This document shows, piece by piece, positions 1 to 32,000 of a stretch of 32,000 nt of DNA (the first letter of the stretch is position 1; every line of letters begins with the position of its first letter). Location of the stretch: contig JAQTOB010000004.1 in NCBI GenBank assembly GCA_028713575.1, positions 38,393 to 70,392 on the forward strand, written 5' to 3'. The position numbers and the translations under genes were made by a program. Below the pieces are notes generated by a model, which did no database searches, had not been told where the DNA came from, and was given only the letters and a program-made list of their open reading frames with translations. Origin of the DNA: Patescibacteria group bacterium. Lineage in GTDB: Bacteria > Patescibacteriota > Patescibacteriia > UBA2591 > UBA6264.

Positions 1-2
1 AA

Positions 3-74
3 AAGGTAAGATATGGCAACATTGTAATTAGAAATATTAAGATTAAAACAAACAAGATTAATTTTTCCTTATAA
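3..74 (+). CDS. 3' end of an ORF entering from upstream of the window (function unknown)
   Basis: Frame 3 is open from the window edge to TAA at 72-74 (...GNIVIRNIKIKTNKINFSL*). Only 23 codons are visible, so no functional call is possible. Confidence 0.25.
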   Translation, partial: KVRYGNIVIRNIKIKTNKINFSL

Positions 75-196
75 ATTACAAATTTCTTCGTTCCTCACTC
101 AAGAGCTGCACTTAGGAGATTTGTTCCTAAGTATTTCTGATGGGGGATGCACCCCATCAGTTTGCCCCTAACGTCAATTTTAAGTTGTATATTCCA

Positions 197-228
197 ATGT
201 TAAGATGTTAGAATGTTAAAATGATTTT
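197..228. repeat. Tandem 8-mer ATGTTARA (3 copies plus a degenerate 4th) immediately upstream of the ORF at 232
   Basis: The sequence reads atgttaag|atgttaga|atgttaaa|atgatttt. It is related to the 8-mer array at 11061-11124. Confidence 0.6.
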
Positions 229-231
229 TGT

Positions 232-789
232 ATGGCGCAAATAAAAAAAACAGAAACAAAAAAAACAAAACTATACAGAAATGTCATTATTAGATTTTAT
301 TGGTTAGTTATTCTTGTTATTTTTCTTTTAAGTTTTTCATTTGAATATTTTGTTATTATTAAGCCGAAAATCCAGCAGACAAAAAATAACGGACCACTGG
401 ATTTAGCCAGTCGTCAAGTCGTTTTAAATGAACAAAAAGATTATCTTGGAAAATTAAAGGTCTTAAAAAATGAAGCAGAGAACATTAATCGCGTTGAATT
501 GGAAAAAATAAATTATGTCTTGGCGGAAAAAATAAATGTTTCTGATATTTTAAAACAAATATCCATCATTTCTCAGCAACCAAAATTTAATCTGGAGGGT
601 TTTAGCTATAAATACGGAGAAGGCGTTTTAATCTTTAATTTTAATTTTGTCGGTGGGACTTATCAGGATGTAAAAAAATTCTTGGAAGAAATTGAAAAAA
701 ATATCCGCGTTATGGATGTTACCAATATCGCGATTAAAAACGCCGGCGACGGATTTTCTTTGGTTATAAAAAGTTATTATTTGGAATAA
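232..789 (+). CDS. PilO-like type IV pilus assembly protein
   Basis: 185 aa. A basic N-terminus is followed by one TM helix (IIRFYWLVILVIFLLSFSF), a coiled-coil stretch and a C-terminal alpha/beta region (GGTYQDVKKFLEEIEKNIRVMDVTNIAIKN...FSLVIKSYY) that follows the PilO pattern. The next ORF starts 2 nt downstream, and pilB lies just beyond. Confidence 0.5.
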   Translation: MAQIKKTETKKTKLYRNVIIRFYWLVILVIFLLSFSFEYFVIIKPKIQQTKNNGPLDLASRQVVLNEQKDYLGKLKVLKNEAENINRVELEKINYVLAEKINVSDILKQISIISQQPKFNLEGFSYKYGEGVLIFNFNFVGGTYQDVKKFLEEIEKNIRVMDVTNIAIKNAGDGFSLVIKSYYLE

Positions 790-790
790 T

Positions 791-1093
791 ATGGCCAAAA
801 TAGGGAAACAATATCTATTTTTAACAACATTTTTCCTTTTGATTTTAGTTATTGGTTTTATTGTTTTTAAAAATAGCGATGTTTTTTTAACCCCGGAAAT
901 TGAGGTTTCCGGTTTTGAAAAACCGGCTTATTTAAGTCAGCCGATTCCTAAAATAGATAAAATAAAAACAATTGTTGATAATCCGAAATTTAAAGAATTG
1001 AAATACATTAAAAGTTTTTTTGAGCCGGTGGAGACAACTGTTTCCGGCCGGATTAATCCTTTTATTCCTTTTATAAATTTGGAAGAGAAATAA
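791..1093 (+). CDS. Small membrane-anchored protein, possibly a PilP-like pilus accessory protein
   Basis: 100 aa. It has an N-terminal TM helix (YLFLTTFFLLILVIGFIVF) and a C-terminal GRINPFIPF resembling the R-[DN]-P-F motif of PilP-type proteins. It lies between the PilO-like gene and pilB with tight spacing. Confidence 0.4.
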   Translation: MAKIGKQYLFLTTFFLLILVIGFIVFKNSDVFLTPEIEVSGFEKPAYLSQPIPKIDKIKTIVDNPKFKELKYIKSFFEPVETTVSGRINPFIPFINLEEK

Positions 1094-1105
1094 TTTTTAT
1101 AAATT

Positions 1106-2854
1106 ATGGCCGGACAGACAGATAACAATATTGTGCGTTTTTTAGCCCAACACGGGAAGATTTCTCAGGAGCAATTTCAGGAGCTTATTGCTGAAGCTCA
1201 AGAAGTTAATATCTCTGCGGATCGGCTTTTGGAAACAAAAAAAATTCTTTCAGAAGAAGATGTCGCTTGGGCCAAAAGTCAGCTTTATAATATTCCCATT
1301 GCTGATATTTATGGTATGGTGGTGGACAGAAAAGTTTTAGAAATAATCCCCAAAGATGTGGCCGAAAATTATAATGTTGTCGCCTTTGCCAAAGAAAAAG
1401 ATATTTTAAAAGTGGCGATTCTTGACCCGAGTAATTTTAAGGCGCGTGAAGCGGTGGAATTTGTCGCCCGAAGAAAAAATTTAAAAGTGGAATTATGTAC
1501 CGCCGCCACAACAGCCCTGAAAAATATTTTGGCTCAATATGGCGGTTTGTCCGCGGAGGTTGAAGAAGTGGTTGGCGCGGTTGAATCAAGATTTGCATCA
1601 GTGGGCCAAGAGAAGAAAATAACCGGCGAAATGGACATAGAAAAAGCGGGACAAGAAGCACCCATTGCCAAATTGGTCAGTTCTATTTTAAAATATGCCG
1701 TGGACAACCAAGCCTCAGACATTCATATTGAGCCGCTTTTAGATAAAACCAGGGTGCGTTACCGCTTAGACGGCATTTTAAAAGAGACCGCTCTTTTGCC
1801 CGGGCACCTTCATTCTTCTATTATTTCCAGAATAAAAGTGATGGCCAATCTTAAACTTGATGAAACTAGAGTACCCCAAGACGGCCGTATCCGAATTATG
1901 GCTGCCAACAGAAAAATAGACCTTCGTATTTCTGTTCTTCCTCTTTTTGACAAAGAAAAAGTGGTGATGAGAGTTTTAGACCCGATGCGCAGAGTTTTTG
2001 ATTTAAAGGATTTGGGGCTTTGGGGGAATGCGCTGGAAGTGGTTAATAAAAATTTAACGCGGCCGCACGGATTAATTTTGATTACTGGACCGACTGGTTC
2101 TGGTAAAACCACTACGATTTTCGCCGCCATGAAAATTCTTAATCAGCCGGCGGTTAATGTGGTGACCCTGGAAGACCCGATAGAATATTTTTTGTCCGGG
2201 GCCAACCAGTCGCAAGTTAAGCCAAACATTGGTTATACTTTTGCTTCGGGCTTGCGTTCAATTGTTCGGCAAGACCCGGACATTATTATGGTGGGCGAAA
2301 TTCGCGACACGGAAACAGCTGAATTATCTACGCACGCAGCCTTGACCGGTCATGTTGTTTTGTCTACTCTGCACACCAATGATTCTTTTGGCGCGATTCC
2401 TCGTTTAATTGATATGGGCATTGAACCGTTTTTAATTGCCTCTTCAATGAATTTGGTTATTGCTCAGCGTTTGGTTAGAAAAATTTGTCCTCATTGCGCC
2501 GAACAAGTTGAACCCTCGCCACAGATTGAAGAATCAATTGAACAAAGCCTAAAAGACACTAAGGACATTGATTTGGATTATTATCGGGATAAAAAAACTA
2601 ATCATTTGAAATTTTATCGCGGGCGCGGCTGTTCTCGTTGCAACAATGAAGGTTATCGCGGTCGTTTAGCCATTTTTGAAGCCTTGGAAATAACTGACGA
2701 AATGAAAAAAATTATTACTAGCGGCTGTAGAATAGAAGAAGTTAAAAATGAATTTTGCCGGCAAAAAATGATTACCATGCTTCAAGACGGATATATCAAA
2801 GTTTTGCGCGGAGAAACGACCATTGAAGAAGTTTTAAGGGCCGCCAGAGAGTAA
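1106..2854 (+). CDS. pilB: Type IV pilus assembly ATPase PilB (GspE-family secretion ATPase)
   Basis: 582 aa. It has an N-terminal T2SSE_N-like domain, Walker A GPTGSGKTT, Asp box LEDPIEY, Walker B DIIMVGEIRD, His box TGHVVLSTLHT and a tetracysteine CPHC...CSRC. All catalytic motifs are intact. Confidence 0.95.
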   Translation: MAGQTDNNIVRFLAQHGKISQEQFQELIAEAQEVNISADRLLETKKILSEEDVAWAKSQLYNIPIADIYGMVVDRKVLEIIPKDVAENYNVVAFAKEKDILKVAILDPSNFKAREAVEFVARRKNLKVELCTAATTALKNILAQYGGLSAEVEEVVGAVESRFASVGQEKKITGEMDIEKAGQEAPIAKLVSSILKYAVDNQASDIHIEPLLDKTRVRYRLDGILKETALLPGHLHSSIISRIKVMANLKLDETRVPQDGRIRIMAANRKIDLRISVLPLFDKEKVVMRVLDPMRRVFDLKDLGLWGNALEVVNKNLTRPHGLILITGPTGSGKTTTIFAAMKILNQPAVNVVTLEDPIEYFLSGANQSQVKPNIGYTFASGLRSIVRQDPDIIMVGEIRDTETAELSTHAALTGHVVLSTLHTNDSFGAIPRLIDMGIEPFLIASSMNLVIAQRLVRKICPHCAEQVEPSPQIEESIEQSLKDTKDIDLDYYRDKKTNHLKFYRGRGCSRCNNEGYRGRLAIFEALEITDEMKKIITSGCRIEEVKNEFCRQKMITMLQDGYIKVLRGETTIEEVLRAARE

Positions 2855-3010
2855 AGATTTTTCCCAAAAAGAGTTAGAATTATTACTGAAAGAATTGATA
2901 GAAATGACCAAAGTGATTGCTTTAAATATTTTAACCTTAAAAGGTAAAAATAATTTTATATTTTAAATTGTCATTTTAATTTTTGAGATTTGCATTTTAC
3001 GCTTAATTTT

Positions 3011-4084
3011 ATGTCTACTCAAAATGAAATTATTTTAAATCGTATTTGTCAAAATAGCGCCGAAAAAAGGGCCTCAGAAGTTTATTTATTGCCAGCTCAG
3101 CCACCCTTTGTCAGAATTGACGGAAAAATGGGAATTTTGGCCGGCGAAAGCATTATCACCGCTTCTTTTATCAACGATTTTTTTAAAAATATTCTTGATG
3201 AAAGAGAGCAGTCCGTTTTAGAAAAAGAAAAGCAGATTGAAGTGATAAAAAATATCGGGAAAATGGGGGAGTGCCAAATAGATATTTATTATCAAAAAAA
3301 TTCTTTGGCTTGCCGTATAAAATTATTGGCCCAAGAAGTTATTGACTTGGAAAAACTTGGCTTGCCTAAAATGGTTACTCGTTTTGCGGACTTTTTTAAA
3401 GGCATTATTTTTATTGCCGGACCGCGCGATTCAGGTCGTTCCACTTTGGCAAATTCTATTTTAAATCATATTAATAAAAATCAAGCTAAATTTATCGCCA
3501 CCGTAGAAAAACCCATAAAATCAATTTTAATTGGAAGAAGAAGCGTAGTTGAACAAAGAGAAGTGGGGAAAGATGTTCTTTCTTTTTTGTCCGGTCTCCG
3601 TTATATTCGGCAAAGAAATGCTGATGTCGTTTTTGTTTCGCAAATAGATGACGCAGCGACAATGGATGAAATTTTTGCTATTGTTGAGGCCGGAAGCTTG
3701 GTTTTTGCCATTATGGATACGGAATCAGCCATTAAAACAATTAAAAGAATTTTGCATTTTTATCCTACTGACAAAGAAGAAACCGCCCGTTATTTTTTAA
3801 GTGAAAATTTAGCCGGCATTGTTGTTTCCCGTCTGGTTCCTAAAATTGGTGGTGGCCGAATTAGGGCTTTGGAGGTTTTGGCCGGTACGCCGGCGGTTCG
3901 TTCAATTATCGCCAGTGGACGCTTTCATCAATTAGCCGGTGTTATCCAGGCGACAGAAGACCAAACCTCTGTTTCTTTAGACCAATCCTTGGTTGACTTA
4001 GTCACTTCAGGGAAAGTGGTTTCTGAAGAAGCCATAAAACATTGCAACAACGAAGAAATTTTTAGGAATTTGTTGAGAAAATAA
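3011..4084 (+). CDS. PilT-like retraction-ATPase homologue with degenerate catalytic motifs (probable pseudo-ATPase)
   Basis: The ATG at 3011 (MSTQNEII...) is preferred over the TTG at 2990 in the ORF track. The protein is colinear with the PilT/GspE core, but Walker A is GPRDSGRST (Lys to Arg), the Asp box is VEKPIK, Walker B is DVVFVSQIDD (Glu to Gln) and the His box is AGSLVFAIMDT (both His lost). Confidence 0.8.
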   Translation: MSTQNEIILNRICQNSAEKRASEVYLLPAQPPFVRIDGKMGILAGESIITASFINDFFKNILDEREQSVLEKEKQIEVIKNIGKMGECQIDIYYQKNSLACRIKLLAQEVIDLEKLGLPKMVTRFADFFKGIIFIAGPRDSGRSTLANSILNHINKNQAKFIATVEKPIKSILIGRRSVVEQREVGKDVLSFLSGLRYIRQRNADVVFVSQIDDAATMDEIFAIVEAGSLVFAIMDTESAIKTIKRILHFYPTDKEETARYFLSENLAGIVVSRLVPKIGGGRIRALEVLAGTPAVRSIIASGRFHQLAGVIQATEDQTSVSLDQSLVDLVTSGKVVSEEAIKHCNNEEIFRNLLRK

Positions 4085-4092
4085 AGAGATAA

Positions 4093-4800
4093 TTAGATAA
4101 TTGGGGTCGGAGATAATTGGGGTCTGACCCCATGAGCATCCCTTCTGAGATAATTGGGGTCTGACCCCATGAGTATCCCTTCTAAAACATACATGATAAT
4201 TGGGGTCTGATAATTGGGGTCTGACCCCATGAGCATCCCTTCTAAAACATACATCAATAAAGGATTATAGAACGAAAATTTCAATTTGGCGCGATTTTGA
4301 TTGATTTCCAATAATTTTTTATCAAAACAACGATTTTTGACACTAATTTTGGGGTCTACACTAATTTTGGGGTCTGACCCCATGAGCATCCCCTCTAAAA
4401 CATACATCAATAAAGGATTATAGAACGAAAATTTCAATTTGGTGTGATTTTGATTGATTTCCAATCACTAATTTTGGGGTCTGACCCCATGAGCATCCCT
4501 TCTAAAACATACATCAATAAAGGATTATAGAACGAAAATTTCAATTTGGTGTGATTTTGATTGATTTCCAATAATTTTTTATTAAAACAACGATTTTAAT
4601 TGAAAATTGATAATTATTTAATTTACATTTAATCACTAATTTTGGGGTCTGACCCCATGAGTATCCCTTCTAAAACATACATCAATAAAGGATTATAGAA
4701 CGAAAATTTCAATTTGGTGCGATTTTGATTGATTTCCAATAATTTTTTAACAAAACAACGATTTTAATTGAAAATTGATAATTATTTAATTTACATTTTG
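4093..4800. repeat. Tandem or nested intergenic repeat array built around the palindrome GGGGTC-T-GACCCC
   Basis: Full palindrome copies lie at 4119-4131, 4156-4168, 4216-4228, 4369-4381, 4476-4488 and 4644-4656, with truncated copies at 4101-4110, 4202-4210 and 4351-4357. Long units of about 105-165 bp (cactaattttggggtctgaccccatgagcatcccttctaaaacatacatcaataaaggattatagaacgaaaatttcaatttggtgtgattttgattgatttccaat...) start near 4211, 4358, 4466 and 4634. The last unit runs directly into the pilC start. Confidence 0.9.
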
Positions 4801-4838
4801 CATTTTGATTTTTCAGTTTTGAATTTAGCGAAGCGCTT

Positions 4839-6050
4839 ATGTTATTTGAATATCAAGCGAAAAATTTAAAAGGAGAAACCATCACCGGAACAATTGAATC
4901 CATTAATCAGAACGCCGCCCTTGAGATGTTGGCGCGCCGGCAAATGATTATTATCTCCCTGAAAGAAACAAGCGCTTTGCCCATTTGGCGCCGGCCGATT
5001 AATCTGTCTTTTTTAGAAAGAGTAACCGGCAAAGATATGGTTTTTCTTTCCCGCCAATTATCCGTAATGGTTATGGCGGGCTTGCCTTTGGTTGAATCTT
5101 TGGAAATTTTGGCGCGCCAAACAAGCAAACCGGCCTTAAAAAAGATTGTGGAAAGCGTTGCGGAAAATGTTCGTGGCGGTTCAAGATTTTCCAGCGCTTT
5201 AGCAAAGTATCCCAAAGTCTTCAACAATTTTTATATTAATATGGTGCGCGCCGGAGAAACCGCGGGCAAACTTGACGAAGTCTTAGATTATTTGGCCAAT
5301 GAACAGGAAAAAAATTATGATTTAATGAGTAAAATTAGGGGGGCTATGATTTATCCGATTTTTGTTATTTCTGCGGTTATTGGCGTGATGATTTTGATGA
5401 TGGTTTTTGTTGTCCCTCAATTAACTGACATTTTAAAGGAATCGGGCGTATCATTGCCCTTGCCAACCAAAATTCTTATTGCCACTAGCGATTTTTTAGA
5501 AAATTATACTTTATTAATCGTTTTGTTCCTTGTGGTTTTTGTTGTCGCTTTCAGGTTTTTTTTAAAAAGTAAAGCGGGTCAGATGATTTGGGACAAAACG
5601 CTTTTAAAAATGCCGATTTTTGGTGTTCTTTTTAAACAAGTTTATTTAGTTCGTTTTACTCGCAGTCTTTCTACTTTGATTATTGGCGGTATTCCTTTAA
5701 CCGCGGGATTAAAAATTGTTTCCGAAGTGGTAAGTAATTATGTTTTTAAAGAAATAATCCTTGACGCGATTATTGACGTGGAAGAGGGACGTTCGGTCAG
5801 CAATGCTTTTCTTAATTCTTCAGCCGTGCCTAAAATGCTTCCCCATTTAATGGCGATTGGAGAAGAAACCGGCAAGCTTGACGAAGTTTTGGGGAAAATT
5901 GCTGATTTTTATTCTCGGGAAGTGGAAAACATTTTAAGCAAATTAGTCACTTTGCTTGAACCGATTATTCTTATTTTTTTAGGAGTAGTTGTTGGCGGCA
6001 TGGTTGCTTCTATTATTTTGCCAATGTATAAACTTGCCACCGCCTTTTAA
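4839..6050 (+). CDS. pilC: Type IV pilus platform protein PilC (GspF family)
   Basis: 403 aa. It shows the internally duplicated T2SSF architecture (GETAGKLDEVLDYL and GEETGKLDEVLGKI in the two halves) and three hydrophobic TM segments. Confidence 0.92.
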   Translation: MLFEYQAKNLKGETITGTIESINQNAALEMLARRQMIIISLKETSALPIWRRPINLSFLERVTGKDMVFLSRQLSVMVMAGLPLVESLEILARQTSKPALKKIVESVAENVRGGSRFSSALAKYPKVFNNFYINMVRAGETAGKLDEVLDYLANEQEKNYDLMSKIRGAMIYPIFVISAVIGVMILMMVFVVPQLTDILKESGVSLPLPTKILIATSDFLENYTLLIVLFLVVFVVAFRFFLKSKAGQMIWDKTLLKMPIFGVLFKQVYLVRFTRSLSTLIIGGIPLTAGLKIVSEVVSNYVFKEIILDAIIDVEEGRSVSNAFLNSSAVPKMLPHLMAIGEETGKLDEVLGKIADFYSREVENILSKLVTLLEPIILIFLGVVVGGMVASIILPMYKLATAF

Positions 6051-6129
6051 TGCATTTTCCCTTAATGAAGTTTTTTTTGATGAGTTTTGATGAGGTGCGT
6101 TCCCATCAAGGGCGGGGAAAGTAAAATTT

Positions 6130-6204
6130 GGGCGCTTGGCTCAGTGGTAGAGCGTTTGCTTCACATGCAAAAGGCCACAGGTTCAAATCCTGTAGCGCCC
6201 ACCA
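6130..6204 (+). tRNA. tRNA-Val (anticodon CAC), CCA encoded
   Basis: Hand-folded cloverleaf: acceptor GGGCGCT/AGCGCCC, D arm GCTC-AGTGGTA-GAGC, anticodon arm TTTGC-TTCACAT-GCAAA, T arm ACAGG-TTCAAAT-CCTGT, discriminator A, then CCA. Confidence 0.9.
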
Positions 6205-6261
6205 GTATTAAAATATTTTAAAAATAGGTCGACACTTTAATAATTTTTTAACTTAAACATT

Positions 6262-6984
6262 ATGAAAAACAAAATTTTAGTCGTCGGAGTTTTTGTCTTT
6301 ATTTTTATTCTCGCCACCAATATGTATGCCATTGCTCAAAATGGCGATACCGGAATGGGTAATCAAATGCAACAGCGAATTCAGATTGACAATCAGAGCG
6401 AGAATGACCAAATCCAGACGCAAAACAGAGAACAAGTTCAATTAGAAATGAATGTTGAAATGGGCAATCAGGTGCAACAGCAAAATCAAGTGCAAAATCA
6501 AGGCGAAACAAGTCAACTTCAAAACAGCGAACAACAACAAACACAAACTCAAAAGAATTTATCTTTAAACGAACAGAGAAGAAGTCAAGTTGCCAATGCT
6601 GTGCAGGAAATGTTGCAGGTAGCGGAAAAAGATAGTGAAATGGGTCAGCAAATAAGAATAATTGCTCAAAATCAAAATCAAAATCAGGAAAAAATTGAAG
6701 ACAGTTTGCAAAAAGTCCAAAGCCGAAGCGGCTTTGTTAAATTATTTATCGGACAAAATTACGCAGAAATCAACAATATTAAAAAAATGTTGATGCAGAA
6801 TAAAGAACAGATTGAACAGTTAAACCAGATTAAAAATCAACTTGTTAATCAAGATGACCAGCAACAGTTAAATGAACAAGTTCAAGTTTTAGAGCAGACT
6901 AATTTGCAAGTTGGGAGTTCTTTGGAGGCGGCTCAAAAAGGATTCAGTTTATTCGGCTGGATGTTTAGAATGTTTGCCAAATAA
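6262..6984 (+). CDS. Secreted Q/N-rich low-complexity or coiled-coil protein (function unknown)
   Basis: 240 aa. It has an N-terminal signal-like segment (MKNKILVVGVFVFIFILATNMYAIAQ) followed by highly Gln/Asn/Glu-rich sequence (NQVQQQNQVQNQGETSQLQNSEQQQTQTQ...). Confidence 0.7.
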   Translation: MKNKILVVGVFVFIFILATNMYAIAQNGDTGMGNQMQQRIQIDNQSENDQIQTQNREQVQLEMNVEMGNQVQQQNQVQNQGETSQLQNSEQQQTQTQKNLSLNEQRRSQVANAVQEMLQVAEKDSEMGQQIRIIAQNQNQNQEKIEDSLQKVQSRSGFVKLFIGQNYAEINNIKKMLMQNKEQIEQLNQIKNQLVNQDDQQQLNEQVQVLEQTNLQVGSSLEAAQKGFSLFGWMFRMFAK

Positions 6985-7108
6985 TTTTTCGGCAGCGCAT
7001 AACTCCGTATAAAAGTGGCTTAAATTTGGCTAAATAATCATATTAATTTTTAAAGACTCGGTCTTCAAGGGGTCCTTTCGCTTGAATTGTAATTTTAATA
7101 AAATTTTT

Positions 7109-7942
7109 ATGCCTGAATTGCCCGAAGTGGAGACAATAAAAAGTCAGCTTAATCGTCGGCTTAAAGGGGGGAAAATAAAAAAAATAGAAATATTTTTGCC
7201 CAAAATTATCCGGTTGGAGGCAAAATTTTTTATTAACAAGACCGTGGGGGCGAAAATAAAAAAAGTTTGGCGTCGGGCCAAGATGATTATTATTGACTTA
7301 GATAATGGTTATTCTTTGCTGATTCATTTAAAATTGACCGGACGGTTGATTTTATGTCACCGGCTTCGGGAAGATTACCAAAAGCATACGCATTTAGTTT
7401 TCCATTTTTTTGACAAAAGTGTCCTGATTTTTCAGGATATCCGGCAATTCGGATATTTTGACCTTTATCGTACTGAAAACCTGAAGGGATTTTTTCAGGA
7501 AAAGAAACTGGGGCCTGAGCCCTTGAAAAAAAGTTTTACTTTAAAAAAATTTACTGAGTTATTAAGCAAAAAACCGGATAAAAAAATTAAACCCTTGTTA
7601 ATGGAACAAAATTTTATTGCCGGCATTGGCAATATCTATGCTCAGGAAATTTGTTGGTCGGCCAAAATTTCTCCTCTTCGTCTCGCCAAAACTTTGAATA
7701 AAAAAGAAATTCAAGAAATTTACCGCCACTTGCTCATGATTTTAAAAAAAGCCGTTAAACAGGGCGGAACCACAGCCGCGGATGAAGGGTATATTGATGC
7801 GCGAGGGAATAAAGGAAAATACGGCTCGCAACTAAAAGTTTATCAAAGAGAAGGGGAAAAATGTTTTCGTTGCAAAGGGATAATAGAAAGAATTGTTTTG
7901 ACCGGCAGGGGAACCGCTTATTGTCCTCGTTGTCAAAAGTAA
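7109..7942 (+). CDS. mutM: Formamidopyrimidine-DNA glycosylase (Fpg/MutM)
   Basis: The start is set at the ATG giving the canonical N-terminus MPELPEVE (catalytic Pro2/Glu3). It has an H2TH region (MEQNFIAGIGNIYAQEICW) and a C-terminal zinc finger CFRC...CPRC. Confidence 0.9.
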   Translation: MPELPEVETIKSQLNRRLKGGKIKKIEIFLPKIIRLEAKFFINKTVGAKIKKVWRRAKMIIIDLDNGYSLLIHLKLTGRLILCHRLREDYQKHTHLVFHFFDKSVLIFQDIRQFGYFDLYRTENLKGFFQEKKLGPEPLKKSFTLKKFTELLSKKPDKKIKPLLMEQNFIAGIGNIYAQEICWSAKISPLRLAKTLNKKEIQEIYRHLLMILKKAVKQGGTTAADEGYIDARGNKGKYGSQLKVYQREGEKCFRCKGIIERIVLTGRGTAYCPRCQK

Positions 7943-8035
7943 TCAAGAGTGATTGGTCGCGTTAAAAAACTCGCATGGAAATTTTTTAAAACAAATTTAA
8001 TCACCCCGGAGGAAATATATGATTTTCTAACGAGG

Positions 8036-8066
8036 TTGACAGAATTCAAACTTTTGATATTATAAA
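8036..8066 (+). promoter_or_regulatory. Candidate sigma70-type promoter for the gene at 8136
   Basis: TTGACA lies at 8036-8041, followed 16-19 nt later by an overlapping A/T-rich -10 region (gatattataaa). The downstream gene has a strong SD (aaaaggagg). Confidence 0.3.
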
Positions 8067-8135
8067 TCAATAAAGGGGAGTTTTTCTCCTGTTTTTTAAA
8101 TCTTTAAAATTAAATAAAAATAAAAGGAGGAAAAA

Positions 8136-8603
8136 TTGATTTGGTCAGAAATTATTGCCGGAATTTTACTTGTTGTCCGGTCAGAATTTGCTATTATGCA
8201 GTTTCACCATATTGGTTTAACAGCAATAATAGCTTTTCTGATTGTGACAATTTGGACCAATTTTAAAGTGGTCTTGATTTTTACGTCCACCGGCCTGGTT
8301 GACTGGTTGGTGGCGAAATTTGGAAAAAGGCACCGCCATCTGGGAGAGATGGCAGTTAATTGGCCTTGGTTAAAAAAAATAAATCAAGGGGTCAGGAGTG
8401 GCCGAAAAAAATTACTGGCTTGGCTAATCACTCATAATAAGCTGGCAATTTTCCTAATCTTGTTTGTTCCTTTTACGCCATTTATGGAAGATGTTGCCAT
8501 TGTGGCGGCGCGTATCGCCAAGATTAAGGGAGCATTGCCGCTGTTGCTTATCGCTAACACGGCGCGCATGGCCTTGATGACCTTTGTCGTGTATTTGTTT
8601 TGA
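8136..8603 (+). CDS. Small integral membrane protein (function unknown)
   Basis: 155 aa with a TTG start 5 nt after AAGGAGG. It contains 3-4 hydrophobic helices and no recognisable catalytic motif. Confidence 0.6.
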   Translation: MIWSEIIAGILLVVRSEFAIMQFHHIGLTAIIAFLIVTIWTNFKVVLIFTSTGLVDWLVAKFGKRHRHLGEMAVNWPWLKKINQGVRSGRKKLLAWLITHNKLAIFLILFVPFTPFMEDVAIVAARIAKIKGALPLLLIANTARMALMTFVVYLF

Positions 8604-8612
8604 AAATTATAT

Positions 8613-8727
8613 AAGAGGACGTTGAGAAACGTTCTCTTGTTCGTTTAAAAACAAAAATCGGAATACCGAAATTTGAACTCGGGCTTCCGCCAAGGGCGGA
8701 CCCGCCTTTGGCGGGAAATATTTTTTT
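8613..8727. terminator. Convergent terminator region between the gene at 8136-8603 (+) and tRNA-Pro (-)
   Basis: An 11-bp hairpin lies at 8613-8638 (aagaggacgtt-gaga-aacgttctctt, one G-U pair), just after the stop codon. GC hairpins tccgcc-aag-ggcgga (8686-8700) and ccgcc-ttt-ggcgg (8702-8714) are followed by T7 at 8721-8727. On the minus strand, tcgg-tatt-ccga is followed by a T-run. Confidence 0.45.
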
Positions 8728-8756
8728 AGCGAGTCATAACGATATCAATTTTAAAA

Positions 8757-8830
8757 TCGGGATGGTGGGATTCGCACCCACGGTCTCCACGTCCCGAACG
8801 TGGCGCATTAGACTACTATGCTACACCCCG
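8757..8830 (-). tRNA. tRNA-Pro (anticodon CGG), no encoded CCA
   Basis: Hand-folded on the reverse complement: acceptor CGGGGTG/CATCCCG, D arm GCAT-AGTAGTCTA-ATGC, anticodon arm CCACG-TTCGGGA-CGTGG, variable AGACC, T arm GTGGG-TGCGAAT-CCCAC, discriminator A. The T-loop reads UGCGAAU rather than the usual UUCGAAU. Confidence 0.85.
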
Positions 8831-8950
8831 ATTGGTGTAAATAATATAGATTATTTATGAAGATTTGACAAGGTCGCGCTTGAAATGTTTTCAAAATACT
8901 TTACTATAAATCAGGATGCGAGATGTTTAAATTAACCAAAAATCATATCC

Positions 8951-10108
8951 ATGAAATTTTTTAACTTAACTCCCAAAATCAATCTTTCTAAAGATTTTAA
9001 AATGCTTTGCCTTTATCAAACCATTATTGCTTTGGCTGACGGTATGATCGGTTTATTTTTGCCGATTTTTTTATTTGAAAAATTAAATCAATCAATTTAT
9101 CCGGTGATTATTTTTTACGCTACCGGTTATTTGCTTTACGGCCTTTTAGTGCCTTTGGGCGCCATTTTAATGAATAAAATCGGCTTGGAAAAATCAATTC
9201 TCTGGGGCCGTTTTTTTACCATTCCCTTTTATCTTTGTTTGTTTTTTTTGAAAAATAATCCTTGGGTTTTTCTTGTTTTGGCCGGTTTGTTTTTGTTGTT
9301 TTTTCGCCTTCTTTACTGGGTGCCTTATCATGTTGATTTTGTTAGTTTTACCGAAGGCAGATATCGCGGTCGGCAAATGGCTTATTTGGCTATTTTGGGT
9401 TACCTTGTTGCCATTGGCGCGCCCTTGTTGTCTGGATTTTTGCTTAATAGCTTTAGTTTTGAATTTGTTTTTCTGTTAGTAATAATTATTTTAATAATTT
9501 CTTTGATTCCTTTAAAAAAATTAAATGACACTCAGGCCAATTTTCAATTTTCTTATTTGCAAACATTTAAGGAATTATTTAAAAAGCAAAATAGGTCAGC
9601 CTCTTTGGCTTATTTGGCTGACGGCGGACAAAATATGATTGGCGTTGTTATTTGGCCGCTTTTTATCTACCAAATTTTGGAAAAGCAATACTTGGCCTTG
9701 GGCGCGGTGGCCGCCTTAATTACAATTGGAACCGTCCTTTGCCGTTTGTTAATCGGCAGTTATACTGACAAGTATTCAAAAAAGAAACTTTTAAAAATCG
9801 GGTCCTTTTTTTACGCTTTAGGCTGGCTGGCAAAGTCATTGGTGGAAACCGCTTTTCAGATTTTTATTATCGGCACTTTTCACAGTTTTATGTCCATTAT
9901 TATGCGTTCGCCCCTGGATGCTTTGACTTACGAAAGAATTTCCGTTCGCGATTCTTATATTGACGAATATACGGTTTTGCGCGAGATAAGCGTTAGCTTG
10001 GGTTATTTTTTAATGGGAATGATTGTTTTGCTTTTAGTCGGATTGGTTGGCCTTAAAATTACTTTTTTAGTCGCGGCTTTTTGTAGCTTATTTGTCAATA
10101 AATTATAA
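8951..10108 (+). CDS. Polytopic membrane transporter, MFS-like
   Basis: 385 aa with about 10-12 hydrophobic helices. Short basic loops (GSYTDKYSKKKLLKIG) are reminiscent of the MFS loop motif. There is no soluble domain. Confidence 0.5.
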   Translation: MKFFNLTPKINLSKDFKMLCLYQTIIALADGMIGLFLPIFLFEKLNQSIYPVIIFYATGYLLYGLLVPLGAILMNKIGLEKSILWGRFFTIPFYLCLFFLKNNPWVFLVLAGLFLLFFRLLYWVPYHVDFVSFTEGRYRGRQMAYLAILGYLVAIGAPLLSGFLLNSFSFEFVFLLVIIILIISLIPLKKLNDTQANFQFSYLQTFKELFKKQNRSASLAYLADGGQNMIGVVIWPLFIYQILEKQYLALGAVAALITIGTVLCRLLIGSYTDKYSKKKLLKIGSFFYALGWLAKSLVETAFQIFIIGTFHSFMSIIMRSPLDALTYERISVRDSYIDEYTVLREISVSLGYFLMGMIVLLLVGLVGLKITFLVAAFCSLFVNKL

Positions 10109-10111
10109 TTT

Positions 10112-10657
10112 ATGCCGCCCAAATTATTGCTTCATGTTTGTTGCGCCAATTGCGGAATAGTTCCCATTGAATTACTAAGAGACCGGTTTGACCTGACTTT
10201 ATTTTGGTATAATCCGAATATTTATCCCCGAACAGAATATCAAAAACGCTTGGCAGATGTTAAAAAATTAGTTAAAATATATAAAAAGGATTTGATTGTT
10301 GAAAACAATGATATTAAAAAGTGGTTTGAAATTACCAAAGAGCTGGAAAACGAGCCAGAAGGGGGTAAAAGGTGCGAAAAATGTTTTCAAATGCGATTAA
10401 GCCGAACCGCGCGGTTAGCCAAAGAAAAAAGTTTTGATTTTTTTGCCACTACTTTAAGTGTCGGACCGCAGAAAAGGGCGAAAATAATTAATAAATTGGG
10501 AGAAAAATTGGCGAAAGAATGCGATTTGAAATTTTACCCGGCGGATTTTAAAAAACAAGATGGATTTAAAAAAAGCGTTGAACTGAGCAAAAAATACGGG
10601 TTTTACCGCCAGCACTATTGCGGTTGCGTCTTTAGCATTAGAACGTCAAAACATTAA
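10112..10657 (+). CDS. queH: Epoxyqueuosine reductase QueH (DUF208 family)
   Basis: 181 aa with the family signature LLLHVCCANCG...WYNPNIYPRTEYQKR...EPEGGKRCEKCFQMRL...FFATTLSVGPQK...YRQHYCGCVFS. Confidence 0.85.
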   Translation: MPPKLLLHVCCANCGIVPIELLRDRFDLTLFWYNPNIYPRTEYQKRLADVKKLVKIYKKDLIVENNDIKKWFEITKELENEPEGGKRCEKCFQMRLSRTARLAKEKSFDFFATTLSVGPQKRAKIINKLGEKLAKECDLKFYPADFKKQDGFKKSVELSKKYGFYRQHYCGCVFSIRTSKH

Positions 10658-10660
10658 AAC

Positions 10661-11017
10661 ATGAAAACAAGTAGTTTTAAAGAAAATTTAAAAAAGAAAA
10701 TGGATGAATATGTTCATTTTGTTTATAAAATTACTCTTAATTTTCCTAAAGCGGAAATATATGGAACTGTTTCTCAATTAAGAAGGGCGTCTTTGTCGGT
10801 GGTTTTAAATTATATAGAAGGATTTGCCAGAAGAAAGAGACTTGTTCAATTGAATTTTTTAGAAATTTCTTACGGGTCGTTAAAAGAATCAAAATATCTT
10901 TTACATTTTGCTTTGATTGAAAATTATTTGGACACAAAAGACTATAAAATTGCTTTAAAAATGGCAGAAGAAATCGGAGCTATGCTTTGGACAGAAATAT
11001 CTAATTTAGATAAATAA
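10661..11017 (+). CDS. Four-helix-bundle protein (23S rRNA intervening-sequence protein family)
   Basis: 118 aa. The pattern FPKAEIYGTVSQLRRASLSVVLNYIEGFARR...ISYGSLKESKYLL is typical of this family. Confidence 0.8.
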   Translation: MKTSSFKENLKKKMDEYVHFVYKITLNFPKAEIYGTVSQLRRASLSVVLNYIEGFARRKRLVQLNFLEISYGSLKESKYLLHFALIENYLDTKDYKIALKMAEEIGAMLWTEISNLDK

Positions 11018-11060
11018 TTAATTGTTTTTTAGCCAAAGGCTGATCCGTCTCCGACGGAAA

Positions 11061-11124
11061 TGTTCTAATGTTCTAGTGTTTTAATGTTTTAATGTTTTTA
11101 TGTTTTTATGTTTTTATGTTTTTA
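11061..11124. repeat. Eight tandem copies of an 8-mer (TGTTYTWR) forming a sequence gradient
   Basis: The copies are tgttctaa, tgttctag, tgttttaa x2 and tgttttta x4, contiguous and ending at the ATG at 11124. Confidence 0.9.
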
Positions 11125-11468
11125 TGAATCCTAATAAATGGGAAAATTTAATATTTATGGCTGAGGAAAAATTTGGTTTAGACAAGAAATACATGGAAGA
11201 TTTTGAGGTTTCCGAACTTTCTACGGGCGAGAAAATTATGGGCCAAAAAGAAATTGTGGAATTTAAGAGTCCTTTGGGTCGGATAAAGTTAGAAAAAACT
11301 TCCCGGCCAAAAGTCATTGATAAAAAAGTTTTACACACCAAGAGAATTGGCGGCAGAACCGCCATTGATTTCGTTTATTCGCCGGACGAAAGAGTTGAAG
11401 AGCTTAAAATTTATAAAGAAAATAAAGAAGGGGAATGGGAAGAGTTAACGGCATTGAAGGAATTTTAA
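11124..11468 (+). CDS. Hypothetical protein
   Basis: The ORF is open from 11100, but its first codons lie inside the 8-mer array. Candidate starts are 11100, 11124 and 11157 (MAEEKFGLDKKY...). No family was recognised. Confidence 0.55.
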   Translation: MNPNKWENLIFMAEEKFGLDKKYMEDFEVSELSTGEKIMGQKEIVEFKSPLGRIKLEKTSRPKVIDKKVLHTKRIGGRTAIDFVYSPDERVEELKIYKENKEGEWEELTALKEF

Positions 11469-11480
11469 TTTTTATTTTTT

Positions 11481-12158
11481 ATGAATAAGTCTTATTTTTA
11501 TTTGCCGGCTATTTTTTGTTTAATTCTTTTTTTTATTTTTAAATTTCCTTCCGTTAAAGCAATAATTATTGGTTATGATTTGATTTTAGTTTTAACCATT
11601 TTTTTAGTTTTTTTCTTGATTAAAAAGAAGATAAAAACCCGCTGGATGTTTTTGGCTCAAAGCGCGGTTTTTGTTTTAAGCGGTCTGGGATTTTTCCTTT
11701 TTGTCGCCGATGTCTTTTGGCAATTTGTTTTCGGCCTGATTTTTATTCTCGGCTTGGGCTATTTTTTCTTTCATATTTTTAAATTATTTAATCAGCCCCG
11801 TATTTGCCAGCCGGATGCTTTGGAAAAAATGAGTTTTTGGCAAAATTTCATTATTATTTATTGGACTTTAAGCGTGATTGGCGCCACTCTCGGAGTTAAT
11901 CCTTTAAATTGGCGATTTTTTTCCGCTTTGCCTTTGGTTTTTCTTCTGTTTTATTGGTTGGGTTATTATTCTTTTTATCTTAAATCAGGAGAGCTCAAAT
12001 TGATTAAAATTGATTTGTTAATCATTGGTTTGGTTTTGACGGAAATTCATTTAGCCATAAATTTTTTGCCCTTAGGTTTTTATCTAAACGCTTTGATAAT
12101 TTCTTCATTATATGGTATAATTATTAACATATGGCAAAAGATAAAGAGTTTTGTTTAA
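11481..12158 (+). CDS. Integral membrane protein (function unknown)
   Basis: 225 aa with about 6 hydrophobic helices and no recognisable motif. Confidence 0.65.
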   Translation: MNKSYFYLPAIFCLILFFIFKFPSVKAIIIGYDLILVLTIFLVFFLIKKKIKTRWMFLAQSAVFVLSGLGFFLFVADVFWQFVFGLIFILGLGYFFFHIFKLFNQPRICQPDALEKMSFWQNFIIIYWTLSVIGATLGVNPLNWRFFSALPLVFLLFYWLGYYSFYLKSGELKLIKIDLLIIGLVLTEIHLAINFLPLGFYLNALIISSLYGIIINIWQKIKSFV

Positions 12159-12283
12159 AATTTGGAGCCGCCAGTTGGCGGGGAACAAATTTTAGAAACA
12201 AAACCTTTACCCCGCCCCCATTTTTTCTAAATTTTCTATAATATCCGACTATGTAGTATTATGTATATGTTCTACAAGATAAA

Positions 12284-12487
12284 TTGACAAAAGAGATATA
12301 CATTGGTTATAGCGAAAATTTAATTTCTAGAGCCAAAGACCACCAAAAGCAAAATAAAAATTGGGTACTTGTCTACTACGAAGCTTATCAATCAGAAAAA
12401 GCTGTTCAAGAAAGAGAAAAAAGATTGAAATATTATGGTACCTCGCTTTCTAATTTAAAACGTCGTATTAAAGATTGCTTTTTCTGA
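12284..12487 (+). CDS. GIY-YIG nuclease-family protein, N-terminally disrupted (possible pseudogene)
   Basis: It carries EIYIGYSENLISRAKDHQ... and a downstream REKRLK pattern typical of small GIY-YIG proteins. The first beta-strand (YYVYVLQDK) is encoded in-frame upstream at 12257-12283 but is preceded by ATG-TAG (12251-12256). Only a TTG at 12284 remains as a start. Confidence 0.5.
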   Translation: MTKEIYIGYSENLISRAKDHQKQNKNWVLVYYEAYQSEKAVQEREKRLKYYGTSLSNLKRRIKDCFF

Positions 12488-12652
12488 GAAAAAATGGGGG
12501 CTGGGTGCTCATAATTATAACGAAATTATTTCCCCAGCACATAATGGATTTTCTAAAAAAAGAATATCAATATTATTATGAAATTAAAATAAGATAATCA
12601 AAACTCAGCATAGCGCCATATATTTATGTGCTGGGTCATAATTTTGATAATT

Positions 12653-13909
12653 ATGGTAAAAAAAATTGATATCACCGATGATTTAGAAGAAAAAGAAGTG
12701 GAAATAAAAAAAAGCGAGAGGTTGAACGCTTTGGAAAACCGCCAAAACAAAGCAGAGAAAAAAATCTCGGAATTTTATCAGAACAAAGAGTTTTCTTTTG
12801 AAAAGCCCAAAGCTTCAACCAAGGGCCTTGTTTGGCTGATTATTATTTGGTCAATTGTTTTCGGTTTGGCTGGTGGCACTTTGGCCAGTTATTTTATGTT
12901 GACGCGCGAAAGCATTAACATTCCTTTTTTGAATAAAGAAATTAAATTAAATAAAATTTTTTCTCCCAAGGAGGTTAATACGGTAACGGAAAAAAATGTT
13001 ACGGTTCTGGCCGAAACCAGAATGGCGGAATTAGTTGATGATTTATTTGTTAAAACCGTTAGAATTTTTAAAACCAAAACTCAAGACCAAACAAGTTTTT
13101 TAGAGCAGATTTATGCTCCTTGGCAGGCCTTGGGAATCGGCGCTTTCGTCAGTCCTAATGGTTGGCTAATTACTGCTTATAACTTTGAGCCGGAGACAGA
13201 TTATGTGGTCGTTGATTATAAAAATAATATTTTAAGCATTGAAAAAATAATCAGTGACCCAATCACTGATTTGAGTTTTTACAAAATCAATCAGGAAGAA
13301 TCCCCCTTTTTTGAATTAGAAGAAAAAAAAGGAATAATCCCGGGTCAGCAAGCGATTATTTCGGACAAATTGCAGAATGTTCATTTAACTGCCATCAGTC
13401 AACCTTTGACTAGAAACATTTTTAAAACCGAAGATTTGGTTTATTCCAGTGACAAATTTTCCGAATTTATGCGCTTGGAGTTTTCTGAGGTCGCTTTTCC
13501 CCAAAGTTTAATTTTCGGCTTAAACGGTAAACTTTTGGGATTTATTTCGCAAAAAGCCGTTCCGGCGTGGCAAGTGAGAGCTTTAATTGACCAGGTAGTG
13601 GCCACGGGTGAGATTAAGCGGCCGTTTTTGGGCATTGATTATTTAAGAATAGACCAAGCTCCCGGCTTAACCAGTCCCCGTTTTAAAGATTTGAACCAAG
13701 GGCTGATTGTTTATGGCTCGCCTTTGGCAAATAGTCCGGCAGAAAAGGCCGGGATTAAAAACGCGGATGTGATTGTTAAAATAGACGGCCAAATTATTGA
13801 CAAAAATATTGACTTGACTGAATTGGTTTTACAGAAGATACCTCAAGAAATGGAAATAACGGTTTTAAGAGAAGGAGAGCAAATAATTTTAAAAGTTGTC
13901 TTAGAATAA
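12653..13909 (+). CDS. Membrane-anchored HtrA/DegP-like protein with a C-terminal PDZ domain and apparently degenerate protease active-site residues
   Basis: It has a TM helix (GLVWLIIIWSIVFGLAGGTLASYF), trypsin-fold-like blocks (GIGAFVSPNGWLITAYNF; DLSFYKI; LIFGLNGKLLGF) and a PDZ domain (PFLGIDY...GLIVYGSPLANSPAEKAGIKNADVIVKIDGQII). The ORF track starts at 12626; the ATG at 12653 is preferred. Confidence 0.7.
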   Translation: MVKKIDITDDLEEKEVEIKKSERLNALENRQNKAEKKISEFYQNKEFSFEKPKASTKGLVWLIIIWSIVFGLAGGTLASYFMLTRESINIPFLNKEIKLNKIFSPKEVNTVTEKNVTVLAETRMAELVDDLFVKTVRIFKTKTQDQTSFLEQIYAPWQALGIGAFVSPNGWLITAYNFEPETDYVVVDYKNNILSIEKIISDPITDLSFYKINQEESPFFELEEKKGIIPGQQAIISDKLQNVHLTAISQPLTRNIFKTEDLVYSSDKFSEFMRLEFSEVAFPQSLIFGLNGKLLGFISQKAVPAWQVRALIDQVVATGEIKRPFLGIDYLRIDQAPGLTSPRFKDLNQGLIVYGSPLANSPAEKAGIKNADVIVKIDGQIIDKNIDLTELVLQKIPQEMEITVLREGEQIILKVVLE

Positions 13910-13910
13910 A

Positions 13911-13937
13911 AAAGTGATAAAAGTGATAAAAGTGATA
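13911..13937. repeat. Three tandem copies of AAAGTGATA just after the stop at 13909
   Basis: The sequence reads aaagtgata|aaagtgata|aaagtgata. A fourth AAGTGATA overlaps the -10 element at 14019-14030. Confidence 0.8.
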
Positions 13938-14021
13938 TGAAAAATTTACTTAAGAGCAAGACTTCTAAGTAGTTTTTTTGTAAAAAGTTTTTCACAGGAG
14001 GTTTTAAAAAATAAAAATAAG

Positions 14022-14030
14022 TGATATAAT
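14022..14030 (+). promoter_or_regulatory. Extended -10 promoter element (TGaTATAAT) upstream of the 1580-aa gene
   Basis: tgatataat at 14022-14030 is a perfect TATAAT with the TGn extension, about 80 nt upstream of the ATG at 14109. There is no clear -35. Confidence 0.4.
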
Positions 14031-14108
14031 ACAATCAAGATATATAAAAAAATAGCATTTTATAAAATGAGTCATTAAAGAGAAAAAATAAATTTAATTT
14101 AAAATTTT

Positions 14109-17100
14109 ATGAAAATCAAAAACAAAATTTTTAGGAGGGTGAAACAAAAAATCACAAAAATTATTTTTGTTTTTTTAATGGTCGCGACGATGACGGGGAG
14201 TTTAACTAACATTGCTCAAGCTTATTTATTAGACGCGGTTGATTTGTTAGGACAAATGGACACTTTAGACGAACCGATTTATACGCGAAGCACGCAAAAC
14301 AATCCTTATAGTACCATAGTCAGCAATGCGGTTTTCAACGGCGCGGAAGATGTGAAAATTGATACAGTTCATCACCGTTTATTCGTCGCCGACCGCAGTA
14401 ACAATAGGGTTTTAGTTTATGATTTGGACGAAAATAATCAATTTGAACATTATGCCGCTGATTATGTTTTGGGTCAGCCGGATTTTACCACGGTCAGCGC
14501 CGGCACCACGCAGAGCAAATTCAACGCTTCAAGATATATCGCCTATGATTCCAATCATCAGCGTTTGTTTGTTTCCGAAGAAGAAAATAAACGGGTAACG
14601 GTCTTTGATTTATCCGAAGGAGTTACCACTGGTATGGACGCTTCTTATGTTCTTGGTCAGCCGGATTTCACCACCAGCGACACTACCACCACTTTATTTG
14701 GTTTTGATTATTGTTGGGGACTGGCTTATGACTTAGATAATGATTATTTGTATGTGGCTGACGGATCTTCCCATAATCGTATTTTAATTTTTGATGTTGC
14801 CCCCGAAGAAATGTATAACTATAAACCGGCCTTTGCTCATTTGGGCTCTTTGATCGGCACTGCTTTGGACGATTCTCATTTTGAGGGTCCCCATGGCTTG
14901 GTTTTGGACAAGACCAATGATATTTTATATGCGACCGACACCGACCATCATAGAATAATGATTTTTGATACAGAAGAAATTATCAATGGAGAAAGCGCGA
15001 TTAATGTCCTTGGTCAATTAAATTTTACTTCAGATAGCACCAGCACTAGCAGCGTGGGTATGAATTACCCTTATAATGTTGATTTTGATGGAGTTGATGA
15101 GCGTTTATTTGTTGCTGACGCTACCAATCATCGCGTAATGGTTTTTGACGTTTCTGGGGGAGTGACAGATGGCATGGAAGCCTCTTATGTTTTGGGTCAG
15201 ATTGATTTTGACGCCAACAGTTCTGGCGCGACCCAATCTAAATTTAATAAGCCTCGCGGCGTGGCCTATAATTCCGTTACCAAAGAATTATATGTCGGCG
15301 ATTCAGGCAATAATCGGATAATGGTTTTTGATTTATCCCAAGGTATTACTAACGGCATGAACGCTTCCAAACTTTTAGGACATACCACGCGCGGCGGCGT
15401 GCCGAATTGGACTTTTACCACTGCCAATCAAATGGGAGCACCTATTGACGACATCGGTTTGCACACGCCCGATAAAGTCCATTTTGATTCTGTCGGGCAC
15501 CGTTTGTTCCAATCAGACCAGAACAATAGCCGTATCTTGGTTTATAATTTGGATGAAAATAATAATTTAATTGACCATGTTGCGGATTATGTGATTGGCA
15601 GAGATGATTTTTTTACCGGCGGCTCGGACAATACCGGTGGCGGTCAAGCCGCTTTTAAATGGCAACATAATTCAATTCTTGATTCCGGGCGTCAGCGTTT
15701 ATTCGTTTCTGATTCTTATAATAACCGGATTATGGTTTTTGACATTTCCGAAGGCATCGCCAACGGCATGAATGCGGCTTATGTTCTTGGTCAACCGGAT
15801 TTTACTTCTTATGATGCGATTACTACCATTAGTGGCGTTAACGGGCCTCGCGGTTTTGCTTTTGATTCAAGCACTGACCGTTTATTTGTTGCCGACCGCA
15901 ATAATCATCGGGTTTTGGTTTATGATGTGGCGGAAATTGAAACCGGCGAAGACGCAATCAATGTTTTGGGCCAGTCCGACTTCACTAGCAACTCCGCAAC
16001 CACTAGTATCAGTGGCATGGACTATCCTTATGATTTAGCTTTGGACCAAACCAATCAACGTTTATTTGTTATTGACAAGAACAACAACCGAGTGGTTGTT
16101 TATGATGTGGCGGAAATTACTAACGGCGAAGACGCGGTGGCGGTTCTGGGTCAAGCTGATTTTAATTCTAAAATTGATACCGTTGAAGATGTTGAACAAA
16201 GGATTCAAACCCAAGATAGATTATTTAACACCAGGGGAGTGGCTTATGATTCGGTTAATAATTGGTTATTTGTCGTGGAATACGCCGGTCATCGGGTAAT
16301 GGTATTTGATGTCACGGAAATTGAAAACGGCGAGCCGGCAATCAATGTTTTAGGAGACGAAACTTTTAATACGACTCTTTTGGAAACAATTGATGCCAAT
16401 GAAAATACGAATCGGGTCGCGACTGCCAGCAATTTTTGGACGCCCGAGACAGCGGAAATAGACGGAACCAATAGAAAATTATATGTTAGCGACCAAAATC
16501 ATAACCGGACCATGATTTTCCAATTGCCCAAAATTACGACTGCTTCATTAAGTAATGGCACTGTAGGCGAAGTTTATAGTCAAACAATTTCCGGTACTGG
16601 CGGCGCTGAGCCCTATGTTTGTTCTTTGGTCTCAGGCACTTTGCCCACTGGTTTATCCTTAAACGCTAATTGCACTATTACCGGCGCGCCATCAGCGGCC
16701 GGAACAGCCAATAATCTTGTTATTCGTTTTTCTGACAGTTCAATTACTTCGCCGGAAACAGTCGGCTTATGGCACAACAAAACTTTTAGTTTAACTGTTG
16801 ACGAGTCTTTGGCTAACATTAAAATTTCAGCCAAAGCCGAATTAACCGCGGCCTTGGCGACTTATAATCAGGAGGATTACACCGAAGAAAACTGGACAGG
16901 TCTAAATACTTATAAAACCGATGGCGACACAGCTATTGATGATGCCGAAGATACAGCCGGAGTTACAACAGCTAAAAATACGGCTATCAATGGAATGGCC
17001 GGAGTGGAAACCATTGCTCAAACACTTAAAACAATTACTGCTTTTTCTGTTCCTAATCAAGTTGGCGCGTCAACGATTAATCAAACCGACAAGACAATCA

Positions 17101-18851
17101 AATTAGTGGTTCCGTTTGGCACAGATGTTACTGACCTTGTGGCGTCTTTTACTACTACTGGCGCCTTGGTTAAAGTTAGCGGAGCAACACAAACCAGCGG
17201 TCAAACCGCTAATGATTTCACAAATTCTTTAATTTATACTGTTTCCGCCGTCAATGAGACAACACAGAATTATACGGTTAGTGTCACGGTCTTGACTAAT
17301 ACGCAAACCGCCATAGATGATGAGGGCGCTGTTACCATTGATAACAGCACGCCTCAGGCGGTTATTATTAATCCAACTCAGGCAGTCACTGTTGATATTG
17401 CCGAAGACACGGAAGGCCCGAGCATTGATGTTAGTTCATTTATTAGTGCCGGAACAGGAACCATTCCTCAAATTACTATTACAGCCGCGAACGCGAATAA
17501 TGTTAATGTAGCCATTCCCGCCTCCACCACTGTGACCAGTGCTGATTCGGCTTGGGATGGAGTAATTGCCGCGCCAGTCGTGACCACGGTCACTTTGCCC
17601 AATACTTCAGGAGAAATGAAAACATTAAGCACAGCCATTGAAGTCGGATTCTCCGGTGCCAAATTATCTTTTGATAAGGCGGTTAGGCTATTATTGCCGA
17701 ACCAAGCGGGGAAAAGAGTAGGTTACATTAGAACAGGAATTGATTTTACGGAAATAACTTCGGTTTGTGACGCAGACAGCCAAGCGGTTGGCGACCTCTT
17801 GTCCGCTGACGGTGAATGTAAAAAAGATGTGGGCAATGATTTAGTTGTCTGGACAAAACATTTTACTTCCTTTGCCACTTTTAGCGCGGTTCCTTTGTCT
17901 AGTGGCGGAGGAGGCGGCAGCGCTCCTGTTTTAGTGGGCCCCTCTGATTTAAGTTTAAAAATAAATAATGATGCATTGGAAACTTTTTCAAGAAATGTTG
18001 TTTTAAATATTAATGCCGCTAATGCCACGGAAATGTTAGTCGGCGATACTGTTGATTTTGCCAATGTTGATTGGGAAGAGTATGCGAGTTTGAAAAATTG
18101 GACCTTAACTTCTGGCAATGGAGAAAAAATAATTTATATTAAATTTAGAGACAGCAGTCACAATGAATCTTCTGTAGTTTCCGACACGATTATATTAGAA
18201 GAAGAAATAGTTGCGGTTGGCGAGGGAAGCTTGGTTAAAACTGCTGATTCTACTGCTTTGTATTTGATTCTTAATGCCAAGCGTCATGTTTTTCCGCACT
18301 TGGCCGTTTATCATTCCTGGTCTTATCCAAATGATTTTTCCACTGTTAAAACAATTACTACTGTTGAATTAAATCAATATCCGGAAGGCGATGCCGTTCC
18401 TTTCCGCGACGGCTCAATGTTCAGGGGCACGACCCAATCCTTGTATGGTAAATCCGCTTCTGCTGTTTTTTATGTAGAAGACGGGAAATTAAGAGCAGTT
18501 AAATCAGGAGAAATTTATCAGACACTTTTTAATGACCCGAATTGGTCATTAGTCACTTGGGTTCCGGACGACTTGTTGGCCAAGTTTAATTATGAATTGT
18601 CTAATGATTTAGATTCGTCAGATATCCATCCCAATGGTTCTTTGGTTAAATACCCTGATGCTCCTGCGGTTTACCTGATTAAAAATGGCAAAAAGCAACC
18701 CTTTTCTTCTTGGGACATTTTCGTCGCTAACGGTTATAGTCAAAGGAAGATTTTTGTCATTTCGGCTGAAGAGACCTATGAAACAGCAGAAATAATCAGC
18801 AGTTTAGCCGAATCCCTGACTACGCCAGTCATTGCTGCGATGTATCAATAG
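14109..18851 (+). CDS. Giant secreted surface protein: 12 NHL-type blades, Ig-like domains and a C-terminal 'VY..G.KR' repeat module
   Basis: 1580 aa with a signal or anchor segment (ITKIIFVFLMVATMTGSLTNIAQA). There are 12 occurrences of the NHL-like strand motif [NH][NHKS]R[VIT][LMTV][VI][FY][DNQ], such as NNRVLVYD and NHRVMVFD, interleaved with YVLGQPDFTS-type motifs. Further elements are a He_PIG-like Ig domain (GTVGEVYSQTISGTGGAEPY...LPTGLSL), further beta-sandwich domains, a GGGGG linker and a C-terminal module shared with the gene at 22036. Confidence 0.9.
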   Translation: MKIKNKIFRRVKQKITKIIFVFLMVATMTGSLTNIAQAYLLDAVDLLGQMDTLDEPIYTRSTQNNPYSTIVSNAVFNGAEDVKIDTVHHRLFVADRSNNRVLVYDLDENNQFEHYAADYVLGQPDFTTVSAGTTQSKFNASRYIAYDSNHQRLFVSEEENKRVTVFDLSEGVTTGMDASYVLGQPDFTTSDTTTTLFGFDYCWGLAYDLDNDYLYVADGSSHNRILIFDVAPEEMYNYKPAFAHLGSLIGTALDDSHFEGPHGLVLDKTNDILYATDTDHHRIMIFDTEEIINGESAINVLGQLNFTSDSTSTSSVGMNYPYNVDFDGVDERLFVADATNHRVMVFDVSGGVTDGMEASYVLGQIDFDANSSGATQSKFNKPRGVAYNSVTKELYVGDSGNNRIMVFDLSQGITNGMNASKLLGHTTRGGVPNWTFTTANQMGAPIDDIGLHTPDKVHFDSVGHRLFQSDQNNSRILVYNLDENNNLIDHVADYVIGRDDFFTGGSDNTGGGQAAFKWQHNSILDSGRQRLFVSDSYNNRIMVFDISEGIANGMNAAYVLGQPDFTSYDAITTISGVNGPRGFAFDSSTDRLFVADRNNHRVLVYDVAEIETGEDAINVLGQSDFTSNSATTSISGMDYPYDLALDQTNQRLFVIDKNNNRVVVYDVAEITNGEDAVAVLGQADFNSKIDTVEDVEQRIQTQDRLFNTRGVAYDSVNNWLFVVEYAGHRVMVFDVTEIENGEPAINVLGDETFNTTLLETIDANENTNRVATASNFWTPETAEIDGTNRKLYVSDQNHNRTMIFQLPKITTASLSNGTVGEVYSQTISGTGGAEPYVCSLVSGTLPTGLSLNANCTITGAPSAAGTANNLVIRFSDSSITSPETVGLWHNKTFSLTVDESLANIKISAKAELTAALATYNQEDYTEENWTGLNTYKTDGDTAIDDAEDTAGVTTAKNTAINGMAGVETIAQTLKTITAFSVPNQVGASTINQTDKTIKLVVPFGTDVTDLVASFTTTGALVKVSGATQTSGQTANDFTNSLIYTVSAVNETTQNYTVSVTVLTNTQTAIDDEGAVTIDNSTPQAVIINPTQAVTVDIAEDTEGPSIDVSSFISAGTGTIPQITITAANANNVNVAIPASTTVTSADSAWDGVIAAPVVTTVTLPNTSGEMKTLSTAIEVGFSGAKLSFDKAVRLLLPNQAGKRVGYIRTGIDFTEITSVCDADSQAVGDLLSADGECKKDVGNDLVVWTKHFTSFATFSAVPLSSGGGGGSAPVLVGPSDLSLKINNDALETFSRNVVLNINAANATEMLVGDTVDFANVDWEEYASLKNWTLTSGNGEKIIYIKFRDSSHNESSVVSDTIILEEEIVAVGEGSLVKTADSTALYLILNAKRHVFPHLAVYHSWSYPNDFSTVKTITTVELNQYPEGDAVPFRDGSMFRGTTQSLYGKSASAVFYVEDGKLRAVKSGEIYQTLFNDPNWSLVTWVPDDLLAKFNYELSNDLDSSDIHPNGSLVKYPDAPAVYLIKNGKKQPFSSWDIFVANGYSQRKIFVISAEETYETAEIISSLAESLTTPVIAAMYQ

Positions 18852-18880
18852 AATTAAGCCGAAATTCGGTTTAAATAAAG

Positions 18881-19454
18881 AAAAGTCCTCCTATTTTTGA
18901 GGGGGTCTTTTCTTTGTTTTGAGACTCGGTTTCCCGTTGGAAACCGAGTCTCTTCACTTCTTGGTTGTTTTGAGACTCGGTTTCCCGTTGGAAACCGAGT
19001 CTCTTCACTTCTTGGCTTCCTGTTTAAAGTTCGGTTTCCCGCTTTGCTTCGTAGCGAGCTTTGCTCTGCTACTGGGGCTGGAAGCCGAACTTCTTTATTT
19101 TATAAAAAGCCACTTGGTCTTTAAAGTCCTCCTATTTTTGAGGGGGTCTTTTCTTTGTTTTGAGACTCGGTTTCCCGTTGGAAACCGAGTCTCTTCACTT
19201 CTTGGCTTTGATACTTTGGCGCAATCCCTGATTATGCCGGCTATGGCCGATTTAGCGCAATAAAGCTTCTATTATATATACACTTTGTTTTGAGACTCGG
19301 TTTCCCGTTGGAAACCGAGTCTCTTCACTTCTTGGCTTCCTGTTTAAAGTTCGGTTTCCCGCTTTGCTTCGTAGCGAGCTTTGCTCTGCTACTGGGGCTG
19401 GAAGCCGAACTTCTTTATTTTATAAAAAGCCACTTGGTCTTTAAAGCCTTTTTT
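18881..19454. repeat. Composite intergenic repeat island with a 32-nt perfect palindrome (x4) and a duplicated ~170-bp segment
   Basis: GAGACTCGGTTTCC-cgtt-GGAAACCGAGTCTC lies at 18921-18952, 18972-19003, 19162-19193 and 19292-19323. The segment at about 18963-19134 is repeated at about 19283-19454 (offset 320 bp). It contains a long hairpin, gttcggtttcc...ggaagccgaac, at 19027-19092 and 19347-19412, followed by a T-rich tract. The element aaagtcctcctatttttgagggggtcttttc occurs at 18882 and 19123. Confidence 0.9.
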
Positions 19455-19546
19455 ATAGGGAGGTTTGACCCCTTCCTCTTGTTATAAATATTATAAATGT
19501 TATAATAATTTTCTACTATTTTCGTAAAATTTTCGTATTTCGTAGC

Positions 19547-20077
19547 ATGTTCCACCTCAGAGAGAAAATCCTTTTTCATCAAATTAAAAACGGTGACGAA
19601 CAGGCCTTCACCGTCTTTTATAATACCTATAAAGACAGAATTTATCGTTTTATTTATTTTAAAGTTTCTGATCGTGAAAAAGTTTATGATTTGGTTTCCG
19701 AAGTTTTTATTAAAATATATGATTATATTAAAGAGGGGAATGACATTGATAATTTTCAAGCTTTTTTGTATAAAATCGCTCGTAATTTAGTAATAGATTT
19801 TTATCGCACTAAAAAAGAGGAAATTTCTTTAACTGATGCGCCGGAAACAGTTTCTCCTATCAATTTAGAAAAAGAAGTGGGAGATAAGGTTGCCGTGGAA
19901 AACGTCAAAAGATACCTTAATAAAATTAAACCAGAATACCGCGAAGCGGTTCATCTTCATTTTTTTGAAAATTTTTCTTTTTCCGAGATTGCGGATATTA
20001 TCAATCAATCCGAAGGCAATGTTAGGATTAGGGTTTATCGCGGCATTAAGCAATTAAAAGAGGTTTTAAGGGGTTGA
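19547..20077 (+). CDS. ECF-type (sigma-70 family, group 4) RNA polymerase sigma factor
   Basis: 176 aa. Region 2 is AFTVFYNTYKDRIYRFIYFKV...FQAFLYKIARNLVIDFYR. Region 4 HTH is YREAVHLHFFENFSFSEIADIINQSEGNVRIRVYRGIKQLKE. Confidence 0.9.
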   Translation: MFHLREKILFHQIKNGDEQAFTVFYNTYKDRIYRFIYFKVSDREKVYDLVSEVFIKIYDYIKEGNDIDNFQAFLYKIARNLVIDFYRTKKEEISLTDAPETVSPINLEKEVGDKVAVENVKRYLNKIKPEYREAVHLHFFENFSFSEIADIINQSEGNVRIRVYRGIKQLKEVLRG

Positions 20078-20595
20078 ACCCCTTCTATATGTAGGGGTTC
20101 AACCCCCTCCCCAATAATCGCCATCATAAACTTTTTACACAGGAACTTTTTACACATTTTTACACAGGACATTTTTACACAGGTTGAACCTGTGTAAATT
20201 TTCATTTGCATATTTCACAAAACAAATCCAAAATCCAAAACCCAAATTTTCATAATCACTTGGGAACCGAGTTTCTAAAAAGCAAGAAAGCAAGAGATGG
20301 ATTCTACGCTAGAAACTCGGTTTCCCGTTGGAAACCGAGTTTCCTTCTCCCCAATAATCGCCATCATAAACTTTTTACACAGGAACTTTTTACACATTTT
20401 TATACAGCACATTTTTACACAGCACATTTTTATACATTTTTACACAGGTTGAACCTGTGTAAATTTTCATTTGCATATTTCACAAAACAAATCCAAAATC
20501 CAAAACCCAAATTTTCATAATCACTTGGGAACCGAGTTCCTAAAAAGACATTTTTACACAGGTTGAACCTGTGTAAATTTTCATTTGGCATTTAG
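20068..20595. repeat. Composite intergenic repeat island with GGGGTT-G-AACCCC and TACACAGGTT-G-AACCTGTGTA palindromes and TTTTTACACA reiterations
   Basis: aaggggttgaacccctt (20068-20084) contains the sigma stop codon, and its inverse aggggttcaacccct lies at about 20093-20107. A block of about 175-200 bp (ctccccaataatcgccatcataaac...cacttgggaaccgagtt.ctaaaaag) occurs at about 20107-20282 and about 20346-20547, with a third partial copy at 20548-20595. A variant of the 18921-type palindrome lies at 20312-20343. Confidence 0.9.
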
Positions 20596-20631
20596 TCATT
20601 TGATATTGATTTGACATTTGACATTGGAAAT

Positions 20632-20661
20632 TTGACATTTCACGTTTTAATGGTGTATAAT
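20632..20661 (+). promoter_or_regulatory. Near-consensus sigma70-type promoter upstream of the gene at 20725
   Basis: TTGACA (20632-20637), an 18-nt spacer, then TATAAT (20656-20661). Two additional TTGACA copies lie at 20611 and 20618 within an ATTTGACAT reiteration. Confidence 0.5.
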
Positions 20662-20724
20662 TTTTCCCCTTTCTTCGTCTTATTATTTGTCATTTAGCCA
20701 TCAAATAGTTAAATCTCAATTTCA

Positions 20725-21702
20725 ATGAAATTTAAAAATTTGACCCGACAATATAATTCAATAAAATTGGATACTGTTTCTGAAGATAAAATTCGGGAAC
20801 GGGTTTTTGATTATTTTCAACAAACTCGTCCTGCTACGCCAACAATGAGTTATCATTTTAGTTTGTTTCTTAAACCGGCTTTAATAAGTTTGCTGGTTTT
20901 GTTTTTTATTTTTACAACTGGTTTTGGAACAATAGCCGTGGCGAAAAAATCCTTGCCCGGTGATTTTTTATATTCTCTTAAAAGAGTTGTGGAAAAAAGT
21001 CAAATGTTTTTGGCTTTTAGTTCTTCGCAAAAAGTCGTTTTACGCGCGGAAATTTTAAATAATCGTTTTGATGAAGCCAAGGTTTTGGTTAAGAAAATGG
21101 AAACAGGAGACAAGGAGTCAGAATCAGATTTTAATATCTTGGCCGCGAATTTTAATCAGGAATTAAAAATTTTAAAAGAAGAAATTGGAGAACAAATTTT
21201 AGTAGAGGATGGGCCTTTTCCGGCTGAGGACTTATTAAACACCGAATTATTGGACCAGGGTTCATTGCCGATTCAAGACCAACGCCAGATGTTTACTGTT
21301 TTGCCCAATGAAGACATTGAAAGACTCTTGACTGAAACCAGAGAATTGCTGGCTGAAAAAAATATGGCTTTGGCCCTAGCTCGGATTGAGCAAGTAGAAA
21401 AAATAGTCAGCGGTGAAGAAAAAGTAGAACCCCAAGAGGCAGAATCTCAGGAAATAGAACTTCAAGAAATTCAGGAAAATGAAAAGAGGATTTTAGAATC
21501 AACAGAAGAAAATTTTCAATTTCCAGCTCTTCAACCGGCGGAACAATCTCCGAATTCCGAATTGCTTGAAACCCAATCCTTGAATTCCCAATTACCCAAT
21601 TTAGGTTCAACAGGAAATCTTTCAAAAGAAAAACAAGATGATTTTAAAGTTAAAATAGAAAAGGATTCTTCAGCGCAAACCAGTATGATTCGGGAAGAGT
21701 AG
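20725..21702 (+). CDS. Single-pass membrane protein with a DUF5667-like extracytoplasmic domain; candidate anti-sigma or sigma-associated partner
   Basis: 325 aa. A short cytoplasmic N-terminus is followed by a TM helix (ALISLLVLFFIFTTGFGTIAV), then LPGDFLYSLKRVVEKSQMFL, which matches my recollection of the DUF5667 signature. The tail is acidic and E/Q-rich. The gene follows the ECF sigma gene, and no HxxxCxxC zinc motif is present. Confidence 0.65.
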   Translation: MKFKNLTRQYNSIKLDTVSEDKIRERVFDYFQQTRPATPTMSYHFSLFLKPALISLLVLFFIFTTGFGTIAVAKKSLPGDFLYSLKRVVEKSQMFLAFSSSQKVVLRAEILNNRFDEAKVLVKKMETGDKESESDFNILAANFNQELKILKEEIGEQILVEDGPFPAEDLLNTELLDQGSLPIQDQRQMFTVLPNEDIERLLTETRELLAEKNMALALARIEQVEKIVSGEEKVEPQEAESQEIELQEIQENEKRILESTEENFQFPALQPAEQSPNSELLETQSLNSQLPNLGSTGNLSKEKQDDFKVKIEKDSSAQTSMIREE

Positions 21703-22035
21703 TTTTTTAAAAAAGTATTCGCAATATTTAGATAAATTCGTAATTTAGAATTATTTAACTAACTAACCATTAATATAATTTTCCCCCTTGGTGAAAGTTG
21801 ATTCTCTGTCGATAGTCAGCGATTAGCTAATCCTTCGCGGGAATTAAAGGTCGAGCTCAATTTTGAGAAATTTTCGGACATCGGGATATCCCCCGAGAGT
21901 TTCAAGAAAAGAGCGGGGTAAAAATAATAAATATACGAATAATCATGAATTATAAAACAAAATACCAATCGCGAATTCGTGATTAGTTAAAATTCGTTCA
22001 AAATTCGTGAAAATTCGTAATAATTAGAGGATTAA

Positions 22036-25000
22036 ATGAATAAACTTAAAAAATTGATTGCTTTGGGAACAACCGTTTCAATGCTTTTGAGTTTAGTAGT
22101 GGTGATGCCTGCTCGAGCCGTGACCATCGCCGATGGCGATTTGGTTATGACCACCAGCAGCTCTGCTGTTTACTATATTCAAGGAGCGTATAAACGCGTT
22201 TTTCCTCATTATAATGTCTATCTTTCTTGGGGCTATCCTTCTGATTTTTCTACCGTTAAAACGGTCAGCACTTCGGAATTAGCCTCTTATACCGACGCCA
22301 ATCCAATGCCGTTCCGCGACGGAGCGCTCTTCCGCGGCACTGCTGCCAGTTTAGGCGATAAAGATGCAACTGCTGTTTTTTATGTTGAAAACGCTCAGCT
22401 TCGCCCTGTTTTATCAGAGCAAGTTTATCAAGCGTTATTCAAAGATACAGACTGGGCAAAAGTTACTTGGGTTCCTGATGATTTATTGAGCAAATTCAAT
22501 TATGAAATGGGCTCAAATCTTTCTTCATCTTCAACCCATCCTGATGGCAGTTTGGTCAAGTATTCTAACTCAGACCAAATTTATGTCATTGAAAGCGGAA
22601 AAAAGAGAGCGATTTCTGCTACGGCTTTTGATGCCAACCGCTATAGTGTCGCCAATGTCATTACCATTGACTCAAGCGAAACTTATGCTAACGGTTCGGC
22701 TGTCACTGGCGTTGAATCCAGCTTATTAACACCAGGTTGGCTTGGAACCACTGTTGCTTCCGGTGCTTTGACCGCGAGTTTATATAACCCTCCGGCTGGC
22801 GCCACTATTCCGAACAAAGCTACTAATGTTTCTCTTTTAAAAGTTAAATTAACCGCGGGTAATACCGCTGCCACTATTAGTGGTTTGACTTTTAAGAGGA
22901 GTGATTTGGGCGCAACCACTGATTGGGACACCCTTTATGTTTATGAAGGGAATGATTGTATTACTCCCAATGGCCGTAGCTTAAGTTCGGACGACCATAC
23001 TGTTGAATTCGCGGTAAACATTAGCGTTCCTGCTAATGGTTATAAAGTTCTTGAATTGCGCGGTGATTTGAAAGCCGGTGGCGCGACCGCCAACAACCGC
23101 CATGCTTTCCAAATAACTGAGGTAGCAACTTCAGCCACGGTTAGCGGCTTGCCTTTAACTGGCAATGTGATGATTGTCGGCTCGGTCAATGTAACCACTG
23201 CTATTATCAGCGCCGGCACCCTTCCGATCAATCCTTCGGTCGGTGCTCAGGACGCCGAAATCGCCAACTTTAAGATTCAGGCCGGCGATAACGACATTAC
23301 TTTCAGCCAGATCGTCTTCACCTTTGCTGGCACTATGTCCAGAGGCGATATCACTAATCTTAATCTTTATTTGCTTGGTGAAACCGAATCTTTGGCGAGT
23401 GTTTCCGGTATCGCTTCCAACGACACCTTCACTTTGACTCTTGATTCTCCCTATGTCATTACTAAAGGACAGACCAAAAATTTTGTGTTAAGAGCTGATT
23501 TGACTGGTGAAGTCGGACGAACTTTGGAGATGTATATGGAAGAAACCTATCATTTGGCGGTTAGCGACAACGAATATAATTTCGGCGCCGCTGTCACCAA
23601 TAGTTTTGGCAACGCCGATGTGACTGCGTTAACTTTACAGGGTGGTGAAATCACCATGGCTGATAACGGTCCTTTGGCAGGAAATGTTGCGCAAAACCAA
23701 CAGGATGTGGTTTTAACCAAAATTGCTATTACTGCTGACCGGAGCATTGAAGTCCGCAAGTTATTTGTTACCTTGGCCAGTGATGTGGCGGGTGCTGCTA
23801 ACCCGACTGACGGAGTCAGCGACTTAAGAATTAAAGATGAAGATACTGGTCAAACTTTGATGACTCCGACTTCTGCAGTCGGCACCACCATCTCCGGTAA
23901 TTATCTGATGACTGGAACCTTTAATTTAACCGCCAATACTACCCGTAATTTAGTTATTACGGTTGACATTGGTGTTGATGCGGGTGATGCCCTTGACGGC
24001 AAATATGTTTCAGCCGACTTAAAAATGGTTGACCGCAGCGACGATTCAGTGGCGGACAACAGTAGCGGTGAAGAAGCGCAGATGCGTGATTCTTCCACTG
24101 GCGACTGGATTTTAACCGCTGATATTATTCCGATTAGCGTTTCTGGCGAACACCAGACTATCCAAACCCCGGCTTTGACCACGGCTGTGGCTTCAACTCC
24201 GGTTTCCGGCTTGACTTCCATTAAGGGTGCGTCAAAAGTTGATGGTATTGGCATTGTCTTTACCGCCGGTGATGCTTCTGCTGTTTCTTTACGGCAGTTC
24301 TCAGTCAGAGCTTATGTCAACAGCGCCGCTACTTTCTTGGCGACCAATGAAGACACTTCTCCGACTGGCGAAGTCACCACGGTCTACTTGTATGATGACT
24401 CCGGAACTTTATTGGCTTCTAAAACATTAAGTGCCACTTCCGCGAATCATGATTATGGCGCGGCTACTTTCAGTGGTCTTACTGTTACCATTCCGGCTGG
24501 TGAAAACAAGAAATTAACGGTTAAATTTGATGTCAATTCAACTTTAGAGGCGGCTAGATATGTTGCCTTTGGTATTGACGACGCGAGCATTACTGCTTAT
24601 GACAGCGAAGGTTCAACCGTGGATGTCACGGGCGACCTGAATTTCTACGCCAGCGACCTCAGCGTTCCGACTCACTACACTTATCTTGACACCGGTGGCG
24701 CTTTAACCATGGCGCAGGATCCGTCAACGCCTGATTCAGATATTGTTTTGGCGGGCGCGACTGACGTGATTATGTCCAAGATTAAATTCACCGCTACCAA
24801 AGAAGATTGGACGGTCAGTAAGTTGAGAGTTGAAATGGCTACTTCAGCCAATGAGAGCAGCGTCTCTAAAGTCAAGATTTCTTATCCGGGCGGTAGCGCC
24901 ACGGGCACTTTGTCCGGCGGTTTTGCTAAATTCACTGGCCTTAACTGGCTAATTGAAAAAGACACCGAAGAAATTTTGACCATCAGCGTTGATTTGGCGG

Positions 25001-25785
25001 ATATCAATCAGGATATCGCCACCACTGGTCGCGACTTGAAGGTCGGCCTTGATTGTTCCGATGCTGACGACGATTGTGAAGCCATCGGCACCTCTTCAAC
25101 CGTTTTGGGCGATGCTGACAGTGAGTTAAGCGATGTGGACGGCAACTCAATGTATTTGAGAAAGTCTCGTCCGACCGTTGCTGCTGCTTCTTTACCATCA
25201 AGTCAATTAATTAATGGAACCAGAGTCATTAACAAGTTCACTGTTACAGCTGATGCTGCGGGTGCCATCACCCTTAAGAAATTCAGTTGGGACGTTAATG
25301 TGAGCGACTACAATACTGACGGTTTATCTGTCACTAATTGGAGAGTTTATGACACTGGTAATTCAACCGCTTTGGCTGGTCATTGGTCAAACGCTACAAC
25401 CACCAGCACTTCTGGCGCGATTGCCGTTACCAACGGAGCCAAGGTTATGATTGTTGAACTTGATGACGAAATCGAAATTGCTGCCGGCACTAGCAAAACA
25501 TTTGAGTTAAAAGCAGATGTTTCTAGCGCTGCCATTTACGATTCAGTCAGCTCAAGCTTACTCAACGATGATAACGACACAGCGGTTAGAACCGGCGGTT
25601 TAGCCGACCATGATACCCAAGGTGTCCAACTTGAAGGCAGTGTTGCCGTTGATTTCCTCTGGTCTGATAAGGCCCGGGGTGCCAACCACACTGATTCATA
25701 CCAGACAACCTATGATGACTGGACCAATGGTTACTTGATTGACGTGTTGCCGACCGAAACTGTCTCATTGATCTATCCTAGCTAA
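22036..25785 (+). CDS. Giant secreted surface (S-layer or adhesin-like) protein: N-terminal 'VY..G.KR' repeat module plus reiterated beta-sandwich modules
   Basis: 1249 aa with an SD (agagga) and a signal peptide (ALGTTVSMLLSLVVVMPARA). Residues of about 30-230 are homologous to the C-terminus of the 14109 protein. After that come about 8 divergent modules of roughly 110-130 aa sharing a pattern such as ...V.L.K.K.TA....V....F.... The composition is rich in T/S/A/G/D. Confidence 0.9.
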   Translation: MNKLKKLIALGTTVSMLLSLVVVMPARAVTIADGDLVMTTSSSAVYYIQGAYKRVFPHYNVYLSWGYPSDFSTVKTVSTSELASYTDANPMPFRDGALFRGTAASLGDKDATAVFYVENAQLRPVLSEQVYQALFKDTDWAKVTWVPDDLLSKFNYEMGSNLSSSSTHPDGSLVKYSNSDQIYVIESGKKRAISATAFDANRYSVANVITIDSSETYANGSAVTGVESSLLTPGWLGTTVASGALTASLYNPPAGATIPNKATNVSLLKVKLTAGNTAATISGLTFKRSDLGATTDWDTLYVYEGNDCITPNGRSLSSDDHTVEFAVNISVPANGYKVLELRGDLKAGGATANNRHAFQITEVATSATVSGLPLTGNVMIVGSVNVTTAIISAGTLPINPSVGAQDAEIANFKIQAGDNDITFSQIVFTFAGTMSRGDITNLNLYLLGETESLASVSGIASNDTFTLTLDSPYVITKGQTKNFVLRADLTGEVGRTLEMYMEETYHLAVSDNEYNFGAAVTNSFGNADVTALTLQGGEITMADNGPLAGNVAQNQQDVVLTKIAITADRSIEVRKLFVTLASDVAGAANPTDGVSDLRIKDEDTGQTLMTPTSAVGTTISGNYLMTGTFNLTANTTRNLVITVDIGVDAGDALDGKYVSADLKMVDRSDDSVADNSSGEEAQMRDSSTGDWILTADIIPISVSGEHQTIQTPALTTAVASTPVSGLTSIKGASKVDGIGIVFTAGDASAVSLRQFSVRAYVNSAATFLATNEDTSPTGEVTTVYLYDDSGTLLASKTLSATSANHDYGAATFSGLTVTIPAGENKKLTVKFDVNSTLEAARYVAFGIDDASITAYDSEGSTVDVTGDLNFYASDLSVPTHYTYLDTGGALTMAQDPSTPDSDIVLAGATDVIMSKIKFTATKEDWTVSKLRVEMATSANESSVSKVKISYPGGSATGTLSGGFAKFTGLNWLIEKDTEEILTISVDLADINQDIATTGRDLKVGLDCSDADDDCEAIGTSSTVLGDADSELSDVDGNSMYLRKSRPTVAAASLPSSQLINGTRVINKFTVTADAAGAITLKKFSWDVNVSDYNTDGLSVTNWRVYDTGNSTALAGHWSNATTTSTSGAIAVTNGAKVMIVELDDEIEIAAGTSKTFELKADVSSAAIYDSVSSSLLNDDNDTAVRTGGLADHDTQGVQLEGSVAVDFLWSDKARGANHTDSYQTTYDDWTNGYLIDVLPTETVSLIYPS

Positions 25786-25788
25786 ATT

Positions 25789-26150
25789 CTTTGGAGACCA
25801 GGTCTCCAAAGATAGATATAACGTTTGACTGAAGCGCGTGTCCGCCTCTGGTGGACTAAAATCAGTCCATCTGGAATAATATAATAAAAATATTAGTTCC
25901 ATCGCCAAAATCCCCTTAACAGGGGATTTTGGCTTTTAAAAGGGCGCAATACCTGCCTATCGGCAGGTTTTGGAGACCAGGTCTCCAAAAAAAGTCTCCA
26001 AAAAAATCTTGCGAGGTTTTTTAGTTTTAGAGACCAGTTTTTTGGAGACCTGGTCTCCAAAAAACCCTGCGAGGCCTTTTAGGGATTGTTTTTTTTAAAT
26101 TAAAATATTATAATAATTGGAGACCTAATTTGGAGACCTGGTCTCCAAAT
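25789..26150. repeat. Cluster of REP-like palindromes TTGGAGACC-W-GGTCTCCAA with half-sites
   Basis: Full palindromes lie at 25789-25811, 25968-25990, 26038-26064 and 26128-26150. Half-sites lie at 25994-26006, 26025-26037 and 26117-26125. A co-repeated CTGCGAGG motif lies at 26009 and 26067. Confidence 0.9.
25904..25937 (+). terminator. Rho-independent terminator downstream of the 1249-aa gene
   Basis: A perfect 13-bp stem GCCAAAATCCCCT-taac-AGGGGATTTTGGC is followed by TTTT. Confidence 0.7.
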
Positions 26151-26174
26151 TACTCCAAATTAAAAAATAGCCTT

Positions 26175-26885
26175 ATGAGAAAAATTAAATTTGTTAATGA
26201 TGAGTATTATCATATTTATAACCGTGGAGTAGATAAACGGATTATTTTTGAGGATAAAGATGATTTAAAAAGATTTTTCCAAAGTATGAAAGAGTTTAAT
26301 GTTTTAGAGCCAATAGGTAGCATTTATGAAGCGGTTCGTTGTAAAACTTTTAGAGAAACTTTTGGAGACCAAGTCTCCAAAAGTTTTACAAATAATGAAA
26401 GATTGGTTGATTTTATTTGTTACAATTTACTTCCCAATCATTATCATTTCATTTTAAAACAGTCAGTTGAAGATGGAATTAAGAAATTTATGCATAGACT
26501 CGGATTGGGTTACGCAATGTTTTTCAATCAAAAGTATAAGCGCAACGGTTCATTGTTCCAAGGACCGTTTAAGGCGATTCATATTGATTCCGAAGCTTAT
26601 TTGCTTCACTTGAGCGCTTATATTAATTTGAATCATAGGGTTCATTCTAAATTTGAGGATTTTGGAGACCTTGAGGATTTTGGAGACCTGGTCTCCAAAA
26701 GATATAAATCAAGCTGGGAGGAATATTTGGGATTAAATCAAGAAAAATTTTGTCAAAAGGAAATTCTTTTAGACCAATTTGACACAATAAAAAGCTATAG
26801 AGAGTTTGCCGAAGAATCATTAAAAGGAATAAGAGAAAGAAAGGAAATAAAAAAGTTTCTTTTAGATGATCAAATAATTGGTTGA
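26175..26885 (+). CDS. Y1/HUH tyrosine transposase of the IS200-like / REP-associated (RAYT) type
   Basis: It carries YHIYNRGVDKRIIF..., an HUH motif in LPNHYHFILKQ, GSLFQGPFKAIHI, and a catalytic-Tyr helix LSAYINLNH. The ATG at 26175 is preferred over the TTG at 26130, which lies inside a palindrome. The CDS contains in-frame copies of the flanking palindrome. Confidence 0.8.
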   Translation: MRKIKFVNDEYYHIYNRGVDKRIIFEDKDDLKRFFQSMKEFNVLEPIGSIYEAVRCKTFRETFGDQVSKSFTNNERLVDFICYNLLPNHYHFILKQSVEDGIKKFMHRLGLGYAMFFNQKYKRNGSLFQGPFKAIHIDSEAYLLHLSAYINLNHRVHSKFEDFGDLEDFGDLVSKRYKSSWEEYLGLNQEKFCQKEILLDQFDTIKSYREFAEESLKGIRERKEIKKFLLDDQIIG

Positions 26886-26921
26886 TTGACAAACGGTTAA
26901 TTTTCTGATAAAATTTGGCAT

Positions 26922-28343
26922 ATGAAGATTAAAATTATTGCCATTTTTATTTTTGTAATTTTGCTGTTTCCGGGCAAGTTATTTGCTTCTGCCGCGCCGA
27001 TTGAAGAAAAATACTGGTGTGGCAATTTTGTTTCTTCTGGTTCTTGCGACCGTGAGCGAAGCAATGTTGACTGGGAAAATAAAACTATGGTTTTAAATAA
27101 AAGAGACGACAATACTTATTCATCTTCCAGTATTTGTTGGACCAATGAAATAAGGTTTGGAAAACATATTCACTCCATTACGAATTTAAGTGGCGTCTAT
27201 TCTTCGCCCGGCGGGACAAGCGTTAAAGCTTTTTTTCGTTTTGGCGATGCGGAAGAAGAATATCTTTTAAACTGGGGAGGAATTTATGAACCCAAAGAGG
27301 CGTTTAAAAGTTTTCGCCTGAAAATATTTCTTGCTTCAAATAATTCTGCCGTTTCTCCCAATGTTTCTCAGATTTGTTTTAAAGTAAGATTGCAAGACCG
27401 CTCAATTGAAGGAATTAAAAGTCGGGACAGAACGAGGGTTTCTAATTTGGAAAAGACTAAAAATGTTTTAAAAAAATATTATGAAGATTTTAATCAATAT
27501 CCTGTTGTTGATATTCAGCCAACCGAGAAACAGCGTCAATGGGATTTATTAAAAAATACTTTATCTTCTGCTTCTTTTAATCATTACGAAAATTATACTC
27601 GTGGTTTTATTGATCAGCCCGAAAATGTTAGTGAGGATTATCAATATGGTTATTTAACCAGTTCTCTTGGTCTGTATTATCTTCTTTGGACAAAATTGGA
27701 AGATATTAATTCCGAGCGTTTTGAAAATTCTTGGACCGGAGAAATTTTAAACGTGGATTGTTCTCCGCCGATTTATTGCATTTATTCTCGGGCCGATGCC
27801 GACCCAGAGGTCTTGTTAAAAGAATTTAATAATAAACAAAAAAAGGAAAATATTGAGGATGCGGAATTTATTAGAACGCCGGACGATTCCAAGGTTTGGC
27901 TAAAGACAAAAAATCGCCGCGTTTGGCTAAGAACCCCGGAGATTTTTAATCAAGCTAATGGGAACTGGGATAAAATAACAATAAAAAACACCCTGGCAGA
28001 TGTTCCTTTATTAAAATTCATTAAATTTAAAGACAAAGAAGAGATATATTTAGTTAGCGAGAAAGGGTTTAAAAGGCACATGTCTAACAGTCAAATCCTT
28101 AATTTTTATGGGCAAATTTCAGAAATTGTTGTTTTTGATAATGAAAAAATTATTAATCTTTTACCCGAAAACCGTTTAATCAAAGGCAAGGGACTGTCAG
28201 AAGTCTATTTTCTTGACCAAAAAATAAAAAGATGGATTACTTCTCCTGAGGTTTTCGCAAAAATGGGATTTGATTGGAATGAAGTAGTAGAAGTGGACCC
28301 CCGGGAATTAGATTATTATCCGGAAGCAACCCCGATGTTTTAG
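26922..28343 (+). CDS. Secreted protein with an internal pilin-like (GspG-fold-like) segment and C-terminal 'VY..G.KR'-type repeats
   Basis: 473 aa with a signal peptide (IIAIFIFVILLFPGKLFASA). SRDRTRVSNLEKTKNVLKKYYEDFNQYPV...DYQYGYLTSSLGLYYLLWTKLED resembles the conserved post-helix core of CPR pilin or pseudopilin proteins. The C-terminus has three approximately 50-aa repeats (KVWLKTKNRRVWL.., EIYLVSEKGFKRHM.., EVYFLDQKIKRWI..). Confidence 0.75.
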   Translation: MKIKIIAIFIFVILLFPGKLFASAAPIEEKYWCGNFVSSGSCDRERSNVDWENKTMVLNKRDDNTYSSSSICWTNEIRFGKHIHSITNLSGVYSSPGGTSVKAFFRFGDAEEEYLLNWGGIYEPKEAFKSFRLKIFLASNNSAVSPNVSQICFKVRLQDRSIEGIKSRDRTRVSNLEKTKNVLKKYYEDFNQYPVVDIQPTEKQRQWDLLKNTLSSASFNHYENYTRGFIDQPENVSEDYQYGYLTSSLGLYYLLWTKLEDINSERFENSWTGEILNVDCSPPIYCIYSRADADPEVLLKEFNNKQKKENIEDAEFIRTPDDSKVWLKTKNRRVWLRTPEIFNQANGNWDKITIKNTLADVPLLKFIKFKDKEEIYLVSEKGFKRHMSNSQILNFYGQISEIVVFDNEKIINLLPENRLIKGKGLSEVYFLDQKIKRWITSPEVFAKMGFDWNEVVEVDPRELDYYPEATPMF

Positions 28344-28416
28344 TTAAAATATTTTATTAGATGGAATTTTTTAATTTCAAAATAATAAAATAACTAATTA
28401 AGTTTAATAAAAAAAT

Positions 28417-28703
28417 ATGATTGAGGAAAAAACTTTTTTAAATCAACAAAATCAAAAACAAGAAAAAAACAAAATCGGACAAAAGAAGAGGCCCAACAAG
28501 AATTAATTGAAAAGTTTGGATTAAGAAAAACCTCTGATTTTCAATTAGCCTTGCAACAAGGTAAAATTGAATTGGCCGAAGCATGGCTGGATTACATTGT
28601 GGGGAATAAAGAAAATTTTCCTCAATATAAAGCTACCTGGGACAGTTGGTTGGAAGATCGCCGAAGAGAATTATTAGATGCTAAAAATTTAAATAAGACA
28701 TAA
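28417..28703 (+). pseudogene. Small ORF split by a frameshift in an A-rich tract (hypothetical)
   Basis: The ATG at 28417 opens a 29-codon frame ending at TAA 28504-28506. A second frame is open from 28425 to TAA 28701-28703 (...EEAQQELIEKFGLRKTSDFQLALQQGKIELAEAWLDYIVGNKENFPQYKATWDSWLEDRRRELLDAKNLNKT*) but lacks its own ATG. The frames overlap across caagaaaaaaacaaaatcgg. Confidence 0.3.
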
Positions 28704-28918
28704 AAGGAAGCTATCCCTGTGGAAAACTTTTTTGACAAAAAAGAAATATAAACTATTATGAATTAAAATAATAGAAAGTAGAAAAAAATAAATGGAGAGG
28801 CGTAGGAGTAAACAAAAATTTATTTTTTTAAAAAAGTTAATAAATTTTATCAGCTAATTTTAAGTACCCTTAATTGGTATTTTTTTTGTTTATAAAAATA
28901 TGTTAATTTACTGGATTC

Positions 28919-28957
<39 letters not shown>

Positions 28958-29036
28958 TTTTTCGGCGATTTTTTAATTTCTATAGATACTGTTTTTAGAC
29001 AGTATTTTTATTATAATTAAAAATTCTAAAAAATTT

Positions 29037-29945
29037 ATGAAAAAAATATTAAAAATTTTATTAATAGTCTTTTTTTGTTTTGTCGTCGCTTATGGAATAA
29101 GAATTTTTTACGGTTTATGGATTTTGCGCCATGTTTCTTCAGGCGACCAGCTTAAAATAGCGCGATCAGCCTATGAAAGTTGCCTTGCTCGAGGGGAAGA
29201 AAATTGCGAATCTTATTTAAACAGGGGAATAAAAATGTCTTTAGAAACTCAAAAGAAAGAATTGATGGATAGAATGTTGGATGAAAATAATTTAACAGAA
29301 GACAGATTATTGGCCTTGGATATGTTTTATAGATACTGCCGCAATGAGGATGAATTCTTGGGTTGGGAAGAGGCCGAACTTTATTTTTCCATTACTAATA
29401 ATAAGGAAGAGTCAGGAGAATTGCGCAGCGAGGCGGCCAAATATCTATTACAGACAAAAACCAAAGACGAAACAGTTAGTAAATTGCAAAAAGAGGCCTT
29501 AGAAGGAACAGAAACGAGCATTGAGTATAAAAGAGCGGCCCTTCAGGGCGTGGCCGGCTTAGAAGATGACGAAGCGATAGACGCTTTAATAAAAGCGCTA
29601 AAAGACGAAACAGGAGAAATTAGTGTTAAAGCGCACAGCGCTTTAATTGCGATGGGATTAAAAATAGAACAAAGAATTCCTCAATTTTTAGAAATTAGCA
29701 TTGATGAAAGCGAATCCCTTTTAGCCAGAAATAATGCCCTTGATATAATTAGTTCTTTGGCCAAAAATTATGGAATAAAAAATCAAGAAGCGATTGAAAA
29801 ATTAAAATCCTTAATAAAACACCCTCATTACGTTATTCGTTCTTCAGCCGCTGAAGCCCTTAAAGCAATGACCGGCAAAGAATATGAAATTGAACCAGGA
29901 ACCCAAGAAGAAGAGGAGGAGCTTTTAGACGCTATTCTTTTTTAA
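29037..29945 (+). CDS. Membrane-anchored HEAT-repeat protein
   Basis: 302 aa with an N-terminal TM helix (ILKILLIVFFCFVVAYGIRIFYGLWIL). HEAT/PBS-lyase-like repeats are present (AALQGVAGLEDDEAIDALIKALKDETGEISVKAHSALIAMG; HPHYVIRSSAAEALKAMTG). Confidence 0.75.
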   Translation: MKKILKILLIVFFCFVVAYGIRIFYGLWILRHVSSGDQLKIARSAYESCLARGEENCESYLNRGIKMSLETQKKELMDRMLDENNLTEDRLLALDMFYRYCRNEDEFLGWEEAELYFSITNNKEESGELRSEAAKYLLQTKTKDETVSKLQKEALEGTETSIEYKRAALQGVAGLEDDEAIDALIKALKDETGEISVKAHSALIAMGLKIEQRIPQFLEISIDESESLLARNNALDIISSLAKNYGIKNQEAIEKLKSLIKHPHYVIRSSAAEALKAMTGKEYEIEPGTQEEEEELLDAILF

Positions 29946-29981
29946 AATTAGAATAAAAAATATTTTTTTAATGTTATTGCT

Positions 29982-32000
29982 ATGAAAATTTCAGGGAATA
30001 AAAATCAAATTTTTTTTATTTTTATATTTATACTGTTTTTTGTTTTATTTTTTCCTTCCACCATTAAAGCAATTCCCAGAGGGACAATTCTTTATAAAAC
30101 CTCGGAGGACGGGAAAATGTATGGATATAATAATTTTGATTTTTCTTTAATCACGGGAAAATTTTATCCTGGAGGAGTCGCGATTTATATTGGAAGAGAT
30201 AAAATAAAAAAAGAAGATATGATTGTTGAGGTGGATTATAATGGCGTAAGAAAAATTCCGGCTAAATATTTTGTTGATTTAGACAAAGGAGAAAAATTTA
30301 TTGGAGCAAAAATACCAAACGGTTTTAAGGGAATAAGTGAAAAGATGGCGGAGAATATTGTAAATCAATATGGCGAGAATTTTGACTTTACTTACCATAA
30401 GCAAAAAGGACCGCAAAGTGGGGATTGGACTTCGGCCGGATTTGTGGAAAAAATTTATGAAAGCGCGGAATCGTCTCAATTAACTTATCACCAGGAACCC
30501 ATCTGGAATTATACATATTATTCCGCTTTTAATATCACTCCGGACAGCTATGATAATGAATCGGAAATTAATAATAATCATGACTGTTTCTCAGAGAAAA
30601 TGGAATTTTCTAAAATTCATAAACTCGGTCAAGGGGGATTTTTTGAACGGTTTTTTACTCAGGAGGCAAAAAGTTTGGTTAAGGCCATCCAGTCCTCGCT
30701 CTCTGAAGCCGCCGACGAGATTATTAATCTTAATGTTCTTGGTAAAAAATATGACGGGGAGAGATATTTTTTCTTCCCTTACACCCAATTTAAACAGCCG
30801 TCTTTGCAAGAAGTTGAAATTGATATTCCCGTTGCTTCTCATGGAAAAGCCCAAGCTGTGGGAGAACTCTCTTCGGCGACGCTTCTTCGCTTAAAAACCG
30901 CGGCCTTTAGTGAGCGAATAATTAAAGAGTTAACTCAAGAGAGGATTAAAAAATTGGCCCAAGACTTTGTTGGCTTGGGTAAAATTATAGCCGGGATTGG
31001 TTCAATTAAGGAAACAATTGGCACAGCGGAAGAAGGAATTAAATTAATAAGCGGAAATAAAATTAATATTGATTCGGAAAAATTTGCCGAAGAAATGGCT
31101 TTTAAAAATAAACACATCAGCGCGGCCTTAAGCTGGATAGAAGAAGCGGAAGAATTTACTCAAGCTAGCATTAATGAATCTCTGGAATTTTTTGACCTGA
31201 CTAACAGGGGTCAATTTAGCGGCCCGGAATACAAAAGAGAAATGGAATTAGAATTGGCTAAAATAGGAGAAATTGAAGAGCAGGTATTTGAAAATGTTAA
31301 TTCAAAACCAGAGACCCTTGAAGAAGAAGCTTTTCCCGTAGAATTAACTGATTTAACAAACCCGCCTTTAGAAGAAATTAAACTAGATAAAATCGGGAAC
31401 GAAAATTTATTTTTTACAGAAGAAAAAATTGAAGACCAAACAGAAATTGAAGCCTCGCAATTAGGAAAACAAAAAATTAAAGAACCAGAAAAATTGTCAT
31501 CTCAATCGCTTCAATATTTTTTTGGCGACATCCTCATCAATGAATTAATGGCTAATCCGGAGGTCCTCGCCAATGAATGGATAGAATTATATAACACAAC
31601 CAATAATCAAATTAGTTTAAATGACTGGACCATTGAAGACAACACCGCTGAACCTAAATTGTTAAAAGATTTAATAATTAACCCTCAAAGCTGGTTGGTT
31701 TTAAACAAGGGCCAGAATTTTAATTTTGACCTTAATAATTCCGGAGATATTATTAAATTGAAATATAAAGATGTCTTAATTGACCAGGTTTGCTATGGAG
31801 ATTTTGACGATGGTAATATAAACGATAACGCTCCGTTGGCGGCTCAAGGGCAGTCATTGGCGAAAAATAATAATATTTGGGTTGTAACCACCCAACCAAC
31901 GCCGGGAATGCTAAATCAAATTATTGCGCCTTCTCTGGTTGTCCAACCGCAAGGTTCTTCAGGGGGTGAAGACGGGGGAGGCGGCGGTGGCGGTTCATCA
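29982..32000 (+). CDS. Secreted protein with a lamin-tail domain (LTD); 3' end beyond the window
   Basis: This ORF is absent from the ORF track because no stop occurs in the window. I read 673 codons in-frame from the ATG at 29982 to position 32000 without a stop. It has a signal or anchor segment (IFFIFIFILFFVLFFPSTIKA). The LTD signature is ILINELMANPEVLANEWIELYNTTNNQISLNDWTIEDN...NSGDIIKLKYKDVLIDQVCYGDF. A Gly-rich linker lies at the window edge. Confidence 0.8.
   Translation, partial: MKISGNKNQIFFIFIFILFFVLFFPSTIKAIPRGTILYKTSEDGKMYGYNNFDFSLITGKFYPGGVAIYIGRDKIKKEDMIVEVDYNGVRKIPAKYFVDLDKGEKFIGAKIPNGFKGISEKMAENIVNQYGENFDFTYHKQKGPQSGDWTSAGFVEKIYESAESSQLTYHQEPIWNYTYYSAFNITPDSYDNESEINNNHDCFSEKMEFSKIHKLGQGGFFERFFTQEAKSLVKAIQSSLSEAADEIINLNVLGKKYDGERYFFFPYTQFKQPSLQEVEIDIPVASHGKAQAVGELSSATLLRLKTAAFSERIIKELTQERIKKLAQDFVGLGKIIAGIGSIKETIGTAEEGIKLISGNKINIDSEKFAEEMAFKNKHISAALSWIEEAEEFTQASINESLEFFDLTNRGQFSGPEYKREMELELAKIGEIEEQVFENVNSKPETLEEEAFPVELTDLTNPPLEEIKLDKIGNENLFFTEEKIEDQTEIEASQLGKQKIKEPEKLSSQSLQYFFGDILINELMANPEVLANEWIELYNTTNNQISLNDWTIEDNTAEPKLLKDLIINPQSWLVLNKGQNFNFDLNNSGDIIKLKYKDVLIDQVCYGDFDDGNINDNAPLAAQGQSLAKNNNIWVVTTQPTPGMLNQIIAPSLVVQPQGSSGGEDGGGGGGGSS

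Follow-up and report, generated by a model that had tools for sequence, protein, structure and literature searches.

Palindromes in the stretch of DNA analysed here (32,000 nucleotides in full; referred to as the window) are probably hairpin repeats of a REP-like kind on which RAYT-like Y1/HUH tyrosine transposases act, a reading that draws on sequence comparison and a structural model and in which the enzymatic activity is predicted. The genome of origin is small, low in GC and Patescibacteria-like (candidate phyla radiation). The window has 15 perfect palindromes whose arms reach 10 nt or more, whereas 30 block shuffles averaged 0.13 and never exceeded 1; with arms of 7 nt or more the numbers were 31 and 4.1, respectively. 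Thirteen of the 15 long palindromes were intergenic and the other two were copies of one family (i.e. family E) lying within an ORF. The cores of all five palindrome families described in the initial annotation (i.e. A to E) were present at the positions given there, and its interpretation held in part: a hairpin and a Y1 transposase were borne out, while a concentration after long or highly expressed genes and a large dispersed investment were not. The proposed design, an odd palindrome with a single central base, was seen in A, C, D and most of E but not in the E copy at 26356, which has a 3-nt loop; the proposed GGTY-N-RACC centre was correct for A, C and D, with family E exhibiting the mirror form GACC-W-GGTC. 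Elements absent from that annotation were family F, module X and half-site 'stutters' beside many palindromes (Table 1).

Table 1. Positions in the window of the RAYT-like gene, the palindrome families and associated modules
Feature	Position	Strand	Remarks
RAYT-like Y1/HUH tyrosine transposase gene	26175-26885	+	236 aa; HUH at H89/H91, Tyr149 in YINLN
Family E, three copies upstream of gene	25788-25812, 25968-25990, 26037-26065		Identical in all strain contigs
Family E right-arm stutter	25991-26003		Within upstream stretch 25788-26065
Family E left-arm half-site	26117-26128		Precedes slot-U copy
Family E copy, upstream slot U	26126-26152		Centre 36 nt before ATG
Family E copy, slot I1	26356-26386		In frame, before HUH motif; encodes FGDQVSK
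Family E copy, slot I2	26657-26700		In frame, after catalytic Tyr; core starts at 26678; 18-nt left-arm stutter; encodes EDFGDLEDFGDLVSK
Family A array, six TGGGGTCTGACCCCA palindromes	4093-4800	+	Between pilT and pilC; units roughly 110-170 nt; copies start at 4118, 4155, 4215, 4368, 4475, 4643; left-arm half-sites at 4102, 4201, 4350
T1, terminator-like hairpin and T-tract of 1580-aa gene	18887-18915; duplicate 19128-19156	+	From terminator scan
Family B, four 32-nt palindromes GAGACTCGGTTTCC-CGTT-GGAAACCGAGTCTC	18921-19323		14+4+14, each within 51-nt unit; copies start at 18921, 18972, 19162, 19292
Module X, B-like inverted repeat AAGTTCGGTTTCC...GGAAGCCGAACTT	19027-19092, 19347-19412		45-nt spacer; 162-nt duplicate, 100% identity
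Family C, two GGGGTT-[G/C]-AACCCC palindromes	20068-20108		Opposite loop orientation; copies at 20070 (centre G) and 20094 (centre C, flipped form)
Family D, three TTTACACAGGTTGAACCTGTGTAAA palindromes	20132-20577	+	Copies at 20174, 20439, 20553; tandem left half-sites TTTTTACACA precede the first two
Family F, ACTTGGGAACCGAGTT[TC]CTAA, decayed palindrome	20258-20280; 20523-20545		Foot ACTTGG-GAAC-CGA-GTT[TC]-CTAA
B' variant GAAACTCGGTTTCC-CGTT-GGAAACCGAGTTTC	20312-20343		Compensatory G-C to A-T change relative to B

A RAYT-like gene amid family E palindromes

The initial annotation had guessed at a Y1 transposase, and a gene of this kind was found in the window amid family E on the evidence of Pfam and the predicted fold. 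The gene itself had not been spotted at that stage. Its product matched Pfam Y1_Tnp with an E value of 7e-6, exceeding the curated cut-off, and more than 3500 homologues were found; source names of the 120 homologues listed were all of Patescibacteria type, some having been named RayT by JGI. By sequence similarity, the gene belongs to a very large and mostly patescibacterial family. The HUH histidines and the tyrosine were invariant across 80 sequences. An AF2 model of the protein had as its top PDB match the E. coli REP-associated tyrosine transposase (4er8_A, a TnpAREP structure with a bound REP hairpin); next came the TnpA proteins of ISDra2 and IS608. A PDB profile search with the protein gave no sequence-level match, and its score against the NCBIfam RAYT equivalog model was 20.7 bits, far under the cut-off of 80.

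Family E (core TTGGAGACC-W-GGTCTCCAA) has six copies in the window, of which four (starts at 25788, 25968, 26037 and 26126) lie upstream of the gene and two (26356 and 26678) inside the ORF, where they bracket the HUH...Tyr core in frame. The slot I1 copy maps to a low-confidence loop of the model (residues 48-72) and the slot I2 copy overlaps another (161-173). The foot of family E in this genome is TTTGG/CCAAA. A search of about 43 kb of this genome gave no family E copy beyond these six. Sequence comparison and the structural model identify family E as the cognate hairpin of the RAYT-like gene, the activity of the enzyme being a prediction.

Fixed slots and stem covariation in related loci

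Palindromes were compared in 80 related metagenome loci, with slot and peak counts given over 81 loci. Positions relative to the ATG fell into four sharp peaks, and most of the 80 loci had palindromes in up to four slots, at about -40, +185, +460 and the stop codon (occupancy in the 81 loci: U 67, I1 50, I2 46 and S 55). Each locus had its own palindrome of the form (C)ACTTGG-N4-N3-N4-CCAAGT(G), in which the foot is conserved and symmetric and the inner stem of 4-5 bp is free to vary and co-varies, complementarity always being kept. Palindromes in this class frame numbered 205 at the gene as compared to 20 in 538 kb elsewhere in the related loci (i.e. 0.037 dispersed copies per kb), with 0-1 in shuffles. 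Arm identity was 0.92 within a locus versus 0.65 between loci. Among 65 distinct palindromes from the related loci, both partners had changed in nine of ten stem pairs, and covariation scored 0.564 as compared to 0.196 for shuffled columns and at most 0.11 for slid ones; as the sites had been chosen as palindromic, the percentage of paired cells is inflated. Loop orientation of copies within a locus was random (71 same, 61 flipped and 11 other for copies with identical arms), and the copies were usually identical.

The in-frame slots were also visible in the proteins. Of the 120 homologues listed, 98 have the peptide [LF][GR]xxxxK ahead of HUH and 90 have it behind Tyr; the two peptides were at least 6/7 identical in 53 of the 75 proteins having both, as compared to 9% for pairs taken across different proteins. 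These peptides coincide with the two low-confidence loops of the protein model.

Were the palindromes instead duplex operators bound by a dimeric protein, possibly the RAYT-like protein as an autorepressor, their perfect two-fold symmetry, conserved outer half-site ACTTGG and fixed spacing would be expected, and one copy always lies in a promoter or leader region. This was the least probable reading considered: an inner 4-5 bp that varies yet stays complementary is needed by a hairpin but not by a dimer touching the outer half-sites only, the ORF-internal and stop-codon sites have no obvious operator role, and the predicted fold of the associated protein is that of a nuclease binding single-stranded hairpins.

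Relationships among orthologues point to REP-like hairpins as well. Three related contigs have the upstream 1249-aa gene in common, one of them (L007) additionally sharing the downstream gene and DUF5667, and all three (L006, L007 and L008) differ in their palindromes at aligned positions. Four genomes kept the RAYT-like gene in the same gene order, with neighbours that are just 42-58% identical. The inner arm was shared in 91-100% of pairs at 80% protein identity or above and in 2-5% of pairs under 65%. In sequence alignments of these syntenic, vertically inherited orthologues, palindrome and protein change in step. Stem covariation, together with orthologues carrying different yet perfect palindromes at matching positions, agrees with the earlier proposal of selection for the hairpin rather than for primary sequence; homogenisation of the hairpin would fit as well. 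The suggestion of one paralogue per family was directly visible on one related contig (L040), where two RAYT-like paralogues each have their own palindrome in equivalent slots.

The same data bear on whether the gene and its outer hairpins (slots U and S) form an autonomous IS200-like insertion sequence, with the palindromes as subterminal ends instead of host-resident REPs. A unit of about 750 nt between identical hairpins is comparable to IS200 in length and arrangement, IS608 and ISDra2 TnpA have a similar fold as well, and many homologues lie on short contigs, as is often the case for repeated elements. Such an element is nonetheless improbable: the gene is syntenic among these diverged neighbours, none of the loci had a second, identical copy, the L040 paralogues share only about 40% identity with the query and differ in their hairpins, the nearest structure is the domesticated TnpAREP and not an IS TnpA, and in-frame internal hairpins are foreign to IS200.

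Further palindrome families and variation between strains

The remaining families of the window occur in intergenic mosaics. In family A, the tail module ATTTGGTGCGATTTTGATTGATTT follows the copies at 4215, 4368, 4475 and 4643. A second, diverged family A unit (L305, 1318-1420) lies about 3.9 kb upstream of the window start, which places it about 8 kb before the array; A was the one family for which such a diverged copy outside the window was shown. RAYT-like genes with the family A core beside them were also found in Marinobacter (three loci) and in a Victivallales MAG (one locus). Family B, with a DNA fold of -16.6 kcal/mol (z -7.7), is regarded as an inverted doublet because either arm itself forms a REP-like mini-hairpin, GAGAC-TCG-GTTTC. 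Module X (fold z -4.7) and family C (z -5.9) were found in all strains, and the first C copy overlaps the stop codon of an ECF sigma gene. Family F has the canonical foot, and its left side agrees with the class consensus from related loci. Families A-D share the design of E and, judged by sequence, seem to be additional families of that type or orphans of it; no RAYT-like gene for them was found within about 43 kb of this genome.

Copy numbers were unstable between strain contigs that are about 99.6% identical to one another. Family B has two copies in two strains (L315 and L316), four in the window and four otherwise arranged in a further strain (L314), which also has two B' copies; the 265-nt F-B'-D unit, of which family D is part, is present in 1, about 1.6 or 2 copies by strain, family A in 6 versus 5, and T1 is single-copy in the other strains. 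Much of the multiplicity is therefore local tandem amplification. The large investment in dispersed families that had been claimed is weakened by this instability, by the confinement of family E to one locus within about 43 kb and by the 205 versus 20 copies in relatives. Since dispersed copies are rare, the class is unlike classical high-copy REPs.

These differences between strains, along with duplicates in the window of 162 nt (100% identity) and 114 nt (99% identity), the single family E locus and a chimeric protein query from repeat ORFs that had no match elsewhere, would fit purely local segmental or tandem duplication of hairpin-bearing intergenic DNA, with no mobilising enzyme and a design reflecting the generic stability of short GC-rich hairpins in an AT-rich genome. 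As a full account this is unlikely. It leaves unexplained the four fixed slots, two of them in frame, at a Y1 gene in most of 80 loci, a foot that is conserved while the inner stem is free, the identity within loci with divergence between orthologues, the diverged family A unit 8 kb away and the family A cores at RAYT-like genes of other phyla. The differing left and right neighbours of the B units (i.e. T1|B, B|B, B|X, B|U and U|B) are likewise not the product of simple tandem duplication.

Every family lies downstream of a co-oriented gene, as would be expected if the palindromes acted in RNA or transcription as intrinsic terminators or as mRNA-stabilising and processing hairpins at gene ends; E. 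coli REPs, a precedent for such a role, stabilise upstream mRNA. In a terminator scan, D was the sole family fitting a stem then TTTTCATTT, and the T1 hairpin also fitted a stem plus T-tract. A function of this kind is very doubtful for the palindromes as a class. Families A, B, C and E lack a T-tract and none was called terminator-like, the T (5') and A (3') flanks of family E extend the stem and form no U-tail, two family E copies are within an ORF, termination needs no arrays of 4-6 copies, and an Rfam search returned no match. Nor was the proposed concentration after long or highly expressed genes supported: just two of the four repeat-bearing spacers follow long genes, and family E tracks the transposase gene and not the long one.

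Known systems and a proposed mechanism

Several known repeat systems share features with the window. E. coli BIMEs and BOX/RUP are intergenic mosaics of a few short modules, variable in order and number and strain-specific. The window mosaics are similarly composed of hairpins with tail or linker motifs and differ between strains, but they are unrelated in sequence, and one of the window mosaics encloses a cognate transposase-like gene. Rickettsia palindromic elements are in-frame in protein-coding genes, where they are tolerated as surface peptides; these elements are 100-150 nt, are inserted in many unrelated genes and are not known to have a cognate enzyme, whereas the in-frame palindromic repeats described here are 21-23-nt hairpins at conserved sites in the enzyme's own gene. 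The IS200/IS605 elements IS608 and ISDra2 have in common with the window the Y1/HUH fold, recognition of single-strand subterminal hairpins and a compact size, about 0.7 kb per unit. They differ in being multi-copy and mobile, the gene here being syntenic and apparently single-copy, and in having distinct imperfect left and right ends in place of identical perfect palindromes; the gene here also has no tnpB partner and has internal hairpins.

The closest parallel was with the REP/RAYT 'REPtrons' of Enterobacteria and Pseudomonas (PMC6006769, PMC5581495, PMC3116915; 4er8), in which one Y1/HUH gene is likewise flanked by its own short palindromes. In both, every paralogue is matched to a family of its own, the gene is passed on vertically (in synteny here), and hairpins are found either way round as well as in inverted doublets (here the REPIN-like B, X and C); TnpAREP is the closest solved structure to the window protein. 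Differences were that the class consensus lacks the 5' GT[AG]G guide that marks canonical REPs and has the symmetric foot ACTTGG/CCAAGT instead; that the palindromes are perfect and very short; that dispersed copies amount to about 0.04 per kb and not to hundreds per genome; that copies occupy four fixed positions, two in frame within the gene; and that the protein is about 60 aa longer C-terminally and far below the RAYT equivalog model. In Quentin et al. (2018, PMC6006769), TnpAREP subclass 2.4 is described with in-frame REPs inside the transposase gene, in a peripheral loop, and with 'double-foot' REPs symmetric at both ends, features also seen here. Set against that description, the two conserved slots here lie outside the insertion segment, before HUH and after Tyr, are filled in most of 80 loci (75 of the 120 listed homologues at the peptide level) and have a different foot sequence.

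Under the REP-like reading, the palindromes would extrude as hairpins on single-stranded DNA, and the enzyme would read the foot and the hairpin shape and cut and rejoin DNA beside the hairpin. Hairpins could thereby be copied into, or substituted at, existing hairpin sites, a process that would homogenise the slots and occasionally seed new intergenic copies, with drifting stems being fixed only as compensatory pairs. Where local copy number is high, hairpins may have stimulated tandem or segmental amplification, with half-site 'stutter' adding to it, and the outcome is unstable between strains. Families A, B, C, D, F and G would then be further families of the same design, either cognates of paralogues elsewhere in the genome or orphans of specificity turnover.

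Palindromic repeats of the window and their local amplification

The window has a GC content of ~36% and carries all of its genes on the + strand (among them pilB/pilT/pilC, fpg, two tRNAs, a 23S-IVP/bAvd protein, a 1580-aa NHL-repeat protein, an ECF sigma factor with a DUF5667 partner, and a 1249-aa surface protein). The five palindrome cores of the initial annotation (families A to E) were all found in place, confirming the observation itself; the interpretation put on them was only partly supported. Family E was present at its site but comprised six copies in total, two of them within an ORF. Perfect palindromes with arms of at least 10 nt numbered 15 in the window as compared to 0.13 expected, and those with arms of at least 7 nt numbered 31 as compared to 4.1. 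As single-stranded DNA, families B, C, D and E and module X (a B-like inverted doublet with a 45-nt spacer) exhibited folding z-scores of -4.3 to -7.7 relative to shuffled sequence; the family A hairpin is short and its fold was marginal (z of -1.8 against shuffles). Families A to D had a common design, namely a short stem ending R-Y with a 1–3-nt loop, and a foot that was often TTGG...CCA or ACTT...AAGT. Related elements beyond these five were F, module X and many half-sites. Family B is an inverted doublet in which each arm (GAGAC-TCG-GTTTC) is itself a mini-hairpin similar to the class palindrome described below, and element B' differs from B by one compensatory pair.

Coordinates of features in the window and on related contigs
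Feature	Sequence	Position	Remark
Family A	Window	4093-4800	
Flank-plus-one-arm duplications	Window	4102, 4201, 4350, 26119, 26664	26664 in frame
AT-rich repeats around 23S-IVP/bAvd-like gene	Window	10636-10669, 11069-11110	Inverted and tandem
23S-IVP/bAvd-like gene	Window	10661-11017	
One-T difference	Window	17929	T absent from L314
Family B	Window	18921-19323	
Module X	Window	19027, 19347	
Family C	Window	20070-20107	
DnaA-box-like matches	Window	20133-20552	
Family D	Window	20180, 20445, 20560	
Element F	Window	20258, 20523	
Sigma-70-type promoter	Window	20632-20661	TTGACA-18-TATAAT
Family E	Window	25789-26701	
GC-rich hairpin	Window	25904-25933	13 bp
Right-arm duplication	Window	25991	
Transposase gene	Window	26175-26885 (+)	236 aa
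TTACAA duplication	Window / L002	26386 / 4910-4915	6 nt, in frame
Sigma-70-type promoter	Window	26886-26914	TTGACA-17-TAAAAT with TG
(AG)17 microsatellite	Window	28922-28955	
Diverged family A unit and palindrome G	L305	1304-1600	Spacer before lgt
Second RAYT-like paralogue	L049	11792-12463	33% identity

The pattern of an intrinsic terminator (i.e. a GC-rich stem with a T-run directly after it on the transcribed strand) was exhibited by family D and the T1 hairpin alone and was lacking in families A, B, C and E. In an Rfam 15 scan of the window only the two tRNAs passed, the repeats matching eukaryotic miRNA models far below threshold. Between family E copies, upstream of the transposase gene and after ~100 nt of unannotated sequence, a GC-rich hairpin (GCCAAAATCCCC-TTAA-CAGGGGATTTTGGC, then TTTT) could be a candidate terminator of a short transcript. 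A relaxed DnaA-box consensus (TTWTNCACA) had 11 matches on the + strand of the window, of which 9 are half-sites of family D (TTTTTACACA); a replication origin at this site is unlikely because GC skew keeps its sign across the window. The DUF5667 gene and the 473-aa gene next downstream of the transposase gene are each closely preceded by a near-perfect sigma-70-type promoter. The AT-rich repeats bracketing the 23S-IVP/bAvd-like gene consist of CATTAGAACGTCAAAACATTAAAACATG / TGTTTTAATGTTTTAATGTTTTTATG, repeated, and an apparent deletion of this gene in the NCBI MAG is a run of N.

Near-identical contigs were obtained from a JGI metagenome (the 98.8-kb Ga0378408_0000398), NCBI MAG GCA_028711035.1, ENA and Logan assemblies. 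These strains are ~99.3–99.9% identical and exhibited strong local instability of the repeats. Upstream of the sigma-factor gene, family B was present in four copies in the window, in four copies with a different arrangement in L314 (JGI) and in two copies in both L315 (ENA) and L316 (JGI). A 265-nt unit (i.e. F-B'-half-sites-D) occurred about 1.6 times in the window, twice in L314 and once in L315. Family A palindromes numbered six in the window and five in L305 (JGI), and those of family E numbered six in the window and in each of L314, L001 and L002. Tandem duplications of a flank plus one arm, with the junction at the palindrome centre, were observed at several sites in the window (see table) and within the half-site arrays of family D. 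Right-arm counterparts occurred in both the window and L305, and the same pattern was present in an unrelated Victivallales MAG. These duplications point to events at the hairpin apex. Loss of one T in L314 splits the 1580-aa NHL-repeat gene into ORFs of 1274 and 305 aa, reflecting either a strain frameshift or an assembly error. At the (AG)17 microsatellite the NCBI MAG differs in length by 4 nt, and several short-read contigs end there.

Dispersal was observed at one locus, the spacer before lgt on L305, ~3.9 kb upstream of the window start, which is the only such evidence in this genome. This spacer contained a diverged family A unit (i.e. palindrome plus ATTTGGTGCGATTTTG tail module) and a new palindrome, G (ACTTCTTGCAGGTC-A-GACCTGCAAGAAGT, 14-nt arms), with a right-arm stutter and the same tail module. 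The module has the form ATTTGGTG[CT][GA]ATTTTG after both palindromes and was found only in strains of this genome, always downstream of a palindrome. Family E was absent elsewhere in ~43 kb of this genome. The five families had been proposed to be dispersed, as opposed to products of duplication restricted to the window. Much of their multiplicity proved to be local amplification; they are nevertheless not confined to one spot, as the family A unit on L305 demonstrates, and family E is tied to a dedicated enzyme gene. A second proposal, that the repeats concentrate after long or highly expressed genes, found no support. Repeats occur in four spacers, located behind genes of 364, 1580, 176 and 1249 aa; another three spacers, 330–690 nt in length, are without such palindromes; and in syntenic orthologues family E tracks the transposase gene and not the long gene as such.

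A RAYT-like transposase gene with hairpins in four slots

The initial annotation had suggested a search for one Y1 transposase paralogue per family, and for family E such a gene was found amid its copies. The product matched Pfam Y1_Tnp (E of 7e-6; 26.6 bits with a cut-off of 23), and residues H89 and H91 (HUH) and Y149 (YINLN motif) were invariant in 80 sequences. The top Foldseek match of an AlphaFold model (pLDDT 77, pTM 0.76) was 4er8_A (E of 2e-4, probability 1.0, TM-score on target 0.61), the REP-associated tyrosine transposase of E. coli in complex with a REP hairpin; the next-best folds were ISDra2 TnpA and IS608 TnpA. The NCBIfam RAYT equivalog NF047646 (cut-off of 80 bits) was not reached by the window protein (20.7 bits) or by a paralogue on contig L040 (42.8 bits), and the window protein is distant at the level of sequence. 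A 16-sequence profile had no match to PDB sequences at E up to 1, and the link to TnpAREP therefore rests on the Pfam match and the fold comparison.

Four family E copies lie within 390 nt upstream of the gene (-387, -207, -138 and -49 relative to the ATG) and two within it (+181 and +503), with a TTTGG/CCAAA foot. Both in-ORF copies read TTT GGA GAC CWG GTC TCC AAA, encoding F-G-D-Q/L-V-S-K. The two peptides map to the only two loops modelled with low confidence (residues 48-72 and 161-173) and are therefore probably tolerated surface insertions. The NCBI MAG strain has an in-frame duplication of TTACAA directly 3' of the first in-ORF hairpin.

Homologues of this protein number more than 3500 and, among the 120 listed, were annotated almost only as Patescibacteria, Parcubacteria or Niyogibacteria; the source was accordingly regarded as a member of the candidate phyla radiation. 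In the protein alignment, two variable segments of the [FL][GR]xxxxK type were apparent in every homologue and were similar to one another within one protein. The motif occurred before HUH in 98 and after the Tyr in 90 of the 120 homologues listed, and the two motifs were identical at 6 or more of 7 positions in 53 of the 75 proteins with both, as compared to 9% for pairs from different proteins. Near-perfect palindromes were then mapped relative to the start codon in 80 fetched metagenome loci with relatives 47–68% identical. Four sharp peaks were observed, at -60 to -1, +150 to +239, +420 to +539 and +600 to +749, occupied in 67, 50, 46 and 55 of 81 loci, respectively, with at least three filled in 51 of 81. 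In the first and last of these (the upstream and stop-codon slots) the palindrome is perfect and identical, and two further copies are in frame within the ORF. A consensus drawn from 65 distinct palindromes was nCACTTGGAnGCnnnGCnTCCAAGTGn, with the layout nCACTTGG-A-n-G-C-nnn-G-C-n-T-CCAAGTGn and no 5' GTAG or GTGG guide.

Hairpin and enzyme gene are associated. Palindromes in the class frame numbered 205 within -300 to +1000 of the gene as compared to 20 in the other 538 kb and 0–1 in shuffles. Copies within a locus were homogeneous (mean arm identity 0.92, 64% of pairs identical), as compared to an identity of 0.65 between loci. In viral contigs, at least 120 matches to CACTTGG-N11-CCAAGTG were obtained, all single and probably due to chance. 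Hairpins are not carried by all members of the wider RAYT-like family; on L049 the slots of a second RAYT-like paralogue, 5 kb from the first, were without palindromes.

Covariation of the stem and co-divergence with the protein

Covariation was assessed using the 65 distinct palindromes, one per locus. Changes on both sides were observed in nine of ten stem pairs (134 cells), giving a covariation score of 0.564 as compared to 0.196 with columns shuffled and no more than 0.11 with partners slid. Each of the four inner pairs exhibited 2–5 pair types and the outer ACTTGG/CCAAGT foot was nearly fixed. The pairing figure of 98.8% is circular because sites were selected by palindromy, a circularity that does not extend to the diversity of pair types seen at fixed positions. 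Syntenic orthologues provided independent support. Loci L006, L007 and L008 have the upstream 1249-aa gene in common (54–58% identity), L007 additionally sharing the downstream gene and DUF5667, and their aligned transposase genes contain different perfect palindromes at the same codons with conserved flanking codons. Arms that differ yet stay complementary, in both data sets, support selection or homogenization acting on the hairpin over primary sequence.

The inner arm diverged along with the protein, being shared by 91–100% of pairs at protein identities of at least 80%, by 18% at 65–80% and by 2–5% below this range. Among pairs with identical arms, the 3-nt loop was the same in 71, reverse-complemented in 61 and different in 11. 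Loop orientation is thus random, an outcome expected if hairpins are copied in either direction or loops invert frequently, and not if point mutation is responsible. Judged from sequence comparison, the transposase gene appears to be vertically inherited and resident rather than an insertion sequence. Whereas IS200/IS605 elements occur as several near-identical copies in one genome, an identical second copy of the gene was absent from all 80 loci, the flanks of which amount to 538 kb, and synteny speaks against its having moved recently. The distinct imperfect left and right hairpins and hairpin-free gene of IS200/IS605 elements were also not found; instead, two hairpins lie inside the ORF and the ends carry the same perfect palindrome.

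Other repeat families, known systems and significance

One repeat family per paralogue was observed on L040, where two RAYT-like paralogues 3.2 kb apart contain ACTTGGGGGTGAAACCCCCAAGT and GAAGGTTTAACCTTC, respectively, in equivalent slots. The palindrome of the second paralogue occupies positions -36 and +161 (the latter in frame) and a site behind the stop codon, and its core, GGTT-N-AACC, is like those of families C and D. Family A (TTGG-GGTC-T-GACC-CCA) resembles the class member ACTTGGGGGTC[CG]GACCCCCAAGT of two loci (L059 and L085). Genome contigs scanned for the family A 18-mer yielded 99 stretches, with the source genome not among them, and GGGGTC[TA]GACCCC was found as a multi-copy repeat in many phyla. 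The core flanks a RAYT-like gene in three Marinobacter loci and one Victivallales locus, often as inverted doublets with 40-nt spacing. In Marinobacter (L251, L258 and L237), such doublets of GGGGTC[AT]GACCCC flank the RAYT-like genes, an arrangement that is a classical REPtron and has its 13-nt core in common with family A. The core also makes up the tip of longer hairpins in Massilia and Pseudoduganella, which are specific to each locus. An uncultured Victivallales MAG (CAZYVR01; L207, L214, L217, L250 and L263) contains the multi-copy core TTGGGGTCTGACCCCATG in at least 12 copies on nine contigs with its own tail, TTATGGGCTTTTTTCTTGTGTTTTAAATTC. Left-arm stutters with locus-specific flanks also occur there (e.g. 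TAGATGCTTGGGGT three times before the full palindrome), and on L250 a RAYT-like ORF lies ~380 nt from two copies of the core. Peptide signatures expected of a RAYT with family A, C or D hairpins (GVRP, GSDP, WGQTP and others) were absent from the 120 homologues listed. A chimeric query of family A, B and D unit translations gave no matches and was uninformative, because it also missed the ORF called on the L305 family A array.

REP/RAYT systems, REPtrons and the pairing of each paralogue with a repeat family of its own are well known (PMC6006769, PMC5581495, PMC3116915), and in-frame REP insertions between HuH and Y were described for subclass 2.4 genes by Quentin et al. (PMC6006769). In the genes studied here, too, the product has the Y1 HUH fold, the HUH motif and the catalytic tyrosine, and the gene is flanked by its specific palindromic repeat. 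In contrast to REP-RAYT systems, the foot is a symmetric ACTTGG/CCAAGT without GT[AG]G, four slots are conserved, and dispersed copy number appears very low (20 class-frame copies in 538 kb away from the gene in related loci). The layout recurs in most of the 80 loci from a family of more than 3500 members, mostly from Patescibacteria, hairpin turnover is documented among syntenic orthologues, and, unlike in subclass 2.4 (PMC6006769), the in-frame slots lie outside the HUH-Tyr segment. In full-text searches of the literature, no link of RAYTs, REPs or REPINs to candidate-phyla bacteria was found beyond passing KEGG annotation.

In the proposed mechanism, hairpins would form on single-stranded DNA and the enzyme would read foot and shape, by analogy with the reading of GTAG plus hairpin by TnpAREP (PMC6006769). 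The enzyme would catalyse copy or replacement events by which slots are homogenized and new sites occasionally seeded, and the hairpins may also provoke slippage or breakage. A tentative extension, which we consider rather unlikely, is that the RAYT-like genes of Patescibacteria, a very large family, are self-referential, each gene bearing its own recognition hairpin as codons at two fixed positions on either side of the catalytic core and as single copies in the leader and at the stop codon, with enzymatic copying maintaining the identity of all copies as they co-diverge with the protein.

Of these results, the link to a RAYT-like gene whose hairpins are self-encoded and co-evolving is the most useful. 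The role of RAYTs and the spread and homogeneity of REP hairpins have been open questions for more than a decade, and this family offers thousands of natural enzyme–hairpin pairs with the hairpin at known positions in and around the gene. The conserved foot and variable stem provide a ready-made covariation data set of protein residues against hairpin bases and a simple assay design (i.e. foot swaps versus stem swaps). Hairpin arrays are hot spots of strain-level structural variation and also fragment short-read assemblies, and in-frame hairpin codons can lead gene annotation and motif discovery astray. Such a system is maintained even in candidate-phyla genomes that are very small and streamlined. 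If the self-referential reading were true, the gene's own slots, and not a dispersed REP population, would be the primary substrate and could be master copies or conversion templates; recombination or excision between in-frame hairpins could remove the HUH-Tyr core and switch the enzyme off; and the several orphan families of one genome would preserve earlier specificities in fossil form.

Follow-up and report, generated by a model that had tools for sequence, protein, structure and literature searches.

A RAYT-like Y1/HUH gene of Patescibacteria and its probable cognate, low-copy hairpins upstream of and inside its own reading frame

Rickettsia palindromic elements (RPEs) are in-frame insertions of about 100-150 bp in protein-coding genes, to whose products they add residues, and no dedicated enzyme gene is known for them. 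In REPtrons, which belong to Proteobacteria, a single resident and vertically inherited gene encodes a Y1/HUH enzyme with one catalytic Tyr (RAYT) and is bracketed by its cognate, lineage-specific hairpin palindrome (REP), often inverted; group 2 of these systems is that of E. coli yafM, and group 3 includes those of Stenotrophomonas and Marinomonas, with short perfect palindromes. The IS200/IS605 elements carry the transposase TnpA, and their accessory gene tnpB is of the IS605/IS608 type and optional in IS200. The RAYT/REPIN field still asks by what means REP-type hairpins and their Y1 enzymes persist and co-evolve, and what role these enzymes have for the cell. Here we describe a locus from a different phylum, Patescibacteria (CPR), which lies in a stretch of 32,000 nucleotides that was analysed as a whole (the window). 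Our main reading, to which we give a probability of roughly 0.55, is that a RAYT-like Y1/HUH enzyme acting on single-stranded DNA and its cognate hairpin are resident and vertically inherited in Patescibacteria, with the low-copy hairpins inside the enzyme's own gene. Y1 enzymes with hairpins were already known; what is new here is the presence of co-varying cognate hairpins embedded in the frame of a RAYT-like gene, and we could not find a description of such an arrangement, with hairpins of the same gene both upstream and in frame.

The gene and its catalytic codons lie as follows.

26175..26885, + strand: Y1/HUH (RAYT-like) gene, 236 aa, from ATG 26175 to the stop at 26885
26439..26447, + strand: codons of the HUH motif (H89-Y90-H91)
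26619..26621, + strand: codon of the catalytic Tyr149

Both motifs that the earlier note had claimed for this ORF, the HUH motif (NHYHFIL, aa 88-94) and the catalytic-Tyr helix (LSAYINLNH, aa 146-154), are present; H89, H91 and Y149 do not vary across an alignment of 33 homologues, and Y149 falls inside a predicted helix (residues 140-160) of the AF2 model. The profile search proposed there, against Pfam PF01797 (Y1_Tnp), gave 26.6 bits over a gathering cutoff of 23, with residues 74-151 aligned to profile positions 37-119 of 121. The core of the AF2 model follows the order beta-alpha-beta-beta-alpha-beta-alpha, and its best Foldseek match in the PDB is 4ER8, a complex of the E. coli REP-associated transposase with a REP hairpin, followed by the IS608, ISDra2 and IS200 transposases. 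The probabilities of the top set (4ER8, 2VIC, 2XMA, 2F4F and 2A6M) are 0.97-1.0, with low TM-scores (0.27-0.53) and a model of moderate quality (mean pLDDT 63). Sequence searches of the PDB gave nothing relevant with either the protein or the family profile as query, and only the fold comparison worked. In fold and catalytic motifs the protein matches TnpA of IS200/IS605, and its conserved residues and predicted fold identify it as a Y1/HUH enzyme with its catalytic residues intact. A mechanically called ORF begins at a TTG at 26130, 5' of the ATG; all homologues begin with MRK, which supports ATG 26175 as the true start.

Around and inside this gene lies a family of palindromes of the form TTGGAGACC-W-GGTCTCCAA, with four perfect copies upstream, plus half-copies, and two copies in the ORF.

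25788..25812, no strand: palindrome copy 1 (TCTTTGGAGACC-A-GGTCTCCAAAGA), directly 3' of the stop of the 1249-aa gene
25904..25933, + strand: G+C-rich hairpin with a T run 3' of it, unrelated to the palindrome family and outside it
25968..25990, no strand: palindrome copy 2
25994..26006, no strand: right arm of copy 2 in tandem duplicate (GTCTCCAAAAAAA), repeat family D3
26024..26037, no strand: degenerate left-arm copy (GTTTTAGAGACCAG), directly 5' of copy 3, repeat family D2
26037..26065, no strand: palindrome copy 3, with 14-nt arms
26117..26125, no strand: left-arm half-copy (TTGGAGACC), directly 5' of copy 4
26126..26152, no strand: palindrome copy 4, in the upstream position that is conserved; its start lies 49 nt 5' of the ATG
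26344..26355, + strand: left flank and arm of site 1 as a 12-nt tandem duplicate (AAACTTTTAGAG / AAACTTTTGGAG), repeat family D7
26356..26386, + strand: in-ORF site 1, with 14-nt arms, loop CAA and one central mismatch; in frame, core FGDQVSK, aa 63-69
26653..26670, + strand: first unit of an 18-nt perfect tandem duplication, repeat family D5
26678..26700, + strand: in-ORF site 2, with 11-nt arms; in frame, core FGDLVSK, aa 169-175

The four upstream copies and their half-copies, reported in the earlier note, were confirmed: TTGGAGACCWGGTCTCCAA with at most one mismatch occurs six times in the 32-kb window against 0.00 expected from shuffles, and the half-site TTGGAGAC 15 times against 0.64, in every case within 25791-26698. 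All six full copies lie in 0.9 kb, with none in the remaining 31 kb, and all six fold as single-stranded DNA with stems of 10-14 bp, a 3-nt loop and energies of -8.7 to -13.5 kcal/mol (z = -4.1 to -7.4). The cores of upstream copies 1, 2 and 4 start at 25791, 25970 and 26130. Copy 1 had been placed 4 nt past the stop of the 1249-aa gene, which agrees with the extended stem (3-4 nt) but not with the core (5 nt). The last upstream copy had been said to overlap the 5' end of the ORF; its extended stem stops 22 nt short of the ATG and overlaps only the TTG-start ORF. Copy 4 probably overlaps the promoter of the Y1 gene, and the unrelated hairpin at 25904..25933 is likely the terminator of the 1249-aa gene. 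No downstream copy was found at the Y1 gene in the window. The palindrome contains BsaI (GGTCTC) and Dcm (CCWGG) sites, which we ruled out as meaningful since the palindromes of orthologues lack them, and a search of Rfam gave no family except two tRNAs.

The two in-ORF copies, which the earlier note had overlooked, are in frame, conserved in position and co-varying, and nothing else at the locus is as unusual. The second unit of the 18-nt duplication (26671-26688) runs into the left arm of site 2, and LEDFGD is encoded twice. Two segments of the AF2 model have pLDDT below 50 (aa 49-73 and 151-192), and palindrome-encoded residues fall in both; each in-ORF copy is thus read as a 7-residue peptide within a low-confidence, probably disordered segment.

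We then compared the anatomy of 12 orthologous loci from different genomes (labelled L), 10 of them with long flanks. Each carries a perfect palindrome of its own both 35-91 nt before the ATG and at ORF +169 to +198 (site 1); a palindrome is found at ORF +455 to +503 (site 2) in 8/12 and overlapping the stop or at most 36 nt after it in 7/12, and the gene is in this respect bracketed like that of a REPtron. Upstream and downstream copies are inverted in several orthologues, such as L013 (loops TCG/CGA) and L035 (T/A). The palindrome is perfect and about 21-31 nt long; its basal stem is nearly universal (TTTGG/CTTGG ... CCAAA/CCAAG) and its apical stem and loop are lineage-specific (the apical stem is GGGAAC in L016 and GGACAC in L013), with copies that match within one locus and differ between genomes. 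The orthologues therefore carry lineage-specific palindromes of their own at their own loci, which marks the palindrome as cognate to the gene.

At most of these loci a TATAAT-like box lies 5-12 nt from the ATG (12 aligned upstream regions, read by eye) with the palindrome just 5' of it, so that the palindrome overlaps the -35 region. A consensus scan of 25600-27100 for sigma-70 promoters and terminators gave 7 promoter-like hits against 4.5 expected and 1 terminator-like hit against 1.1, which is uninformative. The position of the upstream copy is what one would expect if the palindromes were cis-regulatory or structural elements (operators, terminators or mRNA hairpins) with no catalytic tie to the protein, kept alike by passive gene conversion or template switching. 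The downstream copy likewise sits in terminator position, conserved half-sites (TTTGG...CCAAA) around a variable centre are operator-like, and the correction of quasi-palindromes by template switching is an established mutational process. An operator, however, needs no perfectly self-complementary variable centre, and regulation leaves unexplained both the two in-frame copies at fixed ORF positions across more than 100 homologues and why the product of the host gene belongs to the one enzyme family known for DNA-hairpin recognition; we regard this explanation as unlikely.

The in-ORF copies also change together. In 57 of 108 homologues the heptapeptides of sites 1 and 2 share at least 6 of their 7 residues, as do 5.6% of random pairs; the same agreement is found in 18/133 representatives at 50% identity against 0/133 shuffled sequences, and where they differ it is mostly at the central codon, which corresponds to the hairpin loop. 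Between homologues, the site-1 stem peptide is kept in 9/10 pairs with at least 90% core identity, in 8/39 at 80-89% and in about 4% at 60-69%, and by this comparison the palindromes turn over faster than the protein. Concerted change is seen between two proteins with 86% core identity, one with FRSSAPK at both sites (P0022) and the other with LRSSASQ at both (P0027). At the DNA level, L003 carries one palindrome type at three positions, and the syntenic L001 carries a new type upstream and at site 1, with a decayed old type at site 2. That the copies change together across relatives suggests that enzyme and hairpins co-evolve. The copies could also be homogenised with the enzyme uninvolved, by ordinary gene conversion over short patches or by template switching between quasi-identical palindromes that lie close together.

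Simple insertion into permissive loops was rejected as the sole explanation of the in-ORF copies, because homologues without the site-2 palindrome keep equal length there and because Fmt and KsgA, where they carry a copy, can be aligned to solved structures with no residues inserted at the palindrome. In RPEs, too, ORFs tolerate palindromic repeats, whose translation yields additional or variable stretches of peptide. Unlike RPEs, the CPR element is about 21 nt long, sits at constant positions without changing length and has as its main home the gene of a hairpin-processing enzyme.

Away from the gene the palindrome is rare. The long flanks of 10 loci, roughly 175 kb in all, hold about 2 extra cognate copies, and the exact window palindrome was found in only 8 stretches of GTDB genomes. 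A Saccharibacteria MAG in GTDB has the identical palindrome in 5 exact copies, 2 at its own orthologue and 3 in other intergenic places, on three match-bearing contigs that total about 470 kb. Copies are also present at native, gap-free positions in the housekeeping genes Fmt, KsgA, TsaD and TruB. In the genomes examined the cognate palindrome thus appears to be very low-copy, which sets it apart from a classical high-copy REP.

These counts weigh on the possibility that the locus is a canonical REPtron, in which a domesticated RAYT spreads a high-copy extragenic REP/REPIN and the local cluster represents its flanking REPs. Such an origin would account for a palindrome that flanks the gene with inverted copies in several orthologues, for the E. 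coli RAYT as best structural match and for the L001-type palindrome, which in 20/22 metagenome stretches occurs with no Y1 gene in the stretch; in Marinomonas REPtrons, too, the REPs are concentrated near the gene (PMC8266576). It is hard to reconcile with the scarcity of copies beyond the locus, in the window, in the orthologue flanks and in the Saccharibacteria MAG. No GTAG/GTGG head precedes any of the six window copies (attc, aggt, cagt, ctaa, aaac and ggat stand there instead), orthologue palindromes start with ACTT, GTTT or TTT, and the protein reaches 20.7 bits against a cutoff of 80 in the NCBIfam RAYT equivalog NF047646. It is about 70 aa longer than the REPtron enzyme, with a conserved C-terminal extension. 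REPs within the rayT reading frame, where the CPR locus has hairpins at two conserved sites, are no part of the described REPtron, and a word search of Nunvar 2010 and PMC8266576 found no mention of them. We consider a canonical REPtron unlikely.

The earlier note had called the locus a REPtron-like unit, and of this the Y1/HUH enzyme and its embedding in a cognate palindrome hold, with the RAYT-REP complex as best structural match, whereas the low copy number, the missing GTAG and the failed NF047646 cutoff do not fit. It had also counted restriction of the palindrome to this locus against its own proposal, and within the 32-kb window the palindrome is indeed so confined; it had proposed to look for RAYT paralogues that match other palindrome families, and those at 4107-4668, 18921-20343 and 20168-20587 of the window have no Y1 gene nearby. 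Rare copies elsewhere, the missing GTAG and the NF047646 score together place the locus as neither a canonical REPtron nor an IS200 element.

The system had been judged unexpected in a CPR-like genome; the family proved instead to have more than 3,500 full-length homologues, nearly all in Patescibacteria, some already labelled 'RayT' by IMG. They form 819 clusters (50% identity, E <= 1e-30), and the best match to the 236-aa protein is 68% identical; cultivable Saccharibacteria have orthologues of the L008 type. The window shares a run of seven genes in the same order with L016, in which the neighbours (45-71% identical) and the Y1 protein (59%) have diverged equally, and synteny is kept at 55-60% protein identity in this pair and, independently, in L001/L003. 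Distant genomes place their orthologues in differing neighbourhoods, with no conserved neighbour common to the loci. L016 holds a second, internally deleted Y1 copy 9 kb from the full one (82-85% nucleotide identity), and L017 carries a distant Y1 paralogue. Phage and viral collections contained no relatives (a scan of viral_contigs with the family alignment gave 113 pattern matches and 0 relatives), plasmids yielded only remote ones, and no near-identical Y1 copies were found. Judged from sequence comparison, the locus is chromosomal and vertically inherited.

The same observations bear on a still-mobile IS200-like unit, whose left and right ends would be the upstream and downstream palindromes, with the internal copies secondary. 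The unit that these hairpins bound measures about 750-800 bp and resembles IS200 in size and layout, both being some 0.7-0.8 kb long with hairpins at the two ends; in both, expression may be regulated by a hairpin near the promoter or start, and the deleted L016 copy and the differing neighbourhoods in distant genomes would suit a mobile element. Yet the L016 copy is old, multi-copy members that are nearly identical were not seen, and synteny across deep divergence, together with the lack of relatives in phages and viral contigs and of close ones in plasmids, gives no sign of mobility. The ends are identical perfect palindromes, not distinct imperfect LE/RE hairpins. A canonical IS200/IS605 element with a tnpB partner, which the earlier note had named as evidence against a REPtron, was not found: the locus has no tnpB, and the neighbours of the Y1 gene in the window are the 1249-aa surface-type protein and a 473-aa protein without a Pfam match. 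A mobile unit of this kind is very improbable.

The anatomy of the locus, the conserved positions, the co-variation within loci, the fast turnover, the intact catalytic residues and the vertical inheritance are all observed. Under the main reading of a resident enzyme with cognate hairpins, we infer that the enzyme would bind the hairpins when the DNA is single-stranded and probably cleave and rejoin them, as do TnpA of IS200/IS605 and TnpA-REP. The hairpins occupy fixed positions, namely the promoter region, the two in-ORF sites and, in most relatives, just past the stop, and would be kept perfect and homogenised because one enzyme acts on all of them or because each can serve as template for the others. 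A new apical variant would then take the place of its predecessor at several sites, unrenewed copies would decay, and occasional copies would arise elsewhere in the genome in very low number. The upstream copy probably also autoregulates the Y1 gene. Against this reading stand the low NF047646 score, the missing GTAG-like guide motif, the lack of a downstream copy in the window, the moderate quality of the AF2 model and the other palindrome families of the window, which have no Y1 gene near them.

The family offers a compact natural experiment, with thousands of orthologues that each have 2-4 cognate hairpin copies at known positions. Because the protein reveals part of the hairpin sequence, a phylogeny can show where hairpins switched, decayed or were homogenised, and short oligonucleotides allow these processes to be tested. 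The system is kept very widely in CPR genomes despite their strong reduction, which argues for a host-level or self-preserving function.

A more speculative and, in our judgement, improbable extension is that the enzyme excises or copies the hairpin of about 21 nt and pastes it over a partly similar sequence of equal length, first at the four sites of its own gene and occasionally in housekeeping genes, and that the hairpins also serve as junctions of module exchange between strains. Overwriting at the own-gene sites would explain the concerted switching of apical stems, and overwriting inside housekeeping genes the gap-free copies in Fmt, KsgA, TsaD and TruB; if copies do spread by overwriting and not by insertion, prokaryotic repeats would have a new way to propagate, one maintained across Patescibacteria. 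Exchange at hairpins would explain the second L016 copy, which is truncated at the site-1 hairpin, and the mosaic P0014 allele. The difference between P0014 and P0016 at site 2 is not a short conversion patch, as DNA alignment shows a whole 3' module of different ancestry; the crossover in P0014 lies in the 20 conserved codons that precede site 2, and ordinary homologous recombination there may account for the mosaic.

The gap between the 1249-aa gene (stop at 25785) and the Y1 ORF spans 25786-26174, and the palindrome cluster that the earlier note had described there was recovered by pattern search and shuffles with its four full copies, but two further copies, unnoticed at that time, lie inside the ORF itself. 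With at most one mismatch, the TTGGAGACCWGGTCTCCAA pattern has 6 matches in the window compared to 0.00 expected in shuffles, and the half-site TTGGAGAC has 15 compared to 0.64, all of them within 25791-26698 and none in the remaining 31 kb. The features of the locus are as follows:

26175-26885 (+): Y1 ORF, 236 aa
Starts at 25791, 25970, 26042 and 26130: four full palindrome copies upstream of the ORF (pattern search)
26356-26386: in-ORF palindrome copy, site 1, with 14-nt arms and loop CAA
26678-26700: in-ORF palindrome copy, site 2, with 11-nt arms
25981-26006, 26024-26052, 26117-26140, 26344-26367 and 26653-26688: tandem arm-plus-flank duplications

Folded as single-stranded DNA, the six full copies form stems of 10-14 bp with a 3-nt loop (-8.7 to -13.5 kcal/mol), and beside five of the six there is a tandem duplicate of one arm and its flank in units of 12-18 nt. 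Within the ORF these duplications are in frame, encoding KTFRETFGD and EDFGDLEDFGD, and the same signature is found in homologue peptides such as KLGNKLGNLVSK. Rfam gave no match at the palindromes of the Y1 locus.

The protein alignment showed a conserved core and two hypervariable sites of 7 residues, which tend to carry an identical peptide within one protein (for example FGGSASK, FGNSVPK, FRSSAPK, LRSSASQ, LGSRTPK or FSGSATE, each present twice). In 57 of 108 close homologues the two peptides differ at no more than one of their 7 residues, compared to 5.6% of random protein pairs, and in a more diverse set of representatives they agree in 18 of 133, compared to 0 of 133 shuffled sequences. 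At the DNA level, in 12 loci each from a different genome, the hypervariable peptides correspond to perfect palindromes, and the identical palindrome recurs outside the ORF, at these positions and with these lineage-specific forms:

Upstream palindrome: starts 35-91 nt before the ATG, 12 of 12 loci
Site-1 palindrome: +169 to +198, 12 of 12 loci
Site-2 palindrome: +455 to +503, 8 of 12 loci
Downstream palindrome: ends 26-36 nt past the stop or overlaps it, 7 of 12 loci
Locus L004: ACTTGGGAGTC-G-GACTCCCAAGT
Locus L013: TTTGGACAC-NNN-GTGTCCAAA
Locus L014: TTGGAAGCT-T-AGCTTCCAA
Locus L015: ACTTGGAAAC-NNN-GTTTCCAAGT

The part common to the sites is about 21 nt long. Its basal stem, TTTGG or CTTGG paired with CCAAA or CCAAG, is nearly universal, about 4 apical pairs and the loop vary among genomes, and differences between site 1 and site 2 of one protein fall mostly in the central codon, which is the loop. 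In aligned orthologue upstream regions a TATAAT-like box near the ATG comes directly after the upstream copy, so that autoregulation through this copy is plausible. A distant Y1 paralogue in another genome (L017, 5180-5857, - strand), 36% identical and with a YIHRNP-type Tyr motif, is located 4 kb away from the orthologue. In the place that corresponds to site 1 it has an AT-rich perfect palindrome of its own, TGTTAAACAT-TAG-ATGTTTAACA, and therefore the in-ORF hairpin may be older than this Y1 subfamily.

The sequence of these hairpins changes rapidly and in concert. Among pairs of 121 aligned proteins binned by core identity, the site-1 stem peptide is shared by 9 of 10 pairs at 90% or more, 8 of 39 at 80-89%, 61 of 817 at 70-79% and 172 of 4,141 at 60-69%. 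Both sites can change jointly, as in the homologues P0022 (FRSSAPK/FRSSAPK) and P0027 (LRSSASQ/LRSSASQ), whose cores are 86% identical. An intermediate state of palindrome switching is provided by two syntenic loci: L003 has a GGAGG-type palindrome upstream and at both ORF sites, and in L001 the upstream and site-1 palindromes are of a new ACTTAGGAGC type, with an imperfect GGAGG-type remnant (two mismatches) at site 2. The window itself holds, at 20258-20280 and 20525-20545, decayed copies of the Y1-cognate palindrome of its syntenic relative L016 (ACTTGGGAAC-CGA-GTTCC).

The ORF starts at the ATG at 26175 (MRKIKF), as all aligned homologues do, and it has both the HUH motif (NHYHFIL; H89, H91) and the catalytic-Tyr helix (LSAYINLNH; Y149) previously proposed, with a Pfam Y1_Tnp score of 26.6 bits (cutoff 23) over a match limited to aa 74-151. 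An AlphaFold model built on an alignment of 33 sequences (mean pLDDT 63) showed a confident HUH-type core, with strands 11-17, 78-85, 89-96 and 129-136 and helices 28-41, 101-120 and 140-160, and two segments with pLDDT <50 (aa 49-73 and 151-192), inside which lie the palindrome-encoded FGDQVSK (aa 63-69) and FGDLVSK (aa 169-175). A Foldseek search of the PDB ranked first 4ER8, the E. coli REP-associated transposase with bound REP hairpin, followed by the IS608, ISDra2 and IS200 transposases. The G+C content of the gene (0.30) is somewhat below that of the window (0.37) and resembles that of the sigma factor gene.

The Y1 gene is resident rather than mobile. Gene order is shared between the window and L016 from QueH through a 225-aa ORF, a PDZ protein, an ECF sigma factor and a 325-aa protein to the 1249/1255-aa protein and Y1, with 45-71% identity for the neighbours and 59% for Y1, and L001 and L003 have a second neighbourhood in common, with no neighbour gene conserved across all compared loci. 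Phage records and viral contigs contained no relative, and plasmids gave remote Y1 proteins only. Directly after the Y1 stop, a near-consensus promoter (26886-26914; TTGACA, 17 nt, TAAAAT, with TG ahead of the second hexamer) precedes a 473-aa gene without Pfam match, whose L016 orthologue has the same TTGACA box in front. Two very large predicted secreted proteins of the window (14109-18851 and 22036-25785) share a homologous module (...VFPHxxVYxSWGYPxDFSTVKT...), at aa 1354-1573 of the 1580-aa NHL-repeat protein and at the N-terminus of the 1249-aa protein, with a 49%-identical match at the start of the 1255-aa orthologue in L016 (6098-6754).

Cognate palindromes away from the Y1 gene are rare, yet they exist. 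Among 185,579 species genomes, only 8 stretches contain an exact match to the window palindrome. In one Saccharibacteria MAG it is present both ahead of and within that genome's Y1 orthologue (L008), and in three other intergenic places, and one Paceibacterota MAG has three copies inside ORFs. Flanks of about 175 kb at 10 long-flank loci held two extra cognate copies. The L001-type palindrome was found in 22 metagenome stretches, only two of them with a Y1 gene, and the others have single copies, intergenic or within long ORFs in two different frames. The 23-nt palindrome ACTTAGGAGC-NNN-GCTCCTAAGT also lies in housekeeping genes:

L033 and L038: Fmt
L020 and L022: KsgA
L021: TsaD
L023: TruB

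With L040 and L041 as comparison stretches, these copies occupy native positions with no residues inserted. The Fmt region aligns without gaps to a solved structure, and the KsgA region has no inserted residues relative to solved structures and is three residues shorter than B. subtilis KsgA. Simple insertion as the origin of the Fmt and KsgA copies is ruled out by this lack of inserted residues and because Fmt relatives at 71-77% identity already hold most of the palindrome (TTAGGAGCTAAGCTCCT), including a rare CTC codon.

Taken as a whole, the earlier observation was confirmed with additions, and its interpretation as a REPtron-like unit was supported in part. The locus is closest to RAYT/REP systems, with a gene bracketed by its own hairpin, the fold, an intact active site and lineage-specific palindromes, and it would work like one of them in outline. 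However, by the tests run it is not a member of them: the protein reaches 20.7 bits with the NCBIfam RAYT equivalog model (cutoff 80), there is no GTAG head and the hairpin is low-copy. Nor is it an IS200/IS605 element, since no mobility, distinct ends or tnpB were found. What distinguishes the locus is that two hairpins lie in frame at conserved positions and that all its copies change rapidly and in concert. The searchable literature pairing RAYT, REP or IS200 with CPR taxa or coding sequences yielded no description of an in-ORF hairpin; for REPs, the words 'inside', 'intragenic' and 'coding region' are absent from the foundational RAYT paper (Nunvar 2010), as are 'inside', 'intragenic' and 'open reading frame' from a 2021 REPtron study (PMC8266576). 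Most likely, the Y1 enzyme would recognise its cognate hairpins in single-stranded DNA and process them, and the copies would be renewed and homogenised either through this activity or through template switching within the cluster.

Two weaker observations hint that the hairpins mark junctions. L016 contains at 18790-19030 a second, old, internally deleted Y1 copy (82-85% nucleotide identity), in which codons 1-60 and the site-1 palindrome are followed by just the last few codons. It immediately precedes the orthologue of the 473-aa gene, and about 8 kb with a HEAT-repeat gene and genes of 2006 and 254 aa lie between it and the full copy, which suggests a rearrangement with its junction at the palindrome. 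The homologue P0014 (L042) is a mosaic whose upstream DNA and first 156 residues are ~99% identical to P0016 (L043), while codons 157-227 (the last 71 residues) encode a protein stretch 100% identical to P0005, with DNA only ~80% identical to P0016. Ordinary homologous recombination could also have produced this mosaic, since its junction falls within 20 conserved codons ahead of the site-2 palindrome.

The earlier note had considered such a system unexpected in a CPR-like genome, a view that does not hold, since the family is common in CPR bacteria: the databases contain 3,534 homologues at E <= 1e-3 (best match 68% identity), and among 1.84 billion representatives at 50% identity, a profile search found 819 proteins with E <= 1e-30 and 7,052 with E <= 1e-10. 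Among the matches listed, query coverage is ~98%, BLASTP identity 51-68% and length 208-252 aa, the named hosts are Patescibacteria throughout, and the annotations read 'transposase' or 'REP element-mobilizing transposase RayT'. The locus is of real interest for the co-varying hairpins within its ORF, a feature seen across a CPR family of very large size.

The window also carries other palindromes. Between the pilT-like and pilC-like genes (4080-4800), six copies of TTGGGGTC-T-GACCCCA lie within repeats of 107-168 nt, with left-arm-only duplicates beside full copies, no Y1 gene nearby and no Rfam match. At 18880-19450 and 20300-20345, a 32-nt perfect palindrome, GAGACTCGGTTTCC-CGTT-GGAAACCGAGTCTC, occurs five times within larger duplicated blocks (83 and 162 nt), and its inner part, GGAAAC-CGA-GT(C/T)TC, is similar to palindromes cognate to Y1 in other genomes, L015 among them. 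Finally, TTTACACAGGT-TGA-ACCTGTGTAAA occurs three times in 20100-20590, with runs of left-arm fragments ahead, and it is also present just downstream of the Y1 gene in L016 (10766-10841).

Follow-up and report, generated by a model that had tools for sequence, protein, structure and literature searches.

A private palindrome recurs at up to four positions in and around the genes of a Y1 HUH protein family in Patescibacteria

How does a gene for a transposase-like enzyme come to carry, inside its own reading frame, copies of the palindrome that also lies beside it? The question was raised by a 32-kb stretch of DNA from a Patescibacteria (CPR) bacterium (hereafter, the window), whose preliminary description proposed that a REP-like element had inserted, as a lineage-specific event, into the gene of its own mobilising enzyme. 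In the window, the motif TTGGAGACC[A/T]GGTCTCCAA occurs 6 times against 0 expected, with all occurrences in 25791-26698. Similarly, the 19-mer TTGGAGACCNGGTCTCCAA, with up to two mismatches, gave 6 matches compared with 0.00 in 100 shuffles, and TTGGAGAC gave 15 matches versus 0.64 in shuffles. As a result, four upstream intergenic copies and two copies inside ORF 26175-26885 were located (Table 1), and the remaining ~29 kb of the window holds none. No tRNA coincides with the palindrome region, the tRNAs of the window being located elsewhere. The variant of the window is GGAGACC/GGTCTCC on a foot of TTTGG..CCAAA, and the two palindromes of the REPIN-like doublet are 100% complementary across 25 nt; folding of the doublet gave a single long ssDNA hairpin (-37.3 kcal/mol, z -9.9). 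The sole terminator-like site near the Y1 gene of the window, at 25913-25925, belongs to the upstream gene.

Table 1. Coordinates of the Y1 gene, the palindromes and the partial copies in the window.
Feature	Position	Strand	Description
Y1 HUH nuclease/transposase-like protein, RAYT-like fold	26175..26885	+	236 aa
Site 1	26356..26386	no strand	residues ~62-70, ..TFGDQVSKS..; AAACTTTTGGAGAC-CAA-GTCTCCAAAAGTTT
Degenerate tandem copy of site 1 left arm	26344..26355	+	AAACTTTTAGAG
Site 2	26678..26700	no strand	residues ~168-175, ..FGDLVSK..; TTTTGGAGACC-T-GGTCTCCAAAA
Perfect 18-nt tandem duplication	26653..26688 (26653-26670 + 26671-26688)	+	TTGAGGATTTTGGAGACC x2
Gene-proximal upstream palindrome	26128..26150	no strand	centre 36 nt before ATG
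Left-arm half copy beside gene-proximal upstream palindrome	26117-26125		
REPIN-like doublet	25960..26070	no strand	palindromes 25968-25992 (loop CAG) + 26038-26062 (loop CTG)
Inner half-arms of REPIN-like doublet	25994-26006 and 26024-26037		
Most distal palindrome copy	25789..25811	no strand	4 nt past stop codon of upstream 1249-aa ORF

We then investigated the product of the ORF. The protein matched Pfam PF01797 (Y1_Tnp) at residues 74-151 with 26.6 bits (cut-off 23, E 7e-6), and both the HUH motif, H89-Y-H91 (26439-26447), and the catalytic tyrosine helix, Y149-x3-N153-x3-H157 (26619-26645), are invariant in the 31 sequences of alignment A1. A PDB sequence search gave an integron integrase at E 0.54, a chance match, and a fold search was needed. 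The AlphaFold model has strands at residues 78-86 and 89-96 and a helix at 140-151, and Foldseek with this model returned 4er8_A, the E. coli RAYT with a bound REP hairpin, as the top PDB match, together with ISDra2, IS608 and IS200 TnpA. The ORF thus encodes a Y1 HUH enzyme with a RAYT-like fold, and to this extent the RAYT-type assignment of the preliminary description was borne out. Its coordinates and sequences for the intragenic palindromes (26359-26383 and 26655-26701) were likewise reproduced, and both palindromes are indeed in frame, translated as TFGDQVSKS and FEDFGDLEDFGDLVSKR.

The core of site 1 (26359-26383) reads cttttggagaccAagtctccaaaag, with a central CAA derived from CAG by a G>A change at 26372, where the A disrupts the innermost pair. 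Its left arm is duplicated over 12 nt (26344-26355 / 26356-26367), a half-arm that had been missed earlier and that pairs with 26374-26391 within an outer arm (26339-26356 / 26374-26391, 94% complementary). The second region, 26655-26701, consists of gaggattttggagacc followed by ttgaggattttggagacctggtctccaaaag; here the 18-nt duplication doubles the left half of site 2 and lengthens the protein by LEDFGD. This duplication is missing from every aligned homologue in alignment A1, and is particular to the window, as are the GGAGACC/GGTCTCC variant and the G-to-A change at site 1. Half-arm duplications were also considered as a general signature of copying, and rejected: they accompany 6/204 hairpins, not above control distances, and are mainly a peculiarity of the window. 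Folded as ssDNA, the two intragenic copies gave -13.5 and -11.2 kcal/mol (z about -5).

The alignment confirmed that both sites fall between conserved blocks. Site 1 lies upstream of the HUH strand, and site 2 starts 10 codons past the metal ligand H157, directly after the tyrosine helix, and ends before the invariant SSW, leaving a catalytic core of 318 nt between the two sites. In the AlphaFold model, the loops in which they lie are poorly ordered, with pLDDT <50 at residues 48-60, 63-73 and 159-174.

We next compared the locus with its relatives in Patescibacteria, all of them from metagenome-assembled genomes, and scored perfect palindromes in 79 loci (80 genes for the intragenic and 3' counts). 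The family itself is larger, with at least 574 matches among species-representative genomes. Its unit is a perfect and symmetric palindrome of 23 nt, ACTTGG-N11-CCAAGT, with no conserved one-sided tail, and it recurs at four fixed positions. An upstream copy is present in 64/79 loci (modal centre 25.5 nt before the ATG), a copy at site 1 (residue ~65) in 45/80 genes, a copy at site 2 (residue ~171) also in 45/80, and a 3' copy in 58/80, where it sits straight after the stop codon or overlaps it (modal centre 16.5 nt past the stop). The window, with four upstream copies and none at the 3' end, belongs to a clade of looser arrangement than most relatives and is without the canonical promoter geometry; its closest syntenic relatives, L001-L003, likewise have no 3' copy. 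The palindromes are local, since a scan of the window and 901 kb of flanks found 22 copies more than 1 kb from the gene. Among the four positions, no consistent pattern of relative orientation was found, and the only rule was the lack of stop-forming loops inside the ORF: the loop triplets TGA and TAA occur in 0/31 intragenic versus 19/47 extragenic copies (p=1.8e-5). Since L001, L003, L004 and L005 have orthologues of both the upstream and the downstream neighbour of the window's Y1 gene flanking their own, the Y1 gene at this locus is vertically inherited and not mobile.

The copies were then compared within and between genes. As a result, the sites of one gene mostly proved to share a single sequence, in one orientation or the other, and the inner part varied between genes; of 214 within-gene pairs, 158 had no difference across the inner 15 nt, whereas copies from different genes differed there at 6.8 positions on average. 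Within-gene identity is ~1.0 over -11 to +11 and collapses at +/-12, although, with a foot conserved throughout the family, the boundary of the homogenised tract can be read only inside the variable 11 nt. Furthermore, in genes whose hairpins have one mismatch (L009, L022, L032 and L065), every site has received the mismatch along with the hairpin, in both orientations. The pattern is no different in the syntenic, vertically inherited clade of the window: the relatives L001, L003, L004 and L005 carry other variants than the window, with GGGGACC/GGTCCCC in all 3 copies of L001, and paralogues within one metagenome-assembled genome, ~50% identical, each have different hairpins. These results show that whole units are frequently copied among the four positions of a gene, in either orientation, and that this keeps the copies identical while the genes diverge.

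Base pairing was also followed. In 44 site-2 hairpins, the four variable pairs had undergone 22, 19, 14 and 13 double changes and 0 single-sided ones, and the 2040 stem cells comprised 1985 Watson-Crick pairs, 12 G:T pairs and 43 other mismatches. Conservation at the peptide level was rejected, as the encoded peptides vary freely (FGDLVSK, LGGSTSK, LRCPAPK, MRGSASH) and it is the DNA that stays palindromic, via double changes. Across genomes, the intragenic copies have an outer base pair of their own, A..T, and the extragenic copies have C..G.

The upstream copy is followed by a -10-like hexamer in 48/54 loci, versus 19.6 expected; the hexamer starts at exactly +2 in 27 loci, an extended-10 TG is present in 33, and the distance to the ATG is 6 nt in 18. 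To judge from these spacings, a predicted leaderless promoter in most relatives probably draws its -35 element (TTGGnn), its spacer and the TG of its extended -10 from the upstream copy. Since promoter elements would be supplied by the palindrome itself, autoregulation by the Y1 enzyme through this embedded copy is plausible. A role of the 3' copy as an intrinsic terminator was rejected, since no T-run consistently follows it in the family loci.

Taken together, we favor, with a probability of roughly 0.55, the explanation that the palindromes are an old and co-evolving feature of the Y1 gene family, that is, cognate hairpins that are copied locally and whose internal copies are tolerated passengers. 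Each family gene would possess its own 23-nt palindrome, in which the conserved foot ACTTGG..CCAAGT is followed inwards by 4-5 variable base pairs and the loop. It may fill up to four positions, namely in the promoter, in frame at residues ~65 and ~171, and at the 3' end, where it overlaps or follows the stop codon. This palindrome would be the DNA hairpin bound by the encoded enzyme, as it is in RAYT/REP and IS200/IS605, and such binding by the Y1 protein is suggested by the co-localisation of gene and palindrome, the private variant of each paralogue and the likeness to 4er8. Copying may proceed by short-patch gene conversion, or the self-complementary repeats may serve as sites of template switching; nicks introduced by the enzyme in cis could initiate either process. 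The intragenic copies would be ancient, residing in disordered surface loops that probably tolerate almost any translated palindrome, with selection presumably filtering for the reading frame and against stop codons only.

Because the loops are tolerant and lost palindromes are never regained, the internal copies appear to us as passengers and not as required protein or regulatory elements. We argue this from dispensability, as 35/80 genes are without a copy at each internal site, with catalytic residues and flanking copies intact. A conditional function could equally explain why more than half of the genes have kept a copy across deep divergence.

The latter would be expected if the internal palindromes were functional cis-sites, which is possible, at perhaps half the weight that we give to passengers. 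They might act as a roadblock or operator, or as points for the deletion, inversion or swapping of the intervening segment, since any two self-complementary copies are direct and inverted repeats of one another; the core between sites 1 and 2 might then serve as a self-limiting switch or be exchanged as a module between paralogues. The hairpins indeed mark the borders of three protein segments, namely the N-terminal part, the HUH and Tyr core, and the C-terminal helices, and truncated gene copies stop exactly at site 1 (L005, 14729-14940; L045, minus strand, ~1700-1894). In addition, variants are mixed among the sites of one gene in L002, L004, L005, L024, L033 and L070, the switch of variant at site 2 of L070 coincides with a new nearest relative for its C-terminal segment, and pairwise identity in one segment correlates weakly with that in another (r 0.16-0.31). 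The persistence of perfect palindromes in over half of the genes also speaks for such a role. However, none of the 80 loci has an inverted or precisely deleted core, and the discordance between segments, with 3 cases above thresholds, is a crude measure given short segments and a star-like phylogeny; the genes that have dispensed with an internal copy while keeping their active site and flanking copies likewise argue against a required site. The strongest form of this idea, in which the in-frame hairpins form a self-referential system whose enzyme deletes, inverts or exchanges the core cassette, or swaps N- and C-terminal modules with paralogues, we consider doubtful. If true, it would mean a self-limiting on/off switch and a shuffling of specificity, with the promoter copy closing an autoregulatory loop.

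The proposal of the preliminary description, a recent and lineage-specific insertion of a REP-like element into the gene of its mobiliser, has become improbable; the shared positions would then be due to recurrent independent hits at two sites that are permissive or targeted. The presence of the palindromes does depend on the gene, variants turn over fast (in L018 and L024, whose proteins are 88-92% identical, all hairpins differ), and intragenic REPs are known from other genes (PMC3733652). Against this, homologues and syntenic orthologues have a palindrome at the same two codon positions, and distant paralogues (31-47% identity) likewise have their cognate palindrome at site 1; each gene's internal variant equals its own flanking copies. 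The view that the intragenic sequences are copies of the gene-flanking palindrome is upheld, but not that they are lineage-specific insertions. A simple insertion would also shift the frame because the unit of 23 nt is no multiple of 3. Absences of the intragenic palindromes among the 80 genes are clade-wise, and a lost site is never regained, which points to sites that are ancient and overwritten, not newly hit. The separate outer pair of the intragenic copies and the scarcity of the palindrome elsewhere in the window and flanks point the same way. The converse possibility, that orthologues share the peptides as ancestral protein sequence merely resembling the repeat, fared no better: similar peptides were found, but they come from the encoded palindrome.

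It is at least as improbable that the palindromes act as mRNA hairpins, in stability, translation pausing, RNase III cleavage or termination, with the DNA symmetry being incidental. The 3' copy, right past or across the stop codon, occupies a place suited to a stabilising or terminating stem-loop, and strong RNA folding is expected of all copies. However, G:U pairs are not enriched among the stem cells and one-sided changes do not occur at the variable pairs counted above, the copies stand in either orientation, the 3' copy is without a consistent T-run, and the upstream copy in most loci precedes the -10 of the predicted leaderless promoter and would not be transcribed with the gene; a comparison with Rfam gave no family at threshold, the long inverted doublet yielding only sub-threshold matches to miRNA precursors. 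Least likely of all, the palindromes would be unrelated to the Y1 protein, being sites of another factor or promoter or terminator modules near the gene by chance, for which the overlap of the upstream copy with promoter elements speaks. Against it stand the strict association of gene and palindrome, which extends over 80 independent genomes and to distant paralogues and in which every gene has a variant of its own, and the different variants of different paralogues in one genome; a promoter role also leaves the in-frame copies and the dyad symmetry unexplained.

The palindromes thus constitute a widespread, unannotated feature of Patescibacteria genomes, and the family offers many natural examples of coding sequence held to a perfect DNA palindrome. 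The variable hairpin tip serves as a barcode, from which blocks can be seen to be overwritten locally, in either orientation, and much faster than the protein changes. Within a unit of ~750 bp, the concerted evolution of enzyme and hairpin, autoregulation through a promoter hairpin and a possible self-processing of the gene become testable. Our literature search, with most subscription journals outside its range, found nothing on palindromes in RAYT-type ORFs or on this Patescibacteria family.

Among known systems, the IS200/IS605 TnpA enzymes share the Pfam Y1_Tnp domain and a small gene bracketed by hairpins near start and stop, and they bind ssDNA hairpins (2a6o, 2vjv and 2xm3 among the fold matches). 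However, the flanking hairpins of the family are identical perfect palindromes, whereas the LE and RE of the insertion sequences are distinct and imperfect; the active site has N and H after the Tyr instead of Q; and signs of mobility are lacking, the locus being syntenic and the paralogues ~50% diverged instead of identical copies. In mitochondrial genes of Nematomorpha, perfect inverted repeats are likewise reported to lie in coding sequence with both arms translated (PMC6649704), but these repeats are much longer, belong to another genetic system, and are described there without an HUH enzyme or flanking cognate copies. The intragenic REPs and Rickettsia palindromic elements resemble the family in that functional proteins tolerate short palindromes, translated in frame, where the position is permissive (Di Nocera 2013, PMC3733652). 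To this extent the analogy with the Rickettsia elements drawn in the preliminary description holds, but it does not extend further: those elements are scattered through many unrelated genes of one genome, whereas here the palindromes reside in the gene of their own presumed enzyme, keep their positions across a phylum-wide family, and evolve in concert with the flanking copies.

Finally, the RAYTs (E. coli RayT/YafM and the Pseudomonas RAYTs) share the Y1 HUH fold and the active site of HUH plus Y-x3-N-x3-H. The ligands of E. coli TnpA-REP are H59, H61, N119 and H123 (PMC3479197); E. coli RayT reads YINPVKH, and the N/H pattern is shared with Y149, N153 and H157 of the window protein. RAYT genes are flanked by their own palindromes, with an own variant per paralogue (Nunvar 2010, PMC2817692; Bertels and Rainey 2011, PMC3337134), as are the genes of this family, the window with upstream copies only. 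The Y1 gene of the window is likewise vertically inherited at a fixed locus, and the window has its REPIN-like inverted doublet upstream. As a counterpoint to hairpin binding, E. coli RAYT requires an asymmetric REP with a GTAG head and a bulge (PMC3479197), whereas the family palindromes are perfect and symmetric, without a GTAG/GTGG head or bulge. The window protein exceeds the RAYTs by ~70 aa and has a helical region at its C-terminus, and its score of 20.7 lies far under the cut-off of 80 for REP_Tyr_transpos (NCBIfam NF047646); the host phylum is Patescibacteria; and the ORF holds in-frame cognate palindromes at two conserved positions, whereas the E. coli rayT ORF has none. How RAYTs and palindromes are matched, and how RAYTs benefit the cell, are open questions, and in the classic systems the REPs, numbering hundreds and dispersed, make this history difficult to read. 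In contrast, the copies of the present family are few and local, and it represents a minimal version of such a system: a single gene whose two to four private copies occupy fixed positions, of which two are in frame.

The palindromic sites under study lie in the + strand ORF at 26175-26885 (the Y1 gene), which encodes a protein of 236 aa counted from the ATG. The protein matches the Pfam Y1_Tnp profile above threshold (26.6 vs 23 bits) and the NCBIfam RAYT equivalog weakly (20.7 bits vs a cut-off of 80). Searching the PDB directly by sequence gave nothing useful. An AlphaFold model built from an alignment of 31 sequences (mean pLDDT 69) matched 4er8_A, a complex of E. coli RAYT with a REP hairpin, as the best PDB structure (E 7e-4), followed by ISDra2, IS608 and IS200 TnpA. 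The residues H89/H91 (HUH), Y149, N153 and H157 were invariant across the alignment, and the Y-x3-N-x3-H spacing is, by sequence comparison, that of E. coli RAYT, in which N119 and H123 act as metal ligands (PMC3479197). The family is large, with >3,500 matches in a word-indexed search, mostly annotated Patescibacteria, 11,780 cluster representatives (50% identity) at E<=1e-3, and at least 574 matches among species-representative genomes.

As in the preliminary description, the gene contains cttttggagaccAagtctccaaaag at 26359-26383 (site 1) and gaggattttggagacc, then ttgaggattttggagacctggtctccaaaag, at 26655-26701 (site 2), both in frame and translated as TFGDQVSKS and FEDFGDLEDFGDLVSKR. In the predicted structure both sites lie in loops; the model is poorly defined precisely at residues 48-60, 63-73 and 159-174, the loops with the two palindromes. 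With up to two mismatches, TTGGAGACCNGGTCTCCAA occurred six times in 32 kb vs 0.00 in shuffles, and the 8-mer arm 15 times vs 0.64. All six copies of the palindrome share the variant GGAGACC/GGTCTCC and fall within 25791-26698. Four are in the intergenic region (389 nt) that precedes the ORF and two are within the ORF itself; no copy occurs elsewhere in the window. The two copies inside the ORF have ssDNA folding energies of -13.5 and -11.2 kcal/mol (z about -5). Two of the upstream palindromes form a REPIN-like doublet, 25 nt being 100% complementary across a 45-nt spacer with symmetric inner half-arms, which folds into one ssDNA hairpin (-37.3 kcal/mol, z -9.9). A tandem copy of one arm (12-18 nt) adjoins five of the six palindromes; the resulting duplication at site 1 was absent from the preliminary description. 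Such adjacent arm copies accompany 6 of 204 hairpins across all loci and are thus largely window-specific, replication slippage at the hairpins being one possible cause. The perfect hairpin further upstream is unrelated to the palindrome family, and is probably the terminator of the 1249-aa gene.

Features of the window and of related loci (L numbers) fetched from Patescibacteria genomes
Feature	Locus	Position	Remarks
Very large ORF	window	14109-18851	1580 aa
Very large ORF	window	22036-25785	1249 aa
Perfect hairpin, 13 bp	window	25904-25933	GCCAAAATCCCCT/AGGGGATTTTGGC, then TTTT
REPIN-like doublet	window	25960-26070	palindromes 25968-25992 and 26038-26062, opposite loop orientation
Arm copies beside palindromes	window	25994-26006, 26024-26037, 26117-26125, 26344-26355, 26653-26670	
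Site 1 duplication	window	26344-26355 / 26356-26367	degenerate, 12 nt
Site 2 tandem duplication	window	26653-26670 / 26671-26688	perfect, 18 nt
Strong promoter-like site	window	26886-26914	TTGACA-17-TAAAAT, 11/12, with TG; begins at Y1 stop codon, ahead of downstream ORF at 26922
Truncated second gene copy	L005	14729-14940	N-terminal ~60 codons, own TATAAT
Truncated paralogue, another subfamily	L045	~1641-1907, minus strand	
Distant paralogues (second Y1 genes in flanks, YIHLNP/WSSY-type)	L010, L011, L019, L025, L030, L034, L041, L050, L077		

The proposal that the two sites are lineage-specific insertions was not borne out. In the protein alignment, the homologues carry a peptide at the same two positions, which varies between proteins and is often alike at both sites within one, as in P0021 (KFGHRVSK twice), P0018 (FGSSAPK three times) and P0030 (MRGSASH three times, one in an N-terminal extension reading through the upstream copy). 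The paired residues F-K, G-S/P/T, D/H-V, S-A and M-H correspond to reverse-complement codons. A DNA scan of 79 loci with flanks of up to 10 kb found perfect palindromes (stems 9-19 bp, loops 1-5 nt) at query residues ~65 and ~171 in most genes. At one scoring threshold, the numbers of genes with a good palindrome were 64/79 for the upstream position, 45/80 for site 1, 45/80 for site 2 and 58/80 for the 3' end. An independent set of metagenome proteins gave a peptide word common to both sites in 61/109. Furthermore, these loci contain nine distant paralogues (31-47% identity), each with a different and unrelated palindrome family, such as TGTCAAACA..TGTTTGACA, GCGGAGGC..GCCTCCGC and a 17-bp ATGTCGGACAT stem. 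Their copies occupy the upstream position, site 1, and the C-terminus or 3' end, and site 2 is without a copy in all nine. In the gene flanks and the window, the palindromes do not form a dispersed, high-copy family: the 901 kb of flanks contain only 22 copies at >1 kb from the gene.

Within a gene, copies are ~1.0 identical from -11 to +11 around the centre, and identity between intragenic and extragenic copies drops to 0.1-0.2 at +/-12, which therefore defines a unit of 23 nt. It consists of a foot, 4-5 variable pairs and a centre. The foot reads ACTTGG..CCAAGT family-wide and TTTGG..CCAAA in the window's clade, and the outer extension is C..G on extragenic and A..T on intragenic copies, consistently across genomes. 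Among 44 site-2 hairpins, 92% of cells were paired, and double changes numbered 22, 19, 14 and 13 at the four variable pairs, where changes to one side alone were absent; shuffling and sliding controls were both far lower, and site 1 behaved in the same way. Over 204 hairpins, the 2040 stem cells comprised 1985 Watson-Crick pairs, 12 G:T pairs and 43 other mismatches. Because wobble pairs are not enriched and both orientations occur, the pattern of substitutions points to a constraint or process acting at the DNA level. The central triplet T-N-A was TCA or TTA in 31/31 intragenic copies, vs TGA or TAA in 19/47 extragenic ones (p=1.8e-5). Selection for an open frame therefore filters the orientation inside the ORF, which in turn means that the genes are functional.

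The Y1 gene is vertically inherited. Orthologues of the upstream 1249-aa and downstream 473-aa genes flank it in L001, L003, L004 and L005, and it therefore occupies a fixed chromosomal position in the window's clade. These syntenic orthologues carry other palindrome variants at the same sites. L001 has GGGGACC/GGTCCCC in the upstream copy, site 1 and site 2; L002-L005 combine a CTTAG/CTTGG foot on the upstream and site-1 copies with a TTTGG foot on site 2, and the window and L001 have the TTTGG foot on all copies. In this unrooted clade, the distribution of feet fits a scenario in which one unit spread to the remaining sites. On a neighbour-joining tree with hairpin columns masked, the genes without a cognate site 1 formed one block of ~17 and those without site 2 other blocks; losses are inherited and unrepaired. 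L001, L002, L003 and L007, which include syntenic relatives of the window, are labelled 'uncultured Gammaproteobacteria bacterium' though clearly of the Patescibacteria family, and these submitter labels are probably wrong. Of the two very large ORFs, the 1249-aa one combines a signal-like segment at the N-terminus with repetitive sequence rich in Ser/Thr/Ala, and the C-terminal ~220 residues of the 1580-aa ORF resemble the N-terminal part of the L005 orthologue of the 1249-aa ORF (49% identity, tblastn).

Block copying takes place within a gene. The inner 15 nt, ignoring orientation, were identical in 158/214 within-gene pairs, vs a mean distance of 6.8 between genes, and paralogues of one MAG carry differing variants (L018/L020, L026/L035, L031/L067, L064/L066). 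In L009, L022, L032 and L065, hairpins with a mismatch in one arm have the same mismatch at every site and in both orientations; the unit is therefore copied, beyond mere selection for pairing. Hairpin turnover is fast relative to the protein: L018 and L024 share 88-92% identity in each of the three protein segments but not a single hairpin. The variants differ by site in L002, L004, L005, L024, L033 and L070, with three in L024 alone. We infer that copying between these closely spaced, self-complementary repeats proceeds by template switching or short-patch conversion, for which nicks made in cis by the enzyme may be the trigger.

The modal distance from the centre of the upstream unit to the ATG is 25.5 nt. 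The 3' unit is most often centred 16.5 nt past the stop codon, which is often part of it (TAACTTGG). A -10-like hexamer followed the upstream unit in 48/54 loci (19.6 expected), beginning exactly 2 nt past it in 27 loci and 6 nt from the ATG in 18, and an extended -10 TG, supplied by the right arm, was present in 33. L024, L028, L033, L039, L044, L057, L060 and L076, for example, have TAnAAT at +2, then ~6 nt to the ATG, and a 17-nt spacer places the -35 on TTGGnn of the left arm. Judged by consensus, a leaderless promoter would be built on the upstream palindrome, and binding of the unit by the protein, if it occurs, would make this an obvious point of autoregulation. The window departs from this canonical pattern: the centre of its proximal upstream copy is 36 nt from the ATG, with no clear -10 in between. 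The 3' copy is absent from the window's clade, the window included, where the promoter-like site at the stop codon may leave no room for it.

The data show the four-position architecture, the DNA-level covariation, block copying within a gene, vertical inheritance, the loop placement and the stop-codon filter. The unit would be the binding hairpin of the enzyme, because of the analogy with RAYT/REP and IS200/IS605 and the private variant of each paralogue. The internal copies appear to be tolerated passengers. Their main rival role, as functional recombination or regulatory sites, was not confirmed. It is favoured by mosaics of variants in some genes and by truncated copies ending exactly at site 1. 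In L005, where the gene downstream of Y1 in the window has its orthologue beside the truncated copy, the full-length copy is ~8 kb away. The last ~70 nt of the truncated copy are nearly identical to the full-length one and the remainder ~85% identical, and it stops at the site-1 palindrome, whose flipped loop reads TGA. The L045 paralogue carries a palindrome of its own, GGACATCGGATGTCC, both upstream and at site 1; homology stops immediately past site 1, and the paralogue directly adjoins the main gene's 3' palindrome. L070 changes variant at site 2, coinciding with a switch in relatedness from L049 for the core to L040 for the C-terminus. Among 80 loci, none carried an inverted core or a precise deletion of it, and the segment-relatedness test is itself weak.

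The known intragenic REPs and RPEs are insertions scattered over unrelated genes (PMC3733652). The RAYT descriptions examined in the literature mention REPs only at the flanks, and the ORF of E. coli rayT is free of internal palindromes. Within the searchable literature, we found no publication describing a RAYT-type gene with conserved in-frame cognate palindromes. The present palindromes differ from REPs in lacking their asymmetry and imperfection and, in the gene flanks and the window, their abundance, and the Y1 protein of the window falls below the curated RAYT profile. The family shares with RAYTs the fold, the active site and vertical inheritance, and also the flanking copies, although the window itself is without the 3' one. 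By analogy, the Y1 gene and its palindromes may work like a RAYT with its REPs.
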